Shown here: piece after piece, positions 1 through 64,000 of the stretch
How positions within the stretch are numbered: position 1 is the first letter of the stretch
Layout: each line of letters begins with the position of its first letter
Source of the DNA: an uncultured Acidobacteriota bacterium
GTDB lineage: Bacteria; Acidobacteriota; Thermoanaerobaculia; Gp7-AA8
Length of the DNA stretch: 64,000 nucleotides
Reading direction: 5' to 3'
Assembly (NCBI GenBank): GCA_963822445.1
Contig: CAWGHO010000002.1
Location: forward strand, 2,208,001-2,272,000
Position numbers and translations under genes: made by a program
The notes under the pieces: generated by a model
Seen by the model: only the letters and a program-made list of their open reading frames with translations
What the model was told of the DNA's origin: nothing
Databases searched by the model: none

Positions 1-368
1 CACGCGGTTTTCTGGGTTACGCCAAGGCCGCGATGCAGCTCATAGGAGCTAATACCGTTCTTGCAGTTGGTAAGCAGCCAGAAGGCCACAAGCCACTTAG
101 ACAGGCTAATCGGCGAGTCCTCGAAGATCGTGCCGACGCGAACGGAAAACTGCTTCTTGCAGCTCTTGCACTTCCACAGCTTGCGCGTAGAGATGAAGCT
201 GTGCTCACTGCCATTGCAGAACGGGCAGAACACGCCGTCAGGCCAGCGGAGTTCAACAGCGAAAGCGTGAGCTACATCACTGTCCGCGAAATAGATCACC
301 GTCTCTTGAAGAGTGCGCGGGACGTACGGTTCACCGTCTTTGCGCTCAATGACTTTCTTCTTAGGCAT
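1..368 (-). CDS. IS1595-family transposase, N-terminal part (runs off window)
   Basis: Not in ORF track. Manual translation from ATG 368: MPKKKV...ELRWPDGVFCPFCNG...WKCKSCKKQFSVRVGTIFEDSPISLSKW...KNGISSYELHRGLGVTQKTAW, the Zn-ribbon plus HTH typical of IS1595 transposases. Confidence 0.85.
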   Translation of the reverse strand, partial: MPKKKVIERKDGEPYVPRTLQETVIYFADSDVAHAFAVELRWPDGVFCPFCNGSEHSFISTRKLWKCKSCKKQFSVRVGTIFEDSPISLSKWLVAFWLLTNCKNGISSYELHRGLGVTQKTA

Positions 369-415
369 ACGGACAATATAGGTCCGTTTTTGGGTGAGTC
401 AAGTATATTCTTGCC
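1..415 (-). mobile_element. IS1595-family element, one end; putative terminal IR about 391-415
   Basis: Transposase start plus minus-strand GGCAAGAATATACTTGACTCACC end motif; the other end is outside the window. Confidence 0.6.
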
Positions 416-432
416 GTAGTTAGGCCGCGGCT

Positions 433-1083
433 TTACCTACGCCTGCTGGGAACGCCCGCTCGCGCCATTACACGGAGAATACGGCCGCGTGTGTAACGTT
501 GGAGAAGCACCGGATATACATGCACGAGAACATTAGCGACACCGAGATAGGTCGCCCAGCCATGCCATTCAATCTGCCAAGCAAACAGCGATGTGACCGT
601 GCCCACGAGCAACAGCACTACGTGGCTTTTCTCACTGAGCTTGGTGCGTTCTACGAAAGCGGCCGCGTAAGCTCGGTTAGCTATGATTCGGAAGCTAGGT
701 TGGCGATAGCGACGCCAACGATTTGCCAGGTCGCCGTCAGGGACGAAGTGCCGGAATGCCCTGACACCAATTAGTTCGTAAAGACGCCCGCTCCGCTCGA
801 ACCCCCGTATCCGAAAATACGCTGGAGGAAGCCACCACGGCGTCAGACAGGTAGCGAACACCAGTATGAACACGACGAGCGATGGGGCCACGTCTCCCGC
901 AGGATAGTCGAACGGCCGGAGCGGCCCCCAGACATAGAGCCAAAACATCAGAACTGGGGCCAGCCAGCCGCCGGCCATCAGCGCGAACGGTATGACATTC
1001 ACCCCGTCCGTTTCATTCGAAAAGGTGGGTTGCGCAGTAGTGAGCTTCCACGCGACGTGATCCCTCTCGTCGGCTTCGTTCAA
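433..1083 (-). CDS. Membrane protein, CrtO/glycosyl-diaponeurosporenoate acyltransferase-like (cassette)
   Basis: TM segments; motifs YELIGVRAFR, TKLSEKSH, VLLQRYTRGR; true start may be further downstream. Confidence 0.6.
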   Translation of the reverse strand: MNEADERDHVAWKLTTAQPTFSNETDGVNVIPFALMAGGWLAPVLMFWLYVWGPLRPFDYPAGDVAPSLVVFILVFATCLTPWWLPPAYFRIRGFERSGRLYELIGVRAFRHFVPDGDLANRWRRYRQPSFRIIANRAYAAAFVERTKLSEKSHVVLLLVGTVTSLFAWQIEWHGWATYLGVANVLVHVYPVLLQRYTRGRILRVMARAGVPSRRR

Positions 1084-1177
1084 GCTCTGCCGTCCATCTC
1101 GATATCTCGCTTCACGGAATGGAAGTGTAGCGGAGACGGCGCGGGGAGGTTGCTTTAGCTGCCCGCTGTTTTCGTCG

Positions 1178-1376
1178 GCCTAACTACTGCCAGGAGCTGT
1201 CGGCGGGCTGGCTCCGTGGCCCGTCGGCCGAGCCGACTCGGCCGACTCCAAGTTGCGCGGCGTCACGGCCGTGGCAGATCGCTCCTGCCTACAAAGGCGT
1301 TGGTCGCGGCAACGGCCGCGCCGCTCTGCTGGTTGCGCCGGTGAACCCGCCGCAGCTCAGGCGATAGACGTTAGGC
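1178..1376 (+). repeat. attC-like site 1 (199 bp, subtype A)
   Basis: GCCTAAC-TACTG-CCAGGAGC ... GCTCAGG-CGATAGAC-GTTAGGC. Confidence 0.9.
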
Positions 1377-1623
1377 CGACGAATGACGATTGGCGTGACG
1401 GCGCGCTTTCCATGAGGCTCCGCGTACCGGGATGCTCGCCGCAAGCCAGATAAACTACCGCGTCAGTTGGAGCGTGTTAGGCCGGCAGACAACACGCGCA
1501 ATGGAATGCCGACTTCGCCCATGCGTCGTCGTACGTAAGCTTGGTCTGAGCACCCTGAACGGTGCAGGGTGCCAGACACGAGTGGTATAACAGGGACACG
1601 ACCGACGACAAAGGAGTTCTGAC

Positions 1624-1824
1624 ATGAGCACACGAGCAATGATGGTTTTTCGCGGTTGGCTAATGCTGTCACCACAAGAGCGAGCTGAGGTGCTCCAACG
1701 TATTCATGCCTATATGAATGCCTCCCAGCAGCAGCAGGCACAAATCGAACAGAGCCTCGGATTGCCGCCATCGCATTCACGCAATCCGGATGCATGTCCA
1801 TGTTGCGGGAGGCTCGGTATTTAG
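1624..1824 (+). CDS. Small protein with C-terminal CPCCG motif (cassette)
   Basis: AAGGAG RBS upstream; paralog at 2031. Confidence 0.75.
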   Translation: MSTRAMMVFRGWLMLSPQERAEVLQRIHAYMNASQQQQAQIEQSLGLPPSHSRNPDACPCCGRLGI

Positions 1825-2030
1825 TCGATATGCGCAGATCGCGTCACCCGTCCTCTGCGCGTTTGGACAAAGTGTTGAGCCGGCACGGCGCTTGCCATCC
1901 GCATCGTCAACACTAGCTCGATGCGGTTCTGCCGCGCCGACTCATGCTGGGATGTTCTCGAAGTGTAATGTTTGAGTGGCAGGGTTATGACTGTGACCCC
2001 CGCATCCACCCTTGAATGAGAGGAGGATTT

Positions 2031-2237
2031 GTGAATGGACGCACCGCACTCGTGACAATTGGTTATGTACGTCTGTCACGCGATGAGCAGCAGACCGTCT
2101 TAGAGGTTGCGGCTGAGTTTGCTGCGGTTGCGCCACACCAGCGCGAGCCCTTTATGGCATCGCTTCAAGTTACGCTGTCAAACGACACCTCAGGAACCGA
2201 TCGGTATTGCCCGTGCTGCGGCCATTTGCGTGGGTAA
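2031..2237 (+). CDS. Small protein with C-terminal CPCCG motif, paralog of 1624-1824
   Basis: AGGAGG RBS then GTG 2031; N-terminus aligns ungapped with upstream ORF. Confidence 0.75.
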   Translation: MNGRTALVTIGYVRLSRDEQQTVLEVAAEFAAVAPHQREPFMASLQVTLSNDTSGTDRYCPCCGHLRG

Positions 2238-2417
2238 GTTTCGTTATGTTCCCTATACCGTGGCGAGCGCCGGCCTTCTAAGTGACTGCTCGTATTTGTT
2301 GAAACAAGGATCGCATTTTCACCCAGCACCGGACAAAAAGCGTGGGAAATGGACAAAAATAGTCAAAATTAACCGTCAGTTAGTTGCTTCGTTGTAGCTC
2401 GGCGGAGCCGGGTGGCG

Positions 2418-2614
2418 GCCTAACTCCTGCCAGCAGCGGATGGCGGGCCGTTCGCCGCTCTCGGGCCTGAAGGCCCTTTTCTCTGCCGAGACGCACGGCG
2501 TCACACCGCTTGCAGATCGCGCCCGCCGGCTTGACTCTGGTTGCGGCAAGCGGCGCGCCGCTGCCGCCGCATGCACGCGGGGCCTCGCCACCGCTGAGGC
2601 GATCAACGTTAGGC
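2418..2614 (+). repeat. attC-like site 2 (197 bp, divergent)
   Basis: GCCTAAC...CCAGCAGCGG / CCGCTGAGG...GTTAGGC. Confidence 0.85.
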
Positions 2615-2868
2615 CGACGTTTCCACAGTTTCCGTGACGGCACGCTTTCCATGAGACTTCGCGTACCTGCTCGCTCAGGGCAAACGGTCATCGCCGTCGC
2701 TGGAGCGCGTAAGTCCGACCGCGCGCAACCTAAACTCGGCGACTTTCTACTCGTTGGCCATCAGCGGAAAATCCTTATCACGCCCGACATGGGCTCAGAA
2801 GTTAGCCAAAGCGCTCGCAGCATTCCAGAAGAAGCTATTCTGAATTTTCCGCCCATTCGCGTTGTCGC

Positions 2869-3519
2869 TTGGCGAACGCTATACTTCTCTCCAAGGACAG
2901 TACCGGTGAGCGACGATCGCGAACACGGCACGCGTATTCCCTCAAGCAGGCGATTGCTCGCACTCCTCGTCGGCACACGACCTATGGGGGTATAGACGAA
3001 ATGGCTGGTCAGGTCCGCAATCTCACCTCAGTCGTCGACGTTCTCAAACGTCACTGTGCACGAATACTGGAACCTGATGACGACACACTAACCTCCATGC
3101 AGAAAGAGGCTCGTCGTGTCGCACTAACCAAAGACATGAAGAAAATTGGCCTGTCGTTTAGCATCGACCACGACATCGATGCGATTACATTCATCTGGTC
3201 ACGGGCACTGAGCGTAATGGACACTGGAACAATTAACGACGTCCTCCCTGTGGGCGACTACCCCATTCACCTCTCCCTGAGCGAGCAAGTGACGGTGCGT
3301 TTCGAACCTAGAAGTCTCGGCGATTGGTCCGAACGGCATAGAGTTGGCAACCGCAAGTTCGCCGATCTCAAGAAGGGGGATTTGTACGAGTTTCACGGTG
3401 TGACCCGATACGGTCGCTGCTACGTCAAGCAAGGACTCGAAGGCAGTTTTGTTTTTGACGTCGAGGCGCGTGGTCTCGCCGCATTCTTCGGAGGTCTCCT
3501 AGCAGCTCCTGGCCAATAA
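2869..3519 (+). CDS. Hypothetical cassette protein (start uncertain)
   Basis: Longest ORF in cassette, lower GC than the host region, ends before attC3. Confidence 0.55.
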   Translation: MANAILLSKDSTGERRSRTRHAYSLKQAIARTPRRHTTYGGIDEMAGQVRNLTSVVDVLKRHCARILEPDDDTLTSMQKEARRVALTKDMKKIGLSFSIDHDIDAITFIWSRALSVMDTGTINDVLPVGDYPIHLSLSEQVTVRFEPRSLGDWSERHRVGNRKFADLKKGDLYEFHGVTRYGRCYVKQGLEGSFVFDVEARGLAAFFGGLLAAPGQ

Positions 3520-3643
3520 CTGGTTGCATTGAAAGCGTACCGTCGTGACGTCAGGTCGAGAGCTATCTTTCACGCGCAAGGTTCGTCCCGTCTGTACCGA
3601 CAAGACTGGTTCCTGGCCATCAACCAACCTGTTCCGGTCGGCG

Positions 3644-3840
3644 GCCTAACTACTGCCAGAAGCTGGCACGGCCCGGCTTCGGTCCGGCGGCCGAGCCGCC
3701 TACATCATCGCCAGTCGGACGGCGTCACGGCGGTTGCAGATCGGCAGGCGTTGCATGCAACTTCTCGCCGGCAACCACCGCGCCGCTCTGGCTTCGGCAC
3801 GTGGGCCCTGGCCGTGCAGCTTAGGCGATAGACGTTAGGT
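3644..3840 (+). repeat. attC-like site 3 (197 bp, subtype B); IS481 inserted in its R' core
   Basis: GCCTAAC...CCAGAAGC / GCTTAGG...GTTAGG. Confidence 0.9.
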
Positions 3841-4873
3841 GTGATGTGTCAGGACGTTGTTCCTTGAAGCGGGTTGTCCATCCGGGCGACTTTCGTCAAT
3901 CTGAAAGCTCTCAAACGAACAGGTTGACAGGAAGGAACCCAGATGGACGTGCACAAGAATGCGCGAAGCTGCCCGTTGAGTCGAGCACTGCTGGTCAAAC
4001 GAGTCTGCGAACAAGGATGGTCGGTGCGCGAGGCGTCGGAGGCCGCCGGTATGAGTGACCGGCGAGGGCGGGAGTGGATCCGTCGTGGTCTGAGGGTCGA
4101 GCCGCTTAACGATCGGAGCTCCAGACCGCACAGGGGCCGGGCCACGAGCGACATAAAACGACAGCGTGTTCTGAGTCTTCGCCGCGAATGGCGGACTGTG
4201 CGACAGATCGCGCAGGCAGTGGGCGTGAGTGCGTCGACAGCAGCGCGGATCTGCCGGTCAGCAGGGCTGGCTCGGTTGCGTCAGCTTGAGCCGGCAACAG
4301 TGCCAATTCGGTACGAGAAGGAGCGTCCGGGGGAACTGGTGCACATCGACATCAAGCGCCTGGGACGGTTCAATCGAGTGGGACACCGCATCACCAGGCG
4401 TCGATCGTTTGGCTCAAAGAAGCAGGGCTTCGAGTTCGTGTACGTCGCGACGGATGACTTCACCCGACTCTCCTACGTCGACGTCCTGGCAGATGAGCGT
4501 AGCGAGACTGCCAGCTCGTTTTTGACTCGGGCGGTGGCGTGGTTCGCTCAGCGGAATGTCATCGTCGAGCGGGTGATGACCGACAACGGATCGGCCTTCA
4601 TCTCACGCGACTTCCGGGATACCTGCAGCCGCCTGAACCTCACTCACGTCCGCATCCGGCCGTACACACCACGGACGAACGGTAAAGCGGAGCGGTTCAT
4701 CCAGACGCTGCTGCGCGAATGGGCCTATCGGTTCTCGTACCACAGCTCCGAGGAACGGCGCCGTTGGCTCGCACCGTACCTTCACTTCTACAACTACCAC
4801 CGAGCGCATACCGCGCTCTCTTACAATCCACCCATCAGTCGCCTGGATCGGAACAACGTCCTGAGACGCAACA
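3840..4873 (+). mobile_element. IS481-family element, copy 1
   Basis: IRs TGTGATGTGTCAGGACGTTGTTCC / GGAACAACGTCCTGAGACGCAACA; flanked by GTTAG(G) direct repeats. Confidence 0.93.
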
Positions 4874-4878
4874 GTTAG
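3943..4878 (+). CDS. IS481-family DDE transposase
   Basis: HKNAR N-terminus, PGELVHIDIK, VMTDNG, RPYTPRTNGKAERF. Confidence 0.95.
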   Translation: MDVHKNARSCPLSRALLVKRVCEQGWSVREASEAAGMSDRRGREWIRRGLRVEPLNDRSSRPHRGRATSDIKRQRVLSLRREWRTVRQIAQAVGVSASTAARICRSAGLARLRQLEPATVPIRYEKERPGELVHIDIKRLGRFNRVGHRITRRRSFGSKKQGFEFVYVATDDFTRLSYVDVLADERSETASSFLTRAVAWFAQRNVIVERVMTDNGSAFISRDFRDTCSRLNLTHVRIRPYTPRTNGKAERFIQTLLREWAYRFSYHSSEERRRWLAPYLHFYNYHRAHTALSYNPPISRLDRNNVLRRNS

Positions 4879-5048
4879 GCGGCCGGAAAGCCAATCACGC
4901 GGCGGCGCCGGCACGGGAACCAAAGCGACAGATCCTGGCTTCGTTTTCGAGGTCCGCGGGCTGATATGACTCGCACGTGGTTCTCCATCGGCCGACCCAT
5001 TCCACGATCATCGGGTCCATGCGCCAATATCAAATGTAGACTATCCAA

Positions 5049-5762
5049 ATGAGCGCGAATGACTCATTGGAGGATCGCATCAACGATATCGCTGTCTCTG
5101 TGACGAAGGGTGCGGTTGGTGCGATCCCGTTTGTGGGCGGTCTGATGGCTGAAATCATTGGCCAGGTAGTCCCTAACCAGCGACTTGACCGGATCGCTGA
5201 TTTTGCGCGCGCTCTTGCCGCCCGACTCCAGCACATCGAACAGAACGTCTTAGCGCAAGCACTCAACACGCCTGAGGGATTGGATACTCTGGAAGATGGC
5301 TTCGTCGCAGCATCCCGGACGCTAACAGCAGAACGCCGTGCACGGCTTGCAGGGGCGGTCGCGAAGACGTTGACAAGTGCTGATGTCGATCATGTTTACA
5401 AGAAACGACTACTGCAGCTTTCGAGCGGGCTAAGCGACGCGGAGCTGATCATGCTTCAGGCGGTAGAAATGTACGGTCGCAACGCAATTGACGTCGAGTT
5501 TGCGGCCCGCCATGAGCTGATACTTCGCGGCCCAGCCTATCGCGTTGATACCCGGAAAGAAGATCAAGCAGAGTACATACGGCACGAGAGTCTCGTGCAG
5601 AACCTGCTCTCCCACAAGCTCGTTTCGCCGTTCGCCAACGCAAATATGGTAGTCGGTATGTCCGTGCCGCCGCTATTCGCGGATGGAACGTGGCAAGCGA
5701 ACTATGAGATTACTCCCTTGGGTCGGGACGTGCTCGCTGTGATAACTGATGCGCCGCTGTAG
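5049..5762 (+). CDS. Hypothetical cassette protein, Abi-alpha/DUF4393-like
   Basis: GAVGAIPFVGG N-terminus, LSDAELIML, C-terminal ITPLGRDVL winged-helix-like ending; family call from motif recall only. Confidence 0.55.
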   Translation: MSANDSLEDRINDIAVSVTKGAVGAIPFVGGLMAEIIGQVVPNQRLDRIADFARALAARLQHIEQNVLAQALNTPEGLDTLEDGFVAASRTLTAERRARLAGAVAKTLTSADVDHVYKKRLLQLSSGLSDAELIMLQAVEMYGRNAIDVEFAARHELILRGPAYRVDTRKEDQAEYIRHESLVQNLLSHKLVSPFANANMVVGMSVPPLFADGTWQANYEITPLGRDVLAVITDAPL

Positions 5763-5770
5763 CCGCCGCC

Positions 5771-5971
5771 GCCTAACTACTGCCAGGAGCTGTCGGCGGG
5801 CCGTTTGCCGCGCCCGGCGCTGAAGCGCCTCGTTCGGCGTCGAATGGCCGGCGGCACGCCGGCCGACATGCTCTCGCGCCGCTGGTCGCGGCGCGACTTG
5901 CTGCAGCCGTCGCGCCGCGCGAACCGCTCGCACGCGGGGCCTCGCCGCAGCTCAGGCGATAGACGTTAGGC
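5771..5971 (+). repeat. attC-like site 4 (201 bp, subtype C)
   Basis: GCCTAAC...GTTAGGC with L boxes. Confidence 0.9.
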
Positions 5972-6022
5972 GGACGAACCGGTGGACTCCCGTCACCAAT
6001 GAGACGACGCTATACTCGATCC

Positions 6023-6766
6023 ATGAGACTCCTGCTCGGTCTTCTCGCCACCGTGATGCTTTCGGCATGTACTTCGACACCCGTGAACGGCTCAGCGCAG
6101 AGCGTCGCCACGCGCCGTGTGGCGATTGAGGACGCGATCTTCACGTACGTTCCGAGGTCCACCAATGATGCCTCCACTCTCCCGACCGGTGTAATCTACG
6201 CCGGTCTGGATGTGGACGGGTCGCAGCTATTCCTGTGTCGCGCAGCATGGGCTAATGGCGTTCATCCCGGAAAAACGTGGGACCGACCGCACGCGACGTG
6301 TAACATCGGGTATGGCGGGGGTGAAGTGGCGGTTCCGACGTTTGAAGTGCCAATCGTCCGCCGGAAATTCGCCGCCAACGAAGTATTCTGGGACTGCGTC
6401 GGGGAAGGAACCCCGGGCAGCCCTCATGTGTTTAATTGGTCTCGGTATGTCGTCGGGGGTCACGAAAACAACGGCACGCTGGGCTATTGCTTAGCCAGTT
6501 ACAGTGACAATGATGGCGGACTATGCCCGGAGGACGCGAAGTCTCGACTTGTGCCTGGCAAGTTGCTGCCTGGACCGGTCGGCTCTGACGCACCGCGTTG
6601 CTACTTTGGACTTTTTGGTCAGGAGCAGCAAAGAACAGTGTTCACGTATATGCTTTATAGCTGTTGTTTCGCTAGCCAAAACGCAGCTACATGCCAAGGA
6701 GACCGGCCCAATCGACCGTGTTCGGCTGAAGATGTGTCCGGTTATGCGCTAGCGTCAAAACCGTAG
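6023..6766 (+). CDS. Lipoprotein with DM9/DUF3421 repeats (cassette)
   Basis: Lipobox LSAC; LFLCRA...GVHPGK...CNIGYGGGE and a second LVPGK...CYFGLFGQE repeat. Confidence 0.75.
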   Translation: MRLLLGLLATVMLSACTSTPVNGSAQSVATRRVAIEDAIFTYVPRSTNDASTLPTGVIYAGLDVDGSQLFLCRAAWANGVHPGKTWDRPHATCNIGYGGGEVAVPTFEVPIVRRKFAANEVFWDCVGEGTPGSPHVFNWSRYVVGGHENNGTLGYCLASYSDNDGGLCPEDAKSRLVPGKLLPGPVGSDAPRCYFGLFGQEQQRTVFTYMLYSCCFASQNAATCQGDRPNRPCSAEDVSGYALASKP

Positions 6767-6791
6767 GTGATCAAGCCCGCGAGCATCCGCC

Positions 6792-6990
6792 GCCTAACTA
6801 CTGCCAGGAGCTGTCGGCGGGCTTGCTCCGTGGCCCGTCGGCCGAGCCGACTCGGCCGACTCAAACCTGCGCGGCGTCACGTCCGTTGCAGTTCGCTCCT
6901 GCCGTCAAAGGCGTTGGTCGCGGCAACGGCCGCGCCGCTCTGCTGGTTGCGCCGTTGAACCCGCCGCAGCTCAGGCGATAGACGTTGGGC
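6792..6990 (+). repeat. attC-like site 5 (199 bp, subtype A)
   Basis: Closely similar to site 1; ends GTTGGGC. Confidence 0.9.
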
Positions 6991-7275
6991 GGACCCGGCG
7001 CGAAACGTAGGCCGGACTTCTATTTACGCGTTGGCAGTCGCGCCGACAGAAGCGGCGTAGCCGCGCGCCAAGGCGTCCGCCGCCATTTTCGTCGTGGTAC
7101 CCGCCCGCCCACCGGCTGCTCGCACCAGCAGCGCGCGCGGGGCACGATCTGCGTAGGCCAGTGACCACAAAACTCGAGACGCACTGACGTAGCGGGCCTT
7201 CGGCCACGCGCGCTTCGCGTCGTGCACCATTTGCCGCGCGCGCTGCTCCCAGCGCGCAAAGCTGTGCGTGTGGCC
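6985..7275. other. ORF-less cassette, copy 1
   Basis: About 290 bp between attC sites; homologous to 14791-15089; no conserved long ORF. Confidence 0.75.
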
Positions 7276-7464
7276 GCCCAACAACTCACAGCAGCTGTCG
7301 CGGCCCGGCTTCGGCCCGGCGCTGAAGCGCCTGGGCCGAACAGTACCGTCGCGGCGGCACGCCGGCCGCAATTCGGTTCATTCGTTAATCGCCGGCAGCC
7401 GGCGCGCCGCGCTGCCGTAGCCACGCAGGCCCTGGCCGCGCAGCTGAGTGAGATGACGTTAGCC
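7276..7464 (+). repeat. attC-like site 6 (189 bp, subtype D)
   Basis: GCCCAAC-AACTC-ACAGCAGC ... GCTGAGT-GAGATGAC-GTTAGCC. Confidence 0.88.
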
Positions 7465-7569
7465 GGACCGAGATAGGGTGGGGGAACTCAGGAGAACTCC
7501 GGGCGGGAGGGAAAAGTGCGCACGCGGCCCTCCTACTCATGGGCAGATGAGCTGCCAAGGAGAGAATAT

Positions 7570-8406
7570 ATGCGCCAGGTGTATGCCGCGATCTTCATCA
7601 TTCTCATGACCGGTAGCGTGGTAGCTGCCGAGAAATCCTCGACCGAAAAACCGTCGACAATTTTCGTGCGCGAGTGCAAGGCACTCACGAAAACCTTGCC
7701 GGATCTTGCGCTGCCGTGCACGGATTTCGTGAAGGGCAAGTCGGACGAAACTATACGCGCCTATTTGGCAATGATTCAGAGCGCGCAACAGCAGTTGGTA
7801 GCGCAAGGCCCGGAACTCGCTCAGTCCATCATGAAGGGCTGTATGGCGAATACGGTGGCTGAGAAGCCCGACTTAGGCGGTCTGCTCTTTTGCCTGCGAA
7901 TTCGTCGGAACGGAACCGATCTTGAGAAGCTCTCCAAGGGAGAGGGTTCGTGGGGCGAGTATGCAAAACTGGCCAACGACGCATCGAAACCAGTGCCGTC
8001 GTATCCTGTAGAGGACACAGCGCAATCGGAGAAGCAGCGCGCCGCGGTTCGTCAGGCTGTCGTATATGCGTGTGTAAAAGAGGGAGATGGGTATGTCCGC
8101 GCACTCTGCGGGGCTGTAGCCGCTCATGAGGCATTTGCATCGCGGCCATTCGGAGACAATGGGGAATTGGCCAAAGCTTTCGACACCGTCTTGAAAGTTT
8201 ATGCGATCACCGAGGCGCCGAAGCAAGCGATTCAGGCGGAGGTCAAAGAGATACTTCAGCGCGCAGGCTTCAACGATCAGGTCGCCCAGGCGGTGGCGAA
8301 TCCACAGAAGGGAGTCGAGGAAGGCGCCAAGCATGTCGCGGGTGAGGCACAAAAGGCCGGCGAGGCGGTTGCGAAGGCAATCCAATGCATTTTCGGGTGT
8401 GGATAG
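7570..8406 (+). CDS. Secreted Cys-containing hypothetical protein (cassette)
   Basis: AAGGAG RBS; signal peptide MRQVYAAIFIILMTGSVVAA. Confidence 0.75.
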   Translation: MRQVYAAIFIILMTGSVVAAEKSSTEKPSTIFVRECKALTKTLPDLALPCTDFVKGKSDETIRAYLAMIQSAQQQLVAQGPELAQSIMKGCMANTVAEKPDLGGLLFCLRIRRNGTDLEKLSKGEGSWGEYAKLANDASKPVPSYPVEDTAQSEKQRAAVRQAVVYACVKEGDGYVRALCGAVAAHEAFASRPFGDNGELAKAFDTVLKVYAITEAPKQAIQAEVKEILQRAGFNDQVAQAVANPQKGVEEGAKHVAGEAQKAGEAVAKAIQCIFGCG

Positions 8407-8426
8407 GTGTGCTGAAGCACGGGGCC

Positions 8427-8623
8427 GGCTAACTACTGCCAGAAGCTGGCACGGCCCGGCTTCGGTCCGGCGGCCGAGCCGCCTGCATCATCGCCAGCGG
8501 CACGGCGTCACGGCGGTTGCAAATCGGCAGGCGTTGCATGCAACTTCTCGCCGGCAACCGCCGCGCCGCACGGGCTTCGGCACGTGGGCCCTGGCCGTGC
8601 AGCTTAGGCGATAGACGTTAGCC
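8427..8623 (+). repeat. attC-like site 7 (197 bp, subtype B)
   Basis: GGCTAAC...GTTAGCC. Confidence 0.9.
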
Positions 8624-8664
8624 GGACGACGGGGAGACAGATAGGAACGTTATACTGATGACGC

Positions 8665-9693
8665 TTGAAGCTTTTCTATAGTTATTCATCGTCCGATGAG
8701 TCGTTCAGAAGCGAGTTCGAAGACCACCTTTCGTTACTCAAACGCGACGGCCTTCTGGAAACGTGGTCATTTCGAAATATCAGTGCTGGTTCAGATTGGG
8801 AGCGCGAGATCGACGACCGCCTTGCGATTGCCGACATCGCGCTCCTTTTGGTCAGTGCCAGTTTCATCGCGTCGAGATACTGCTGGGAGGTTGAACTGCG
8901 TCACGCGATCAAACGAGTGGACCGTGGCGAGATGCTCCTCATACCGGTTGTCATTCGCCCATGTGATTGGCAAACGGCACCGTTCGCCCGCTTCCAGGCT
9001 TTACCGGACGGCGCGAAGCCTGTCACATCGTGGCGTCCGCGTGACCGAGCGTGGGCGAATGTGGCAGCCGGGCTTCGAAACTTGATCGAAGCGAAGAGAA
9101 ATCCAACTGCTGCAACGACGGCTATTCACAATTCAGAGATGGGCAAACGTCAGATTGCGCAGGCGTTTCAACAGGCCCGTGAAGCCACTGATCACGCAGA
9201 TAGGCGTCATAAGCGCCTCGTGCGACAGGTAAACGAGCGTCGCATGAACCTGTTGACTGAATTGCCGCATCTACATAACGCAGTGGCGCAGCTCGTTGCG
9301 CATATCGCGCCAGAATTCGCGCCGACGCTGTCGATCGAGGGCGAACGGCTGACGATTGTGAGAGATCGAATACGTATGGTGGTTGAGCCTTCCGACAGCG
9401 GCCATAACTTAACGGTGACATTGGCGCGGTATGATAGCTCCAACGGTATTACGTTTCTAGGAATTGAAGTGATGGTGCATACAGTGATGTTACTTCGGAA
9501 CGTGACCAGAAAGTGGCGCGTGGAGACCGAGCACGTTTGGCGCCGGGAACTGACCGATAATGTTGAGACTTGGATATGGAGTCACGCGACGAGAGAACTG
9601 AAGGCGAACACCGAAGAGCTAGCGAGTCTGCTGCTTAGACGGTTTGCAGATCGCTGCGCAGGTCTCACGAACCCGGATAATGCCGCCGGCTAA
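8665..9693 (+). CDS. TIR-domain protein with unknown C-terminal region (cassette)
   Basis: LFYSYS, LLLVSASFIASRYCWEVEL, IPVVIRPCDW; stop TAA lies within the R'' box. Confidence 0.88.
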   Translation: MKLFYSYSSSDESFRSEFEDHLSLLKRDGLLETWSFRNISAGSDWEREIDDRLAIADIALLLVSASFIASRYCWEVELRHAIKRVDRGEMLLIPVVIRPCDWQTAPFARFQALPDGAKPVTSWRPRDRAWANVAAGLRNLIEAKRNPTAATTAIHNSEMGKRQIAQAFQQAREATDHADRRHKRLVRQVNERRMNLLTELPHLHNAVAQLVAHIAPEFAPTLSIEGERLTIVRDRIRMVVEPSDSGHNLTVTLARYDSSNGITFLGIEVMVHTVMLLRNVTRKWRVETEHVWRRELTDNVETWIWSHATRELKANTEELASLLLRRFADRCAGLTNPDNAAG

Positions 9694-9884
9694 CTACTGC
9701 CAGAAGCTGGCACGGCCCGGCTTCGGTCCGCCGGCCGAGCCGGCTGCATCATCGCCAGCGTGACGGCGTCACGGCGGTTGCGGTTCGGCAGGCGTTGCAT
9801 GCAACTTCTGGCCGGCAACCGCCGTGCCGCTCGGACTTCGGCACGTGGGCCCTGGCCGTGCAGCTTAGGCGATAGACGTTAGGC
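9688..9884 (+). repeat. attC-like site 8 (197 bp, subtype B)
   Basis: GGCTAAC...GTTAGGC. Confidence 0.9.
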
Positions 9885-10155
9885 CGTCCGTGGCCACAAC
9901 GCTTCGCGTTCTTGTGAGCCCTTCGTCGCATTCACAGTTCTCATACCCTCCAGCCCCCCCTCGCAGTGTCGAAGGTGACGGGCGGCTGCCACCGATAAAA
10001 TGTTCCCCATCGAGTGGATCCGATCCCATGTCGATTTCATCTGCCACGGACATTTTTACGACCCTCTCCGTTGCATGCCGCTGCGGCACGTTCCCCCCAC
10101 GCAGCTGCCGACACCGCGATATCGCGGGCCGCGACCAGCAAAACGCGCCTCCCGC

Positions 10156-10227
10156 ATGCCCAAGGGTGCCGTCGGTCCCTTCAAACTCGCCCACCAACCG
10201 CGGTAGACCGACGGCACCCTTGGGCAT
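10156..10227. repeat. Perfect 22-bp inverted repeat with 28-nt loop
   Basis: ATGCCCAAGGGTGCCGTCGGTC / GACCGACGGCACCCTTGGGCAT. Confidence 0.9.
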
Positions 10228-10475
10228 CACACCCTCCCGGCGCACGCTCGTCGCGGCCCTGACTTCACCCGCCGCCCACCCTCGCGCGCCGAACTCGCGA
10301 ATGCGTGCCGTGACACTGCGGTTGCATATCGCTCCCCGCTGACGGGGTTGTTAGTCGCGGCCAACCGCCGCGCCACGGGCGGTGACCGTGAATTCGGCGC
10401 GCTCATGCCCGACGACTGCTGCTACCACCCGGACGCAGGGCTTTCGTTGAGCTCCGCAGGACTAGAATGTTCGCT

Positions 10476-11283
10476 ATGGCTTCGGAAGCGTCAAAAGAGC
10501 CGAACGAGGGTCGGTGGCACGAAGGTCGGATCACGAATGGCGTCCGCATCGTGCATCTTCACAGCTGGTCGTATTTCGATGATTACATGACTGAAGAGAT
10601 GATCACGCGAAGGCAGTTCATCTGGCGTGGACAAGCGTCAGCCGATTGGCCGCTCGAATCTACTATTGATCGCCTGTTGCGGCGCCGTAAGAGGCTCAAA
10701 AGTAAGCGGGCTCGCGAGGAGCATCTGCGTCGCTTCAAATACGCTAGCCGGGGCAGACGAGGGGCGAATCCGCCGCAACTCACAGAAGATGAATGGTGGG
10801 CGCTCGGTCAACATTTCGGGCTAGCGACGCCTCTTTTGGATTGGAGCGCTTCGCCATACGTTGCAGCGTATTTTGCCTTTGTTTCCGAAGAAAACGATAA
10901 TGCAGAGCAACGCGCCGTCTACGGTATATCGCGAACTTCCGTTCAGAACGCATGCGACGAAGCTCGAGAAGACTGGAGTGGCGAAGGCTCGCCATCGTTA
11001 CTTGAAATCATCGAGCCACTTTCGGACGAAAATCCGCGTCTGGTTAGCCAAGGCGGCCTTTACTCGTGTGCCGGACGGCATGGACGTGGAATCGTGGGTC
11101 AGAAGCCATTTCAAAGGTGACTCTAAGTTTCCCCGGTTACTCAAGCTCACGATGCCGAACGACGACCGCGAGTTAGCGCTACGAAACCTGAATCGCATGA
11201 ATATCAATCACCTCTCTCTATTTCCGGACTTATACGGCGCATCCAAATTCGTTAACCTCGATCTACTGATTGAGAAGTATTGA
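10476..11283 (+). pseudogene. FRG-domain protein, frameshift near 11060 (possibly a sequencing error)
   Basis: WRGQ, QHFGLATPLLDWS, NPRLVSQGG, then a different frame continues FTR...INHLSLFPDLYG. Confidence 0.85.
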
Positions 11284-11291
11284 GGTCGGCG

Positions 11292-11491
11292 GCCTAACTA
11301 CTGCCAGGAGCTGTCAGCGGGCCGTTTGCCGCGCCCGGCGCTGAAGCGCCTCGTTCAGCGCTGAATGGCCGGCGGCACGCCGGCCGACATGCTCTCGCGC
11401 CGCTGATCGCGGCGCGAATCACTGCAGCCGCCGCGCCGCGCACCCGCTCGCACGCGGGGCCTCGCCGCAGCTCAGGCGACAAACGTTAGCC
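11292..11491 (+). repeat. attC-like site 9 (200 bp, subtype C)
   Basis: GCCTAAC...GTTAGCC. Confidence 0.9.
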
Positions 11492-11715
11492 GGACGAAAC
11501 GAAACATGCTCTGAATGTCCGCGACGAAGGAACGATGAGGTAGCGGAGGCGCGAGCAGTGACAGTCGGAGCGATGCCGAAGGATGCAGCGACCGTGCATG
11601 GTCCAAGACCAGTGATGCCGAGAGGTGGTAGGGGTGACGGAGTAATCGTGAGGGCAACGTACTCGCTGTATCGGTCCGGACAAGGATCGTCTCCCGCCGT
11701 TTGAGACTGTTAGGG

Positions 11716-12150
11716 CTACTTCGGTCTGGACCTAAGGATGGTACCAAGCGCTTGCAGGTGTCCTGCGCCGCGTTCGATCTCCGCCAACCAATGTTCACGA
11801 TATGGTGCCAGAGTCTTATCGGAGTTGAGATGATGCCAATCTAAATTCTTAGCGTAGATACCCAACTGCTTCAGATCGCGCAGCATCGCGTAGCGAGCTT
11901 GACCTAAGCTGTCTCGCACCTTTGACGTGCAGTCGTCAAAATCGAAAACCAGATGGTTGTACTTCGTTCCCTCGACTCGGGGAATCTTACCATCACGCAA
12001 CTTCGTTGCGATCGCCTCGAGCGCACCGCCCAACGCTGTGAAGTACTCAGCCGCGCGCTCATCTGCGTCAATTTTTCGTTCCCGAATAAGCTCGATTAGC
12101 TTTGCGGTTGTTTCCGCGAGGTCGGTGAGTAGCTTCCATTCAACAATCAT
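11716..12150 (-). CDS. Hypothetical helical protein, antisense to array (cassette)
   Basis: AAGGTGGG before ATG 12150; MIVEWKLLTDLAET... Confidence 0.65.
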   Translation of the reverse strand: MIVEWKLLTDLAETTAKLIELIRERKIDADERAAEYFTALGGALEAIATKLRDGKIPRVEGTKYNHLVFDFDDCTSKVRDSLGQARYAMLRDLKQLGIYAKNLDWHHLNSDKTLAPYREHWLAEIERGAGHLQALGTILRSRPK

Positions 12151-12429
12151 TGCCCACCTTATCGTTAGATGCAGTTGACCACTTTGTTGCTGTAATCCAA
12201 GGACGAGCGTTTGATAGCAAGGTGACCGTCGCCGAGCGTAGATCCGCAATGCTCCCCTTCGGGTGCAGTAAGCCGAAGCGCGTCGCTCTACGTACAACGT
12301 CGTGCGTCGAGAGGTACTGGGCCCGCCAGCTTCCAGAAATCAACTCCGAGTGGTCTCACAAGTAGGAGTGTCGCCTCCGTCGAATTCCCTACCCACAAGC
12401 AAAGCTGGAGATCTTGATCGCCGCGCCGG

Positions 12430-13365
12430 CTAACTGTTGCGTCTCAGGACGTTGTTCCGATCCAGGCGACTGATGGGTGGATTGTAAGAGAGCGCGGTAT
12501 GCGCTCGGTGGTAGTTGTAGAAGTGAAGGTACGGTGCGAGCCAACGGCGCCGTTCCTCGGAGCTGTGGTACGAGAACCGATAGGCCCATTCGCGCAGCAG
12601 CGTCTGGATGAACCGCTCCGCTTTACCGTTCGTCCGTGGTGTGTACGGCCGGATGCGGACGTGAGTGAGGTTCAGGCGGCTGCAGGTATCCCGGAAGTCG
12701 CGTGAGATGAAGGCCGATCCGTTGTCGGTCATCACCCGCTCGACGATGACATTCCGCTGAGCGAACCACGCCACCGCCCGAGTCAAAAACGAGCTGGCAG
12801 TCTCGCTACGCTCATCTGCCAGGACGTCGACGTAGGAGAGTCGGGTGAAGTCATCCGTCGCGACGTACACGAACTCGAAGCCCTGCTTCTTTGAGCCAAA
12901 CGATCGACGCCTGGTGATGCGGTGTCCCACTCGATTGAACCGTCCCAGGCGCTTGATGTCGATGTGCACCAGTTCCCCCGGACGCTCCTTCTCGTACCGA
13001 ATTGGCACTGTTGCCGGCTCAAGCTGACGCAACCGAGCCAGCCCTGCTGACCGGCAGATCCGCGCTGCTGTCGACGCACTCACGCCCACTGCCTGCGCGA
13101 TCTGTCGCACAGTCCGCCATTCGCGGCGAAGACTCAGAACACGCTGTCGTTTTATGTCGCTCGTGGCCCGGCCCCTGTGCGGTCTGGAGCTCCGATCGTT
13201 AAGCGGCTCGACCCTCAGACCACGACGGATCCACTCCCGCCCTCGCCGGTCACTCATACCGGCGGCCTCCGACGCCTCGCGCACCGACCATCCTTGTTCG
13301 CAGACTCGCTTGACCAGCAGTGCTCGACTCAACGGGCAGCTTCGCGCATTCTTGTGCACGTCCAT
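12430..13365 (-). CDS. IS481-family DDE transposase
   Basis: Protein identical to 3943-4878. Confidence 0.95.
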   Translation of the reverse strand: MDVHKNARSCPLSRALLVKRVCEQGWSVREASEAAGMSDRRGREWIRRGLRVEPLNDRSSRPHRGRATSDIKRQRVLSLRREWRTVRQIAQAVGVSASTAARICRSAGLARLRQLEPATVPIRYEKERPGELVHIDIKRLGRFNRVGHRITRRRSFGSKKQGFEFVYVATDDFTRLSYVDVLADERSETASSFLTRAVAWFAQRNVIVERVMTDNGSAFISRDFRDTCSRLNLTHVRIRPYTPRTNGKAERFIQTLLREWAYRFSYHSSEERRRWLAPYLHFYNYHRAHTALSYNPPISRLDRNNVLRRNS

Positions 13366-13468
13366 CTGGGTTCCTTCCTGTCAACCTGTTCGTTTGAGAG
13401 CTTTCAGATTGACGAAAGTCGCCCGGATGGACAACCCGCTTCAAGGAACAACGTCCTGACACATCACA
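12435..13468 (-). mobile_element. IS481-family element, copy 2, inserted in R'' of attC10
   Basis: Same IRs and same length (1034 bp) as copy 1; CTAAC on both flanks. Confidence 0.93.
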
Positions 13469-13664
13469 CCTAACTACTGCCAGGAGCTGTCGCGGCCCGG
13501 CTTCGGTCCGCCGGCCGAGCCGGCTGCTTTTTCGCCAGCGTGACGGCGTCACGGCGGTTGCAGTTCGGCAGGCGTTGCATGCAACTTCTCGCCGGCAACC
13601 GCCGCGCCGCTTCGGCTTCGGCACGTGGGCCCTGGCCGCGCAGCTCAGGCGATAGACGTTGGGC
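13469..13664 (+). repeat. attC-like site 10 (subtype B; original R'' GGCTAAC at 12428-12434 separated by the IS)
   Basis: CCTAACTACTGCCAGGAGC...GTTGGGC. Confidence 0.88.
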
Positions 13665-13972
13665 GGACGAGGGCGACATCGACGTGCGTGCTACGACCAG
13701 CCGGGTCCTCGACATCGAAGGGGGCGAAGCTGAATCACAGTGGAAAATCGACGTGCTACCCCGTGGAACGCTCTCAAACGCCTCTGCCAAATCTACTCGC
13801 GGTAGTTCCCGGCACTTGTTGCGTTTGCGTCGCGGCCTATCGCTACCGTCGCCGTGCGCTTCGATTAGGCGAAGCCGAGATGTCTTTTCGGCGTTTGCGC
13901 GCGTCCAGTGGCTAGGAGATGATTGCGCGCGGTGGATCGGTCGCTCGACTAGTCGCGAGGTAAGATTGAGTT

Positions 13973-14590
13973 ATGAAGCAATACATTCTGAAATGGGGTG
14001 GCCGTTTCGCGTCATCCATCGTCGTAATGCTCGCCACGATTCCCTCAGTGTTTGGCACCTTTCAATCGCAGACAGCTGGTCGTGCGTGGATGTTCGCAAT
14101 TGCGGCTGTCGCTTTGATCGGATTGCTGGTCGATGTTGCATTTCAGGAGCGCGCGGAGGCGCAGTTGAACAGAATCGAGCGTTCATCCGACGAAACTCTC
14201 GAGAGCAACCGCAGGCTGATCCGCATGCTAACGGTGAAGGACCCGCAGACACTCCGAGGGCGCGCGGCGTTACTGTCATCACGTATTCTCATCTGGATTT
14301 CGGAACTTGAAGCCACTGTGTGGTCAGCGAGACCGGTCGCGAAGCCAAACACGGTGGATGCCATCATCGCAGAAGGTGTTACCCGCTGGCACCTGGTTCA
14401 GGAGACGAACGAGATCTTTTCGCGTCTGTTCGCGAAGGACGTTCTAAAGCTCCGCGAGGATCTCCAGCAAGCCGGAGTATCGAATGCGTTCATTGACTCG
14501 TTCTCGCCTGAAAGCAACACGCCCGATGCGATCAGGCTGCTTGCGGTGCACCTCGGCCGCGCTGCCGATCGGCTCCCAGACGAAGTTTAA
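13973..14590 (+). CDS. Hypothetical protein with 2 N-terminal TM helices (cassette)
   Basis: Two hydrophobic segments then a coiled/helical region; stop just before attC11. Confidence 0.75.
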   Translation: MKQYILKWGGRFASSIVVMLATIPSVFGTFQSQTAGRAWMFAIAAVALIGLLVDVAFQERAEAQLNRIERSSDETLESNRRLIRMLTVKDPQTLRGRAALLSSRILIWISELEATVWSARPVAKPNTVDAIIAEGVTRWHLVQETNEIFSRLFAKDVLKLREDLQQAGVSNAFIDSFSPESNTPDAIRLLAVHLGRAADRLPDEV

Positions 14591-14600
14591 GAGAGGCGCC

Positions 14601-14796
14601 GCCCAACTACTGCCAGAAGCTGGCACGGCCCGGCTTCGGTCCGCCGGCCGAGCCGGCTGCATCATCGCCAGCGTGTCGGCGTCACGGCGGTTGCAGATCG
14701 CCAGTCGTTGCGGGCAACTCCTCGCCGGCAACCGCCGTGCCGCTCGGCTTCGGCACGTGGGCCCTGGCCGTGCAGCTTAGGCGATAGACGTTGGGC
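14601..14796 (+). repeat. attC-like site 11 (196 bp, subtype B)
   Basis: GCCCAAC...GTTGGGC. Confidence 0.9.
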
Positions 14797-15089
14797 GGAC
14801 CCGGCACGAAGAGGTAGGCCCGACTTCCATTTACGCGTTGGCAATCGCACCGACTGAAGCGGCGGAGCCGCGCGCCAAGGCGTCCGCCACAATTGCTCGT
14901 CGTGGTACCCGCCCGTCCGCCGGCTTGTCGCACCTGCAGCACGCGCGAATCATGATTCTCGTAGGCAGCCGGCCACAATCTGCCCAAGAGCCGCTATCCA
15001 CGCCGGCCTGACGGCCGAGCACGCATTCCGCGTCGGCCATCATTCGGCGCGCGCGCTGCTTCCAAGCGCGGAAAGTCGTGCGTGCGGCC
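14791..15089. other. ORF-less cassette, copy 2
   Basis: Homologous to 6985-7275. Confidence 0.75.
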
Positions 15090-15280
15090 GCCCAACAACT
15101 CACAGCAGCTGTCGCGGCCCGGCTTCGTCCCGGCGCTGAAGCGCCTGGGCCGAACAGTATCGGCGCGGCGTCACGCCGGCTGCAGTTCGGTTCGTTCGTT
15201 AATCGCCGGCAGCCGGCGTGCCGCGCCCTGCCGTAGCCGCGTGGGCCCTGGCCGCGCAGCTGAGTGAGATGACGTTAGCC
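15090..15280 (+). repeat. attC-like site 12 (191 bp, subtype D)
   Basis: Closely similar to site 6. Confidence 0.88.
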
Positions 15281-15464
15281 GGACCGAAGCGATGCGTGGT
15301 TGAAACGACCAATAGACCGGCGTATTCGTGCGATGCTGCAGTGCACGCTGGCCTGCTCCGGTTCGACCGCAGTGTTATCTTCGTTACCACCGACCGTGAG
15401 CAAACATCCAGTCGCGAACGAGCAGGAGATTTCTTTGCCGACATGGCACCTCAGGAAGTGGCAT

Positions 15465-16127
15465 GTGCCGTCGTGGTGGATCACCGGTTTGGTGCTTCTC
15501 CTGTGTGTCGCGCAGCCGTTACAAGCGTGCTCTTGCGGTGACCGCCCAAAGGCCGCGAAGGTCTTGTCATCTCACGCTGTATTTGACGGGACGGTCGTGT
15601 CCTCTCGACCCTTCATCGATCGATCAGACGACTACTGGTACGTGCTCGAGGAATGGACGTTTCAGGTGCATAGGAGTTGGACACGAGGAGTCCAAGGCGA
15701 TGTCGCTATTCGTGCCTATCCGCATAACTGTGGCGTCTGGTTTGAGAATGGTGAGCGCGCAATTGTTGTCGCTGTCAATCGCGAAAGGCGCACACTCGGT
15801 GCGTTCAAGTGTGCCTATCCTCGCGAGAATGTTGACGTGTTAAACGCGGACCGTCTGTTGGGGCCGGCTTCGTTCCGCACCGACGGCCCGGTACGGAAAA
15901 GGAGAATCGCGCGTATCGTTAATGTGGCTCGGCGCTTGGTTCTTCACCTCATCGCGGATATCCACAACTGGATCGTTCGCTCCGGTCTTCGTGGCCGCGG
16001 CTACGGCACTGTCATTGCTTGGGCGCTGGCGACATGCGTGCTCTTCGCTATCTTGGTCGTCGTTCTATCGTTCCGGCGACTGCGAGGTCGCGACAAGAAT
16101 GAGCCGCCTTCCATGGCAGCCGGCTAA
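15465..16127 (+). CDS. Exported, membrane-anchored protein with ACSC (TIMP/NTR-like) motif (cassette)
   Basis: Signal peptide then ACSC, VFDGTVV, CGVWFENGE, C-terminal TM; stop in R''; GTG start inferred. Confidence 0.65.
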   Translation: MPSWWITGLVLLLCVAQPLQACSCGDRPKAAKVLSSHAVFDGTVVSSRPFIDRSDDYWYVLEEWTFQVHRSWTRGVQGDVAIRAYPHNCGVWFENGERAIVVAVNRERRTLGAFKCAYPRENVDVLNADRLLGPASFRTDGPVRKRRIARIVNVARRLVLHLIADIHNWIVRSGLRGRGYGTVIAWALATCVLFAILVVVLSFRRLRGRDKNEPPSMAAG

Positions 16128-16320
16128 CTACTGCCAGGAGCTGCCGGCGGGCCGTTTGCCGCGCCCGGCGCTGAAGCGCCTCGTTCGGCGTTGATGGGCC
16201 GGCGGCACGCCGGCCGACATGCTCTCGCGCCGCTGATCGCGGCGCGAACACGGCGGCCATCGAGCCGCGCACCCGCTCGCACGTGGGGCCTCGCCGCAGC
16301 TCAGGCGATAGACGTTAGCC
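16122..16320 (+). repeat. attC-like site 13 (199 bp, subtype C)
   Basis: GGCTAAC...GTTAGCC. Confidence 0.9.
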
Positions 16321-16487
16321 GGACGAACCACATTTTGGCGTCATGGCACAGCTCCGCTACTTGCACGCTTATCGCGCCCGAAGTCGGCGTTGCCGTCCGC
16401 CAGGCGGTGCGTAGGCGCCACTTGGTCAGGATGCCATCGCGGGTTGAAGTCGACGGTAGCCGGGCGCAAGGGCTGAGGAGTAGACTG

Positions 16488-16718
16488 ATGCCAATGCTCG
16501 GCCAAAACGAGGTCATCCACACCGATCCCGAGATTCTTGCCGGTGAGCCGGTATTCGTCGGAACGCGAGTGCCGCTAAGAAACCTCTTCGATTATCTCGA
16601 GGCCGGCGATTCGCTCGAGGTCTTCCTCGATGCATTTCCCGATGTGACGAGGGAGCAAGCTGTGGCGGCCCTAGAACTTGCTAGAGAGGCGGTAACCGCG
16701 GGTGCGGGTTCTCGTTGA
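16488..16718 (+). CDS. DUF433 antitoxin
   Basis: DPEILAGEPVFVGTRVP...FLDAFPDVTREQ. Confidence 0.9.
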   Translation: MPMLGQNEVIHTDPEILAGEPVFVGTRVPLRNLFDYLEAGDSLEVFLDAFPDVTREQAVAALELAREAVTAGAGSR

Positions 16719-17025
16719 TCACTGTCTTCCGCGCCATCTAGCCGTAGAACTCACTGGTCACGAAGCCACGACGGTGCGTGCACAGCGGTGGTCCGGCCTT
16801 CGTAACGGTGTCTTGCTCCGGGCTGCGGTCGACGCAGGGTTCGACGTGTTCATCACGAACGATTCGAGCATCGAGTTTCAGCAGAACGTGAAACGCATCG
16901 GTATCGCCGTGATCGCGATCGTGGGTTTTCGAAATCGCATGGAAGACCTCAGACCTCTTCTCCCGCGGATCCTAAAGGTATTGATCACAATCAAGGCGGG
17001 CGAGCTGATAACGATCTCTCGTTAG
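16702..17025 (+). CDS. DUF5615 PIN-like toxin
   Basis: MRVLVDHCLP, FDVFITND; overlaps the DUF433 gene. Confidence 0.85.
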   Translation: MRVLVDHCLPRHLAVELTGHEATTVRAQRWSGLRNGVLLRAAVDAGFDVFITNDSSIEFQQNVKRIGIAVIAIVGFRNRMEDLRPLLPRILKVLITIKAGELITISR

Positions 17026-17197
17026 TGTTTGCGGCAAAGCACAATCCAGGGCGCGGGGTGGCATTCAGGGCTACGATGTGTTGTTATTTTCGCGTGCCGC
17101 ATGCTGCGGGACGGCGAGGTTCGGCATATGTACTCGAACGGCAGCGCTGGTGCGTTCTGCATAGCGCGCCTTGAAATCGGTGGGGAAGCGGGGCGCC

Positions 17198-17394
17198 GGC
17201 TAACTACTGCCAGAAGCTGGCACGGCCCGGCTTCGGTCCGGCGGCCGAGCCGCCTACATCATCGCCAACGGGACGGCGTCACCGCGGTTGCAGATCGGCA
17301 GGCGTTGCAGGCAACTTCTCGCCGGCAACCGCCGTGCCGCTCGGGCTTCGGCACGTGGGCCCTGGCCGTGCAGCTTAGGCGATGGACGTTAGGC
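17198..17394 (+). repeat. attC-like site 14 (197 bp, subtype B)
   Basis: GGCTAAC...GTTAGGC. Confidence 0.9.
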
Positions 17395-17481
17395 GTACTG
17401 CGGGCGGGAGTCGCTAGGAAGACCCCCGAAACGGCTACAAGCATGCGTTACTATCTGCTAGGATCGCCGCGAGGACACGTC

Positions 17482-18391
17482 ATGGTGGGTAAAGCAAAGC
17501 GAGCAAAGTACACTGAGCTTCTAAGACTCTTGCGCGCCGGCGACACGGAAGACAATCCTGGTGTAATCATGACGAACGGCGACGCTGTTGGCCTCGGAGC
17601 CGACCTTGATAACTATTTTGCCAGCCGTGAACACCGGCAGGCAGTACTAGGGTTAGATATCTATAAATACAGCCGCTTCGAAACTAAGCGCCAGCGCCTC
17701 GTGCCGGTACTTTTCAGGTATCTCTACGATCAGGCAATGCACTTTTGCGTCCGTGATGAGCCGTCAATATTAGCGAGCAGATTTCAAAGATAGATTCATA
17801 CCGACGGGGGATGGCGGCTTTCAAATCTTCGCGACTCCACTGCAGGCATTAGTCTTTGCGACGTTTTTTCAGTCAGCGCTCATAGGCTATAATTCTTGGT
17901 TGACCTTCCCGAAAGTTCGGCGTCTAGTAGGCGACCTGACTCTTCGCTATACGTTGACATTTGATGACGTATTTCAGCTTGACGGTAACTGGTTCGGTGC
18001 GGGCATCATAACTAACGCGCGTATCATCAGTCGCGACGCACTCAACCGTTGTCTCGCGGATGCAGCCTCTATCGCATGGTTTGCAGAGCGTATTGGCGCG
18101 ATCGAGTCCCTCCTCGTTTTGCAGGGTAGCGATCTTTTAGCCATGACTGATCGTCCGATGCAGAGCGCGCCACCTAGCCTGCTGTTTCCAAGTGCTTCGG
18201 CGGGCAACTATCCGGAAAATTCATTCAGATCCTTGAATGTGCAGAAAATCGGCAACGTTGCGGTCAAGGGGAGTGATCTTGACGTGTATAACGTGTACGC
18301 GCAAGTCGTTGTGTGTCACACGGGAGGCGATGCGCGCCGTAATGTCATAGTCACGCTCGGCAATCTGAACGCTGGTGGTGTCACGGTGTAG
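17482..18391 (+). pseudogene. Class III nucleotidyl-cyclase-like protein, frameshift near 17775 (cassette)
   Basis: VLGLDIYKYS in first frame; manual translation of second frame gives FIPTGDGGFQIF, continuing to LRYTLT...NWFGAGIITNARI. Confidence 0.65.
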
Positions 18392-18393
18392 AC

Positions 18394-18593
18394 GCCTAAC
18401 TACTGCCAGGAGCTGTCGGCGGGCCGTTTGCCGCGCCCGGCGCTGAAGCGCCTCGTTCGGCGTTGAATGGCCGGCGGCACGCCGGCCGACATGCTCTCGC
18501 GCCGCTGATCGCGGCGCGACTTGCTGCAGCCGTCGCGCCGCGCACCCGCTTGCACGTGAGGCCTCGCCGCAGCTCAGGCGATAGACGTTAGCC
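18394..18593 (+). repeat. attC-like site 15 (200 bp, subtype C), last of array
   Basis: GCCTAAC...GTTAGCC. Confidence 0.9.
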
Positions 18594-18617
18594 CGACCGA
18601 CGAAGAACGCTCCGAGA

Positions 18618-19610
18618 TCACGAATGTTCCCGCAGATATCGCCGTGTTGCAGGAGTCATGTTGATTTGTGAGGTCACGTACTCGGCGTCCAGGTTGCGGC
18701 TATGCATCACGAGGTTCTTAGCGATAAGGAAGCTCAGCGCCGGGTTTAGCCTGCGAGGAGACCAACCAAGTCGGGGAGCGAGCTCAAACATCTGCGCCGA
18801 CTCGTTCGGGGAATTCACCACCTCCGCAGCGACACGAACCGCATCCTTCGTAACCTCCCAACCCATGACTACCGGATCGATCAGCCAGAAAAGCAGCTCC
18901 GTCGCCTCTACGGTCAGGTAGCCGAATGGGCGGGCACCGATTACGTGTCGCGGCTTCAGGAGCCGCGCGTCTTCCAACTCGCTGATCGCGTCGATCAGAT
19001 GCTCATCCGCGGCTCCAGTCAACCGTTGCAACTCAACGACCTCCAAGCTAGATCCACTCGAGGAACGACCACTAGTCGAAAGCTTCGCAAAAAGTTCCGC
19101 TAGCCGCGCCGCGAGCGGTGAAAGACCAGCACTGCGGCCCCAGGTCGGCGGGAGTTCCGCCGAAGCGACCACAGGCGGTCGCCGACTCACGCCCTTAATA
19201 TCCTCAATCAGGACGTGAATATCCCTTCCGTAGTCAACGATCTCGGGAGATCGCAGGGGCGCGAGAAGCGGCGGCAGCCGTTGAATTGGCAATTGATATC
19301 GGAGCGGGATCAGCAATCCCTGGCCGGCAACCTTGCGAACGAAGGCGGCATCGATTTCAGCGTTCACCCACGGCTTTGCGAGACTTTTATCGGTTAGCAG
19401 AACAACAACGTGAGTTGACACCGCGAGCCCCTCATCAATACGCGCACGAACACTCTGACCCGCAGTGATGTCCCATTCGTCGAAGAACGTCTCGATACCG
19501 GCGCCGTGAAGGTCTGTAGCAATCCGGCGCGCCAGATCCTTGTCTTCCGAGGCATGACACATAAAGACGAAGTATCGGCTTACCGCTGCATGCTCCGATG
19601 TCTGGCTCAC
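18618..19610 (-). CDS. TIR-domain protein with C-terminal wHTH-like region
   Basis: VFMCHASEDK, FFDEWDI, KPWVNAEID; start reassigned to GTG 19610 because the upstream ORF extension lies in IS30. Confidence 0.82.
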   Translation of the reverse strand: MSQTSEHAAVSRYFVFMCHASEDKDLARRIATDLHGAGIETFFDEWDITAGQSVRARIDEGLAVSTHVVVLLTDKSLAKPWVNAEIDAAFVRKVAGQGLLIPLRYQLPIQRLPPLLAPLRSPEIVDYGRDIHVLIEDIKGVSRRPPVVASAELPPTWGRSAGLSPLAARLAELFAKLSTSGRSSSGSSLEVVELQRLTGAADEHLIDAISELEDARLLKPRHVIGARPFGYLTVEATELLFWLIDPVVMGWEVTKDAVRVAAEVVNSPNESAQMFELAPRLGWSPRRLNPALSFLIAKNLVMHSRNLDAEYVTSQINMTPATRRYLREHS

Positions 19611-19667
19611 GGGCCTATTATCGCATTTAGTCGAGCCGAGCGGACCGCGGGTCGGCACAGGCGGCTT

Positions 19668-20927
19668 GAGTTCAAGATTGAACTGCAACACTGACGTTCC
19701 GGTATAGTACGACGGTTGTTGATTGTGTGGCAGCGTTCCGGCACGGCCGGAAAGCCCCGCTTTCCGGCATAGCTGCAGCGAACCGTAACGGAGCGGACAG
19801 TCACGCGAAGGGCCGGAGCGAAGCGGAGGAGGCGCGTGAGCGCCTTGATTGTCGGCGCAGTGGAGGTTATTCGGGATCAGGCCACGTCGAAGTGAGCGGC
19901 AAGACACTCGAGAGGTGTTCGGAACCCGTGTCGCTTCCTCGGCCGGTTGTTCAAAGCGGCCGCGATCGCGTTGCATCGCTCTTGGGTGAGCCGCTTCATC
20001 GAAGTTCGCTTCGGGAGGTACTGGCGAATGAGCCCATTCGTGTTCTCGTTCGTTCCGCGCTCCCACGACGAGTAGGGATTGGCGAAGTACACGGTCACTC
20101 CGGTCGCCTCTTCAATGTCCCGGTAGCTGTGAAACTCAGGACCGTTGTCTACCGTGATGGTGAGGAACAGCTCGGGATATGCCTGGATCAGTTCGATGAC
20201 TCGTCGATTGAGGTCAACCGCACGCCGGTAACGGAGCTTGCCGACCAGGGTCACGCCGGTAACGCGTTCAACGATGGTGACGACGCAGTGCTGGTCGGAT
20301 GCACCGATGACGATATCCATCTCCCAGTGTCCGATCTCCTGCCGTGACTCAACGGCCGCCGGACGCTCCGAGATGTGCCGTTTGCCCAGGAGGCGGCCCC
20401 GCTTCTCCACAGTTGCGTAGCGCTTGCGGTAGCGCATCGGCTGGCGGAGATGCTTCCAGAGACTTCCGCCGTCGTCTTTGTTCGCCTTCACGTAGGTGTA
20501 GATCGTCTGGTGGCTGATCTCGATCACATCCAGCAGCTTCAGCCAACCGCTGATCTGTTCGGGATTGAACTTTTCGCGAAGGAGCGTGTCGACGACGCCC
20601 CACTCGGCAGGTCCAAAGTGGCTGTTGCGTCGAGAACGGGAGCGCCGGCCGTTGGTTCGCTCCTGGGCCTTGGTGTAGCGGTACGCACCGTCGTGCCTTG
20701 CGCAGTTGCGATGAAACTCACGTCCGATTGTGCTGCGGTGACGGCCCAGGATGCGAGCCATCGCCGCGTTGGACAGTCCCTGCCTCCGGAGCAGGCCGAG
20801 GGTGTATCGTTCAGCGGGGGTGATCTGGGTGTATGACACGACGAATCCCTTCTTGGCGGAAGATTTCGTCAGTGTTTCAGATCGCCCCTTCTTTCAAAAG
20901 CGCGTGTTGCACTTACCTCTTGAATTC
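19668..20927 (-). mobile_element. IS30-family element
   Basis: Imperfect IRs GAGTTCAAGATTGAACTGCAACAC / GTGTTGCACTTACCTCTTGAATTC; GCGGCTT on both flanks. Confidence 0.78.
19877..20839 (-). CDS. IS30-family transposase
   Basis: GHWEMD, TITVDNGPEF, PYSSWERGTNENTNGLIRQY. Confidence 0.95.
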   Translation of the reverse strand: MSYTQITPAERYTLGLLRRQGLSNAAMARILGRHRSTIGREFHRNCARHDGAYRYTKAQERTNGRRSRSRRNSHFGPAEWGVVDTLLREKFNPEQISGWLKLLDVIEISHQTIYTYVKANKDDGGSLWKHLRQPMRYRKRYATVEKRGRLLGKRHISERPAAVESRQEIGHWEMDIVIGASDQHCVVTIVERVTGVTLVGKLRYRRAVDLNRRVIELIQAYPELFLTITVDNGPEFHSYRDIEEATGVTVYFANPYSSWERGTNENTNGLIRQYLPKRTSMKRLTQERCNAIAAALNNRPRKRHGFRTPLECLAAHFDVA

Positions 20928-21056
20928 GCGGCTTGCTATTGCCGGGGAATCCTGGCACGGTGAGGAACACTTCACTAAACCTGTTCGCGAGAAACGTGGA
21001 TACCGATCGGGGTCCAGTCAACGCCGTAGCGACGGACCGTAGCGCGTCGCCGCCGC

Positions 21057-23693
21057 TCATCCCTTCTCGAGCACTGCCACCGGCAGCGTCGCGAACACGT
21101 TTCGGAGTGCGCCGTCCTCGACTTCTTCATCGGTAAGCACGTTGCGCCAGCGACCCTCGATAGCGATTCTTGTGTCGCGCCAGGCATCTCCCAGTGGGAT
21201 TGCGGGGGGGCGGGTGAGGCGGGTGGTGAGGCGGGGGACGGCGACCACGATGTCGGTGCCGCGGGCGAAGGCGATGCAGTTGGGGCCGGCGTCGAGGGGG
21301 CGGTAGTTTTCTCCGCGGAAGGTGTCGATGTGGCGGGCGCGCGCGGCGAGAACGCGGGCGGTTACGAAGAGCTTGATCCGGCCGTCGGTCCAGTTTCGTA
21401 GGAGCGCGGGGGGCGGGGGGAGATCGCGAAGCATTGCTGTCCGTTTTTCATAGTCGACGGGGCGGCGGTTATCGGGGTCGACCAGGCTGAAGTCCCATAG
21501 CTCACTGCCCTGGTAGAAATCGGGGACTCCGGGGGATGTTGCTTTGAGGACCACCTGCGACAGTGAGTTGAGAAAGCCGTGGAATGCTACCCGCTTCTGT
21601 AATTGGCGAAACGAAGTCATGAACGGGCGGTGCTCGAGAATGGCGTCTGCGAAATCCTTTAGCGCGTTCTCGTAATCTTCATGCGGCTCGAGCCAGCTCG
21701 TGTACGTTTTGGCCTCGCGCGCGGCCTTTTCCAGATACGCTTTTAGGCGATCGGCGACGCCGGCTTCTTCGGCCGGGTCGAGGGGCCACATGCCGATGAG
21801 GGTCTGGTAAATCAGCAACTCTTCGTTCGGATGTGGAACGCCATTGCGCTTCAAAGGCGCGTTCATGCGCGCCCACTTCTTCACTTCGCGCTGCCAGACA
21901 TCCGGAATTTCAGACAGGACGCTGATCCGCGCGCGCACATCCTCGGCGCGCTTCGTGTCGTGCGTCGAGGTTGCGTTCATCGTGTGCGGCCACGCCTGAC
22001 CGATCTCGTGATTGCGCTCATGAAACTGCGCCACCGGATCGAAGTCCGCACCGCGTCCGGGCTCGCTACCCACCTCGTTCAATGAAAGCAGGCGGTTGTA
22101 GTTGTAGAACGCGGTGTCCTCGACGCCTTTGGCCATCACTCGGCCGGTGAATTGCTGCCATTTCATGACGAACTCGAGCCACTTGTCGCGCTCGTTCGCG
22201 ATGTACGCCGGTGGCTCGAGCAACAGCACGAGCTCGAGGAAACGGAACAATCTCGAATCGACACCACGCGCCCGGCCCCGAGCCTCGGCAATGGCGCGGC
22301 GGATGAACGCGCGATCCATCTCCTCGACTTCGCCGCCGCGCATGTACGTGCGATAGACAGGCATGCATGCCGTGATCTCGAGCAGCGCGGCCTGCAATTC
22401 GCTCGGCGCGAAGTCGCGCGCGTTCCGGTCTGCGACGGCGAGCTCGCCGAGGTTCAGGGCGAGGGCGCGCATCTCGCCGGAGAAGAGTTGATCGACGGCC
22501 TGTTTCTTCCGTTCGTAAACCACGTCCTCGAACGGTGCGTTGAGCCCTGTAAACGAGTGATACAGCTCGGTGAGTTGACCGAGCCCCTCGGGATCGATGA
22601 ACACAGCGTTCACGATGTCGAGAAAGTCATACCCGGTCGTTCCGGCGACGCGGAACGTGGATGGCAGCGGCTCGCCGGCGCCGAGTATTTTCTCGACGAC
22701 GACATAAAACGGATCGGGATCACCGAAGCGCAACTGGAGCTTGGTGAGATACGCGACCGGATCGAAGAGGCCGTCGATGTGATCGATCCGGAGTCCGGTG
22801 ATCTTGTTCTCGGTGATGAGATCGAGAACGCGGCGATTGCGCATCTCGAATACTTCCGGATTCTCGACACGGACACCGACGAGGTCCGTCACGTCGAAAA
22901 AGCGGCGGTAGTTGATGGTCTCGCTGGCCGTGCGCCAGTAGGCGATGCGGTACCACTGTGCGTCGATGACCTTGTCGAGCAGGTCGAAGTCGGCGTTGAT
23001 GCGAGCCGTGACATCGGCGAGAGCCCGGCGGAAATCCTCGGATTGCTCGTGCAGCCGCCAGAGCGTTTCCTTCAGAAACTTACTGTTCGCGATCGCCCCC
23101 TCGTTGTCGACCAGCTCGCGCAGCTCAATGCCGACGCCTTCCACGGTCAGACAATCGACGCAGTCGCGCAGAACGTGATGATACGACTGCGGCGAGAGCG
23201 GCAGGCGCTTGTCGTAATAGGAGAAGAAGAAGCCATCAGCGTCGTAGCCAAGCTGAATTTCGCCGGATTCCAATGTCTCGCCGTATGGACGCCCAAGAAT
23301 CGGCAGCAGCAGCTTGTTTCCGCTCCAGTCGATGTCGAAGTAGTGCACGAACCGCGAGTGCCGTCCGTTCTCGAGCACGCTCATCCACCAGGCGTTCTCG
23401 TGGCTCGCGGCCATGTGGTTGGGGACGATGTCGAGCACCAGGCCCATTTCCAGGCGCGCGAGCTCTCCGGTCAGTGCGGTGAAGTCATCCTCATTGCCGA
23501 GGTCGGGATTGAGCATCGTGGCGTCGACGATGTCGTATCCGTGCGTGCTTCCTTTGCGAGGGCGAAGGATGGGCGACGAGTAGATATCAGTGATGCTCAG
23601 TTCGGAAAGATACGCCGCGATTTTCCGCGCGTCCTGAAACGTGAACTGCGCATTGAACTGCAGGCGGTAGGTCGAGACCGGAATGCGAGACAT
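21057..23693 (-). CDS. treY: Malto-oligosyltrehalose synthase
   Basis: STYRLQF, GSTHGYD, DIVPNHM, GLRIDHIDGL, STHDTKR. Confidence 0.95.
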   Translation of the reverse strand: MSRIPVSTYRLQFNAQFTFQDARKIAAYLSELSITDIYSSPILRPRKGSTHGYDIVDATMLNPDLGNEDDFTALTGELARLEMGLVLDIVPNHMAASHENAWWMSVLENGRHSRFVHYFDIDWSGNKLLLPILGRPYGETLESGEIQLGYDADGFFFSYYDKRLPLSPQSYHHVLRDCVDCLTVEGVGIELRELVDNEGAIANSKFLKETLWRLHEQSEDFRRALADVTARINADFDLLDKVIDAQWYRIAYWRTASETINYRRFFDVTDLVGVRVENPEVFEMRNRRVLDLITENKITGLRIDHIDGLFDPVAYLTKLQLRFGDPDPFYVVVEKILGAGEPLPSTFRVAGTTGYDFLDIVNAVFIDPEGLGQLTELYHSFTGLNAPFEDVVYERKKQAVDQLFSGEMRALALNLGELAVADRNARDFAPSELQAALLEITACMPVYRTYMRGGEVEEMDRAFIRRAIAEARGRARGVDSRLFRFLELVLLLEPPAYIANERDKWLEFVMKWQQFTGRVMAKGVEDTAFYNYNRLLSLNEVGSEPGRGADFDPVAQFHERNHEIGQAWPHTMNATSTHDTKRAEDVRARISVLSEIPDVWQREVKKWARMNAPLKRNGVPHPNEELLIYQTLIGMWPLDPAEEAGVADRLKAYLEKAAREAKTYTSWLEPHEDYENALKDFADAILEHRPFMTSFRQLQKRVAFHGFLNSLSQVVLKATSPGVPDFYQGSELWDFSLVDPDNRRPVDYEKRTAMLRDLPPPPALLRNWTDGRIKLFVTARVLAARARHIDTFRGENYRPLDAGPNCIAFARGTDIVVAVPRLTTRLTRPPAIPLGDAWRDTRIAIEGRWRNVLTDEEVEDGALRNVFATLPVAVLEKG

Positions 23694-25579
23694 CAACTCC
23701 CCGCGGACCACAACGCGAACGAATTCGGAGGAAGCGTCAACTGATCGCCTGCGATCATCGCGCCGGTATCGAGCAGCGATTCCCATTTGACGCCGCTGAA
23801 CGGCATACGCACGTGCTCTTCCTTGTCGCTGAAGTTGAAGGCGAGTAGGGTCTGCTGGCGCTTGATGAGAAGCACGCGGTGGTCGTCATCGGCGTGAACC
23901 TCTACCTTGTCGAGGTCGAGATCGCGGAGCGCCGGGATATCGCGCCGAAACGCCAGCAATTCCTTGTAAAGCCGTCGCAGAGAGGCGTGCTCTTCGCGTT
24001 GCGCGAGACTCCAGTTCAATTTCGAGGCGTTGAACGTCTGCTCGTCATGTGGGTCGGGCGGCTCACCTTCCCAGGTGAAATCGTCGAACTCCTCGCGGCG
24101 GCCCTTGCGCACAGCTTCGATCAGATCCGCGTCCGAATGCGATGTGAAGTACTGGAACGGCGCCGTCTCGCCGTACTCCTCGCCCATGAACAGCATGGGG
24201 ATGAACGGCGAGAGGATGATCGCCGCCGCGGCCTGGCGCACCTTTTCGACCGAGACGATGCTCGGCAAGCGCTCCCCGGTCATGCGATTGCCCACCTGAT
24301 CGTGGTTCTGCGACGAGATCACGAACTGCGCGCCGTCACGCGTCTTCGGCTTCAAACCGTACTTGCGGCCGCGGTAGGTCGAATGCTGGCCGACGTACAG
24401 GTAGCCATCCTTCAGAACACGGGCGAGGTTGCTGACGAGCGGCGGGAACCCTTCGTAATAGCCGTCCTGCTCGCCGGTGAGCAGGGTGTGCAAAGAGTGA
24501 TGAAAGTCGTCCGCCCACTGCGTGTCGAATCCAAGGCCGTAGTCCACTTTTGGGGTAATCACGCGAGGGTCGTTCAGATCGCTTTCGGCAATCGTGTAAA
24601 TCCGCCGGCCAAGTTTTCCAGCGCGATCACACACGGCGGTGGTCAGGTCCTGCAGGAACGGCTCAGCGGAGTGATCGACGATCGCGTGAACGGCATCGAC
24701 GCGTAATCCATCGAAGTGAAACTCGTCGATCCACTGCAGCGCGTTGTGAATGAAAAACCAGCGCACGTCGTCACTGAAGGGACCGTCGAAATTGAGCGCG
24801 AGTCCCCACGGGGTTTTGTAGCGATCGGTAAAGTACGGCCCGTACTGGGCGAGGTAGTTTCCTTCGGGGCCGAGGTGGTTGTAGACGACGTCGAGGACGA
24901 TGGCCATGCCGCGCTGATGGCAGGCATCGACCAACCGCTTGAGCGCGCGCGGTCCGCCGTAGGAATTTTGTGCGGCGCCGACGTACGTTCCGTCGTATCC
25001 CCAGTTCCGCGAACCGGGAAATTGCGCGACCGGAAGAAGCTCGACCGCTGTAATTCCAAGATCCTTCAGATCGTCGAGACGTGCAATTGCGGCATCGAAC
25101 GTCCCTTCGGTTGTGAACGTGCCGATATGCAACTCGTAAACGACGTAATCCTCGAGCGCGACGCCGGTCCAACCGCGATCGTGCCACTCGAAGTCACTTC
25201 CGACCACGGCCGAAGCCTGATGCACGCCGTCAGGTTGATGGCGCGACGCGGGATCGGGACGTTCATCACCGCCGTCCAGAACGAACAGATAGCGCGTTCC
25301 CTCCGGACAATCGTCGACGACGGCTTCGTGATAGCCATTCTTCTCTGACAGCGGTACTCGTCGTTCATTCGGCGCGACGATGTGGAGCTCCACTGAATCG
25401 CGTTGCGGCGCCCAGACGCGGAACTCGCATCGATTGCCTGACTGCAGAATCGCACCGAGCGGCAAACCGAATGGTGAGGAGGATTTGTGATGACCGTCGG
25501 CCGGCGGAAACGTCTCCCGGCCAGGGATGGAGCTTGCGTCGACGTCTGCCCGATCAGACAAAGACGGCCACCTCTGCAT
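23693..25579 (-). CDS. treZ: Malto-oligosyltrehalose trehalohydrolase (start may be further downstream)
   Basis: [31 protein letters not shown]. Confidence 0.95.
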
Positions 25580-27806
25580 TTTCTTCGACGTCAGCCTCCG
25601 CAGCCGCCGGTTCGGCGTCGGCCATCAGAAACACAGCGCCGAGCGGTGGAATGGTCAATGTGACCGACCAGCGCCGGCCGTGAAGGGGAATCGGGACGGC
25701 ATCGAGGCCGCCCATGTTTCCCTGACCGCTGCCGCCGTAAAGCGTGGCGTCGCTGTTCAGAATCTCGCGCCAATGGCCGCCGCGTGGCATACCGACCTGA
25801 TAGTTGTGCCGCGGCTTCGGCGTGAAATTCATCACAATCGCGACCATCTCCTCGGGCCGCGACTTCGATCGCCGGATCAAGCTGACGACGCTGTTCTCCG
25901 AATCGCAACAGTCGATCCATTCGAAACCGTCGTGAGACATGTCCAGCTCGTGCAATGCGGGCACGTCCCGATAGGCCTTGTTCAAGTCCTCGAGCCAGCG
26001 GCGCGCGCCTTCGTGATGCACGTCGTCGAGCAGATGCCAGTCGAGACCGGCGTCGTGATTCCACTCGCGTCGCTGCCCGAATTCACTGCCCATGAACACG
26101 AGCTTCTTGCCCGGATTCGCGTACATGTGCGCGAAGAGCAGCCGCAGGTTCGCGAAGCGCTGCCAGTCGTCGCCGGGCATTTTTCCGAACAGCGAGCCTT
26201 TGCCGTGAACGACTTCGTCATGCGAGATGGGCAGCACGAAATTTTCGGTGAAGGCGTACATCATCCGGAAGGTGAGGTCATTGTGGTGATAGCGGCGGTG
26301 CACGGGATCCTTGGAGAAGTACCGCAGGGTGTCGTGCATCCAGCCCATGTCCCATTTCATGCCGAAGCCGAGACCGCCGACATACGTCGGCCGCGAGACC
26401 ATCGGCCACGCCGTCGACTCCTCGGCGATGACCTGCACATCGGGGTGAACCTTGTAGACGTCCTCGTTCAGACGGCGGAAAAAGGAGATGGCCTCGACGT
26501 TTTCCCGTCCGCCGAACTCGTTCGGAATCCACTCGCCGGCCTTGCGGGAGTAATCGAGGTAGAGCATTGACGCGACCGCATCAACGCGCAATCCATCGGC
26601 GTGGTACTCGTCGAGCCAGTACAACGCGCTCGACAGCAGGAACGAGCGCACTTCATTGCGTCCGTAATTGAAGATCAGCGAGTTCCAGTCGGGATGAAAT
26701 CCCTTGCGCGGATCGGCGTGCTCGAACAGATGCGTGCCGTCGAAATAGGCCAGTCCGTGCTCGTCGGTGGGGAAGTGCGACGGAACCCAATCGAGAATCA
26801 CGCCGATATCGTGCTGGTGCAGCGTGTCGACGAGGTATTTGAAATCCTGCGGCGTGCCGAAGCGGCTGGTAGGCGCGAAAAAGCCCGTGCCCTGGTATCC
26901 CCACGAGCCGTAAAACGGGTGCTCCATCACCGGCATCAGCTCGATGTGGGTGAAATTCATTTTCTTCACGTACTCGGCCAGCGGATGGGCGATCTCGCGG
27001 TAGCTCATCGATCGCCATTGCGCGCCGTCGTCGCTCGTGCGCAGCCATGATCCGAGGTGGACTTCGTAAATCGACATGGGCGCTTCGTAGCCGTTGCGCG
27101 CGCGCCGATTGTTCATCCATTCCGCGTCGTTCCATTCGTAATCGAGATCCCATACGATCGACGCGGTCTTGGGCGATACCTCGTGATGAATGCCGAAGGG
27201 ATCCGCTTTGTCGACGCGGAAGTTGTTGAACTTCGACACGATGTGAAACTTGTAGGTCGTGCTCTTGTGCAGGTCGGGGATGAAGCCCTCCCAGATTCCC
27301 GCTTCGCCAACCGTCTGCAACACGTTGGCTTCCGTGTTCCAGTCGTTGAAGTCGCCGATGACGCTGACGCGCTGCGCGTTCGGCGCCCAGACGCCGAAAA
27401 TCACGCCGCCGGGCACGATGTGCGCTCCGAGCTTCTGCCAGAGCTTGTGATGCGTGCCTTCGCTGAAGAGATGAAGATCCCAGTCGGCGATCAGCGACCG
27501 GACGTTTTCCTGATCCGGCTCGATCTGATCGATCGTGTGCTCGCGGATGGCGCGATGATCGATCACCGCATCCGCGGCCGCGACCGGCACATCCTCCACG
27601 GCTACGTCGACGTCGACGGCGACGCTCGGCACGATGTCCGCGCCGACGGTCTGGAGCTCTTCGACAATCTCTTCCGCTCGCGTTTTCTTCTTCGGTTCCG
27701 CTGGTTTTTTCGACGGCTCAGCAGTTGTTTTGGCTGTTACGCGCTTCTTCGGTGCCTTCGGGCTTTCTGCGCCCGCAGTGGTGTCCTTCTTTTTTCTTAC
27801 TGCCAT
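25554..27806 (-). CDS. glgB: 1,4-alpha-glucan branching enzyme
   Basis: [32 protein letters not shown]. Confidence 0.96.
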
Positions 27807-27879
27807 GTCTTCCTTCGCCTGGGGGTAGACCCTGGGATGAACTTATTGCCCGCAGGCGAAGGAAAGCAAGCCGCGCGCC

Positions 27880-29280
27880 TCAGCGTGCGCGTTTGGAAAG
27901 TGCCGGCTGAATGACGCGTTCGCCAAGCGCTTCGGCCACCGGAGGGTCGATGTTGGCGAGCACGACGATCGTCGAATCGCCGTCGCTGACGACCACCGCG
28001 TTCACTCCCGGAGCGCCGCCGGCGAACGCGCCGGGCGCCTTCACGATGGACATGTTCTTGTCGTCGGCCGTCGGAACCGGAGCCCCGTAAAACCACCGCG
28101 TCCAGCCCGGCTTGAGCAGCCGATGCTGGCGAAGGGCGCGATCGAAGTTGAACAGATCGCGCGCGGTCGAATGGCTGCTGCCGGCCGACGCCCCGCGAAT
28201 CGGAAGACGCGGCGAGTTTTCCATCCACTCCGTCCCGCGCTCACCGGTGCCGGCAATCATCTGCGTATGTCCCATGGCCACGTCGGGAACGACTTTGTCC
28301 GACTCGAAGAAGCCCGAAGCGGTCATGCCCGCGGGATCGAAGATGTTGCGCTTCACGTAGTCGTAGTAGCTCTCGCCGCTGACGGCCTCGATGATCAGGC
28401 CGAGGACGATGTAGCCGTAGTTCGAGTAGCGGCGGTTCGTGCCGGGCTCGAACAGCAACGGATCGTCGGCGAAGATCGGGACGTAGTCGGCGAGCTTGCG
28501 CAGACGCATGCGCGACATCGCGAAGTACTCCGGAGTGAAGATGTCGCCGAGGCCGGAGGCATTCCTGACCAATTGCTCGATGGTCACGCGATCGCGAACG
28601 TCTTTATTCGGGTAGTCGGGCAGGTGCTTGGCGATCGTATCGGTGACCTTCAGCTTCCCGGCCTGGGCGAGCTGGCCGATCGCGACTTTCGTGAAGTCCT
28701 TCGTGATCGAGCCGATGTCGAATCGCGTGGTGATCTTGTTCGGCACGTTGAAACGCCGGCTGGCGAGGCCGTAAGCCTTCTCGAACTGGATCTCGTCGCC
28801 TTTCGCGATGAGTACGGCGCCGGAGAAGTCGATCTTCCTCAGATAGGCGTCGAGCGACGCGTTGAAATCGGCGCCGGGCTCGAACGGGGGAAGCGGCGAC
28901 TTCTCCTCTTCCTGGCCGTCATTCGCGTCGATCGACAGCATCACGATGCGGTTCGGCGGGTTGGGATCCATCTGGAAAGTGATCCGCAGCGGCTGGCCGC
29001 GCTCCGGTTGCACATCGATCTTCGCCGTGCCGCCGCGCATGCGAACCTGCCGGACGTCGAAGCGGCCGTGGTTCTGCCAGATCTGTTCGTACATTGCGCG
29101 GCGCTCGTCCGCGCTCCGGCGCTCGAGCAGGGACGGCGCGTAATTCGCGGTGGCGAACGCCTCCATCGTGGCCGCGGCGCCGCTGTTGTACGCGTCGATC
29201 CAGCGCTCGGGAACGCTCTGCGCCGACGCGCCGAAGGTGAGAAGGAGAATGGCGAACGTGAACGTGAGTGCGTGTCTCAT
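27880..29280 (-). CDS. Secreted serine hydrolase, beta-lactamase/S12 family
   Basis: Signal peptide; IGSITK (SxxK), RYSNYGY. Confidence 0.9.
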   Translation of the reverse strand: MRHALTFTFAILLLTFGASAQSVPERWIDAYNSGAAATMEAFATANYAPSLLERRSADERRAMYEQIWQNHGRFDVRQVRMRGGTAKIDVQPERGQPLRITFQMDPNPPNRIVMLSIDANDGQEEEKSPLPPFEPGADFNASLDAYLRKIDFSGAVLIAKGDEIQFEKAYGLASRRFNVPNKITTRFDIGSITKDFTKVAIGQLAQAGKLKVTDTIAKHLPDYPNKDVRDRVTIEQLVRNASGLGDIFTPEYFAMSRMRLRKLADYVPIFADDPLLFEPGTNRRYSNYGYIVLGLIIEAVSGESYYDYVKRNIFDPAGMTASGFFESDKVVPDVAMGHTQMIAGTGERGTEWMENSPRLPIRGASAGSSHSTARDLFNFDRALRQHRLLKPGWTRWFYGAPVPTADDKNMSIVKAPGAFAGGAPGVNAVVVSDGDSTIVVLANIDPPVAEALGERVIQPALSKRAR

Positions 29281-29300
29281 GACGCCGTTTTACGAGCGCG

Positions 29301-30875
29301 TCATGAAGATCTTGTGAAGGTGCCGAGGATGCGCGTGACCCGTTCGTCTTTGCGCGCTTCTTCGAGACTGAGCTTGAACCGCTGCTTCCAGCTTTTCTCG
29401 GGTATGCCCGGCACGTTCTGCGGTTCGGTCTCGCCCCACAGGTCTTCGAGATTGATCAGCACGACTTCGGCATCACTGTCCGCGAGAAACGTCAGGATGT
29501 TCCGGAGGACATCCCCTTTGCCGACCTGCTTCTCGATCTTCTCGCGGAGCTTCGCGCGCGACTCGCGTTCTTTCTTCGCACCTTTGTCATCGAGCAAACC
29601 CTGCTCGACGCGGTCGTCGATGTCCTTGCCGCTCCAGAACGCGGCGAAGGTGGGCATGTCGTGCGTGTTGATGCTGGCCACTGAGGTCGCGGGCGGATCG
29701 GAAAGAGGCGGCGTTTCCGGTTTGGCCTCGTACTGCACGACGTACATCCGCCGCAGTCCGTGGCGTTGCATCGCCTTCGGCACATACTCGGGAACGGTGC
29801 CGAGGTCCTCGCCGACGATCGCGCAGCGGTTGCGGGCCGATTCGAGGACCACGATCGCGTAGAGCTCTTCGTCGCGATAGCGCACGTACACGCCGTCCTT
29901 CGCGTCCATGCCGTCGGGAATCCAGTAGAGACGATGCAAGCCCATGACGTGATCGAGACGGAGGATGCTCGCGTGCCGGGCGTGATGGGCGATGGCCGCG
30001 CGAAAGTAGCGATAACGATCGGCGCGCAACGCCTCGGGGTGAAACGGCGGAAAGCCCCAGTTCTGGCCTTTGGTGAAGAACGAGTCAGGTGGTGCGCCGA
30101 CGGAAGCGCCCTTCGCGAAGAGGTGCGAGTACTTCTTGACGTCGTATCCGCCGCTGTTCACGCCGAGGGGGAAGTCCAGATACAGGCCTTTCGCGCTGAG
30201 CTTTTCCATCTGCTGGGCCATGCGGTACTGGACGTAGAGGTGATAGCGCTCGTCGCCGCGGAAGCGTGCGTACTCGCGCGCATGGTTGGCGAAATGCTCG
30301 AATGCAGTGTCGGGTACGAAGCGTTCCGCGCATTGCCTCAAGCGCAAGCTCTGGACTGCGGCAGCGTCAGCTGCCGCTCTCTCCGGGAGTGAGAGCGGCG
30401 GCTCTGCCGCCGCAGTCCAGAATTCAGGCAGCGCCTCGACATCGAGGTAGCGCTCGTTCCAGAACAACCGCGAGACCGGTGAATACGGACTCGGCTCGTC
30501 ATCAAAGGCTGCGAGCAATGGAAGTGTGGCCACGACGCTGCCGCCGAGCTCGCGGACCCAATCCATGTAGGCCTGCAGGTCGCCGAGATCGCCGCCGTTC
30601 GGCGGCACGGCGTACAGCGGGAGAAAGATGCCCCACGTTCGTTGCGGCGGTGCGTAGGCCTTGCGCGGCGCGTGAATGAGCAGCGTGTCGCCGTCGAGCG
30701 TGTGATAGCCGAACGGGAGCGGATCGCGGCGATTCCATGTGCTGCCTTCTTCGAGCTCGATCTCGCCATCCGGTACGTGCGCGTTTTCCCACACCACACG
30801 CACCGGTTCGGTCGCGGAAGGCTGGTATTGATCGAGAATTTTCTGAACTGCTGCGACTGACTCGCGCTGACCCAT
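29301..30875 (-). CDS. malQ: 4-alpha-glucanotransferase (GH77), compact form
   Basis: SPYSPVSR, GAPPDSF, LRLDHVMG, VGEDLG, THD. Confidence 0.9.
   Translation of the reverse strand: MGQRESVAAVQKILDQYQPSATEPVRVVWENAHVPDGEIELEEGSTWNRRDPLPFGYHTLDGDTLLIHAPRKAYAPPQRTWGIFLPLYAVPPNGGDLGDLQAYMDWVRELGGSVVATLPLLAAFDDEPSPYSPVSRLFWNERYLDVEALPEFWTAAAEPPLSLPERAAADAAAVQSLRLRQCAERFVPDTAFEHFANHAREYARFRGDERYHLYVQYRMAQQMEKLSAKGLYLDFPLGVNSGGYDVKKYSHLFAKGASVGAPPDSFFTKGQNWGFPPFHPEALRADRYRYFRAAIAHHARHASILRLDHVMGLHRLYWIPDGMDAKDGVYVRYRDEELYAIVVLESARNRCAIVGEDLGTVPEYVPKAMQRHGLRRMYVVQYEAKPETPPLSDPPATSVASINTHDMPTFAAFWSGKDIDDRVEQGLLDDKGAKKERESRAKLREKIEKQVGKGDVLRNILTFLADSDAEVVLINLEDLWGETEPQNVPGIPEKSWKQRFKLSLEEARKDERVTRILGTFTRSS
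30351..30420. repeat. REP-like palindrome in frame within malQ
   Basis: CTGGACTGCGGC...GCCGCAGTCCAG outer stem plus an inner stem. Confidence 0.8.
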
Positions 30876-31641
30876 CTACCCGCGTTTTTGCAGCATCTGA
30901 GCCGCGACGCTGATGGCGATCTCCTGCGGATGATTCGATCCGATCTCCAGTCCAACCGGGCAGAAGAACGCCTTGGTGATCTCCTCGGGCAACCCCGCAT
31001 CGAGGATGTCCTGCTTGAGCCGCTTTGCTTTGGCGTTGCTACCGATCACGCCGAGGTAGGGGAAGGTTCGGGTGCGGAGGATCTCGATGAGGATCGGCTT
31101 GTCGGTGGTGTGGCCCATGGTCATGAGCACCACGTACGACCCTTCCGGAATCTTCGCGACCTCCGCCGGCATGTCCGCGGCGAGCACCTTCGTCAGCCGC
31201 GGCGCGTCGGAGGATTTTCGACAGCCATTCCTCGCGCGGATCGATGCAGGTGACGCGGCAGTCGAGCTTCAGCAGGACGTCGACGAGCGCGTTCGCGACA
31301 TGACCCGCGCCGAACACGACGATGTTCCAGCGGATGACGTTGAAGGCCTCGAAGTAGACCCGGACGATGCCGCCGCAGGTCATGCCGATGTCTTTTTCGA
31401 GGCTCCACTGATGAAAGCGCGTCTTCGGTGCGGTGTCGTCAGCGAGCATCTGCTGCGCCTCGGCGATCGCGCGCGCTTCGATCTTCCCGCCGCCCACCGT
31501 CCCGAACTCGCGGCCGTCCGCTGTGACGAGCATCTTCGACCCGCGATCCTGCGGCGTGGAGCCGAGCGTGTCGACGACGGTCACGGCGATGAAGGGCCGG
31601 CCGGATTCGACGAGGTCGTTGAGGGCTTCGAAGAAGGTCAC
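30876..31641 (-). pseudogene. xdhC: Xanthine dehydrogenase accessory protein, frameshift near 31210
   Basis: GSTPQ..GSKM, GTVGGG, CGG, FGAGHV, then YLGVIGS..K, CPVG, PQEIA. Confidence 0.88.
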
Positions 31642-31647
31642 GTTCTG

Positions 31648-31754
31648 AGTTTATCCCGCGCGCAGACGCGGGATCTCTTCGTGCACCGGCAGCGTCGGAG
31701 CCATGCTAGTCGTTGGTGCACCGTGAGATCCCGCGTCTGCGCGCGGGATAAACT
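31648..31754. repeat. 30-bp perfect inverted repeat (REP/MITE-like)
   Basis: AGTTTATCCCGCGCGCAGACGCGGGATCTC and its reverse complement. Confidence 0.9.
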
Positions 31755-31761
31755 TTGATAA

Positions 31762-33020
31762 ATGCGCATTCGCTCCAACCGCGTGGTCCTCCCCGAGGGC
31801 ATCCGCCCGGCGACGATCGTCATCGAAGGCGAGCAAATCGCCGCCATCGAGAACGGACCAGCCGACCACGACCACGGCGACGTGGTGATCATGCCCGGCC
31901 TCGTCGATTCGCACGTGCACGTGAACGAGCCCGGCCGCACGGAGTGGGAGGGATTCGAGACTGCGACGCGGGCCGCATCCGCGGGAGGCATCACGACCAT
32001 CGTCGACATGCCGCTCAACTCGATTCCGGCGACGACGACTCTCGCCGCGCTGGAGATCAAGCAGCGCGCGCTCGAAGGCAAGTGCCAGGTCGACGTCGCG
32101 TTGTGGGGCGGAGTCGTGCCCGGCAACACGAAAGAGCTGCGGCCGATGCTCGAGGCCGGGCGCGGCCGGCTTCAAGTGCTTTCTCGTGCATTCGGGCGTC
32201 GAGGATTTCCCGAACGTAAACGAAGAGGAGTTGCGCGAAGCCGCGAAGGAGCTCGCGTCGACCGGCGCGCCGCTGCTCGTGCACGCGGAGCTTCCCGAGT
32301 ACATCGAAAGCACGGCCGGCGAGCGACTACCGCACCTATCTCGCATCGCGGCCGAACGAGGCGGAGGACAAAGCGATCGAGCTGCTGCTGCGCGTCTGCC
32401 GCGACACCGGCGCGCGCATTCACATCGTCCATCTCTCCTCGGCCAGCGCGCTGAAGACGCTCGAGCTCGCGCGACGCCAGCGATTGCCGCTCACCGCCGA
32501 GACCACCACGCATTACCTGCACTTCGATGCGGAGTCGATCCCGTACGGCCACACCGAATACAAATGCGCGCCGCCGATCCGCGAGCGCGCGAATCGCGAG
32601 CGGTTGTGGGGCGCGCTGAAGGATGGGCTGATCGACGTGGTGGTCAGCGATCACTCGCCCTGCACGCCGCATCTGAAGCAGGGCGATTTTCAAACCGCGT
32701 GGGGCGGCATCTCGTCGCGTGCAGTTCGTGCTGCCGGTGACGTGGACGAATGCCCGCGCTCGCGGATTCAGCGATCGACGACGTTGCCAGGTGGTGCTGC
32801 GCGTCGACGGCGCGGCTCGCGGGGCTGGAGCACAAGGGCGCGATCGAAGTGGGCAAGGATGCCGACTTTGCGGTGTGGTCGCCAGAGGAATCGTTCGTGG
32901 TGACGCGAGGAGATCATCGAGCACCGGCACAAGGTCACGCCGTACCTCGGCGCGAAGCTGCAGGGGGTGGTGAAGGAGACGTGGGTTCGAGGTTCCTTGG
33001 TCTATCCTTCGACGCGCTAG
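31762..33020 (+). pseudogene. allB: Allantoinase, several frameshifts
   Basis: DSHVHVNEPGRTEWEGF, DMPLNS, KCAPPIR, SDHSPC, AWGGISS spread over several frames. Confidence 0.88.
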
Positions 33021-33043
33021 CGTCGGAGGATAGACTCTCGAGG

Positions 33044-34493
33044 ATGCGGCCAGACTTTCACGAATTAATCGACCTCGCCTCCGAACGCCTCGGCGGCGAG
33101 CGTCGTCTACGCAAACGACGACTTCTTCGCCGAGAAGGAGAACCTCATCAGGCCCGCGCCGGCCGTGTGGAAAGAGCACGAGTACACCGACCGCGGGAAG
33201 TGGATGGACGGGTGGGAATCGCGGCGCAAGCGCGTCCCGGGCCATGACTTCGCGATCATCCGCCTCGGCGCGCGCGGCGTCGTGCGCGGCGTGGTCGTCG
33301 ATACGGCGTTCTTCCGCGGGAACTATCCCGGCGTCATGCTCGATCGACGGCGTTTCGCTGCGACCCGACGCCGACGTCGAGACGCTGCTCGCCGCCGAAT
33401 GGCACGAGCTGCTTCCGCAGTCGGAGCTCCAGGGCGACAGCGAGAACCTCATTCGAAGTCGCGAACGGCGCAGCCGTCTCGCATCTGCGCTTCAACATTT
33501 TCCCCGACGGCGGCGTGGCGCGTCTGCGCGTGCACGGCGAGGTCGTTCCGGACTGGCGCCTCGTCGGCGGCCTCGGCGAACGAGATCGATCTCGCGGCCG
33601 CGGAGAACGGCGGCGAGGTGCTGACGTGCAGCGACATGTTCTTCGGCCCGAAGCACAACCTGATCATGCCCGGCCGCGCGAAGAACATGAGCGACGGCTG
33701 GGAAACGCGTCGCCGCCGCGGGCCGGGACACGATTGGGTGATCGTGCAGCTTGCGACCGCGGGACGCGTGAGGCGGATCGAGCTCGACACGAATCACTTC
33801 AAGGGCAACTACCCCGACACGGCTTCGATCGACGGATCGCGCGACGGTGAGACCTGGACCGAAATCCTGCCGCGCACGAAACTGCAGGCACACACGCGGC
33901 ACTTCTTCATCGACGAGCTCCAGAGCGACGGGCCGTTCACGCATCTGCGGCTCAACGTTTATCCCGATGGGGGCGTTAGCCGGATGCGGGTGTGGGGAGT
34001 GGCGACGGAGGAAGGCAGGCGCGCGGCCGCGGTGCGTCGCGTTAACACTCTGCTCGATCCGCGTGTCCTTCTCACCGTGAACGCATCGACGACGTGGGCG
34101 AACGCGATGGACCGCGCGCGGCCGTTCAAGTCGTGGGACGAGATGATCGCGATGTCCGACAAGATCTGGACGCGCATCGACGCCAGCGACTGGCTCGAGG
34201 CCTTCGCCGCGCATCCGCGCATCGGCGACCGCAAACCGGGATGGTCCTCGCAGGAACAGGCCGGAACGCGGGGCGCGGCCGACGAAACGATGCGCGAGCT
34301 CGCCGAGATCAATCGCGCGTACGAGGATAAATTCGGCTTCGTGTACCTCGTCTGCGCGACGGGCAAGTCGGCCGACGAAATGCTCGCCATCGCGAAGAGC
34401 CGCATCGGCAACGATCGCGATACCGAACTGAAAAACGCCGCCGAGGAGCAGCGGAAGATCACCGCGATCCGGCTGGAGAAACTGGTGCTCTGA
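33044..34493 (+). pseudogene. alc: Allantoicase fused to OHCU decarboxylase, frameshifted
   Basis: DGWESRRKR, DGWETRRRR, PDGGVSR; C-terminal EAFAAHPRIG, SSQEQAG, YEDKFGF. Confidence 0.85.
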
Positions 34494-34798
34494 TGGCAGG
34501 AATCACCACTCATGTCCTCGACACGGCCAAGGGCAAGCCCGCGGCCGGCGTAAGCATCACCCTGCTGCGCGATGACGAAGCGCTGTTCGTTGGCGAGACC
34601 GACGCGGACGGCCGCGCACGGTTGTTGGACAAGGCCGAACCGGGCACGTATCAACTGCTCTTCGACACCGGCGCGTACAACTCCGACGGCTTCTTTCCGA
34701 TCGTCACGATCGTGTTCCGCATCGAGAACCCCGATCAGCACTACCACGTGCCGCTGCTTCTGAGCCCGTTCGGGTACGCGACGTATCGCGGTTCGTGA
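34493..34798 (+). CDS. uraH: 5-hydroxyisourate hydrolase
   Basis: ITTHVLD...HYHVPLLLSPFGYATYRGS. Confidence 0.95.
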   Translation: MAGITTHVLDTAKGKPAAGVSITLLRDDEALFVGETDADGRARLLDKAEPGTYQLLFDTGAYNSDGFFPIVTIVFRIENPDQHYHVPLLLSPFGYATYRGS

Positions 34799-34835
34799 TG
34801 AGGAAAGGCAGGCCAGAGGCCTGCACCACACGACG

Positions 34836-36131
34836 CTACACCGCGCGCCGTCCCTGCAGAATCTTCACGAACGACCGCGACCGCAACTCTTCCAACCTCA
34901 GCCCCGTCGCCAGCGCCTCTTCTTCGGTGAGCGCGCCGCTGTTCATGCCGCGAATGAAGTAGTTCAGCAGGCCCTGGCCCGTGGCCGCGTCGTCGAACAC
35001 GTCGCCGACCAGCGTCGCCTGCCCGGCCTTCTCCATGAAGTTGCGCAGGCGATCCGTCGCGGCCTCGAGGCCGTCGAGGAAGAACGAGTAGACCGCGGCG
35101 TAACGCGTCGGCAGCTGCGCGGGATGCAGGTCCCAGCCCTGGTAGTACGCGTGAACCAGCGAGTGGCGTATGTGCTGGACGTGCAGGTGCCAGGCGCGGT
35201 GGATGGTCTCGCGATCGCCGATGGGGAGGATGTTCGTCGCGCCGTCGGAGAGCCAGATGCCCGTGCCGGCGTAGGCGATCTGCATCATGTGCCGCGCGAA
35301 ATCGCACGACGGGTGGTCCATCCGCTGTTCGGCCGCCGTGATGTTGCAACTCGCGGTGTAGTCGTACGTTCCGAAATGCGCGGCGACCGCACGGCCGCGC
35401 GCGGCGTCGAGGAAGCGCGGCAGGTTCGACTCGCCGCGCTCGCTCAGAATCGATTGCGTCGTCTCGATCATGAACTCGAGCCGCAACGTGTCGCGACCCA
35501 GTCCGAGCTTCGCCTCCAGCTCGTCGTAGACATCCGCGAGCAGCGTGACCTGTTCCGGTAGCTGAATCTTCGGCAGCGTGACCACCCAGTTTCCTGGCAG
35601 CTGGCCGTTCGTTTCGTCGAGGAGCGTCGTCAGCAGGATGTCGAGCGTGCGCAGACTGCGGCGCATCAGCTCCTGGGTCAGCGGCTTGATGCGGATGCCG
35701 ATGAACGGCGGCAGCGTGCCTTCGCGCATCCCCTTGGCGATCTCGCGAGCGACGCTCTCCGCGTGACCGTCTTCTTCGGCATCGGGTCGATTGCCGTAGC
35801 CGTCCTCGAAGTCGATGCGGAAGTCTTCGACCGGCTCGCGCGCCAGCTTCTCGACCACGCGCTGCCAGACGACTTCGGCATGCGAGTCAGGAATGCCGAT
35901 CGCACGCGCGAAGGTGAACGGATCGACGCCGTGCGTGTCGAGCGCCTGCGCGGCCTTCTCGCCGAGCTTGCGGGCCGTGTCCGATTTGAACAGATGCGCG
36001 CCGCCGTAGACGGTGTGTACGGGCTGCCGCTCGCCGGCGCTGCCGGGAAAGCGGCGCATGAACGGGACGAGGGCCCGTTCGAGCGGCTGCGTCAGTGATT
36101 GGAGATGTGCGGAGGTGAGTGTCGTCTTCAC
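34836..36131 (-). CDS. HpcH/HpaI-citrate lyase superfamily (DUF6986-like) protein
   Basis: RQPVHTVYGGA, DFRIDFEDGYG, HFGTYDY, QGWDLHPAQL; GTG overlaps the puuD stop. Confidence 0.75.
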   Translation of the reverse strand: MKTTLTSAHLQSLTQPLERALVPFMRRFPGSAGERQPVHTVYGGAHLFKSDTARKLGEKAAQALDTHGVDPFTFARAIGIPDSHAEVVWQRVVEKLAREPVEDFRIDFEDGYGNRPDAEEDGHAESVAREIAKGMREGTLPPFIGIRIKPLTQELMRRSLRTLDILLTTLLDETNGQLPGNWVVTLPKIQLPEQVTLLADVYDELEAKLGLGRDTLRLEFMIETTQSILSERGESNLPRFLDAARGRAVAAHFGTYDYTASCNITAAEQRMDHPSCDFARHMMQIAYAGTGIWLSDGATNILPIGDRETIHRAWHLHVQHIRHSLVHAYYQGWDLHPAQLPTRYAAVYSFFLDGLEAATDRLRNFMEKAGQATLVGDVFDDAATGQGLLNYFIRGMNSGALTEEEALATGLRLEELRSRSFVKILQGRRAV

Positions 36132-36892
36132 TGCTTGCGAATGATATGCGCGACCGCCCATCCGACGAGCGTGAGCACCGCCAGCACGGTCCACTCATAG
36201 CCGCGCGTGGCCACCGGGTAGTGGTTGCTGATCATGATCAAGACGACGGGGATGACGATGTAGGTGTTGTGCTTCGAGCGGAACTTCGCGCGGTCGACGA
36301 GGACTTTGTCCGGCTCGCGTCCTTCGCGCAACGCCGCGATGTAGCGGCGCTGGCCGGGGAGAATGCGCATCCAGACGTTGGCGGCCATGATCGTGCCGAG
36401 GACGGCGCCGACGTGCATGTAGGCGGCGCGGGGGCTCATGACCTGCGGGAGCCACCAGCCGAGCGCGACGATGAGCACGTAGGAAATGAGGATGGCCAGC
36501 GGCTCGATCTTCGCCAGCGGCGAGATCCACAGCAGGTCGTAAATGATCCAGCCGACGATGATCGCGCCGATGCCGACCATCGCCGCGGTCTGGAAGTTCT
36601 TCCCTTCATCGACCAGCAATCCACCCGCGTAGTAGATGAGGATCAGCAGGGGAATGCCGCTCAGCCAGGTCAGCGCCGCTTCCCACTTGAACCAGTGCAG
36701 GCCGTGCGATGCGGACGGTTTGCTCTGCTTTTCGACGACGTAGAACCCGCCGCTGTGGACCATCCACACCTGTTCCGGGTCGGTGGTGTGGAACCGGCGA
36801 TCGAGCCAGGTGAAGTAGTACGTCGCGCCCACCCACATGATCCCTGCGAAGACGTGCGTCCAGCGCAGCGCGAGGCTCAGCCACTCCTGCAT
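36128..36892 (-). CDS. puuD: Urate hydroxylase PuuD (membrane domain only)
   Basis: RWTHVFAGIMWVG, WMVHSGGFY, HWFKWEA, RSKHNTY, MISNHYP. Confidence 0.85.
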   Translation of the reverse strand: MQEWLSLALRWTHVFAGIMWVGATYYFTWLDRRFHTTDPEQVWMVHSGGFYVVEKQSKPSASHGLHWFKWEAALTWLSGIPLLILIYYAGGLLVDEGKNFQTAAMVGIGAIIVGWIIYDLLWISPLAKIEPLAILISYVLIVALGWWLPQVMSPRAAYMHVGAVLGTIMAANVWMRILPGQRRYIAALREGREPDKVLVDRAKFRSKHNTYIVIPVVLIMISNHYPVATRGYEWTVLAVLTLVGWAVAHIIRKQ

Positions 36893-36900
36893 TGTGTAGT

Positions 36901-39222
36901 TCACGCGACGGCCGTCCCACGCTTCGTGTACTGCGTCAATCGCATCAAAATCTCCTCGTTCGTCGCCGGCAACTGCAGTTGGGGCACGTCGCCGTTCGAC
37001 ACGAACGTCAGCGCGTGCTTCACCGCCGTCCAGACAGAGATGGCCATGAGCAGCGGCGGCTCGCCGACGGCTTTGCTGCCGCCGACGTTGACCGGGTTGT
37101 CGTGATCGATCCAGTCGACGTTGAACACTTCGGGCAGGTCGTTGATGTTCGGGATCTTGTACGTCGTCGGCGAATGCGACAGCAGCACGCCCTTGTCGTC
37201 GTAGCGCAGCTCCTCGGTCGTGACCCAGCCCATGCCCTGGATGAATCCGCCGACGAGCTGGCCGCGGTCGACGCCGGGATTGATGGGACGGCCGATGTCC
37301 ATGAGCACATCCGAGCGCAGCACCTTCATCTCGCCGGTGAACCGATCGATCAGCACCTCGGAACAAGCCGTGCCCATGGTGAAGTAGAGGAAGGGATTGC
37401 CGCTGCCGCTGGTCCAGCTCCAGTCGATGCGCGGCGTGGCGTAGAAGCCGCGCTCGCCGAGCGGCACGCGCAGCTTGTAGGCCATGCTCACCAGGTTCTC
37501 GAAGCTGATGCGCGTTCCGACGCGGCGGTCGTCCCAGACCCAGCCGTCTTCGAAAAGAATCGATTCCGGCGAAGCCTCGACGTCGCGTTCATGGACGGCG
37601 ATCTCCCGCGCGGCGACGTCGGCCAATCTCGCGCGGATGCGGCGGCACGCGTCCAGCGCCGCGGCGCAGTTCAGATCGGCGCCGCTCGAGGCCGCGGTCG
37701 CGGAGGTGTTGTTGTTCTTCTCGGTCGAGGTGATCATCACCATCACCCGATCGATGGCGATCGCCCAGCTCGTCCGCGACGACCTGGCGGATCTTCGTGT
37801 TCACGCCCTGGCCCATCTCCGTGGCGCCGGTCGAGACCTGCACCGTTCCGTCGAGGTAGACGTTGACCAGGGCGTTGGCCTGGTTGAGGAACTTGGTGTT
37901 GAAGGAGATCCCGAACTTCACCGCGCTCATCGACAGACCTTTGAGATGCGTCTTCGACGTCGCGTTGAAATCGCGGACGGCCTGCATGCGCGCGCGAGTA
38001 GTCGGAGCGATCGGTGAGCTCGAGGAAGAGCCGCGGCAGGGTGTTGTTGCGCACGATCTGCCCGTACGGCGTCACATTGCGCGAATCGACGCCGTAGCAG
38101 TTGGTCTTGCGGATCTCGATCGCGTCCTTCCTCAGAAAGTGAGCGATCTCCTCCATCACGTTCTCGATGGTGGCGACGCCCTGCGGTCCGCCGAATCCGC
38201 GGAAGGCTGTGTTCGGCGGCATGTTGGTGCGGCAGACCGTTCCGCGGATCTCGATGTTCGGGATGAAGTACGCGTTCTCAGCGTGGGTCATCGCGCGAGC
38301 CATGACCGCGAGCGAGAGATCGGCGTACGCGACCACCCTGCGAATAGAGATCGACTTTCAGCGCGACGATCTCGCCGGTGCGGGTGAACCCGACGCGATA
38401 GCGGTTCTGGAACGGGTGGCGTTTTCCCGTCACGTGCATGTCCGTGTCTTTGTCGTAGACGATGCGCGCCGGCCGCCGCGTCTTCTGCGCGACGAGCGCC
38501 GCCATGGCCGCGGGATGCGTGGCCTGCGACTCCTTGCCGCCGAATGCGCCGCCCATCCGCTTCGTCGACACCACGACTTCATGCATTCCCAATCCGAGGA
38601 GGTGGGCGATGACTTCCTGCACCTCGGTCGGATGTTGCGTCGACGACAGCACGTTCAGCGCGCCGTTCTCACCCGGCTGAATCAGCGCGGCCTGGGACTC
38701 GAGGTAGAAGTGGTCCTGCCCTTTGTTGACGAAGACGCCTTCGATGACGTGCTCCGCTCCGGCCATCGCCCCGTCGGCATCACCGCGGCGGATGAAGCGC
38801 GTCTCGCCGATGAAGCTGTTCGCGGCGATGGCCTCGTCGATGGTGAGAATCGGCTGCAATTCTTCGAAGTCGATCCGCACCGCTTTCTTCGCGGCCTCGA
38901 CAGCCTGGCGCGTCTCCGCGGCAATGACCACGATCGGCTGCCCGCGAAACGTGCAGATCTCTTCGACCAGCAGCGGCTCGTCTTTGATGATCGGCCCGAA
39001 CTGGTTGTGATGCAGATCGTGATGCGTGTAGACGCCCGCAACGCCGGGGACCTTCAGCGCCTCGGCGACGTCGATCGAACGAACGCGCGCATGCGAAAAC
39101 GGCGACCAGACGAAGTCGACCAGCAGCTCGCCGTGCAGCGGCGGAATGTCGTCGACATACAGCGACTGGCCGGTCACATGGCCGCGCGCGGAGTCGTGGA
39201 CGACGTTCTTGCCTACGTACAT
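36901..39222 (-). pseudogene. xdhB: Xanthine dehydrogenase molybdopterin subunit, frameshifted
   Basis: HDSA..HVTG, QDHFYLE, RMGGAFGGKE, AFRGFGGPQG, TEMGQG, SKAVGEPP spread over several frames. Confidence 0.9.
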
Positions 39223-40616
39223 GTCTCGTAATAGAAGCGCTGGAGAACATTCTCCGCGAGTTGCAGCCTGAATTCACGCGAGCCGCGCACATCGGCAATC
39301 GGCGCGATCTCGTTCCGGGCAATCTCACCCGCCTCGGCGAAGGTATCGAGGCTGACCGGTTTTCCCGCGAGAAACTCCTCGGTCTTCTGAAGCCGCAACA
39401 CCACCGGCGCGACACCGCCGTACGCGATGCGGATCGAATCGACTCGCCCGTCCGTGCGGCGCATGAGCATCGCCGCGGTGAACGTGGAGATGTCGAGATG
39501 GCTGCGCTTCGAGACTTTGTACAGGCGCAGCGTGTCGCCGTTCGCGGGGAGAGGAATGATGATGCGGGTGATGATCTCGTCGGGACGGAGATCGAGGGTT
39601 TTGTATCCGAGGTAGAAGTCCTTGATGGGGAGGTTCCGGGGGCCGGAGGATCCCATCAGCTCGAGCGTGGCGCCGGTCACGAAGAGGAACGGCAGCGTGT
39701 CGGCGATCGGCGACGCATTGGCGATGTTCCCCGCGACGGTGCCGGCGTTCTTGATCTGCGGCGAGCCGAAGCGGTCCATGATCCCGGCGAGCTCCGGAAC
39801 GAGATCGCGCACCGCAGATTCGAACTGCGCGAGCGAAACGCGGCCGCCGACATGCAGCTCTCCGCCTTCGAGCTTCACATCGCCGAGGCCTTCGATGGCG
39901 TCGAGCGACAGCACGGCTTCCGGTACGAAGCCGCGTTTCGTGCGCCACACGCCGAAGTCCGTCGCGCCCTGGACGATCACGCATTTCGGATGATCGACCT
40001 TGAAGGCGATCGCGCTCTGGAGATCGACAGGTTTGAAGAACGTACCGATTTGAACGGGCTCCGTCGCGATTTTCTCGATCTCCGCGATGATCGGCGCGCT
40101 GGGATAAATCTGTTCCATGCGCGGCGCTTCGGTCGATTCGAGGGCGGCGTTGATGATCGGCTCGTAGCCCGTGCAGCGGCAGAGATTGCCGGTCAGCGCG
40201 GCGCGGACATCCTTCGCGGTCGCATGCTCGACGCACTCGAGCATTCCGGTCATGGCCACGATGAAGCCGGGCGTGCAGTAACCGCACTGCGCGCCGTGGC
40301 AGCGGACCATCGCTTCCTGAATCGCGCTGAGCCGCTCCGGACCGCCGCTCACGCCTTCGACGGTGACGACATGCGCGCCGTCGAGCTGGAAGACGAACTG
40401 GATGCAGGAGTTGATGACCCGGTAGCGGAGTCGGTCGCCGTCGCGCCGTCCCACCATCACCGTGCACGCGCCGCAATCGCCTTCCTCGCAGACGATCTTG
40501 GTTCCCACCGCCCCGCGGCCTTCATCGCGCAGAAATCGGGAGAGCGTCTCGAAGACGCGCTCGCCGGTGACGCGGTGGGGACGGCCGTTGATGTGAAGGA
40601 GGACGTAGTCGCGCAT
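39213..40616 (-). CDS. xdhA: Xanthine dehydrogenase small subunit (2Fe-2S plus FAD)
   Basis: GTKIVCEEGDCGAC, QCGYCTPG, GNLCRCTGY, GNIANASP. Confidence 0.93.
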   Translation of the reverse strand: MRDYVLLHINGRPHRVTGERVFETLSRFLRDEGRGAVGTKIVCEEGDCGACTVMVGRRDGDRLRYRVINSCIQFVFQLDGAHVVTVEGVSGGPERLSAIQEAMVRCHGAQCGYCTPGFIVAMTGMLECVEHATAKDVRAALTGNLCRCTGYEPIINAALESTEAPRMEQIYPSAPIIAEIEKIATEPVQIGTFFKPVDLQSAIAFKVDHPKCVIVQGATDFGVWRTKRGFVPEAVLSLDAIEGLGDVKLEGGELHVGGRVSLAQFESAVRDLVPELAGIMDRFGSPQIKNAGTVAGNIANASPIADTLPFLFVTGATLELMGSSGPRNLPIKDFYLGYKTLDLRPDEIITRIIIPLPANGDTLRLYKVSKRSHLDISTFTAAMLMRRTDGRVDSIRIAYGGVAPVVLRLQKTEEFLAGKPVSLDTFAEAGEIARNEIAPIADVRGSREFRLQLAENVLQRFYYETCT

Positions 40617-40668
40617 GGGGGCCGGCCGCCGATTGTACGGCAGGAGCCCCGCACGCTAGGATTCGCGG

Positions 40669-41739
40669 ATGGCAGTGCGGACAGTGATCGTGGGTACGGG
40701 CAGCTACATCCCGCCGGTGCGCGTCCCGAATGACGCCTTCCTGGACCGCGACTTCCGGGACAGCGATGGGTCGCCTCTCGCGAAGACCAACCCCGAGATC
40801 CTCCAGCAGTTCGAGTCGATCACCGGGATCGGCGAGCGCCGTTACGTGCCCGAAAACGTCGTGACCTCGGACATCGCCTTCGACGCGGCCAGGGACGCGC
40901 TCGAGTCATCAAAGGTCGATCCGGAATCGCTCGATTACCTGATCGTCGCCCACAACTTCGGCGACGTGCGAAAGGGCGGCCGCTCGGATCTCGTGCCGGC
41001 GCTTGCGGCGCGGGTCAAAGCGCGGCTGCAGATCAGGAACCCGTTCACCGTCGCTTACGACCTGGTGATGGGCTGTCCGGGCTGGCTGCAGGGGATGATC
41101 ACCGCCGACGCGCTGATCCGCGCCGGTGACGCGAAGCGGGCCATGGTCATCGGCGCGGAAACTCTGTCGCGCGTCTCCGATCCGCACGATCGCGACAGCC
41201 TGATTTACGCCGACGGCGCCGGCGCGACGATCGTGGAGGCGCGGGAGACGGCCGAGGATGTGGGGATGCTCGCGCACGCGACGCGGTCGGACACGCTCGA
41301 TCATTCGTCGATGCTCTCCATGGGCCCGTCGTACAAGGAGGAAGTCTTCCTCGAATCGCTCTTCCTGAAGATGGAAGGCCGCAAGCTCTACAAATACGCG
41401 CTGCAGACCGTGGCCGGGGCGATGCAGAAGTGTCTGGACAAGGCCGGCGTGACGATCAGTCAGGTGAAGAAGATCCTCCTGCATCAGGCCAACGGGAAGA
41501 TGGACGAGGCGATCCTGGCCGCGTTCTACGACATCTACGGGACGCCGCCGCCGCCTGATGTGCTCCCGATGACCATTTCGTGGCTCGGGAACAGCTCCGT
41601 GGCCACGGTGCCGACATTGATCGATTTGATCACCAAGGGGCGTCTGGAACCGCACCGCTTCAATTCCGGCGACATCCTCCTTTTTGCCTCGGTCGGCGCG
41701 GGGATGCACATCAACGCCGCGGCTTACCGCTGGGGTTGA
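40669..41739 (+). CDS. fabH: 3-oxoacyl-ACP synthase III family
   Basis: GTGSYIP, MGCPGW, HQAN, GNSS. Confidence 0.85.
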   Translation: MAVRTVIVGTGSYIPPVRVPNDAFLDRDFRDSDGSPLAKTNPEILQQFESITGIGERRYVPENVVTSDIAFDAARDALESSKVDPESLDYLIVAHNFGDVRKGGRSDLVPALAARVKARLQIRNPFTVAYDLVMGCPGWLQGMITADALIRAGDAKRAMVIGAETLSRVSDPHDRDSLIYADGAGATIVEARETAEDVGMLAHATRSDTLDHSSMLSMGPSYKEEVFLESLFLKMEGRKLYKYALQTVAGAMQKCLDKAGVTISQVKKILLHQANGKMDEAILAAFYDIYGTPPPPDVLPMTISWLGNSSVATVPTLIDLITKGRLEPHRFNSGDILLFASVGAGMHINAAAYRWG

Positions 41740-41960
41740 TCGTCGGGTTCCTCCGGCCCGGGCTCGTACGCCAGCAGATCTCCCGGCTGACATTCGAGCG
41801 CTTCGCACAATTTCGCTAGCGTCGAGAAACGCACGCCGCGGACTTTGCCTGAGCGAAACAGCGAGAGATGGGTCTCGCTCACGCCGATCATCGCGGCGAC
41901 CTCTTTCGCCTTGAGCTTTCGCGCGGCGAGCACGGCGTCGATGGTGATGACGATCGGCAT
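41724..41960 (-). CDS. Cro/C1 HTH regulator (YozG-like)
   Basis: MPIVITID...GVRFSTLAKLCEALECQPGDLL. Confidence 0.9.
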   Translation of the reverse strand: MPIVITIDAVLAARKLKAKEVAAMIGVSETHLSLFRSGKVRGVRFSTLAKLCEALECQPGDLLAYEPGPEEPDDQPQR

Positions 41961-42472
41961 CAGAAGATCTCGTCCAGTTCGGATTGAATCGCCGATGCGT
42001 GGCGCAACACGCCCGCCATCGCTTTGAGAGCGAGACCGATCGCGCCGAGCACGAGGCCCGCGGCATCGAAGGCGATCCAGTGGCCGGCGTGAAATCCGAG
42101 GAGATTGCAGATGCCTGGGACGAGGAAGATGCGCGCCGCTGAGCCGATGGCGAGGACGATGCCGACGCGATCGAGCATGCGCGTCATCGGCAGCGCGAAC
42201 AGCTCGCCGCGCGAGAACGCCGCCAGCGCCTCCCGCACCCACCACAGCCCCAGCAGAAACAGCCCCTCGGGGAGCGCGGCAACGGCCTGACAGGCGAGCT
42301 CGCGGAGGGCGTGTTCGGCGAAGCCGCTCTGGATGGCCTTGATCGTGACGTTGCTGAATCGCTCAAGAACGACGAGGGTCAGGCAGATGGCCCAGAGGAT
42401 GGTCACGAATCGCCGCATTTTCGCGCTAAGTCGCTGGATGGAAACGGTGTTATCGGTCATCACGCCGTTCAT
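41960..42472 (-). CDS. DUF2975 membrane protein
   Basis: TM helices, C-terminal IQSELDEIF, coupled to the HTH gene. Confidence 0.8.
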   Translation of the reverse strand: MNGVMTDNTVSIQRLSAKMRRFVTILWAICLTLVVLERFSNVTIKAIQSGFAEHALRELACQAVAALPEGLFLLGLWWVREALAAFSRGELFALPMTRMLDRVGIVLAIGSAARIFLVPGICNLLGFHAGHWIAFDAAGLVLGAIGLALKAMAGVLRHASAIQSELDEIF

Positions 42473-42505
42473 GGTAATTTAACTCTTAGTTAAAGTACAT
42501 CGCCG

Positions 42506-43414
42506 ATGAACTGCCTCGAAACCTCCGACCTTTCCCACCGCTTCGCCAACCACGACGTCCTTTCCGGCGTGAGTCTCGAGGTCCCCACCGGCAGTATTTA
42601 CGGCTTTCTCGGACCGAACGGCGCCGGCAAGACGACCACCCTCCGCCTGATCCTCGGCCTGCTGAAAACACAGCGCGGCGAGATCCGGATTTTCGGCCAG
42701 CGCTTCGATACGAACCGCATCGCAATCCTCCGAAACGTCGGCTCGATGATCGAGAGCCCGTCGCTTTACGACCATCTGACCGCCGTCGAGAACCTGCGGC
42801 TGCTGCAGCTCATCCATCGCTGTCCCGACAGCCGCATTCGCGAAGTGCTGGAACTGGTCGGATTGCAGAACACGGGAAAGAAACGCGCGAAGCAGTTCTC
42901 GCTGGGCATGCGGCAACGGCTGTCGATCGCCGCGGCGCTGCTGCACCGGCCCTCGCTGATCATCCTCGATGAGCCGACGAACGGTCTCGACCCGAACGGC
43001 ATCATCGACATCCGCAATCTGCTGATCGAGCTCAATCGCCGCGACGGTTGCACGATCCTCGTCTCGAGCCATCTGCTGGCGGAGATCGAGAGACTGGCCA
43101 CGCACGTGGGGATTCTCGGGAAAGGGAAGCTGCTGTTTCAGGGAACGATCGACGAGCTGCGGCGGCACCGCCAGGAAGTCACGTCGATCCAGATTTCCAC
43201 CAGCGACAACGACGACGCGGTGCGCGCGATCAACGAGCACGGCATCGCCGCGCGACTGGTCAATGGCGAAGTGGTTCTTCCGGCGCTCACCCGCGATCGC
43301 ATCGCGGCGCTGAATCGGCAACTGAACGCGCGCAATCTCGACGTCTACGAGATCCGGACCGTTCGGAATGATCTGGAAACGATCTTTCTGAACCTGGTCG
43401 GGAGCGGCGAATGA
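42506..43414 (+). CDS. ABC transporter ATP-binding protein (BcrA/LanF-like)
   Basis: GPNGAGKTT, FSLGMRQRL, LDEPTNGLDP. Confidence 0.93.
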   Translation: MNCLETSDLSHRFANHDVLSGVSLEVPTGSIYGFLGPNGAGKTTTLRLILGLLKTQRGEIRIFGQRFDTNRIAILRNVGSMIESPSLYDHLTAVENLRLLQLIHRCPDSRIREVLELVGLQNTGKKRAKQFSLGMRQRLSIAAALLHRPSLIILDEPTNGLDPNGIIDIRNLLIELNRRDGCTILVSSHLLAEIERLATHVGILGKGKLLFQGTIDELRRHRQEVTSIQISTSDNDDAVRAINEHGIAARLVNGEVVLPALTRDRIAALNRQLNARNLDVYEIRTVRNDLETIFLNLVGSGE

Positions 43415-44199
43415 GTGGCGCGACGTTCGTGCACGCGTTTCAAGGCGAGTGGCTGAAACGGAAGCGGAGTTTCGCCTCGGTCATGGTGATCGCGGGAAGT
43501 CTCTTCACGCCGGCGATCGTCGCCGCGGTGCGTCTGATTCACCATCGCGGTCTGCCGAAACTCTATGCGGCGGATGGTTTCTGGCCGGCCATGTGGCGGG
43601 CCTGCTGGGAGTCGATGGCAATCTTTTTTCTACCGCTCGGTGTGATCCTGGCGACGAGTCTGATCACCCAGATCGAGTTCAAGAGCAACGCCTGGAAACA
43701 GGTTCACGCGCTTCCCGTCAGCGCGGCGGTGATCTTCCTGTCCAAGCTCGCGGTGATTCTCGTGATGATGGCTCAGTTCCTGGCGCTGTTTACGGTGGGC
43801 ATCTACGTTTCGGCGATGATTCCCTGGCTGCTCGTGCCCGGCGTGCCGTATCCGAAGGGCAGCTTTCTGGAGCTGCCGTTACTGAGGGAGAACGCGCTCT
43901 ACTTCGTCGGCTGCCTGCCGATCATCGCCGCGCAATATCTGATGGCGTTGCGCTCGAACAACGTCCTGATCCCGATCGGCATCGGCTTCATGGCCTGGAT
44001 CGGCGCGATCGCCTCCGTCTCCTCGCGCTTCGCGGTGTGGTGGCCGTACGGCTACACGATCATCCATTACGTGCGGGACAAACCGAAAGGCGCGCATCTC
44101 GCGGCCTTCACGCAACTGCACTGGCTGGCAGGAGCGTTCTTCGTCGTCCTGACGATCGTCAGTTACGTGCTCTTCATTACGAAGAGTGAGAAGGGATAA
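43411..44199 (+). CDS. ABC-2 permease
   Basis: About 6 TM helices; EWLKRKRS; coupled to the ATPase gene. Confidence 0.85.
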   Translation: MSGATFVHAFQGEWLKRKRSFASVMVIAGSLFTPAIVAAVRLIHHRGLPKLYAADGFWPAMWRACWESMAIFFLPLGVILATSLITQIEFKSNAWKQVHALPVSAAVIFLSKLAVILVMMAQFLALFTVGIYVSAMIPWLLVPGVPYPKGSFLELPLLRENALYFVGCLPIIAAQYLMALRSNNVLIPIGIGFMAWIGAIASVSSRFAVWWPYGYTIIHYVRDKPKGAHLAAFTQLHWLAGAFFVVLTIVSYVLFITKSEKG

Positions 44200-44216
44200 G
44201 GCGTAAAATCACGGCC

Positions 44217-44768
44217 ATGGCGCTGCAGGCCACGACCAAGCTGACGTACGACGACTACGTGCTCATCCCGGATGACGGTCTGCGTCACGAGATCATCGAT
44301 GGGGAGCATCATGTGAATCCCGCCCCGAACGTTCGTCACCAGCGCATCTCTGGACGCATTTTCCGAGCAGTCGCGGACTTCGTCGACGAGCAGGATCTCG
44401 GCGACGTCTTTTACTCGCCGATCGACGTGGTTTTCTCGAAGCACAACGTCGTTCAGCCCGATCTTCTCTTCGTGCGAAAAGCCAGCGTCGCCGATGTTGA
44501 CGGCGCGTTCGTGAAGGTCGTGCCGGACCTCGTGATCGAGATTCTTTCGATCAGCAATCGCAGGCACGACGAAGTTCGCAAGCTGAAGGTTTACGACACC
44601 TTCAAGGTCCCCGAGTACTGGATCGTCGACCCGGAAGACGATCTCGTGAGCATCTATCGGCGTCGCAGCGAGACTCTAACCCTCGTAGAGAAAGTCGATG
44701 TCGACGGCACGATCACCTCGCCGCTGTTTCCCGGGTTTGCGCTGTCGGCGCACGCCGTGTTCGCGTAG
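44217..44768 (+). CDS. Uma2-family endonuclease
   Basis: EIIDGE, VQPDL, PDLVIEILS, VPEYWIVDP. Confidence 0.92.
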   Translation: MALQATTKLTYDDYVLIPDDGLRHEIIDGEHHVNPAPNVRHQRISGRIFRAVADFVDEQDLGDVFYSPIDVVFSKHNVVQPDLLFVRKASVADVDGAFVKVVPDLVIEILSISNRRHDEVRKLKVYDTFKVPEYWIVDPEDDLVSIYRRRSETLTLVEKVDVDGTITSPLFPGFALSAHAVFA

Positions 44769-44772
44769 CCCC

Positions 44773-44841
44773 GTGTAGTGTGGGCCTCTGGCCTACTTCC
44801 GGGCGGGGGAACGAAAGGTAGGCCGGAGGCCCACACTACAC
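44773..44841. repeat. GTAG-type REP palindrome between convergent genes
   Basis: GTGTAGTGTGGGCCTCTGGCCTAC / GTAGGCCGGAGGCCCACACTACAC; related half-copy near 34807-34831. Confidence 0.8.
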
Positions 44842-44843
44842 CG

Positions 44844-46340
44844 TCACAGCCGGCCCGTGATCTCCGCGAGCCGCCGCAACTTCTCCGCGTGCTCGCGCGT
44901 CAACGCCCCGAGTTGCAGACGCCAGCTCCAGTTGCCATGCTCGGCGCCGGGGCGGTTCATGCGGCCTTCGCTACCGAGTCCGAGGATGTCCTGGACGGGG
45001 ACGACCGCGACTTCGGCGACGGAGGTGTAGGCGGTGCGGATCAGGCCCCAGGCGATGTCGGTTTCGTCGCAGCCGAGGTAGTCGCGCGAGCCTTCGCGCT
45101 CGAGCTCGGGGGCCGCGGCGAACCAGCCTCTGGCCGTGTCGTTGTCATGCGTGCCCGTGTAGACCACGGTGCGCGGCTCGAAGCGATGCGGGAGGTGGGG
45201 GCTGTCGATCTGCGCGAACGCGAACTGCAGGATGCGCATGCCCGGCACATCGATCGCCTGCCGCAGCTCATGCACATCCTCGGTGATGAACCCGAGATCC
45301 TCGGCGATGAGGGGCAGATCCCCGAGGGCCGCGCGAATTGCGTCGAACAGCGCCTTGCCCGGACCGGGCATCCAGCGGCCGTGAATCGCGGTCGGCTCGC
45401 TCGCCGGGATTTCCCAGTACGCGGCGAATCCGCGGAAATGATCGAGGCGGACGATGTCCGCGAACCGCAGATTCGCGCGCACGCGCTCGATCCACCATTT
45501 GTAATTCGTCTCGCGGAGCTTCTCCCAGCGATACAGCGGATTGCCCCAGCGCTGGCCGGTCTCGCTGAAGTAATCGGGCGGCACGCCGGCGACGACGGTC
45601 GGACGGCCCTTCGCGTCGAGCTCGAACAGCTCGCGATTGCCCCAGACGTCGGCGCTGTCCCACGCCACGTAAATCGGGATGTCGCCGATGATCTTGATTC
45701 CTCGCGCGTGCGCGGCCTCGCGCACGTCCTGCCATTGTTTGAAGAAGAGGAACTGCGTGAAGCGCCAGAACGCGATGTCGTCCGCGAGCTCCGTCCGCGC
45801 GATGTCGAGAGCCTTGGTGTCGCGACGCGCCAGCTTCGCTTCCCACTCCCACCACGGCGCACCGCCGGCACGTTCTTTCAGGGACATGAACAGCGCGTAG
45901 TCATCGAGCCAATCGCATTGCTCGGGCGCGTCGCAGAACGTGTCGAGCGACACGTGATCCTCGAAACGTTTCCACGCCTTTCGCAGCAATCCGTATTTCA
46001 GCTCGCAGACCTGCTCGAACTCCACGCGATCGTCGGGAAACGTCGGCAGATCCGAAACGTCCGCAGCCTCGAGCAACTCGTCCTGCAGCAATTTCTGGGG
46101 CGAGATCAACAACGGATTGCCGGCGAACGACGACAGGCATCCGTAAGGCGAGTAGCCGTATCCCGGCGGATTGAGCGGCAGCACCTGCCACATGCGCATG
46201 CCCGCGTTCGCGGCCCAGTCGAGGAAGGCCACGAGGTGATTGCCGACGTCGCCGATGCCGTAAACGCCGGGCAACGACGTCGGATGCAGGAGCACGCCCG
46301 CGCTGCGGCCCGTGCTCGGAGGATGAACCGTGGTGTGCAT
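44844..46340 (-). CDS. malQ: 4-alpha-glucanotransferase (GH77)
   Basis: GVLLHPTSLP, GVPPDYFSETGQRWGNP, RLDHFRGF, AEDLG, YTGTHDN. Confidence 0.95.
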   Translation of the reverse strand: MHTTVHPPSTGRSAGVLLHPTSLPGVYGIGDVGNHLVAFLDWAANAGMRMWQVLPLNPPGYGYSPYGCLSSFAGNPLLISPQKLLQDELLEAADVSDLPTFPDDRVEFEQVCELKYGLLRKAWKRFEDHVSLDTFCDAPEQCDWLDDYALFMSLKERAGGAPWWEWEAKLARRDTKALDIARTELADDIAFWRFTQFLFFKQWQDVREAAHARGIKIIGDIPIYVAWDSADVWGNRELFELDAKGRPTVVAGVPPDYFSETGQRWGNPLYRWEKLRETNYKWWIERVRANLRFADIVRLDHFRGFAAYWEIPASEPTAIHGRWMPGPGKALFDAIRAALGDLPLIAEDLGFITEDVHELRQAIDVPGMRILQFAFAQIDSPHLPHRFEPRTVVYTGTHDNDTARGWFAAAPELEREGSRDYLGCDETDIAWGLIRTAYTSVAEVAVVPVQDILGLGSEGRMNRPGAEHGNWSWRLQLGALTREHAEKLRRLAEITGRL

Positions 46341-46353
46341 GCGGACGCGGATC

Positions 46354-48749
46354 TTAAACGCGAAGTGTCGCGCGCGCGTCGGTGGTGATGGACAGTTTCT
46401 CGCCGAGCGTATCGAAGAGCTCGATCCAGTGACGCGCCGCTTCGTTCTGCGCAGCGGACGCTTCAATGGCGCCGCGAACCGCTTTGCGCATCCGGTAGTA
46501 ACGGTTCTGCGCCGCTCGGAGATCGACGGCCAGGTTCGCTTCCCGGACGATGCTCACCAGCGACTCCAGCGTCTCGAGCCGATCGGCGTCATCCGGACGC
46601 TCGCGGAAAAGCTCCGATGCCCGCTCGATCGCGCGGCGGAAGGCCATCAGCGTCGTTTCATCGAGGGTGACGCTTTCCTCGCGCGCCTCGCGCAAGCGAA
46701 CCTCGATCTCCGCAAGCGGCAAAGGATCTTCGTCAACCAGCCGGCGGATCTGCAGATTGAGGTCGAACTCGGCCGCGGTGCGCAGGACTTTCGGGACGGG
46801 GATGCCCAGGCGGTTGTGGAAGCGGACCAGCGGGTCGTAGCGCTCGTGCAACTGGCGGAATGTCGACTCCGCCTCGTCGAGCGTCGTGTTCAGCAGATCG
46901 TGCAGGAGGCGCCTCTGTTCGTCGCGGAACAGCGAGCGGATGGAGAGCGGCGTCTCTCCGAAATGCTGGTCGAGCAGGCGGATGACGTGCGGGATCTCGC
47001 CCGGTTCCATCGCCTCGGCCAGCTTCGCGCGAACCTCCTCGAAATCCTGACCGGCAGGTCGGATGCCGCCGGTGAGCTCCGTTTCGCCGAGGTGGAGGAC
47101 GGCCAGGTCGAAGGCGGCGGTTTCGTGGGTGATCGTCGAGCGCACTTCGATCGATCCGAGGCCCATGCGCGCGCGGCCGGCCTTGTGAATCTCGAAATCG
47201 CGGCGGAAGACGTCGTAGCAGTAGACCTGGGTGCGGTCGTCGAAGCGTGTCGAAGAGCGAAAGCACCGCGTAATGCGCGGCGACGCGGCGCAGGTCGAGG
47301 CGGGCCGCAATGACGTCACGCTCGTAGATCTGCCGCGCATTTCCGCGCTCCGGCACATTGCTGCGCGCGGGCTGAGAGCAGGTCGAGGAAATGCGGCTCG
47401 ATCGACGTTCCCGAGATGCGCTCGGCGAGTTGAATCACGCGGCCGGCGTAATGCAACACCTGCACGGTCTCGATCCCGGAGATGTCGCTGAAGAACCAGC
47501 CGCAGCTCGTGTACATGAGCATCGCGTTGCGCTGCATCTCCAGCAGCTCGAGGATCGTGTTCACCTGCGGCGCGTCGCCGACGGCGTGACGCAGCACGAA
47601 GCGGGCGACGCTCTCGTCGGAGCGGTCGAGGATCACGTCGACGTAGTCCTCGCGCGCCGCCCAGGGATCGCGGAGCACGCGCGCGCCATGCTGCTCGAAG
47701 ATGATGGCCACTTCGTCGCGCAACCAGTCGAGTGCGATCCGCAACGGCGTGCGCCATTGCTGGTTCCAGCCGTGCGCGCTGCCGGTGTTGCATCCGCAGT
47801 CGCTGCGCCAGCGCTCGACGCCGTGCGCGCAACTCCAGGACGTGCGCTCGACGATCTGCACCTCGCGCGTGGGCGGATGCTTGGCCAGATGTTCCGCGTA
47901 GTTGGTCAGCTCGGCCAGCTTGTGGTCCTCGATGTACTTCAGCGCGTAGGCGAGGGCCATCTCCCCGAAACGGTGATGGTGGCCGTACGTCTCGCCGTCC
48001 GTGGCAATGCTCACCAGTTGCGGATGCGTGCGCGTGTCGCCGAACGCTCCTGCCAGGCGATGAGCGAGATTCTCGCCCTGCGCGAGCAGCTGTTCGAACG
48101 CGACCGCCCGCGAGATCGGCCCGTCGTAGAAGACGATGGCGATCGACGCACCTGAGGGGAGGCGGCAGATGTAGGGCTGTGTGGGGTCGACCGCGAAGCC
48201 GTCCCACCTGGCCTGATGCGGTTCGAGAATGGTGAAGGCGATCCCTTCCGCGGCGAGCGCTTCCAGCGAGGCGATGTCCACCGCCGTCTCGGCGAGCCAC
48301 ATGCCCTCGGGCTTGCGGCCGAAGCGGCACTCGAAATCGCGCACGCCCCACCGAACCTGCGTGCGCTGATCGCGCGCGTTGGCCAGCGGAAGAATGATGT
48401 GGTTGTAAGCCTGGGCGATGGCGTTCCCGTGACCGGAGAAACGCTCGCGGGAGATGCGATCGGCGTCGATGATCGCCGCATAGCGTTTCCGTCGCGATCG
48501 TGCCAGCCAGCTCAGAAGCGTCGGACCGAAGTTGAAACTGATCGAGGCGTAATTGTTGTCGATGGCCCGGATGCGATCGACGTCATCGAGAATCCGCGCG
48601 GTCGCGTTCGGTTCATAGCACTCGGTCGTAATGCGCTCGTTCCAGTCATGGTAAGGAAACGCCGAGTCCTGCGTCTCCACCGCCTCCAGCCATGGATTCT
48701 CCCGCGGCGGCTGATAGAAATGGCCGTGGATGGTGATGAAGCGGTTCAT
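46354..48749 (-). pseudogene. GH57 / DUF3536 glycoside hydrolase, frameshifted near 47.2-47.4 kb
   Basis: IHGHFYQPPRENPW, GMWLAET, ATDGETYGHH, YTSCGWFF; C-terminus in other frames. Confidence 0.88.
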
Positions 48750-48768
48750 TGGGGGGATCGTATCGTGC

Positions 48769-48844
48769 GTTACGGGGTTGCGGGGTTACGAGGTTACGAG
48801 GTAGGAAATCCCCCGTAACCTCGCGACCCCGTAACCCCGCAACC
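48769..48844. repeat. Inverted array of 8-bp tandem repeats (GTTACGRG)
   Basis: 4 units, spacer, 4 inverted units. Confidence 0.85.
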
Positions 48845-48888
48845 ATTTGCGTATACAGTCCCTCCACTTCGCAACAAGGAGACAATTC

Positions 48889-49758
48889 ATGGCTGATTCA
48901 CAGTTGCAGGAGCTCGCCGACGTACTGCGAAAGAACGAGGCGGCGATTCTTCAGGAGTGGCTGCGGCTGCAGGAGCAGAACCTCTCCATGCGGAACAACC
49001 TCCTCAAGGCGGGTGAGCTGGAGCAGCAGTGCCGCGAGTTCCTGACCGTTCTCGGACGCGCGTTCGCGTCCGCGCGCGATGCCGACGTCATGACTTCCGA
49101 GGCCTGGGCACCTGTGCGCGAAGTCGTGGCGGGGATCTCGAAGTCGCGCGCGCGGCAGGGGTTCACACCCGTCGAGACCGCGCTTTTCGTTTTCTCGCTC
49201 AAGCAGGCGTTCTTCGAAGCGATCCGCCGCGATGCGACCGGCGACGATCTGGCCGAGCGCATCTGGGTTGCGACGGTGATTCTCGACGCGCTCGGACTCT
49301 TCACCACCGAGACCTACCAGAAGGGCCGCGAAGAGATCATCAATCGCCAGCAGCAGGAACTGCTCGAGCTTTCCACTCCGGTCGTGCAACTCTGGCGCGG
49401 GATCCTGGCCGTTCCGCTGATCGGCACGCTCGACAGCGCGCGCACGCAGGTGGTCATGGAAAGCCTGCTGCAGACCATCGTCGAGACCGAAAGCTCCATC
49501 GCCATCATCGACATCACCGGCGTGCCGGTCGTCGACACGCTCGTCGCGCAGCATCTGCTCAAGACCGTGGCCGCGGCGCGGCTCATGGGCGCGGACTGCA
49601 TCATCAGCGGCATCCGTCCCCAGATCGCCCAGACCATCGTCCACCTCGGCGTGGAAATCTCCGACGTCATCACCAAAGCGACCATCGCCGACGCCTTCGC
49701 CATCGCGCTGGGCCGGCTCGGACTGACCATCTCCAGGCGTCCGGCCGGGGCGGTGTAG
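48889..49758 (+). CDS. rsbR: Stressosome RsbR (N-terminal sensor plus STAS)
   Basis: ELSTPVV, PLIGTLDSAR, DITGVPVVDT; AAGGAG RBS. Confidence 0.92.
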   Translation: MADSQLQELADVLRKNEAAILQEWLRLQEQNLSMRNNLLKAGELEQQCREFLTVLGRAFASARDADVMTSEAWAPVREVVAGISKSRARQGFTPVETALFVFSLKQAFFEAIRRDATGDDLAERIWVATVILDALGLFTTETYQKGREEIINRQQQELLELSTPVVQLWRGILAVPLIGTLDSARTQVVMESLLQTIVETESSIAIIDITGVPVVDTLVAQHLLKTVAAARLMGADCIISGIRPQIAQTIVHLGVEISDVITKATIADAFAIALGRLGLTISRRPAGAV

Positions 49759-49761
49759 GTC

Positions 49762-50157
49762 ATGGAACGGATTCCCATTCTGAAGATGGGGAGATTTCTC
49801 CTCGTCTCCATCCAGGTCGACATGGACGACCGCACGGCGATGAACCTGCAGGACGATCTCACCACGCAGATCGTGAAGCAGCGCGCGCGGGGCGTGCTCA
49901 TCGACATCTCCGGCCTCGACGTCGTCGATTCCTTCATCGGGCGCATGCTCGCCAACACCGCGGCCATGGCTCGCGTGCTCGACGCGGAGACGGTGGTCGT
50001 CGGCATGCAACCCTCGGTCGCCATCACCTTCGTCGAGCTCGGCCTGTCCCTGACCGGCGTGCGCTCCGCTCTGAACGTCGAGCGGGGCATGATCCTCCTT
50101 CAGGAAATCGCCGGTCGTGACGTCACAGGTCTCTCGGATGCCGGCGACGAAGACTGA
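49762..50157 (+). CDS. rsbS: Stressosome RsbS (STAS)
   Basis: IPILKM, IDIS..VVDSF, VGMQPSVAIT. Confidence 0.92.
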   Translation: MERIPILKMGRFLLVSIQVDMDDRTAMNLQDDLTTQIVKQRARGVLIDISGLDVVDSFIGRMLANTAAMARVLDAETVVVGMQPSVAITFVELGLSLTGVRSALNVERGMILLQEIAGRDVTGLSDAGDED

Positions 50158-50551
50158 GACGCTGTCGGTCAACGCAGGAGCGGAAGTCGTCAGCGTCCGC
50201 CATCGTGTGCGGAGCTTTGCCGTGGAGCTGGGCTTCAGCCTCGTGGAGCAGACCAAGATCGTCACCGCCGCCAGCGAGCTGGCGCGCAACATGGTCGATT
50301 ACGGCCGCGGCGGCGTCGTGACCATCGAAGCGCTGGACGAGGGGAGCCGCAAAGGCTTGCGGCTGACCTTCAAGGATCACGGGCCGGGCATCCCCAACAT
50401 TCAGGACGCGCTGCGCGACGGTTTCACCACTGGCTCGGGCATGGGCCTCGGCCTCGGCGGCGCGAAACGGCTCTCCAACGAGTTCGACATTCAATCGGCG
50501 CCGGGACAGGGCACGACGGTGACGATCGCGCGCTGGCGAGGTGGTACGTGA
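50138..50551 (+). CDS. rsbT: RsbT Ser/Thr kinase
   Basis: TAASELARN, DHGPGI, GLGLGGAKRL. Confidence 0.92.
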   Translation: MPATKTETLSVNAGAEVVSVRHRVRSFAVELGFSLVEQTKIVTAASELARNMVDYGRGGVVTIEALDEGSRKGLRLTFKDHGPGIPNIQDALRDGFTTGSGMGLGLGGAKRLSNEFDIQSAPGQGTTVTIARWRGGT

Positions 50552-51516
50552 TCGTCCACGTCTCCGACGGCAGCCAGGTCGCGCAGGCGCGGCGGATGGC
50601 GACGCAGCTCGCGCAGTCGCTGCGTTTCGGCGAGACCGCGGCGGGCAAAGCGGCCCTGGTGGCGACGGAGCTCGCGACGAACCTGCTCAAACACGGCGGC
50701 GGCGGGTCGATCCTTTTCTCGAAAGATGAAGTGCTGACGCTCGTCGCGATCGACAAGGGCCGCGGAATCGCCAACGTCGATGCCGCGCTGCGCGATGGCT
50801 TTTCGACAGCCGGCAGTCCGGGCACCGGTCTCGGCGCGATCTCCCGCGCCGCTGATTCGTTCGACGTGTATTCGCTTCCCGGTCAGGGGACGGCCGTGCT
50901 GTGCAAGGTGATCGAGAAGTCGATCGACGAGACGCCGATCCGCGTCGGTGGCGTGTGCATCGCGAAACCGAGCGAAGAGGTCTCGGGCGACGCCTGGACC
51001 GCGGTCACGTCATCCGAGGGTTTCGTGACCATCGCCGCGGTCGATGGGCTTGGCCACGGACCGTTTGCCGCGACCGCGTCGACCTCTGCCGTACGGATCA
51101 TTGCCGACCGCGCTGAAGCGACGCTCGAGACCATCCTGGCCGATGCGCATGCCGCGCTGCGGCCGACGCGTGGCGCCGCGGTGGGCATCGCCCGCATTCA
51201 TCCGGCGTTGAAGCGGATCGACTTTGCCGGAGTGGGGAACATCGCCGGTGGGGTAGTCTCGGAGGACGTGACCCGGCGCGTGGTCTCGCTGCCGGGCATC
51301 GTCGGCCACGAGATGCGCAAAGTGCAGACGTTTTCGTATCCCTGGACTCCGTCGTCGGTTCTGATCGTCCACTCGGACGGCATCTCCGGCAGCTGGAATC
51401 TGGCGAACTATCCCGGTCTGACGCAGCACGATCCCGCGCTCATCGCCGCGGTCCTCTACCGCGATTTCTGCCGCGGCACCGACGACGCGACGGTGGTGGT
51501 CGCAAAGGGCGCGTAG
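50548..51516 (+). CDS. HATPase plus SpoIIE/PP2C phosphatase (RsbX-like)
   Basis: ELATNL, SGDAW, VDGLGHG, HSDG, DDATV. Confidence 0.88.
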   Translation: MIVHVSDGSQVAQARRMATQLAQSLRFGETAAGKAALVATELATNLLKHGGGGSILFSKDEVLTLVAIDKGRGIANVDAALRDGFSTAGSPGTGLGAISRAADSFDVYSLPGQGTAVLCKVIEKSIDETPIRVGGVCIAKPSEEVSGDAWTAVTSSEGFVTIAAVDGLGHGPFAATASTSAVRIIADRAEATLETILADAHAALRPTRGAAVGIARIHPALKRIDFAGVGNIAGGVVSEDVTRRVVSLPGIVGHEMRKVQTFSYPWTPSSVLIVHSDGISGSWNLANYPGLTQHDPALIAAVLYRDFCRGTDDATVVVAKGA

Positions 51517-53265
51517 ATGTCGATCACTCCGCTCTCGTCGATCTCGCTGGCCTTCGACTACGACGTCGTGGCCGCGCGCCGGCGCGCCCGGCAGATCGCG
51601 GCGCTCCTCCGTTTCGACGATCAGGATCAGACGCGCATCGCCACGGTCGCGTCGGAGCTCGCGCGGAACGCCCTTCGTTACAGCAGCGGGGGACGCATCG
51701 AGTTCGCGGTCGATCATCGCAGCGACGCGCAGTCACTGATGATCACCGTTTCCGATCGCGGGCCGGGCATCGCGAATCTCGACGAAGTGCTGAGCGGCAA
51801 CTATCACTCCGACACCGGAATGGGAATCGGCCTCCTCGGCGCCCGCCGCCTGATGGACGACTTCGACGTGCGCACCGCCGCCGGCAGCGGAACGACGGTC
51901 GTCGTCAAGAAGCGCCTTCCCGCGAGCGCGAAGCCGCTGACTTCGCGGGCACTGGCGGGCCTGGTCGACGAGCTCGCGCAGCAAAAGCCGGAGAGTCCGC
52001 TCGAGGAGATTCAGCAGCAGAACGCCGAGCTTCTCCGCGCGCTCGCTCAGCTCAACGAGCGGCAGGAACAACTGGAGCGGCTGAACCAGGAGCTCGAGGA
52101 CACGAACCGCGGCGTGCTCGCCCTGTACGCCGAGCTCGATGAAAAAGCGGAATCGCTGCGGCGCTCCGACCAGGTCAAGTCGCGGTTCCTCTCCGACATG
52201 AGCCACGAGTTCCGCACGCCGGTGAACTCGATCCTTGCCCTCACGCGCCTGCTCGACGACAACGTCAGCACCGATGACGCGCGCAAACAGGTCTCGCTCA
52301 TCCGCCGCGCCGCGGAAGACCTGGAGAGCCTGGTCAGCGACCTGCTCGATCTCGCCAAAATCGAGGCGGGCAAGATCGACATCCGGCCCGCGGAGTTCGA
52401 GGTGGCCACGCTTTTCAGCGCGGTCCGGGGCATGCTCCGCCCGCTGCTGCTGAATCGGTCGCTGTCGATGGTCTTCGAAGAGCCGGAAGAGCTGGTGATG
52501 TACACCGACGAGGGGAAGGTCTCGCAGATCCTGCGGAACTTCATCTCGAACGCGCTGAAGTACACGGAGTCCGGCGAGATTCGCGTGACCGCGCAGGTGA
52601 AGCCGGATGGAACGAACGTGCGTTTCTGCGTCTCCGATACGGGCATCGGCATCGAGCCGGCGGATCAGGAACGGATCTTCGAGGAGTTCACCCAGATCGA
52701 CAATCCGCTGCAGACGAAATCAAAAGGCACGGGACTCGGACTGCCGCTCACGCGCAAGCTGGCGTCACTCCTCGGCGGCACGGTCGGCGTGAAGAGCACG
52801 CCGCGCGTCGGCTCGACGTTCTGGGCGGAGATTCCGATCCGGTACGCGAAGCTCGACAAGGTTGCGGCGCCCGCGGCGGTGATCGACGAGAACGCAACGC
52901 TGCGCATCCTCGTCGTCGACGACGATGAGACCGCGCGCTACGCCGTGTCGAGCTTCGCTGCGCGGCCGGGCACGAGCATCATCGAGGCGGAGAACGGGCT
53001 GGTCGGGATCTCCCGCGCCCAGAACGACCATCCGGACATCATCCTGCTCGACCTGATGATGCCCGGCGTCGGCGGCCACGAAGTTCTGCAGCGGCTGAAG
53101 AGCGATCCGATGACCGCGTCGATTCCGGTCATCGTCATCACCTCGCGTTTCGTGAACGACGCCGAACGGAAGCAGATCCTGTCGAAGGCCGCGACCGTGA
53201 TCTACAAGGGCGATCTTTCGCGCGAAACGGTGATCACGGCGATCGACGCCGCGCTGTCAGCGTGA
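51517..53265 (+). CDS. Hybrid histidine kinase (RsbT-like, HisKA, HATPase, REC)
   Basis: SELARNA, MSHEFRTP, GTGLGL, LVVDDD, LLDLMMP. Confidence 0.92.
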   Translation: MSITPLSSISLAFDYDVVAARRRARQIAALLRFDDQDQTRIATVASELARNALRYSSGGRIEFAVDHRSDAQSLMITVSDRGPGIANLDEVLSGNYHSDTGMGIGLLGARRLMDDFDVRTAAGSGTTVVVKKRLPASAKPLTSRALAGLVDELAQQKPESPLEEIQQQNAELLRALAQLNERQEQLERLNQELEDTNRGVLALYAELDEKAESLRRSDQVKSRFLSDMSHEFRTPVNSILALTRLLDDNVSTDDARKQVSLIRRAAEDLESLVSDLLDLAKIEAGKIDIRPAEFEVATLFSAVRGMLRPLLLNRSLSMVFEEPEELVMYTDEGKVSQILRNFISNALKYTESGEIRVTAQVKPDGTNVRFCVSDTGIGIEPADQERIFEEFTQIDNPLQTKSKGTGLGLPLTRKLASLLGGTVGVKSTPRVGSTFWAEIPIRYAKLDKVAAPAAVIDENATLRILVVDDDETARYAVSSFAARPGTSIIEAENGLVGISRAQNDHPDIILLDLMMPGVGGHEVLQRLKSDPMTASIPVIVITSRFVNDAERKQILSKAATVIYKGDLSRETVITAIDAALSA

Positions 53266-54069
53266 GCGGATCATCTCCAGCTGCCGCACGAACCGCGTCG
53301 CGCCCACACGCTCCAGAAACGCGGCGATGCCTTCATCGCGCTCGTCGACGTTCATGATCCGCAACGGCTTCCCGGCCACGCTCGCCGCCTGATCGAGCAG
53401 CCGCATGCCGATCCCCCGACGCCGCGCCTCCCGCCGAACCGCGAGCTGGGCCAGATCGCCGGTCGCGGGGAAGACGATCGCGTACCCGTCCTCGTCGCCG
53501 AGGAGGACGTAGGGGTCGGCGGCGCGGGCGATGGACGATGTGGTGTTTTGCCAGGAGGGGGAAACGTCCCAGAAAAGGCTCAGAGGCTCAAGGGCGCAAA
53601 GGCTCAAAGGATCATTCGCATTGCTTTGAGCCTCTGCGCCTTTGAGCCCTTGAGCCTCGTACTTCCAGCATTGCAGTCCTCGCGACATTCGAAAGCCGAG
53701 GGCCCGATACAACTCCGCCGCCCGCCCGTTCCCCTCGAGAACTTCCAGCGTGTAGGTCGTGCAGTCACGGAGCAGATCGAAGGACCGTTCCATCATCTGG
53801 CGGGCGAGGCCGCGGCGGCGGTGGGTGGGGATGACGCCGGTGCCGGTGTCGTAGGCGCGATCGCCTTCGATCGCATTGAGCGTGAACGCCACGATGCGCT
53901 CGTCCTCGAACGCTGCGATCGACGCTTCCGGGACCCAGCCGCGGCGGCGCATCATCTCGGCGAGTTGCTCGCGGGTCAGGCTGAGGGGAACGAGGTAGTC
54001 GCTGAAGGCCGCGTTGAAGGCGTCGTGAACGGCGTCGAAATCATCGGCCGTCAGCGGGCGGATCACCAT
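53257..54069 (-). CDS. Tandem GNAT acetyltransferase
   Basis: HRRRGLA and ARRRGIG acetyl-CoA motifs. Confidence 0.85.
   Translation of the reverse strand: MVIRPLTADDFDAVHDAFNAAFSDYLVPLSLTREQLAEMMRRRGWVPEASIAAFEDERIVAFTLNAIEGDRAYDTGTGVIPTHRRRGLARQMMERSFDLLRDCTTYTLEVLEGNGRAAELYRALGFRMSRGLQCWKYEAQGLKGAEAQSNANDPLSLCALEPLSLFWDVSPSWQNTTSSIARAADPYVLLGDEDGYAIVFPATGDLAQLAVRREARRRGIGMRLLDQAASVAGKPLRIMNVDERDEGIAAFLERVGATRFVRQLEMIRSR
53576..53657. repeat. Inverted octamer array (AGGCTCAA) in frame within the GNAT gene
   Basis: 4 units, 13-nt spacer, 4 inverted units. Confidence 0.8.
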
Positions 54070-54593
54070 CCCATGCGTTCGCGCAGCGACGTGATGTGGC
54101 CGACGTGATGCTTGCCGTGCCACGCGTACATCGCCACGAGCCAGTCCAGCGTGGGCGTTCCTTCGTGCTCGGGATGGCGCAGGGTGCGGCGGAAGTCTTC
54201 CGGCTTCATCGAGCGGAAGAGCGTCATCCAGCGGGAGTGCAATGATTCGAGGAGAGTCAGCGAGACTTCGATCGGCGTGAGGCGCGAGTCCTCGAGCTTC
54301 GCCCAGGTCGACTCGTCGTACGGCCGGATGGTCGGCACATCCTCGGTCAGCGCGAGCTTGAGCCGGCAGTAGGCGTTGAGATGGCTGTCGGGGACGTGAT
54401 GGACGACCTGGCGCAACGTCCAGCCGCCATCGCGATACGGCGTGTCGAGTTGCTCTTCGCTCAGGCCGGCGACCGCGGCGCGCATTTTCGCGGGCGTCGC
54501 GGCGATGTCGTCCAGCATCGCCCGTCGTTCATCCGCGGAAAGCTCGTCGCGGCGCTGGAAAGGACCGATCGGATAGCGCGGGTCATTGCTCAT
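54063..54593 (-). CDS. YfiT/DinB-family bacillithiol transferase-like protein
   Basis: RYPIG, TPYRDGGWT, VHHVPDSH, YAWHGKHH. Confidence 0.9.
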   Translation of the reverse strand: MSNDPRYPIGPFQRRDELSADERRAMLDDIAATPAKMRAAVAGLSEEQLDTPYRDGGWTLRQVVHHVPDSHLNAYCRLKLALTEDVPTIRPYDESTWAKLEDSRLTPIEVSLTLLESLHSRWMTLFRSMKPEDFRRTLRHPEHEGTPTLDWLVAMYAWHGKHHVGHITSLRERMGW

Positions 54594-54617
54594 GACCCGC
54601 GATTGTAGATCGACGTC

Positions 54618-55121
54618 TTACGAGAGCGCTCGCAGGGCGGTGGCGTAATACTTCTTGATCGTCGCCACGTATTCGACGGCTTCCTCGGTCGCGTTCGGAC
54701 CGGCCTTCGCGACGAGCGTCGAGCCGGCGTTGTACGCGGCGAGGGCCATGGTCAGATCGCCGTTGAAGCGATCGAGCTGCTTCCGCAGGTACTTCGCGCC
54801 GCCGAAGATGTTCTGGCGGGGATCGAAGGAGTCGGTCACGCCCAGCGACCGAGCCGTCTTCGGCTTGAGCTGCATGATGCCCTCGGCGCCGATGCGCGAG
54901 ACCGCGCGCGGGTTGTAACGCGACTCCTTGAACGCCTGCGCGGCGAGGAGATTCGGATCGATGTCGTAGAGCTTGCCGGCATCGATGAAGTACTGGACGT
55001 ACTCCTGCGGAACCGGACGCGGCATTGCGTGGGAAGCGAGCTGGTGATTCGCGTGGTGCGCGAACGCCGGAACGGCCGAGGCAGCCAGGAGCACGATGAA
55101 AGCAAAAACGCGAGTCTTCAC
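54618..55121 (-). CDS. Secreted SLT-family lytic transglycosylase
   Basis: KES, GAEGIMQL, LAAYNAG. Confidence 0.9.
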   Translation of the reverse strand: MKTRVFAFIVLLAASAVPAFAHHANHQLASHAMPRPVPQEYVQYFIDAGKLYDIDPNLLAAQAFKESRYNPRAVSRIGAEGIMQLKPKTARSLGVTDSFDPRQNIFGGAKYLRKQLDRFNGDLTMALAAYNAGSTLVAKAGPNATEEAVEYVATIKKYYATALRALS

Positions 55122-55303
55122 GAGGTGCCTTTCCGGTCAGCGGAACGACCCCCGCGAACGACTCGCGTGGGACCACGTTCGGTAGCTCAGCCGTCTGCCA
55201 AATTGCTAACAGACCCGTTCGCTTTGCGCCCTCCCGTCGCCGGGAGTTTGCCTTTGTCGCGTGACCTTGTTTCTTTGCGCTTACAACGAATGGCTACAAA
55301 TAA

Positions 55304-55492
55304 CTAATCCCAGTCGCGCCCGGCTTCCTTGCTGCCCAGGTCATCGCGATCTTCAGGCTTCTCCGCGCCGAAGCTCTTCCCGCCCGACTTCCCCGCGCCC
55401 ATGTTTCCGCCGCTGTCGTGTTTGCGCTCAGGCTCAGCCGGAGTGTTGCTCGAAGCCGCGTCGTCGCCACCGCGATTGTTCTGATTGGACAT
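55304..55492 (-). CDS. Small hydrophilic hypothetical protein
   Basis: GGAGGA RBS; low-complexity composition. Confidence 0.6.
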   Translation of the reverse strand: MSNQNNRGGDDAASSNTPAEPERKHDSGGNMGAGKSGGKSFGAEKPEDRDDLGSKEAGRDWD

Positions 55493-55547
55493 GTGTGGTT
55501 CCTCCGGGAGGGAGAAAGGGCAAGGGGTGGGCCAGGACGGTCGCGAT

Positions 55548-55802
55548 TCAGGCGAGATGCTGCCCCAGCTCGATGAAGACGATCTCGTGCGCACACGCGA
55601 CCTTTTCCAGCTCCGCGAGCGACAACGCCGCGGTGGCGATGTCACCAGCCACGTTTCCCAGGCGCACGCCGCGTTGCCGCAATGTCTCCGCGTCGCCGGT
55701 GAATCGAATGAGAACGCGCAGCGAATGCTGCGCGCGCTCCGGCTCCGGGACGCGTTGCCACAGCGCCCGGAGCCGGTGATCGACTTTGTCCTGCCAGCTC
55801 AA
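55548..55802 (-). CDS. Stand-alone subtilase propeptide-like protein
   Basis: Similar to the N-terminus of the adjacent S8 protease; start overlaps its stop. Confidence 0.7.
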   Translation of the reverse strand: MSWQDKVDHRLRALWQRVPEPERAQHSLRVLIRFTGDAETLRQRGVRLGNVAGDIATAALSLAELEKVACAHEIVFIELGQHLA

Positions 55803-58800
55803 CGTTTGCGCCGTTTCACTCCCTTGCGCAGCTCGAGACTCACGCCGCCGATGAGCTGTCCGCCCGAGTATTGCGCGATGTGGACGAAGCGGCGATTCTT
55901 CGCCGTCTTCTTCTCACCCGTCACCCGGATCCTGGCCGCCATCCGCACGCCGTCGGCCAGACGAACGGTCGGCACCTGCAGCTGACGCGCGTCGCCCATG
56001 GTGATGGTCGCCACGCCGTCGCGCAGCTCGAGGAATTCGGCACCGGCGATGTCCGTCAAGGTCCGGATGCGCTGCTCTCCTTCGAGCTTCGCTTCGATGC
56101 GCGCAATCGGATCCGTGTCCTTGCAGCCGTACGGCGCGCGACGGCCCTCGTTCTTCTCGATGAACTTGATGTCGCGCCACGGCAGCACCTGCGCCGGCAG
56201 AACCAGCGTCACCCGCGCCGCGCCGAGCTCCGGCGTCACGATCAGGCTGTCCTGATCCGACGAGCCCACGACGTAGAAGCTCATGTCGCTGTCGCCCGGG
56301 TCGTCGGGCTGCACGTGGACATTGTGCAGACCGATGTTGTTCCGCGCGGAGATGGCAGTCCATCCGCCGGCCCCGATGTTCGACGGATCGCCTTCGTTCT
56401 CCAGGCGCACCAGCAGGCAGAAGTGGTCGTCGCCGGCGATGTTCGAGCCGGGAGGCGGCGGCGCCCACGCGAAATCGACGCTCGTGCTCGCGCCGGCATT
56501 CAGTTCCGGGATCACGATCATGTTCGACTGGTTCACGAACGCCGGCGTGTCGTTGTAGATCCCGGTCGTGTTCCACGCCGCGGGATACGGGATGTTGGTC
56601 GAGGGATCGGCCCAGTAGAAATGCACCTCGGTATTTCGCGCTTTGAGCGTCCCGCGATTCCGCACCGTGATCCTGATGATGTTGTTGAACCGCTTGACCG
56701 GATCGAACGTTGGATTCGGCACCGGATTGCCGTCCGTGTCGAGGACCTCGATGTCGGGACTCAGCCAGGCGATGCCGGTGCTCGGCTCGACGCCGAGGTC
56801 TCCCACGTTGTCGCGGAGCCAGACGTCGGGACCGACAGCAGCCGCCGTGCAGCCGTTCGCGATCTGAACGAAGCCGAAGCCGAAGGCGTTGCTCGGGATG
56901 GCCAGACCGGTCGTGCCGGCCGTGTCTTCGAGAATCTGTTTCAGGTTGGCCCACGTGGTAGCCGCGCCGCGGCACTGGAACAGGCACGCGCACGCGCCGG
57001 CAACGATCGGCGAGGACATGCTGGTGCCGCTCATCCCCGTGTACAGCGCGCCCGGCACCGCGGCGTTCATGTTTCGCGAGCGCGGGGCGCTGACGTTGGT
57101 GCCCACCGCCGCGATCTCCGGTTTGATCCGGCGGTCGCGCGTCGGCCCGCGGCCGCTGCTGCCCGAGATCGCAGGCGTCCCCGCCGTCTTGTCGTGATTG
57201 CCGACGGTGATCGCCCGCTTCGCCGTTCCGGGACTGCCGACGGTGAGCGTGTCTTCCTGGAGGAACGGTGCGAGGAACCCCGATTCGCCGCGGTTGTTGC
57301 GATCGACCCAGGCCTGGAACGCCCCGTTGATCACCGTCGTGCCGGTCAGATCGATGGCGTGATTCCCGACCGGAATCTGCTGCCCGCCCGGTACGGTGTA
57401 GATGATGGTGATGAGGTTGTCGCCGTTGCGCGGATCGTTCAGCGTCGACGTCACCTGCACGTTCACGCCGCTCGCCAGCAGGGCGTTCGACGCACCGCCG
57501 GGGTTGACCGGACCGATGACCGTGGCCGGAACGGTCGGAACGGTCACCGTCACGTCGAACCGGTCGTGACCGTCGTACCAGATCTCGACGATGTCGCTCC
57601 GGTCCGGTGTTCCGAAGTAGTTCAGCACCAGGTTCGCCGTGCCGCCGGCCGGCACATTCCCTGCCGCATGGGAAGCTGTGTTGTTCGAGTTGCCGGCGGA
57701 GGTGACGATGGCGCGGCCGGGTGTGAGCAGCAGGTTGTCCATGAACTGCTCGCCGAGGAGGGTGCCGTCGTGCGGACCCTGGTTGTCGCCGACGCTCAGG
57801 TTGATCACGCAGGGCTGACCGAGGGCGGCGGCGCGCGCGAAGATGTACGCGCAGCCGTCCACATTCGACGCGATGTCCGCGGCCGCGGACACGCCGGAAC
57901 CAGTGTTCTTCACGAAGATGATGTCCGCCGCCGGAGCCGCTCCGGTGAACGTACCGGCCTGTCCCAGTCCATTGCCCGCCGCGATTCCGGTCACGTGCGT
58001 CCCGTGCTCGGCCGTTGTGCCGCCATGGCGGACGACGTCGTACGCCGGTGCGGGGTTCGTCAGTTCCGCGTCGATGTTGGCCTGGCTGTACTCGACGCCG
58101 TACGTCACGCCGCCGGCGGGGATGAACCCCAGCAGGACCGGATCGATCGGCGGACCGGCTTCCCCGGCGTTCGCGATGAGGGTCTGGTCCCACAGAAAAA
58201 GAACGCGGGTTGCGTTCGCAGCGGTGCGGAAGTCGGGATGGTAGATGTCGAGAAGACTGTCGACGACGCCGACGATCACGCCCGCGCCGTTGATCGCGGT
58301 CGGCATCGCGTTGTGGAGCGTGTCGACCTGCGCGTACGGGACCGCCTCGTCGAGCGTCGGAAATGCCGGCCGGGTCAGCTCGATGAAGCGCACCGCCGCC
58401 GATGCTTCCAGCTTCGGAATTGCAGACAGCGGCACGAACGCGGTGAAGACGTCGCCGGCCTGGCTGCGCACCTGCGCGCCCAGCTTCTTCAGGTCCGGCG
58501 CGCTGGCGTCCGAGAGGATGAACACGGACGCGAACGGCTCGCGCATCCGGAACGGCCACGGCTTTTTCTGAGTGTCATCGGGGAAGAAGAGACCGGTGGT
58601 GATCGGCGCGAAGATCTCGCGATCGAGCTCACGCAGGCGCTTGATCGCCGCCGGCCGCCCGCGCTCGTCGCCCAGCGCCTCCACCGCGACCCGGATCTCG
58701 CGCGCTACCTTCCCGGCCTGCTCGTCTTCCTCATCCTTCAATTTCCGCCGGGACTTCTCCGGCAGTTCGAGTAGAAACGCCAGCCTCGGATCGAGCTTCG

Positions 58801-58834
58801 GCCGCACCGCACGCACTTTCGTTCTTGTTGCCAT
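55799..58834 (-). CDS. S8 subtilase (Csp-like, with inserted domain)
   Basis: VGVVDS, HGTHVTGIAAG, SAGNS, SGTSMSSP. Confidence 0.92.
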   Translation of the reverse strand: MATRTKVRAVRPKLDPRLAFLLELPEKSRRKLKDEEDEQAGKVAREIRVAVEALGDERGRPAAIKRLRELDREIFAPITTGLFFPDDTQKKPWPFRMREPFASVFILSDASAPDLKKLGAQVRSQAGDVFTAFVPLSAIPKLEASAAVRFIELTRPAFPTLDEAVPYAQVDTLHNAMPTAINGAGVIVGVVDSLLDIYHPDFRTAANATRVLFLWDQTLIANAGEAGPPIDPVLLGFIPAGGVTYGVEYSQANIDAELTNPAPAYDVVRHGGTTAEHGTHVTGIAAGNGLGQAGTFTGAAPAADIIFVKNTGSGVSAAADIASNVDGCAYIFARAAALGQPCVINLSVGDNQGPHDGTLLGEQFMDNLLLTPGRAIVTSAGNSNNTASHAAGNVPAGGTANLVLNYFGTPDRSDIVEIWYDGHDRFDVTVTVPTVPATVIGPVNPGGASNALLASGVNVQVTSTLNDPRNGDNLITIIYTVPGGQQIPVGNHAIDLTGTTVINGAFQAWVDRNNRGESGFLAPFLQEDTLTVGSPGTAKRAITVGNHDKTAGTPAISGSSGRGPTRDRRIKPEIAAVGTNVSAPRSRNMNAAVPGALYTGMSGTSMSSPIVAGACACLFQCRGAATTWANLKQILEDTAGTTGLAIPSNAFGFGFVQIANGCTAAAVGPDVWLRDNVGDLGVEPSTGIAWLSPDIEVLDTDGNPVPNPTFDPVKRFNNIIRITVRNRGTLKARNTEVHFYWADPSTNIPYPAAWNTTGIYNDTPAFVNQSNMIVIPELNAGASTSVDFAWAPPPPGSNIAGDDHFCLLVRLENEGDPSNIGAGGWTAISARNNIGLHNVHVQPDDPGDSDMSFYVVGSSDQDSLIVTPELGAARVTLVLPAQVLPWRDIKFIEKNEGRRAPYGCKDTDPIARIEAKLEGEQRIRTLTDIAGAEFLELRDGVATITMGDARQLQVPTVRLADGVRMAARIRVTGEKKTAKNRRFVHIAQYSGGQLIGGVSLELRKGVKRRKR

Positions 58835-58906
58835 GTTGGGCCCCCCAGAACTCGATAGTGACGAATGCTCCTCCAGCGTTTCACCGGGAGCGACGGCCTC
58901 TCGCGC

Positions 58907-59776
58907 CTACAACCTGACGATCCCGTTGTACGTCTCCGGCCGGCGATCTCTGAAGAACTGCCAGGTGTTGCGGACCTCGCGGATCTTGTCGAGGTCGAGC
59001 TCGGCGGTGACGAGGGCGTCCTGGTCCCGCGCGCCGATGCTCACGATCTGGCCGCGGGGGTCGCAGAAGTAGCTCTGGCCGTAGAACTCGCCGATGTTCC
59101 AGGGCGCTTCGACGCCGACGCGGTTGATGGCGCCGACGAAGTAGCCGTTGGCGACGGCGTGCGCGGGCTGCTCGAGCTTCCACAGATATTCGGAGAGGCC
59201 GGCCACGGTTGCCGAGGGATTGAAGACGATCTCCGCGCCGGCGAGGCCGAGCTCGCGGGCGCCTTCCGGGAAGTGGCGGTCGTAGCAGATGTAGACGCCG
59301 ACCTTGCCGTACTTCGTGTCGAAGACCGGGTATCCGAGGTTGCCCGGGCGGAAGTAGAACTTCTCCCAGAAGCCGGGGGCCACGTGGGGGATGTGGTTCT
59401 TGCGGTACTTGCCGAGGTAGGTGCCGTCGGCGTCGATGACCGCGGCGGTGTTGTAGTAGATGCCGGTCTCTTCTTCCTCGTAGATCGGCACGACGATGAC
59501 CATGTTGTAGCGCTTGGCGTACTCCTGCATCAGCTTGGTGGTCGGGCCGTCCGGAATCTTCTCGACGGAGTCGTACCAGCGCGTGTTCTGCTCGGCGCAA
59601 AAGTACGGGCCGGTGAAGATCTCCTGCATGCAGAGCATCTGCACGCCTTCCTGCCCGGCCTGATCGATGTACTTGAGGGTGCGCTCGATCTGCGCATTGC
59701 GGATGGTTTCCAGCGACTCGCTGACGTCGCAGGCGAGGGCAGTCTGAATGAGACCGGCTTTCACGATTCGGGACAT
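58907..59776 (-). CDS. Nitrilase-family beta-ureidopropionase
   Basis: QEIF, YRKNHIP, WEKFYF, ICYDRHFPE. Confidence 0.88.
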   Translation of the reverse strand: MSRIVKAGLIQTALACDVSESLETIRNAQIERTLKYIDQAGQEGVQMLCMQEIFTGPYFCAEQNTRWYDSVEKIPDGPTTKLMQEYAKRYNMVIVVPIYEEEETGIYYNTAAVIDADGTYLGKYRKNHIPHVAPGFWEKFYFRPGNLGYPVFDTKYGKVGVYICYDRHFPEGARELGLAGAEIVFNPSATVAGLSEYLWKLEQPAHAVANGYFVGAINRVGVEAPWNIGEFYGQSYFCDPRGQIVSIGARDQDALVTAELDLDKIREVRNTWQFFRDRRPETYNGIVRL

Positions 59777-59826
59777 GGGTTTTCTCCTGTCGGGGGATTG
59801 GGGCGGTTAGCGTACAGCAAAGATTC

Positions 59827-59902
59827 GTTTCGGGGTTACGGGGTTACGAGGTTTCGGGGTCGAAACTCTTCCTCGTAACCCCGTGACCCCGTAACCTCGT
59901 AA

Positions 59903-59903
<1 letters not shown>
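59827..59903. repeat. Inverted array of 8-bp tandem repeats (GTTACGRG)
   Basis: Same unit and layout as 48769-48844. Confidence 0.85.
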
Positions 59904-61288
<1,385 letters not shown>

Positions 61289-61313
61289 ATGAGCGCGCAT
61301 TCTAAACCCGCGT

Positions 61314-64000
61314 TCAGCGCTGGACTTTGCCGAGTTGCCGGTCGAGATACGCGGTGATCAGCTGCCGGACGACGTCGAGCGGTGGGATGTGTCCGGAATC
61401 GACGATCACGATCTCCTTCGGCTCCGGCATCAGCTCGTACAGCGGCAGGGCCTCGGTCTGCAGCGGATGGACCTCGTCCCAGCGGCCGTGAAGCATGAGC
61501 TTCGGCGCGTTCATGCGCGGTGCGAAATTCTTCCGGTTCGCTTTGGGATTCGTGTCTCTCGCCTCATCGGGAGGCATGCCCACGCCCATGAAGGTGACAC
61601 AGCGGTATCGATTCTCCAGCGCGGCCATGACGATGCCGAGATGGGCGCCCGCGCTGGGACCGAAGTAGGCGATGCGCTGCCTGTCGATCTCCGGCCGGGT
61701 CACGAGGTAGTCGACGCCGCGGCGGAAGTCGATCGTCTGCTCTTGCATGAAATCCGCGTACTCCTCGGACGCACCTGCAGGAAAGCCGACCCGGCCCGAC
61801 GGGCGGCCGATGTAGCCGCGCAACACCACGCCGAAGACGGCCCGTCCGCCGCGCAGGAAGGGCGTGAGCATCGCTTCCATCGCCGCGTCCAGCGATCGCC
61901 GTCCAACGGCAACGTCGGTTGCCGGAACGAAGTGGATCACCTGATACGGAGGCTTCGCATTTTTCGGCAGGTAGAGATGGGCGAAGGCGCGGCCTTGCGC
62001 GCCGTCAAACTCGATCTTCTGCATCGTCCACGACTCGCCCTCGCGCTTTTCGACGATGCGCGCGTTCAGCGGAGCGGGGGAGTAGTCGTAAAAGCGGCGG
62101 ATCTTCGTGAACTCCGCGTCGCTGACGGGATCGAGCTTGACCACGCTGTCGCTGCGCGAGATCGCGTAGCCGCCCTGATCGCCTTTTCCGCCGGCCGGCC
62201 GCGAGCAGCGGAAGCCGATCTGCGAGCTGCTGTGCATCGGCGGATACGAGCCGAAGTTGCCGAAGCTGTAGGTCGGCGAGTTGAAGTCGCCGCCGGTCAG
62301 CATCATGCCGTCGCCGTACTGATTGAGACACCACTCCGCAACGTTGCCGGCCATGTGATGCGCGCCGTACGCGCTCATGCCCGATGGCAGCGACTGCACG
62401 GGCATCGTGCCGCTGCCGCGGAAGTTCGCGCGGCTGGCGATGTCCGCGCCCGGCGGCGCGACGCCCCAGGGATACATCAGCCCGAACGCCGAGAAGGAGC
62501 CATCGCGCGCGGCCTTGTCCCATTCGAAGATCGTCGGCAGACGCTTGCCTCGAAACTCGGCGTACGCCGCCGCTTCGTACCAGCTCACGTCGGTGACCGG
62601 GTATTCGTCCCGACCCTCGGGATAGTTCTGATCCATCCACCGCCGCGGCGCCGGCATCCCGGATGCGTCCTTCAACTCGAGCATGGCCTCGTCGAAGGTC
62701 AGCGTCTTGCCGTCCTCGAGGAACGGATGCTTCCAGAGCTCGCGGCGTTCATAGCCGCCGGCGCGGATGAATTCGGCGAACTCGCGATTCGTGACCTCGA
62801 ACTGGTCGATGTAGAAATCGTCCAGCGTAACGGCTGCGTTCGTCGGACGGCTCCAAGCAGCGATGCGATAGCGGCCGCCTGCGACACGGACCATGCCTTT
62901 CGGCACGTCTTTCATGGGCGTCAGCTTCAGATCGAGCGGCACGGGACGCGGCGGGAGCCACGTCCATTCGAGCGGGATCGGTGAGAGCGCGATCGTGCGC
63001 GCGAGCGGCGCGAACCCTTCTTTTTCGACGCGAATGACGTAGTCGCCGAGGGCAATCGGGTGTTTGGCGAGCGGTGTCGTTCCGGCGAGTGTCCGCGCGG
63101 TCGTCGTGCCATTCGCACTGACCCGTTCGAGAAAGACCTGTGCTCCCGCGGGCTCGCTTTTCACATCGAGCGGCACGCTGATCGAGCCGCGAACTCGGGC
63201 GATGACGGGATCGTCGCCGAGGTCTTCATGCAGCGCATCGGCGAGATCCCACGCGGCGAAGTAGTTCCGTTCTTCAGCGAGCTTCTCGAGTTGCGGCAGC
63301 TTCGCGCGCGCCTCACGCACGGCACGCGCGCGATTCGCGTAAACGGATCCGATGGCGATCGCGGCGAGGATCGCCACGGCCACGGCGATCCACTTCCACG
63401 GCAGGCGCCGCGACCCGGACACCTTCTGCGTTACGACCTCGGTCGGCAGGTCGCCGGAACGAATCCGCTTCGTCTCATCGCGGGCCTGCTTGAGCGCCTC
63501 GGCCATCTCCCGCGCCGTGGGGTAACGCTCGTCGCGCTTTTTGGACAGCGCTTTCACGATGATCGCGCGAACACTCGGAGGCAGCGCCGCATCGAGCGCC
63601 GGCGGGTCCTCGGTGAGGATCGACGCGATCACTCCGCTCGGCGACGACGCTTCGAACGGCCGTCTGCCCGTGACCATCTCGTAAAGCACGACGCCGAGGC
63701 TGAAGACGTCGCTGCGCGCGTCGATGTCGTCCGTGCGCAGCTGCTCGGGCGACATGTATTGCATCGTTCCCATGACCAGGCCCGGCGCGGTGTGCACGAC
63801 CATCGTCGGCGTCTCGCTGCCTGCCGGTGGCGCGGTGAGCTTGGCCAGCCCGAAGTCGAGCACCTTCACGTAGCCATCGGGCCGGATCATCACGTTCTCC
63901 GGCTTGATGTCGCGGTGGATGATGCCGTGGGCATGCGCGCTGCCGAGTGCCGCGGCGATCTGGACGCCGAGCTCCAATGACTCGGCCAGCGTCAGAGGCT
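61314..64000 (-). CDS. Ser/Thr kinase - FGE-sulfatase - alpha/beta hydrolase fusion (5' end outside window)
   Basis: HRDIKPEN, DFGLAK; EVTN, RLPT..EW, MAGNVAEW, GFRC; GPSAG...D...GH. Confidence 0.9.
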   Translation of the reverse strand, partial: PLTLAESLELGVQIAAALGSAHAHGIIHRDIKPENVMIRPDGYVKVLDFGLAKLTAPPAGSETPTMVVHTAPGLVMGTMQYMSPEQLRTDDIDARSDVFSLGVVLYEMVTGRRPFEASSPSGVIASILTEDPPALDAALPPSVRAIIVKALSKKRDERYPTAREMAEALKQARDETKRIRSGDLPTEVVTQKVSGSRRLPWKWIAVAVAILAAIAIGSVYANRARAVREARAKLPQLEKLAEERNYFAAWDLADALHEDLGDDPVIARVRGSISVPLDVKSEPAGAQVFLERVSANGTTTARTLAGTTPLAKHPIALGDYVIRVEKEGFAPLARTIALSPIPLEWTWLPPRPVPLDLKLTPMKDVPKGMVRVAGGRYRIAAWSRPTNAAVTLDDFYIDQFEVTNREFAEFIRAGGYERRELWKHPFLEDGKTLTFDEAMLELKDASGMPAPRRWMDQNYPEGRDEYPVTDVSWYEAAAYAEFRGKRLPTIFEWDKAARDGSFSAFGLMYPWGVAPPGADIASRANFRGSGTMPVQSLPSGMSAYGAHHMAGNVAEWCLNQYGDGMMLTGGDFNSPTYSFGNFGSYPPMHSSSQIGFRCSRPAGGKGDQGGYAISRSDSVVKLDPVSDAEFTKIRRFYDYSPAPLNARIVEKREGESWTMQKIEFDGAQGRAFAHLYLPKNAKPPYQVIHFVPATDVAVGRRSLDAAMEAMLTPFLRGGRAVFGVVLRGYIGRPSGRVGFPAGASEEYADFMQEQTIDFRRGVDYLVTRPEIDRQRIAYFGPSAGAHLGIVMAALENRYRCVTFMGVGMPPDEARDTNPKANRKNFAPRMNAPKLMLHGRWDEVHPLQTEALPLYELMPEPKEIVIVDSGHIPPLDVVRQLITAYLDRQLGKVQR

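Follow-up and report, generated by a model that had tools for sequence, protein, structure and literature searches.

Long attC sites at the distal end of a large sedentary integron on the chromosome of an uncultured Acidobacteriota bacterium

The window analysed here, a stretch of 64,000 nucleotides from the genome of an uncultured Acidobacteriota bacterium, contains near its left end a series of gene-sized units separated by repeats of about 200 bp. These repeats resemble the attC sites of integrons, for which reviews give a length of 57-141 bp, and the question is therefore whether such long sites can belong to an integron and, if so, to an integron of which kind. The initial annotation had proposed an integron lineage that is sedentary and whose oversized attC sites are tightly constrained in length, had predicted from site orientation that the integrase gene (intI) and attI would lie to the left, and had kept as an alternative a CALIN, i.e. 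a cluster of attC sites without an integrase (Cury et al. 2016, PMC4889954). Our data indicate that positions 1178-18593 are very probably the distal end of a ~106-kb sedentary chromosomal integron of at least 86 cassettes, whose long attC sites contain a folded inner module. In the following, coordinates prefixed C2 refer to the contig carrying the window, and unprefixed coordinates are window positions.

The 15 sites of the initial annotation were recovered exactly by a covariance model (consensus of 198 positions) run with filters off over window positions 1-24000, which returned 15 full-length matches of 189-201 bp (147-184 bits, E 1e-33 to 4e-42; Table 1), and none between 18593 and 24000; read in the opposite orientation, the sites scored at most 18 bits. 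It should be noted that this model and the HMM used below were trained on sites from the same array, the covariance model partly on these very 15, so that scores on the array are not independent and independent checks weigh more. The proposed site layout was upheld in its AAC...GTT triplets, present in all 15 sites, and in its spacing, with 5 nt after R'', 8 nt before R' and an L'' longer than L' by one base. The strict box consensus was found to hold for R'' in 11 sites (GGCTAAC in the other four) and for R' in nine (GTTAGCC in the other six). The middle of about 150 bp, described as variable, is instead conserved and contains covarying hairpins, column identity averaging 75% across the entire window sites.

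Table 1. Features at the left end of the window. The top strand of each attC lies on +, the recombinogenic bottom strand on -.
Feature	Position	Strand	Details
IS1595-family element, right end	1..418	-	~2.8 kb; transposase N-terminus 3-368; Zn_ribbon_IS1595 E 7.6e-16
Putative inverted cassette body	419..1177	-	CrtO-like acyltransferase 433-1083 (-), Pfam CrtO E 3e-23
attC 199 bp	1178..1376	+	174 bits; bottom fold -62.9 kcal/mol, z -4.9; pfold 0.73
Cassette body	1377..2417	+	small paralogous ORFs 1624-1824, 2016-2237, each ending in a CPCCG motif
attC 197 bp	2418..2614	+	162.5 bits; pfold 0.90
Cassette body	2615..3643	+	ORF 2869-3519, 216 aa, no family match
attC 197 bp	3644..3840	+	183.7 bits; R' core interrupted by IS
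IS481-family element, ~1034 bp	3840..4873	+	transposase 3943-4878; LZ_Tnp_IS481, rve
Cassette body	4874..5770	+	ORF 5049-5762, 237 aa, no family match
attC 201 bp	5771..5971	+	167.9 bits; pfold 0.73
Cassette body	5972..6791	+	ORF 5999-6766, DM9 repeat, E 7.7e-9
attC 199 bp	6792..6990	+	170.7 bits
ORF-less cassette body (~480-bp cassette)	6991..7275	+	one of 12 array copies
attC 189 bp, variant subfamily	7276..7464	+	146.9 bits; fold -68.5 kcal/mol, z -6.2
Cassette body	7465..8426	+	ORF 7516-8406, 296 aa, no family match
attC 197 bp	8427..8623	+	182.2 bits; fold -66.6 kcal/mol, z -5.5
Cassette body	8624..9687	+	TIR-domain protein 8665-9693; TIR_2 E 3.7e-12
attC 197 bp	9688..9884	+	177.7 bits
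Cassette body	9885..11291	+	ORF 9890-10342; FRG-domain ORF 10467-11120, E 9e-25
attC 200 bp	11292..11491	+	169.3 bits; fold -72.1 kcal/mol, z -3.9
Cassette body	11492..12434	-	ORF 11716-12297 (-), 193 aa, no family match; terminates in pre-insertion R'' core
Second IS481-family copy, identical	12435..13468	-	transposase 12430-13365 (-)
attC 197 bp	13468..13664	+	174.3 bits; apparent R'' first base is an IS base
Cassette body	13665..14600	+	ORF 13973-14590, 205 aa, no family match
attC 196 bp	14601..14796	+	170.8 bits
ORF-less repeated cassette, second window copy	14797..15089	+	repeat comparison
attC 191 bp, variant subfamily	15090..15280	+	147.4 bits
Cassette body	15281..16121	+	ORF 15300-16127, 275 aa, no family match
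attC 199 bp	16122..16320	+	156.7 bits
Cassette body, toxin-antitoxin-like pair	16321..17197	+	DUF433 ORF ending 16718; PIN-like/DUF5615 ORF 16702-17025
attC 197 bp	17198..17394	+	173.2 bits
Cassette body	17395..18393	+	ORF 17900-18391, 163 aa, no family match
attC 200 bp, last of array	18394..18593	+	175.5 bits

The window's sites are the final 15 of an array of 86 same-strand full-length attC sites (187-201 bp, mean 195) that occupies ~106 kb (C2:2120564-2226593). The integrase gene was found where site orientation had placed it, 89 kb left of the window and 1.5 kb upstream of the first array site: an intact ORF of 321 aa (C2:2118113-2119048, + strand), with the cassettes on the same strand. 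Its product matches TIGR02249 with 456.4 bits (cut-off 265), the sole match above cut-off among the nine listed genome-wide, and its residues 15-319 align to residues 13-318 of VchIntIA (PDB 2A3V; E 2e-93); the integron-specific segment, which the initial annotation had suggested searching for, aligns without gaps, and all catalytic columns (R, K, HxxR, H, Y) are matched. The closest relatives of this integrase likewise point to the Acidobacteriota as the host phylum. Just downstream of intI lies a candidate attI, with a short motif before GTT common to three of seven aligned species, the remaining intI-proximal region not aligning. Since an intact intI precedes the first site by 1.5 kb, the window's array is part of a sedentary chromosomal integron, and the CALIN reading falls; since the array is continuous with intI and the candidate attI, the integron is complete. 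The CALIN-like loci of this genome are others, namely 18 further loci at which the long-attC family is represented by full or partial sites, with no integrase in the vicinity.

Repeats that are GC-rich, palindromic and located between genes, with a few solitary copies elsewhere in the genome, might also be intergenic elements of the REP or MITE kind that have nothing to do with the integrase. This reading is hardly credible in view of their distribution: 90 of the 124 genome-wide HMM matches concentrate in the array, which directly follows intI and makes up 1.8% of the genome, rather than being scattered as the initial annotation had considered, 86 of the 87 full-length array sites share one orientation, and the association with intI is seen again in six other genomes. 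Also unexpected for REPs is a chain of complementary cores that runs across neighbouring sites. In 81 of 85 neighbouring pairs, R'' is fully complementary to the R' of the site before it, but only in 31 of 85 to its own R' (1000 shuffles: mean 26.3, maximum 40). Such a pattern is the mark left by crossover at G|TT, and the cassettes are bounded at G|TT like integrase-made joints. There are four exceptions to the chain, two of them due to IS481 insertion in the core.

The units between the sites are unrelated by Pfam comparison, as first described; two carry an IS, two are the same ORF-less cassette, and one is a two-gene toxin-antitoxin-like unit (DUF433 E 5.8e-17; DUF5615 and PIN_10 below cut-off). 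The paralogous CPCCG ORFs matched no Pfam family above cut-off. The ORF-less cassette occurs in 12 array copies, which follow attC sites belonging to different subfamilies and whose limits coincide exactly with the cores; the copies show 82-100% pairwise identity, two being identical, share no common reading frame, and gave no Rfam match. Different cassette contents are also flanked by long-attC sites in four soil metagenomes, where coverage extends to sites of the family but not to the cassette bodies; the public runs containing the sequence hold metagenome contigs only, with 5-6% of its words.

The array also shows wear: three cores have been hit by IS elements, no fewer than four sites have decayed, and one cassette is apparently inverted. 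One IS481 copy sits in an R' core, with a 6-bp duplication (GTTAGG), and the other in the R'' core of the attC at 13468..13664; relative to GTTAGG, both copies point the same way, and their 1050-nt arms are 100% identical. The IS1595-family element is inserted beside an attC core; this attC is inverted and lies immediately to the left of the window. The 8-nt word TAGTTAGG is present at both flanks of the element. The attC of the CrtO-like cassette is the inverted site C2:2205449-2205647, and this unit would be an inverted cassette. At 10310-10376, a partial match (model positions 53-117, 24 bits) marks a decayed attC remnant, and the unit containing it probably consists of two fused cassettes. 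Such insertions and fusions would suit a fossil array, in which the attC sites are true ones, recombination has ceased, and the uniform long sites reflect common descent; in addition, 10 of the 34 other genomes of the genus have no intI at E 1e-40, and several have only intI fragments or an in-frame stop. We regard this as unlikely for the present array, considering that its intI is a complete ORF with every catalytic column matched, that core complementarity is perfect at 81 joints, that one cassette has been multiplied to 12 copies of up to 100% identity, that compensatory changes maintain stem pairing, and that the same site family borders different cassettes in soil metagenomes.

The bottom strands of the four sites examined each beat 200 of 200 dinucleotide shuffles (z -3.9 to -6.2), and bottom-strand pfold has a median of 0.60, exceeding 0.1 in 81 of 83 scorable sites and falling below 0.01 in none, in agreement with the R/L bottom-strand hairpin that was expected of attC sites. 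The outer parts form on this strand the usual hairpin, composed of R box, unpaired spacer, L box and surplus L'' base; the first pair of the L stem varies among the 86 sites (AU 32, GC 29, CG 25), and in the variant site at 7276..7464 compensatory changes lie beside the L box. The inner part, of about 145 nt, contains two covarying hairpins and near-invariant bases kept across three genera. Among 21 sites from these genera, pairing reaches 97% in the 15-pair hairpin, where both partners have changed at 6 pairs, and 99% in the 6-pair hairpin, where this is so at 3 pairs; the covariation score of 0.236 was reached by none of 500 shuffles (0.113), and slid partners gave at most 0.072. The length of ~195 bases lies well beyond the published range, apparently because the inner part is a conserved folded module: the extra length would consist of ~145 nt with at least two conserved covarying hairpins, which, judging from the predicted structures, would be no obstacle to the recombinogenic fold. 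Other integrons have at this place only a short loop of variable sequence.

It is conceivable that the sites are instead composite, an ordinary short attC into which an independent hairpin repeat, the inner 120-150 nt, has been placed. Inner-only matches do exist, both in other genomes (model positions 33-173, 52-173 and ~54-116) and, three or four in number, within the array. However, the three array matches that were aligned end cassette-like units and have decayed outer boxes, so that they are worn attC sites and not free elements, and no dispersed inner-only family occurs among the 34 HMM matches outside the array; a composite origin is therefore very unlikely. We consider it similarly improbable that the inner hairpins act in top-strand RNA, as terminators, insulators or stabilisers, with recombination needing the outer boxes only. 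Transcription along 106 kb needs organising, and the helices can form on the top strand too: pfold there has a median of 0.47, and the bottom strand exceeds it in just 45 of 83 sites. Nevertheless, the wobble pairs speak for the bottom strand whichever of the two predicted structures is used (147 vs 36 and 83 vs 45 cells), the two best-supported hairpins have 7 pair columns with bottom-strand G.T and none with A.C (G.T on top), and an Rfam search of 6700-8700 (three sites), with E up to 1, matched no family. The bottom strand is also the more stable one in 69 of 86 sites (mean -65.0 vs -62.6 kcal/mol), although both the G.T asymmetry and this predicted difference are modest.

The long, folded attC appears to be a trait of the lineage. 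Among 34 other genomes of the genus, 32 carry sites of this family with unchanged length (30 of 32 when the unpublished G002 and G025 are set aside), which bears out the proposed length constraint, and the family extends to two further genera of the host family; it was absent from 24 genomes of 13 other families of the class. In six genomes (G004, G006, G012, G027, G029, G036) intI is directly followed by long-attC sites, and in three (G000, G005, G016) it is preceded by the same Pep2-like gene. Related integrase loci elsewhere have sites of 58-134 nt, and in all nine with model-found sites intI lies on the cassette strand.

No catalogued family of ~200-bp attC sites was found in the literature on attC sites. 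The published Acidobacteria covariance model (Ghaly et al. 2021, PMC8352920) likewise describes chromosomal attC sites of the same phylum as a taxon-specific marker, but is set apart by its consensus of 106 nt, from 120 sites, against 198 positions here. The chromosomal integrons of Treponema share the atypical arrangement with intI on the cassette strand, whereas their sites measure 63-68 bp, even their "long attC" only 115-132 bp, and their arrays are far smaller.

The closest comparison is with the Vibrio cholerae superintegron, which is described as sedentary and at least ~100 kb in size, with very uniform attC sites whose inner structure is branched, with toxin-antitoxin cassettes, and with the bottom strands serving as leading-strand template (PMC13108822, PMC5371416), and whose integrase aligns with the present one end to end. 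It differs in its host phylum and in the direction of intI, which here is transcribed toward the array, and its attC sites (VCR) measure 120-129 bp, against 187-201 bp; moreover, Vibrio chromosomal integrons are reported to include attC sites with pfold of 1e-5 to 1e-7, far below any of the 83 values obtained here. As to replication, dnaA is located at C2:1338050 and the minimum of the cumulative GC skew near 1.47 Mb. With both of them to the left of the array, the - strand, and with it the bottom strands, would be the template of leading-strand synthesis, as has been reported for sedentary integrons (PMC13108822); given the weak GC skew and an assembly of three contigs, this assignment is provisional. 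In the bacterium, the integrase would act on the folded bottom strand to excise and insert cassettes exactly as in classical integrons, and the array, by analogy with Vibrio cholerae, may be kept as a stockpile in a state of low excision.

A scan for repeats over window positions 1-22000 revealed families of direct repeats of about 200 nt where the initial annotation had placed attC-like sites, and motif scans fixed both ends of each site. The number claimed was correct: a covariance model, run with filters off over window positions 1-24000, found exactly 15 full-length sites (147-184 bits, 189-201 bp), no full-length site beyond position 18593, and a single remnant of an inner hairpin. When the family was traced with an HMM and a covariance model trained on 25 sites, it was found all along C2:2120564-2226593, and the window sites turned out to be the last 15 of an array of about 106 kb, which contains 86 full-length sites on the same strand (187-201 bp, mean 195) and one additional, inverted site. 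The 86 sites fall into two length classes, 187-191 bp (n = 27) and 195-201 bp (n = 59); the longest measure 201 bp (two sites) and 200 bp (seven sites). The AAC and GTT triplets are present in all 15 window sites and in all 86 array sites. The strict consensus proposed for the outer boxes, RYYYAAC/GTTRRRY, describes 11 of the 15 R'' boxes and 9 of the 15 R' boxes in the window, and does not extend to the others, which read GGCTAAC and GTTAGCC. The two spacers are asymmetric (5 nt vs. 8 nt), and L'' is longer than L' by one base.

The source genome (6.0 Mb, three contigs) contains one match above cut-off to the integron integrase model TIGR02249 (456 bits, cut-off 265). The ORF encodes 321 aa, of which residues 15-319 were aligned to VchIntIA (PDB 2A3V) with an E-value of 2e-93; the integron-specific segment is ungapped, and the catalytic columns are matched. 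The gene lies to the left of the window, as predicted, and the array is continuous with it, which removes the alternative that the sites represent a CALIN. The prediction for intI was right as to the leftward place, and needs correction in one detail, in that intI is located on the strand of the cassettes. A candidate attI core, GTTAGGC, is complementary to R'' of the first site. Downstream of intI, the sequences of different species align poorly (mean column identity 44%), and because a short motif preceding GTT is common to only three of the seven aligned species, the attI must be regarded as a candidate.

The window therefore contains the distal end of an integron that is complete and about 106 kb long. 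The sedentary class is marked by large arrays of homogeneous attC sites at a place conserved in the lineage, with a threshold of > 10-19 sites (PMC9024848); the present element has 86 sites, a mean column identity of 75% and a Pep2-like neighbour in three species. With its many homogeneous sites and a chromosomal place conserved in the lineage, it is a sedentary chromosomal integron, as the initial annotation had proposed, i.e. an integron of known type with variant sites, and not a novel kind of system. The intI gene was found behind the same Pep2-like gene in the source genome and in two (G005 and G016) of the five relatives checked, while in the other three genomes checked the two genes are on separate contigs. 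A Pep2/maltokinase-like gene lies to the left of the integron and a gene for a 909-aa protein with an alpha-amylase domain to the right, so that the integron appears to be inserted in an alpha-glucan/trehalose gene neighbourhood.

In integrons, the final six bases of R' belong to the next cassette, and the expected partner of R'' is therefore the preceding site's R', not the R' of its own site. Perfect complementarity of R'' to the preceding R' was observed in 81 of the 85 neighbour pairs, and to its own R' in 31 of 85; the shuffle control gave a mean of 26.3 and a maximum of 40 (1000 shuffles). The joints of the array place the cassette boundaries at G|TT. Insertions of an IS481-family element in cores of window sites account for two of the four exceptions, and when the element was removed in silico, one joint became perfect and the other matched at six of seven positions. 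These repeats could also have been thought of as dispersed elements of the REP or MITE kind, a possibility that the initial annotation had proposed to check by looking for scattered copies. The distribution contradicts this possibility: the array, which makes up 1.8% of the genome, contains 90 of the 124 genomic HMM matches, and its full-length sites are co-oriented in 86 of 87 cases. The remaining 34 matches (13 of full length) fall in 18 small loci.

The R/L hairpin expected of the bottom strand formed in all of the four sites folded (-62.9 to -72.1 kcal/mol), each of which was more stable than 200 of 200 shuffles (z from -3.9 to -6.2). The outer fold runs from the R box (7 bp) through, in order, an internal loop, 2 bp, a bulge of 3 nt, 3 bp and a 1x2 loop to the L stem (6 bp). 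The L stem covaries, its first pair being AU in 32, GC in 29 and CG in 25 of the 86 sites, and the 3-bp outer segment shows double compensatory substitutions in a variant subfamily. The pfold value, calculated after the idea of Loot et al. (2017; PMC5371416) as the probability of forming both the AAC/GTT pairs and the L stem, had a median of 0.60 for the bottom strand, exceeded 0.1 in 81 of the 83 scorable sites and was below 0.01 in none of them; three of the 86 sites were left out, a required pair being non-standard.

As regards length, the literature gives attC sites of 57-141 bp, with most sites of sedentary integrons at 120-129 bp (Loot et al., 2017), and inner structures of 20-100 nt (Cury et al., 2016; PMC4889954); likewise, VCR sites are treated as a long class in a 2024 study, and sites of 115-132 bp are termed long in a paper on Treponema, in which intI is transcribed toward attI. 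With sites of 187-201 bp and an inner part of about 141-155 nt, the present family is outside the classical attC class (57-141 bp, VTS of 20-100 nt). The Acidobacteria attC model of Ghaly et al. (2021; PMC8352920, supplementary model file), built on 120 sites, has a consensus of 106 nt, in contrast to the 187-201 bp of the source genome. In the literature searched, which comprised mostly non-subscription sources, no description of a class of attC sites of about 200 bp was found, a result that does not prove the absence of such a class.

The middle of the sites had been described as variable. It is, on the contrary, conserved, the mean column identity over the whole site being 75% among the 15 window sites. 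The inner part, enclosed by the L stem, contains two hairpins supported by covariation, both among the 86 sites and in a set of 21 aligned sites that represents three genera. In the latter, an interrupted helix of 15 pairs is 97% paired, with six pairs changed on both sides and five that never vary, and a 6-pair inner hairpin is 99% paired, with both sides changed in three pairs. The covariation score of the whole structure was 0.236, compared with 0.113 for shuffles (none of 500 reached the observed value) and at most 0.072 for slid partners. Of the 37 invariant columns in the same alignment, 18 are in the inner part, including both sides of the base of the long bulged helix (8-9 nt per side), which is invariant across the three genera and is conserved like the integrase-binding boxes. 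Wobble pairing speaks for the bottom strand under either predicted structure: in the structure predicted for the bottom strand, G.T cells outnumber A.C cells by 147 to 36, vs. 83 to 45 in that predicted for the top strand, and the bottom strand is more stable in 69 of the 86 sites, with a mean gain of about 2.4 kcal/mol. These strand asymmetries are modest, and suggest that selection has acted on the recombinogenic strand and not on an mRNA. When the inner sequence of 21 sites was shuffled (10 mononucleotide shuffles each), the native version had a pfold above the shuffled median in 17. Our preferred guess is that the inner module may guide folding, allowing the boxes to pair even in a long site. 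A bolder and rather doubtful reading is that the inner 145 nt are a functional module instead of a passive spacer, perhaps recognized by a second factor controlling folding, excision rate or the making of new cassettes; this role may fall to a host protein or to the integrase itself, through an accessory contact. If this were true, the lineage would have a two-part attC site, with a layer of control not described for integrons. Inner-only matches were also considered as free hairpin elements, an interpretation that was discarded because the three aligned copies in the array are worn attC sites.

The site family was found in 32 of the 34 other genomes of the genus (30 of 32 without the unpublished genomes G002 and G025, both positive), and in one of the two other genera of the family searched together with it. 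The site model was applied to six genera of the family, and when the covariance model was run on 24 genomes belonging to 13 other families in the class, it detected the sites in none. Among the matches listed, those in other genomes span 175-214 nt by their coordinates, and are mostly of 193-199 nt. An intI above cut-off is present in 20 of the 35 genus genomes (18 of 33 without G002 and G025) and, in a sample taken across the family, in 18 of 41; in six related genomes (G004, G006, G012, G027, G029 and G036), long sites come after it on its own strand. In a third genus, genome G062 has four sites of 188-207 nt, two of which are within 7 kb of an intI frame with one stop codon. The same genome contains five integrase matches above cut-off, and has sites of 188-207 nt together with sites of about 133 nt; a single cell of this organism may carry several integrons that differ in site class.

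With the same model, which allows its interior to be deleted, sites of 58-134 nt were found at 9 of 80 related integrase loci from other lineages (including Acidobacteriota, Eisenbacteria, Coriobacteriia and Gemmatimonadales MAGs, and one MAG without an assigned lineage), at all nine of them downstream of intI and on its strand. Therefore, the outer boxes and the atypical orientation of intI are widespread, while the long inner module is special to this site family. As for environmental data, contigs from six public DNA runs, all of them soil or other metagenomes, share only 5-6% of the sequence words, and no RNA run containing the sequence is listed among the public sequencing runs. Four of these DNA runs, soil metagenomes of four different studies, have contigs of at least 90% likeness over the attC sites, the regions of an ORF-less cassette and the IS, leaving the other cassette bodies uncovered; these metagenomes provided no usable cassette joints from the source organism. 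Such coverage is in keeping with a shared site family whose neighbouring contents vary.

No Pfam match at E 0.01 was obtained for 9 of the 14 cassette ORFs scanned in the window, and a tenth had only matches below cut-off. The remaining ORFs include TIR and toxin-antitoxin-like genes, and a DUF433/PIN-like pair is among the cassettes. One cassette contains two paralogous small ORFs, whose products each terminate in CPCCG and match no family. A TIR-domain protein is encoded in a cassette, and a second one, of 482 aa, directly past the last attC, where an ORF for an IS30-like transposase overlaps its gene; the two TIR-domain genes may be defence genes.

One repeated cassette is ORF-less and occurs in 12 copies, including a tandem run of three. 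Conservation is high over its first 150 nt, whereas its middle varies; it is always bounded at the cores and is preceded by attC sites of different subfamilies. A coding frame was looked for and rejected, since no frame is open throughout and the copy lengths differ by non-multiples of three. Rfam gave no match in window 6700-8700 at E-values up to 1, and over the whole window at gathering thresholds it gave only a c-di-GMP-I riboswitch, distant from the array and unrelated to it; thus, neither the attC sites nor the ORF-less cassette have an Rfam family. In a second repeated family, the outer boxes of attC are lost and the inner hairpin is kept, and each cassette is therefore fused to the next.

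The two identical copies of the IS481-family element occupy cores of two different sites, R' in one and R'' in the other, in identical orientation relative to GTTAGG; the left-hand copy, for which the flanks were read, is flanked by a 6-bp duplication of GTTAGG. This looks like a core-targeted insertion. Across the left end of the window, the inverted attC precedes an IS1595-family element (about 2.8 kb, carrying passenger ORFs), which is flanked on both sides by the 8-nt word TAGTTAGG, and a CrtO-like gene comes next. GCCTAAC is present at both outer junctions of this unit. Backwards insertion of a cassette at an R'' core would produce such an arrangement.

Table. Location of the integron and of the features discussed. 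C2, contig CAWGHO010000002.1; W, window (C2:2208001-2272000); L001, L090, L091 and L093, stretches of the source genome with local coordinates.
Feature	Location	Strand	Remarks
dnaA	C2:1338050		left of array
GC-skew minimum	C2: ~1.47 Mb		left of array
Pep2/maltokinase-like gene	L001 1-1362
Integron integrase	C2:2118113-2119048	+	321 aa
Candidate attI core	C2:2119405-2119411		GTTAGGC
attC array	C2:2120564-2226593		86 full-length sites
ORF-less cassette	W 6991-7464; W 14797-15280; 10 copies in C2:2155125-2187415		~480 bp, 82-100% identity
Second repeated cassette family	L090 11112-11600; L090 18782-19280; L091 9781-10280		3 copies
Inverted attC, IS1595-family element, CrtO-like gene	C2:2205449-2208425 (L093 6449-9000 and W 1-425)	- (CrtO-like gene)
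Paralogous small ORFs	W 1624-1824; W 2016-2237		one cassette
IS481-family element	W 3834-4883; W 12425-13474		~1034 bp
TIR-domain protein	W 8665-9693		in cassette
Inner-hairpin remnant	W 10310-10376
TIR-domain protein, 482 aa	W 18618-20066	-
IS30-like transposase ORF	W 19877-20839
Alpha-amylase-domain gene	W 21057-23786		909 aa
c-di-GMP-I riboswitch	W 55178-55262	-	53.7 bits (gathering score 35)

According to the established mechanism, the integrase would bind to the R and L boxes of the bottom strand in its folded form and cleave between A and C of AAC; one strand would be exchanged with attI or with another attC, and the product would be resolved by replication. Because dnaA and the GC-skew minimum are both to the left of the array, the bottom strands would be on the leading-strand template, a placement that is provisional, as the GC skew is weak and the assembly is not closed. 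In Vibrio cholerae, this orientation keeps excision low, according to PMC13108822. By analogy, the orientation and the DUF433/PIN-like pair suggest that the array may be a stable stockpile.

Sites of about 195 bp are kept in the whole genus and in at least two sister genera, and their inner part is conserved in sequence and structure, yet good folding is predicted for them. The range of designs known for integron sites, in which the inner loop is usually treated as variable and dispensable, is widened by this family, which also offers a natural test case for the role of inner structure in folding, strand choice and excision rate. Owing to the size caps in attC finders, which by default would be 200 bp in IntegronFinder 2, the integrons of soil phyla may be under-reported. 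With 86 cassettes in 106 kb, the integron represents a large and mostly uncharacterised gene reservoir outside the Vibrionaceae.

What the first reader, a model, noticed from the sequence alone, without database searches (positions are those of the whole stretch)
3834..13474. IS481 that targets attC core motifs and borrows its stop codon from them
Seen: both 1034-bp copies (one synonymous difference noticed) sit at GTTAG. Copy 1 is in R' of attC3 and copy 2 is inverted in R'' of attC10. The transposase frame runs through the right IR and stops at the TAG of the target. Target duplication regenerates a core on both sides, so the hairpins remain nearly intact. Flanks fit a 5-bp GTTAG duplication plus one extra G, or 6 bp with a mismatch in copy 2. 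Established attC-targeting elements are the IS1111-attC group and group IIC-attC introns; I know of no IS481 example. Inference: a cassette-hitchhiking IS.
Basis: partly seen in the sequence, partly recalled or inferred. Interest (0 to 1): 0.7.

Follow-up and report, generated by a model that had tools for sequence, protein, structure and literature searches.

The report
IS481-type transposon landing on integron attC cores
A small jumping gene of the well-known IS481 family has switched its landing word from CTAG to GTTAG, the conserved end of integron recombination sites in this soil-bacterium lineage, so many of its copies sit in those sites without breaking them.

Summary
Two 1,034-bp copies lie at window 3840-4873 (+) and 12435-13468 (-). 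They differ by one synonymous base. Each sits in a GTTAG core of a ~195-nt attC site of a ~105-kb chromosomal integron. The genome holds four copies, all in attC cores: three at R'' and one at R'.

Taking the stop codon from the target duplication is not special. It is the published norm for the IS481 family, and I saw it in most of the distant relatives I read.

What is new is the target. A single, well-supported transposase clade, found only in this Thermoanaerobaculia family and in metagenome contigs (habitat not recorded), uses G-TTAG-N instead of N-CTAG-N.

attC association is strong but not exclusive:
- 4 of 4 copies here are at attC.
- 9 of 29 readable left junctions in relatives abut an attC.
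- 0 of 12 junctions of the sister CTAG clade do.
- 13 of 14 attC insertions are at the R''-type core.

Other copies sit at unrelated GTTAG sites, including tandem GTTAG repeats. GTTAG is very rare in these genomes, and attC cores hold 14-36% of the sites in this one. A short-word preference therefore explains most of the pattern. Dedicated attC recognition is not shown.

The parts
1178..18592 (+). Distal part of a chromosomal integron cassette array: 15 attC sites of about 195 nt, all on the + strand. The whole array is G000:C2:2120565-2226592 with 88 attC hits. The integrase gene intI lies at C2:2118113-2119048.
   Evidence: nhmmer profile built from 73 attC sites of this genome. The R''/R' cores pair, and 13 of 37 consensus pairs show compensatory changes. 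intI scores 456 bits on TIGR02249 against a cut-off of 265.
3644..3839 (+). attC number 3 of the window. Its R' core GTTAGG (3834-3839) is the left target duplication of IS copy 1.
3840..4873 (+). IS copy 1, 1,034 bp, IS481 family. Left inverted repeat 3840-3863 and right inverted repeat 4850-4873 (20 of 24 bases match).
3943..4878 (+). Transposase ORF, 311 aa (LZ_Tnp_IS481 + HTH + rve/rve_3 domains). The stop TAG at 4876-4878 lies in the target duplication.
4874..4879 (+). Right target duplication of copy 1, GTTAGG.
12429..12434 (-). Right target duplication of copy 2. It reads GTTAGC on the - strand (GCTAAC on the + strand) and differs from the left duplication at the sixth base.
12435..13468 (-). 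IS copy 2, 1,034 bp, one synonymous difference from copy 1. The transposase ORF is 12430-13365 (-), antisense to the cassettes.
13469..13474 (-). Left target duplication of copy 2. It reads GTTAGG on the - strand (CCTAAC on the + strand) and is the R'' core of attC number 10.
13469..13663 (+). attC number 10 of the window, full length by profile although the IS abuts it.
   Evidence: HMM positions 2-198, 152 bits

Best explanation
This is an active IS481-family insertion sequence. It has a DDE transposase, 24-bp TGT...ACA inverted repeats and a 6-bp duplication.

It belongs to one subclade whose target word changed from the family's usual N-CTAG-N to G-TTAG-N, often with A in front. As in the rest of the family, the transposase gene has no stop of its own and uses the TAG of the duplicated target.

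In the host lineage, attC sites end in (S)CTAAC ... GTTAG(S). The word GTTAG is otherwise strongly avoided in these GC-rich genomes. A transposase that simply seeks (A)GTTAG therefore lands in attC cores very often.

It lands almost always in the R'' core, because only that core reads AGTTAG on the complementary strand. This puts the transposase antisense to the cassettes.

Because the 6-bp duplication covers the core and the IS ends supply T/A, the attC next to the IS keeps its consensus and its hairpin. Insertions in the non-essential array are probably kept, while others are lost.

Shown: the anatomy, copy map, clade, target word, and the share of insertions at attC.

Inferred: that word preference plus survival, and not recognition of the attC fold, produces the pattern; and that the interrupted sites still recombine.
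For: Family membership: NF033577 263 bits (cut-off 224) and Pfam LZ_Tnp_IS481/rve.

Copy map: four copies with at most one difference between them and four different outer flanks.

Target word:
- Junction tables of relatives: 23 left junctions in family genomes, 6 in metagenome contigs, and 37 distinct right junctions of this clade read GTTAG-like words. The sister elements read NCTAGN.
- The transposases of the GTTAG elements form one clade of 17 rows (SH-like support 100) nested among CTAG-type elements of the same host family.

Stop in the target duplication is published for ISLxc2/ISLxx4 and ISRe46.

Insertions outside attC:
- 20 of 29 readable left junctions do not abut an attC. L033 and L135 lie in tandem GTTAG-like repeats.
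- L012, a right-end junction outside that tally, also lies in tandem GTTAG-like repeats.

Rarity of the word:
- This genome has only 1,126 GTTAG, 570 GTTAGS and 217 AGTTAG sites in 6.0 Mb. attC cores hold 13.8%, 26% and 36% of them.
- AGTTAG occurs at 78 R'' cores against 1 R' core.
- Relatives have 15-225 AGTTAG sites, against about 1,060-2,090 for the reversed control word.

With AGTTAG as the target word, 4 of 4 copies at attC has p about 0.02, so no extra specificity is needed in this genome.
Against: In relatives the attC share looks higher than the word alone predicts.
- 7 of about 11 left junctions with A at position -1 in family genomes abut an attC.
- My rough estimate of the attC share of AGTTAG sites is 3-26%. 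It comes from counts for five genomes that I chose after seeing their attC insertions (R1 hits 67, 37, 18, 11 and 3; AGTTAG counts).

A further 18 of 37 right flanks carry the C-S-S-S context. That context marks 56 of 79 R'' cores here but only 53 of 971 other GTTAG sites. This suggests either a longer recognised sequence or more attC insertions than my models detect.

13 of 14 attC insertions are at one core type. Published attC-targeting elements show the same geometry.

Selection, a longer word and structure recognition cannot be separated by sequence alone.
Confidence: 0.6

Rival explanations
1. Dedicated attC targeting. The clade's transposase recognises more than the word. It may read a longer attC-specific sequence (core plus conserved outer flank) or the folded or cruciform site. 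The CTAG-to-GTTAG switch would then be an adaptation to life in cassette arrays, letting the IS travel inside cassettes moved by the integrase.
For: - 4 of 4 copies here are at attC.
- In relatives, 9 of 29 left junctions abut an attC, plus one insertion in reverse orientation (L019). The sister CTAG clade shows 0 of 12.
- 13 of 14 attC insertions are at the R''-type core. All but L019 are antisense to the cassettes. This is the same geometry as reported for IS1111-attC elements and group IIC-attC introns (PMC3001079, discussion passage).
- G024 has only 3 attC hits and 15 AGTTAG sites, yet carries one insertion in an attC.
- The R''-outer context is present at 18 of 37 right flanks.
- The clade is confined to a host family in which 92 of 123 genomes have attC-model hits.
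Against: - 20 of 29 left junctions are not at a recognisable attC, and some are plainly unrelated (tandem GTTAG repeats).
- No consensus beyond (A)GTTAG is seen at the non-attC sites.
- The R'' bias is explained by the A at position -1: 78 R'' cores against 1 R' core read AGTTAG.
- In this genome the enrichment vanishes once the word AGTTAG is assumed (p about 0.02).
- No duplicated IS-bearing cassette was seen.
Confidence: 0.3
2. The copies were spread by the integron and not by transposition. One insertion into a cassette would have been copied by integrase-mediated cassette duplication or by recombination between attC sites, so the four copies would be one event.
For: The left flanks of three copies are similar, because they belong to the same attC family. 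Inverted IS copies in arrays can recombine (PMC11023631, passages read). Metagenome contig L196 has outer-type flanks on both sides of the IS.
Against: - The four outer flanks differ from the first base after the duplication.
- One copy is at R' in the opposite orientation.
- One copy lies on another contig in a small attC cluster.
- Three of the four copies have matching 6-bp duplications.
Confidence: 0.03
3. Pure coincidence plus safe haven. The IS has no preference relevant to attC, and copies survive only in the dispensable array.
For: The array is about 105 kb of largely unexpressed DNA. Insertions there are likely to be neutral.
Against: Every junction of the clade is at a GTTAG-like word, not at random array positions. 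None of the four copies here lies inside a cassette ORF or spacer. The CTAG-type IS481 relatives in the same genomes are not found at attC (0 of 12).
Confidence: 0.05

Closest known systems
IS481 family, CTAG-targeting members (IS481/IS1002 of Bordetella, recalled; ISLxc2/ISLxx4, PMC2516522; ISRe46, PMC6794481)
   Same: About 1.0-kb element with TGT...ACA inverted repeats, a single DDE transposase with an N-terminal HTH/leucine-zipper, a 6-bp duplication, and a transposase stop codon supplied by the TAG of the duplicated target.
   Different: The target is G-TTAG-N instead of N-CTAG-N. It is no longer palindromic, so insertion has a preferred orientation. In the rarer reverse orientation the frame ends at TAA of CCTAAC (L019). 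The right inverted repeat ends GCAACA instead of GCGACA. The clade is confined to one Thermoanaerobaculia family and metagenome contigs whose habitat is not recorded.
IS1111-attC group (ISPa21, ISPst6, ISKpn4; Tetu and Holmes 2008 and Post and Hall 2009, known to me only through citing passages in PMC3001079 and PMC11187229)
   Same: An insertion sequence found in attC sites, near the 5' (R'') end and antisense to the cassettes. The members form a monophyletic subgroup within a larger IS family.
   Different: IS1111-attC elements use a different transposase type (DEDD, with a seekRNA guide, PMC11187229 passages). The element here uses a DDE enzyme and makes a 6-bp duplication. It is also found at many non-attC sites, so its specificity is a short word and not the attC site as such.
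Group IIC-attC introns (PMC3001079)
   Same: They insert at attC, into the bottom strand, opposite to cassette transcription. They are a monophyletic attC-associated subset of a wider class.
   Different: They are retroelements with a ribozyme and a reverse transcriptase. There is no similarity in sequence or mechanism to the element here.
IS copies inside sedentary chromosomal integrons (IS3 copies in the Vibrio cholerae array, PMC11023631)
   Same: Inverted IS copies inside a large array can invert the segment between them by homologous recombination. Here two inverted copies bracket 7.5 kb holding six attC sites.
   Different: The Vibrio IS3 copies sit in cassette coding sequence, not in attC cores. 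No inversion has happened here: all attC sites between the copies are on the + strand.

Membership tests
IS481 family | DDE transposase matching the family profile, with an N-terminal HTH/leucine-zipper and an rve core | tested here: met
   NF033577 263.3 bits against a cut-off of 224. PF13011, PF00665 and PF13683 are all above their cut-offs.
IS481 family | Element of about 1 kb with terminal inverted repeats that begin TGT (definition recalled from ISfinder, not from a call) | tested here: met
   1,034 bp. The 24-bp repeats are TGTGATG... and ...GCAACA, with 20 of 24 bases matching.
IS481 family | 6-bp duplication of NCTAGN, as in IS481-type members (PMC6794481, PMC2516522) | tested here: not met
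   The duplication is 6 bp but reads GTTAGN at all four copies and at most relatives' junctions. This is a changed target within the family, not a reason for exclusion. The sister elements in the tree read NCTAGN.
IS481 family | Transposase stop codon lies in the duplicated target | tested here: met
   TAG at 4876-4878 is outside the right repeat, which ends at 4873. The same holds in relatives.
attC-targeting mobile elements (in the sense of the IS1111-attC group) | Insertions found essentially only in attC sites, at one fixed position | tested here: not met
   4 of 4 copies here are at attC, but only 9 of 29 readable left junctions in relatives abut an attC. Where the insertion is at attC, the position is fixed (the core).
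attC-targeting mobile elements (in the sense of the IS1111-attC group) | Insertion near the 5' end of the attC, antisense to the cassettes (PMC3001079 passage) | tested here: met
   13 of 14 attC insertions are at the R''-type core. 12 of those 13 have the transposase antisense. The equivalence of the relatives' core to R'' is inferred from arm similarity and from ORF polarity in one locus.
attC-targeting mobile elements (in the sense of the IS1111-attC group) | DEDD transposase with an RNA guide | tested here: not met
   The transposase has an rve-type DDE domain.
Integron attC sites (identity of the target) | Inverse cores RYYYAAC ... GTTRRRY, an imperfect palindrome with conserved pairing, arrayed next to an integron integrase gene | tested here: met
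   The cores are SCTAAC / GTTAGS. They pair in the consensus fold, and 13 of 37 pairs have compensatory changes. 88 sites lie in one orientation downstream of intI. The length of about 195 nt is long for an attC.
Integron attC sites (identity of the target) | Recombination by the integrase, including at sites carrying the IS | not testable with these tools
   Only sequence integrity could be checked. attC 10 still matches the profile over positions 2-198.

The most novel reading that the evidence does not exclude
A lineage of IS481 elements retuned its target from CTAG to the integron attC core (A)GTTAG as an adaptation to living in cassette arrays. That would make it a third, independent class of attC-associated mobile element, after IS1111-attC and group IIC-attC introns. 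It converges on the same geometry (R'' end, antisense, attC left intact), so the integrase could carry it along inside cassettes.
Probability: 0.3. Interest if true: 0.7.

Novelty: new variant of a known kind. Interest (0 to 1): 0.5.

Why it matters
Only two kinds of mobile element are known to home in on integron attC sites, and both use unusual, guide-based recognition. This is an ordinary DDE transposon. A one-base change of its target word (CTAG to TTAG, with G in front) puts a third to all of its copies into attC cores without destroying them.

If the association is adaptive, it shows a cheap route by which a transposon can colonise integrons and possibly ride on cassettes. If it is only a word coincidence, it is still a clean natural example of a target-specificity switch inside one IS family. 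The sister clades live in the same hosts, which makes the residues responsible experimentally tractable.

It also documents very large integrons with about 195-nt attC sites in Thermoanaerobaculia. Inverted IS copies there could drive array inversions.

Tried and rejected
- Strict two-motif definition of attC. It undercounted variant attC sites, so I replaced it with an nhmmer profile.
- Generic core/arm scan of relatives' loci. It gave no output because the threshold was too strict, and I dropped it.
- Hairpin test with controls. 7 of 300 control GTTAG sites pass, and 2 of those 7 are real attC variants. 32 of 40 known attC cores pass. Only 4 of 23 relatives' junctions pass (L007, L013, L137, L149), so it is less sensitive than the covariance model. 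I kept it only as a cross-check.
- Full maximum-likelihood tree of 145 transposases. It did not finish. I used a FastTree tree of 69 rows instead: all GTTAG/CTAAC-labelled rows, all rows at 52% identity or more, and every third of the rest. Four rows labelled GTTAG/CTAAC outside the clade are artefacts of my crude label, where the word occurs near the stop but is not the duplication.
- Tetu and Holmes 2008 (PMC2447020) is not held. I know it only from citing passages.
- Sequencing runs. Only assembled contigs of soil metagenomes were available, with small shares. No contig bridged an empty site or an IS circle junction, so nothing can be said about activity or expression.
- 5-bp versus 6-bp duplication. 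8 of 11 full copies of the clade have matching sixth bases, but the sixth base is mostly G or C, so chance matching is high. Mismatches at the outer positions also occur in the CTAG clade. This is unresolved.
- Cassette duplication as the source of the copies. Rejected on the flanks.
- ISfinder could not be consulted.


Full report
**Observation**

The window holds one long inverted repeat, 3834-4883 / 12425-13474. Reading both strands and mapping in the genome defines a 1,034-bp element at 3840-4873 (+) and 12435-13468 (-). It has 24-bp terminal inverted repeats (TGTGATG... / ...GCAACA, 20 of 24 matching) and one ORF of 311 aa (3943-4878).

The ORF's TAG lies three bases beyond the right repeat, inside the duplicated target. 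The two copies differ only at IS position 160, AAA/AAG, which is synonymous.

Copy 1 is flanked by GTTAGG/GTTAGG. Copy 2 is flanked by GTTAGG/GTTAGC.

**What the element is**

The protein matches the NCBIfam IS481 equivalog at 263 bits against a cut-off of 224. It also matches Pfam LZ_Tnp_IS481, rve and rve_3.

The genome is three contigs totalling 6.0 Mb. The window is C2:2208001-2272000. It holds four full copies:
- the two in the window;
- one 3.6 kb upstream of the window (C2:2203359-2204392, -);
- one on another contig (C1:1227004-1228037, -).

There is also a distant CTAG-type relative on C3.

The four copies differ at one position at most. Their outer flanks are unrelated, so they are separate, recent transpositions.

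**What the target is**

An integron integrase gene (TIGR02249, 456 bits, cut-off 265) lies at C2:2118113-2119048.

A profile built from 73 repeats of this genome finds 113 sites, 100 of them full length. Of these, 88 lie in one array, C2:2120565-2226592, with a median spacing of 1,116 bp. All but one are on the + strand.

The 15 sites in the window start with (S)CTAAC and end with GTTAG(S). In their consensus fold the two cores pair, and 13 of 37 pairs show compensatory changes. These are attC sites, unusually long at about 195 nt.

- Copy 1 abuts the R' end of the window's third attC.
- Copy 2 abuts the R'' end of the tenth.
- The upstream copy and the C1 copy also abut R'' ends.

In each case the attC-proximal duplication plus the terminal T/A of the IS keeps the 7-bp consensus (GTTAGG+T; A+CCTAAC). 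attC 10 still matches the profile over positions 2-198.

**The stop codon**

Using the TAG of the duplicated target as the transposase stop is described for ISLxc2/ISLxx4 (PMC2516522, passages) and ISRe46 (PMC6794481, passages).

Of 37 relatives' loci from public genomes that I examined, 31 showed the frame ending in the flanking word. In 27 of those the word read CTAG, and two close relatives read GTTAG. The rest lacked a readable end or a clear inverted-repeat match.

This part of the finding is a family trait.

**The target word is what is new**

A search of 123 other genomes of the same family found relatives in 55. Scans of public genome and metagenome contigs found close relatives (65-79% amino-acid identity) only in Thermoanaerobaculia assemblies and in metagenome contigs, for which the tool gives no habitat.

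Junction tables show that elements with the right repeat ending GCAACA are flanked by GTTAG-like words:
- 23 distinct left junctions in family genomes;
- 6 in metagenome contigs;
- 37 distinct right junctions.

A few have one-base variants (GCTAG, GTTAC). Five junctions are in the reverse orientation (CTAAC next to the IS: L011, L019, L139, L151=L152, and the left side of L196). In that orientation the frame ends at TAA.

Elements whose right repeat ends GCGACA are flanked by NCTAGN.

In a FastTree tree of 69 transposases, the GTTAG elements form one clade of 17 rows with support 100. The clade is nested among CTAG-type elements from the same host family. One of the 17, L013, comes from an unpublished genome.

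**How tightly is the clade tied to attC?**

Most relatives carry a shorter attC type of about 100 nt. I built a covariance model from six such sites; 9 of 23 pairs are compensatory. It hits 92 of 123 family genomes.

With this model and the profile of the long type, an attC abuts the IS end at these junctions:
- L007, L010, L013 (unpublished genome), L014, L021 (weak, 25 bits), L044 and L137. That is 7 of 23 left junctions in family genomes.
- L192 and L198. That is 2 of 6 in metagenome contigs.
- L019, in reverse orientation.

L148 is ambiguous (E = 0.84).

The remaining 20 of 29 are not at a recognisable attC. L033 and L135 lie in tandem GTTAG-like repeats. L012, a right-end junction outside this tally, also lies in tandem GTTAG-like repeats. 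L008 is 711 nt from the nearest attC.

For the sister CTAG clade, 0 of 12 left junctions abut an attC.

Of the 14 attC insertions, 13 are at the R''-type core. The equivalence of the relatives' core to R'' rests on arm similarity and on ORF polarity in one locus.

**Is this more than a short word?**

GTTAG is strongly avoided in these genomes. One search gives these counts for this genome:

| Word | Sites in genome | In attC cores | Share |
|---|---|---|---|
| GTTAG | 1,126 | 155 | 13.8% |
| GTTAGS | 570 | 149 | 26% |
| AGTTAG | 217 | 79 (78 R'', 1 R') | 36% |

Four of four copies at attC then has p = 3.6e-4, 4.7e-3 or 0.018, depending on the assumed word. The values are higher if only sites outside my crude coding mask are counted.

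A at position -1 is present at about 18 of 28 left junctions, including some non-attC ones. That alone explains the R'' bias.

So in this genome a 6-7-bp word preference is sufficient.

In relatives the picture is less clear.
- AGTTAG counts are 15 to 225 per genome, against about 1,060-2,090 for the reversed control word.
- attC counts are 67, 54, 39, 37 and 18 in five genomes.
- My rough estimate of the attC share of the word is therefore 3-26%.
- Yet 7 of about 11 junctions with A at -1 abut an attC.
- 18 of 37 right flanks carry the C-S-S-S context. That context marks 56 of 79 R'' cores here but only 53 of 971 other GTTAG sites.

These estimates are rough. The genomes were chosen after the fact, the models miss divergent sites, and kin are not independent. 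They cannot separate a longer recognised sequence, recognition of structure, and better survival of insertions in a dispensable array.

**Mechanism proposed**

Shown:
- an intact DDE element with recent transpositions;
- a clade-wide target G-TTAG-N with preferred orientation;
- the stop codon from the duplication;
- attC left intact in sequence.

Inferred:
- The transposase seeks the word.
- attC cores are the largest neutral reservoir of that word, so copies accumulate there, mostly at R'' and antisense.

An IS at R'' lies inside the cassette boundaries. In principle it could move with the cassette. An IS at R' would join the 5' end of the next cassette. I found no IS-bearing cassette in two places, so hitchhiking is untested.

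The two inverted copies in the window bracket 7.5 kb with six attC sites, all still on the + strand. Such pairs can invert array segments (PMC11023631, passages). Metagenome contig L196, with outer-type flanks on both sides of the IS, looks like such a product.

**Comparison and novelty**

The element is a member of the IS481 family with a changed target. Its geometry resembles that of IS1111-attC elements and group IIC-attC introns: 5' end of the attC, antisense (PMC3001079 passage). It is not attC-exclusive and uses a different enzyme (PMC11187229 passages).

Six full-text searches found no paper linking IS481 to attC. Papers outside the held library and ISfinder were not seen.

My counts agree on the sub-site. 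They add the non-attC insertions and the word-frequency background, which weaken 'targeting' to 'word coincidence, possibly more'.

**Verdict**

This is a real, recently active IS481-family element of a new GTTAG-targeting subclade that is strongly but not exclusively associated with attC cores. The stop-codon feature is ordinary. Interest is moderate.

Noticed in passing
G000:C1:1228097-1229420 (outside the window; locus L004 2594-3917): The attC that carries the C1 copy of the IS at its R'' core is also split in its middle by a second, single-copy, apparently degenerate IS. Its DDE_Tnp_1 domain scores 42.6 bits. It has inverted repeats CATTCGCATTAA... and an 11-bp duplication CGGCCGAGCCG.
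   Followed up: partly
G000:C2:2118113-2119048 and the array C2:2120565-2226592: The integron integrase gene lies on the same strand as the cassettes. The attC sites are about 195 nt, near the upper limit usually allowed for attC. The unpaired bases next to the cores lie mainly on the R' arm (GAC before GTTAG).
   Followed up: partly
G000:C2:2205449-2205645, about 2.4 kb upstream of the window start: This is the only attC of the main array on the - strand. It is followed by the largest attC-free gap of the array (3.7 kb, reaching window 1-1177). It lies between the upstream IS copy and copy 1 and may be a local rearrangement.
   Followed up: no
window 7277-7463 and 15091-15279: A second attC subtype (CCCAACAACTCACAGCAGCTG ... 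GAGATGACGTTAGC) scores only 82 bits on the profile. It recurs many times in the array directly after a standard attC, giving cassettes of only about 480 bp.
   Followed up: no
G000:C3:1601233-1602272 (loci L005/L006): A CTAG-type IS481 relative is present in the same genome. Its ends are 71-73% identical to this IS and its duplication is CCTAGG. It is a natural partner for specificity-swap experiments.
   Followed up: partly
locus L196 (metagenome contig), IS at 319-1352: A full copy is flanked by GGCTAAC on the left and GTTAGGCC on the right, that is, outer-type flanks on both sides and no direct duplication. This is what recombination between two inverted copies would leave.
   Followed up: no
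loci L052, L156, L169, L034 and others (relatives): Many genomes hold isolated 28-110-nt right-end fragments of the IS (up to 96% identical), still followed by GTTAG. In L034 a right-end fragment, GTTAGC and a left-end fragment lie directly together. These may be remnants or miniature derivatives.
   Followed up: no
loci L024, L032, L141 (CTAG-clade relatives): Three of 12 CTAG-type left junctions lie at the foot of strong 52-153-nt hairpins that have CTAG at both ends. These may be miniature transposons whose own duplications offer the target word.
   Followed up: no
loci L035, L050, L157 (genomes G047, G062, G078): Truncated copies in three genomes share the same right flank (GTTAGN CGGCG.GAATTCAAGAACTAAGT...). 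This suggests an old insertion in a conserved or itself mobile sequence.
   Followed up: no
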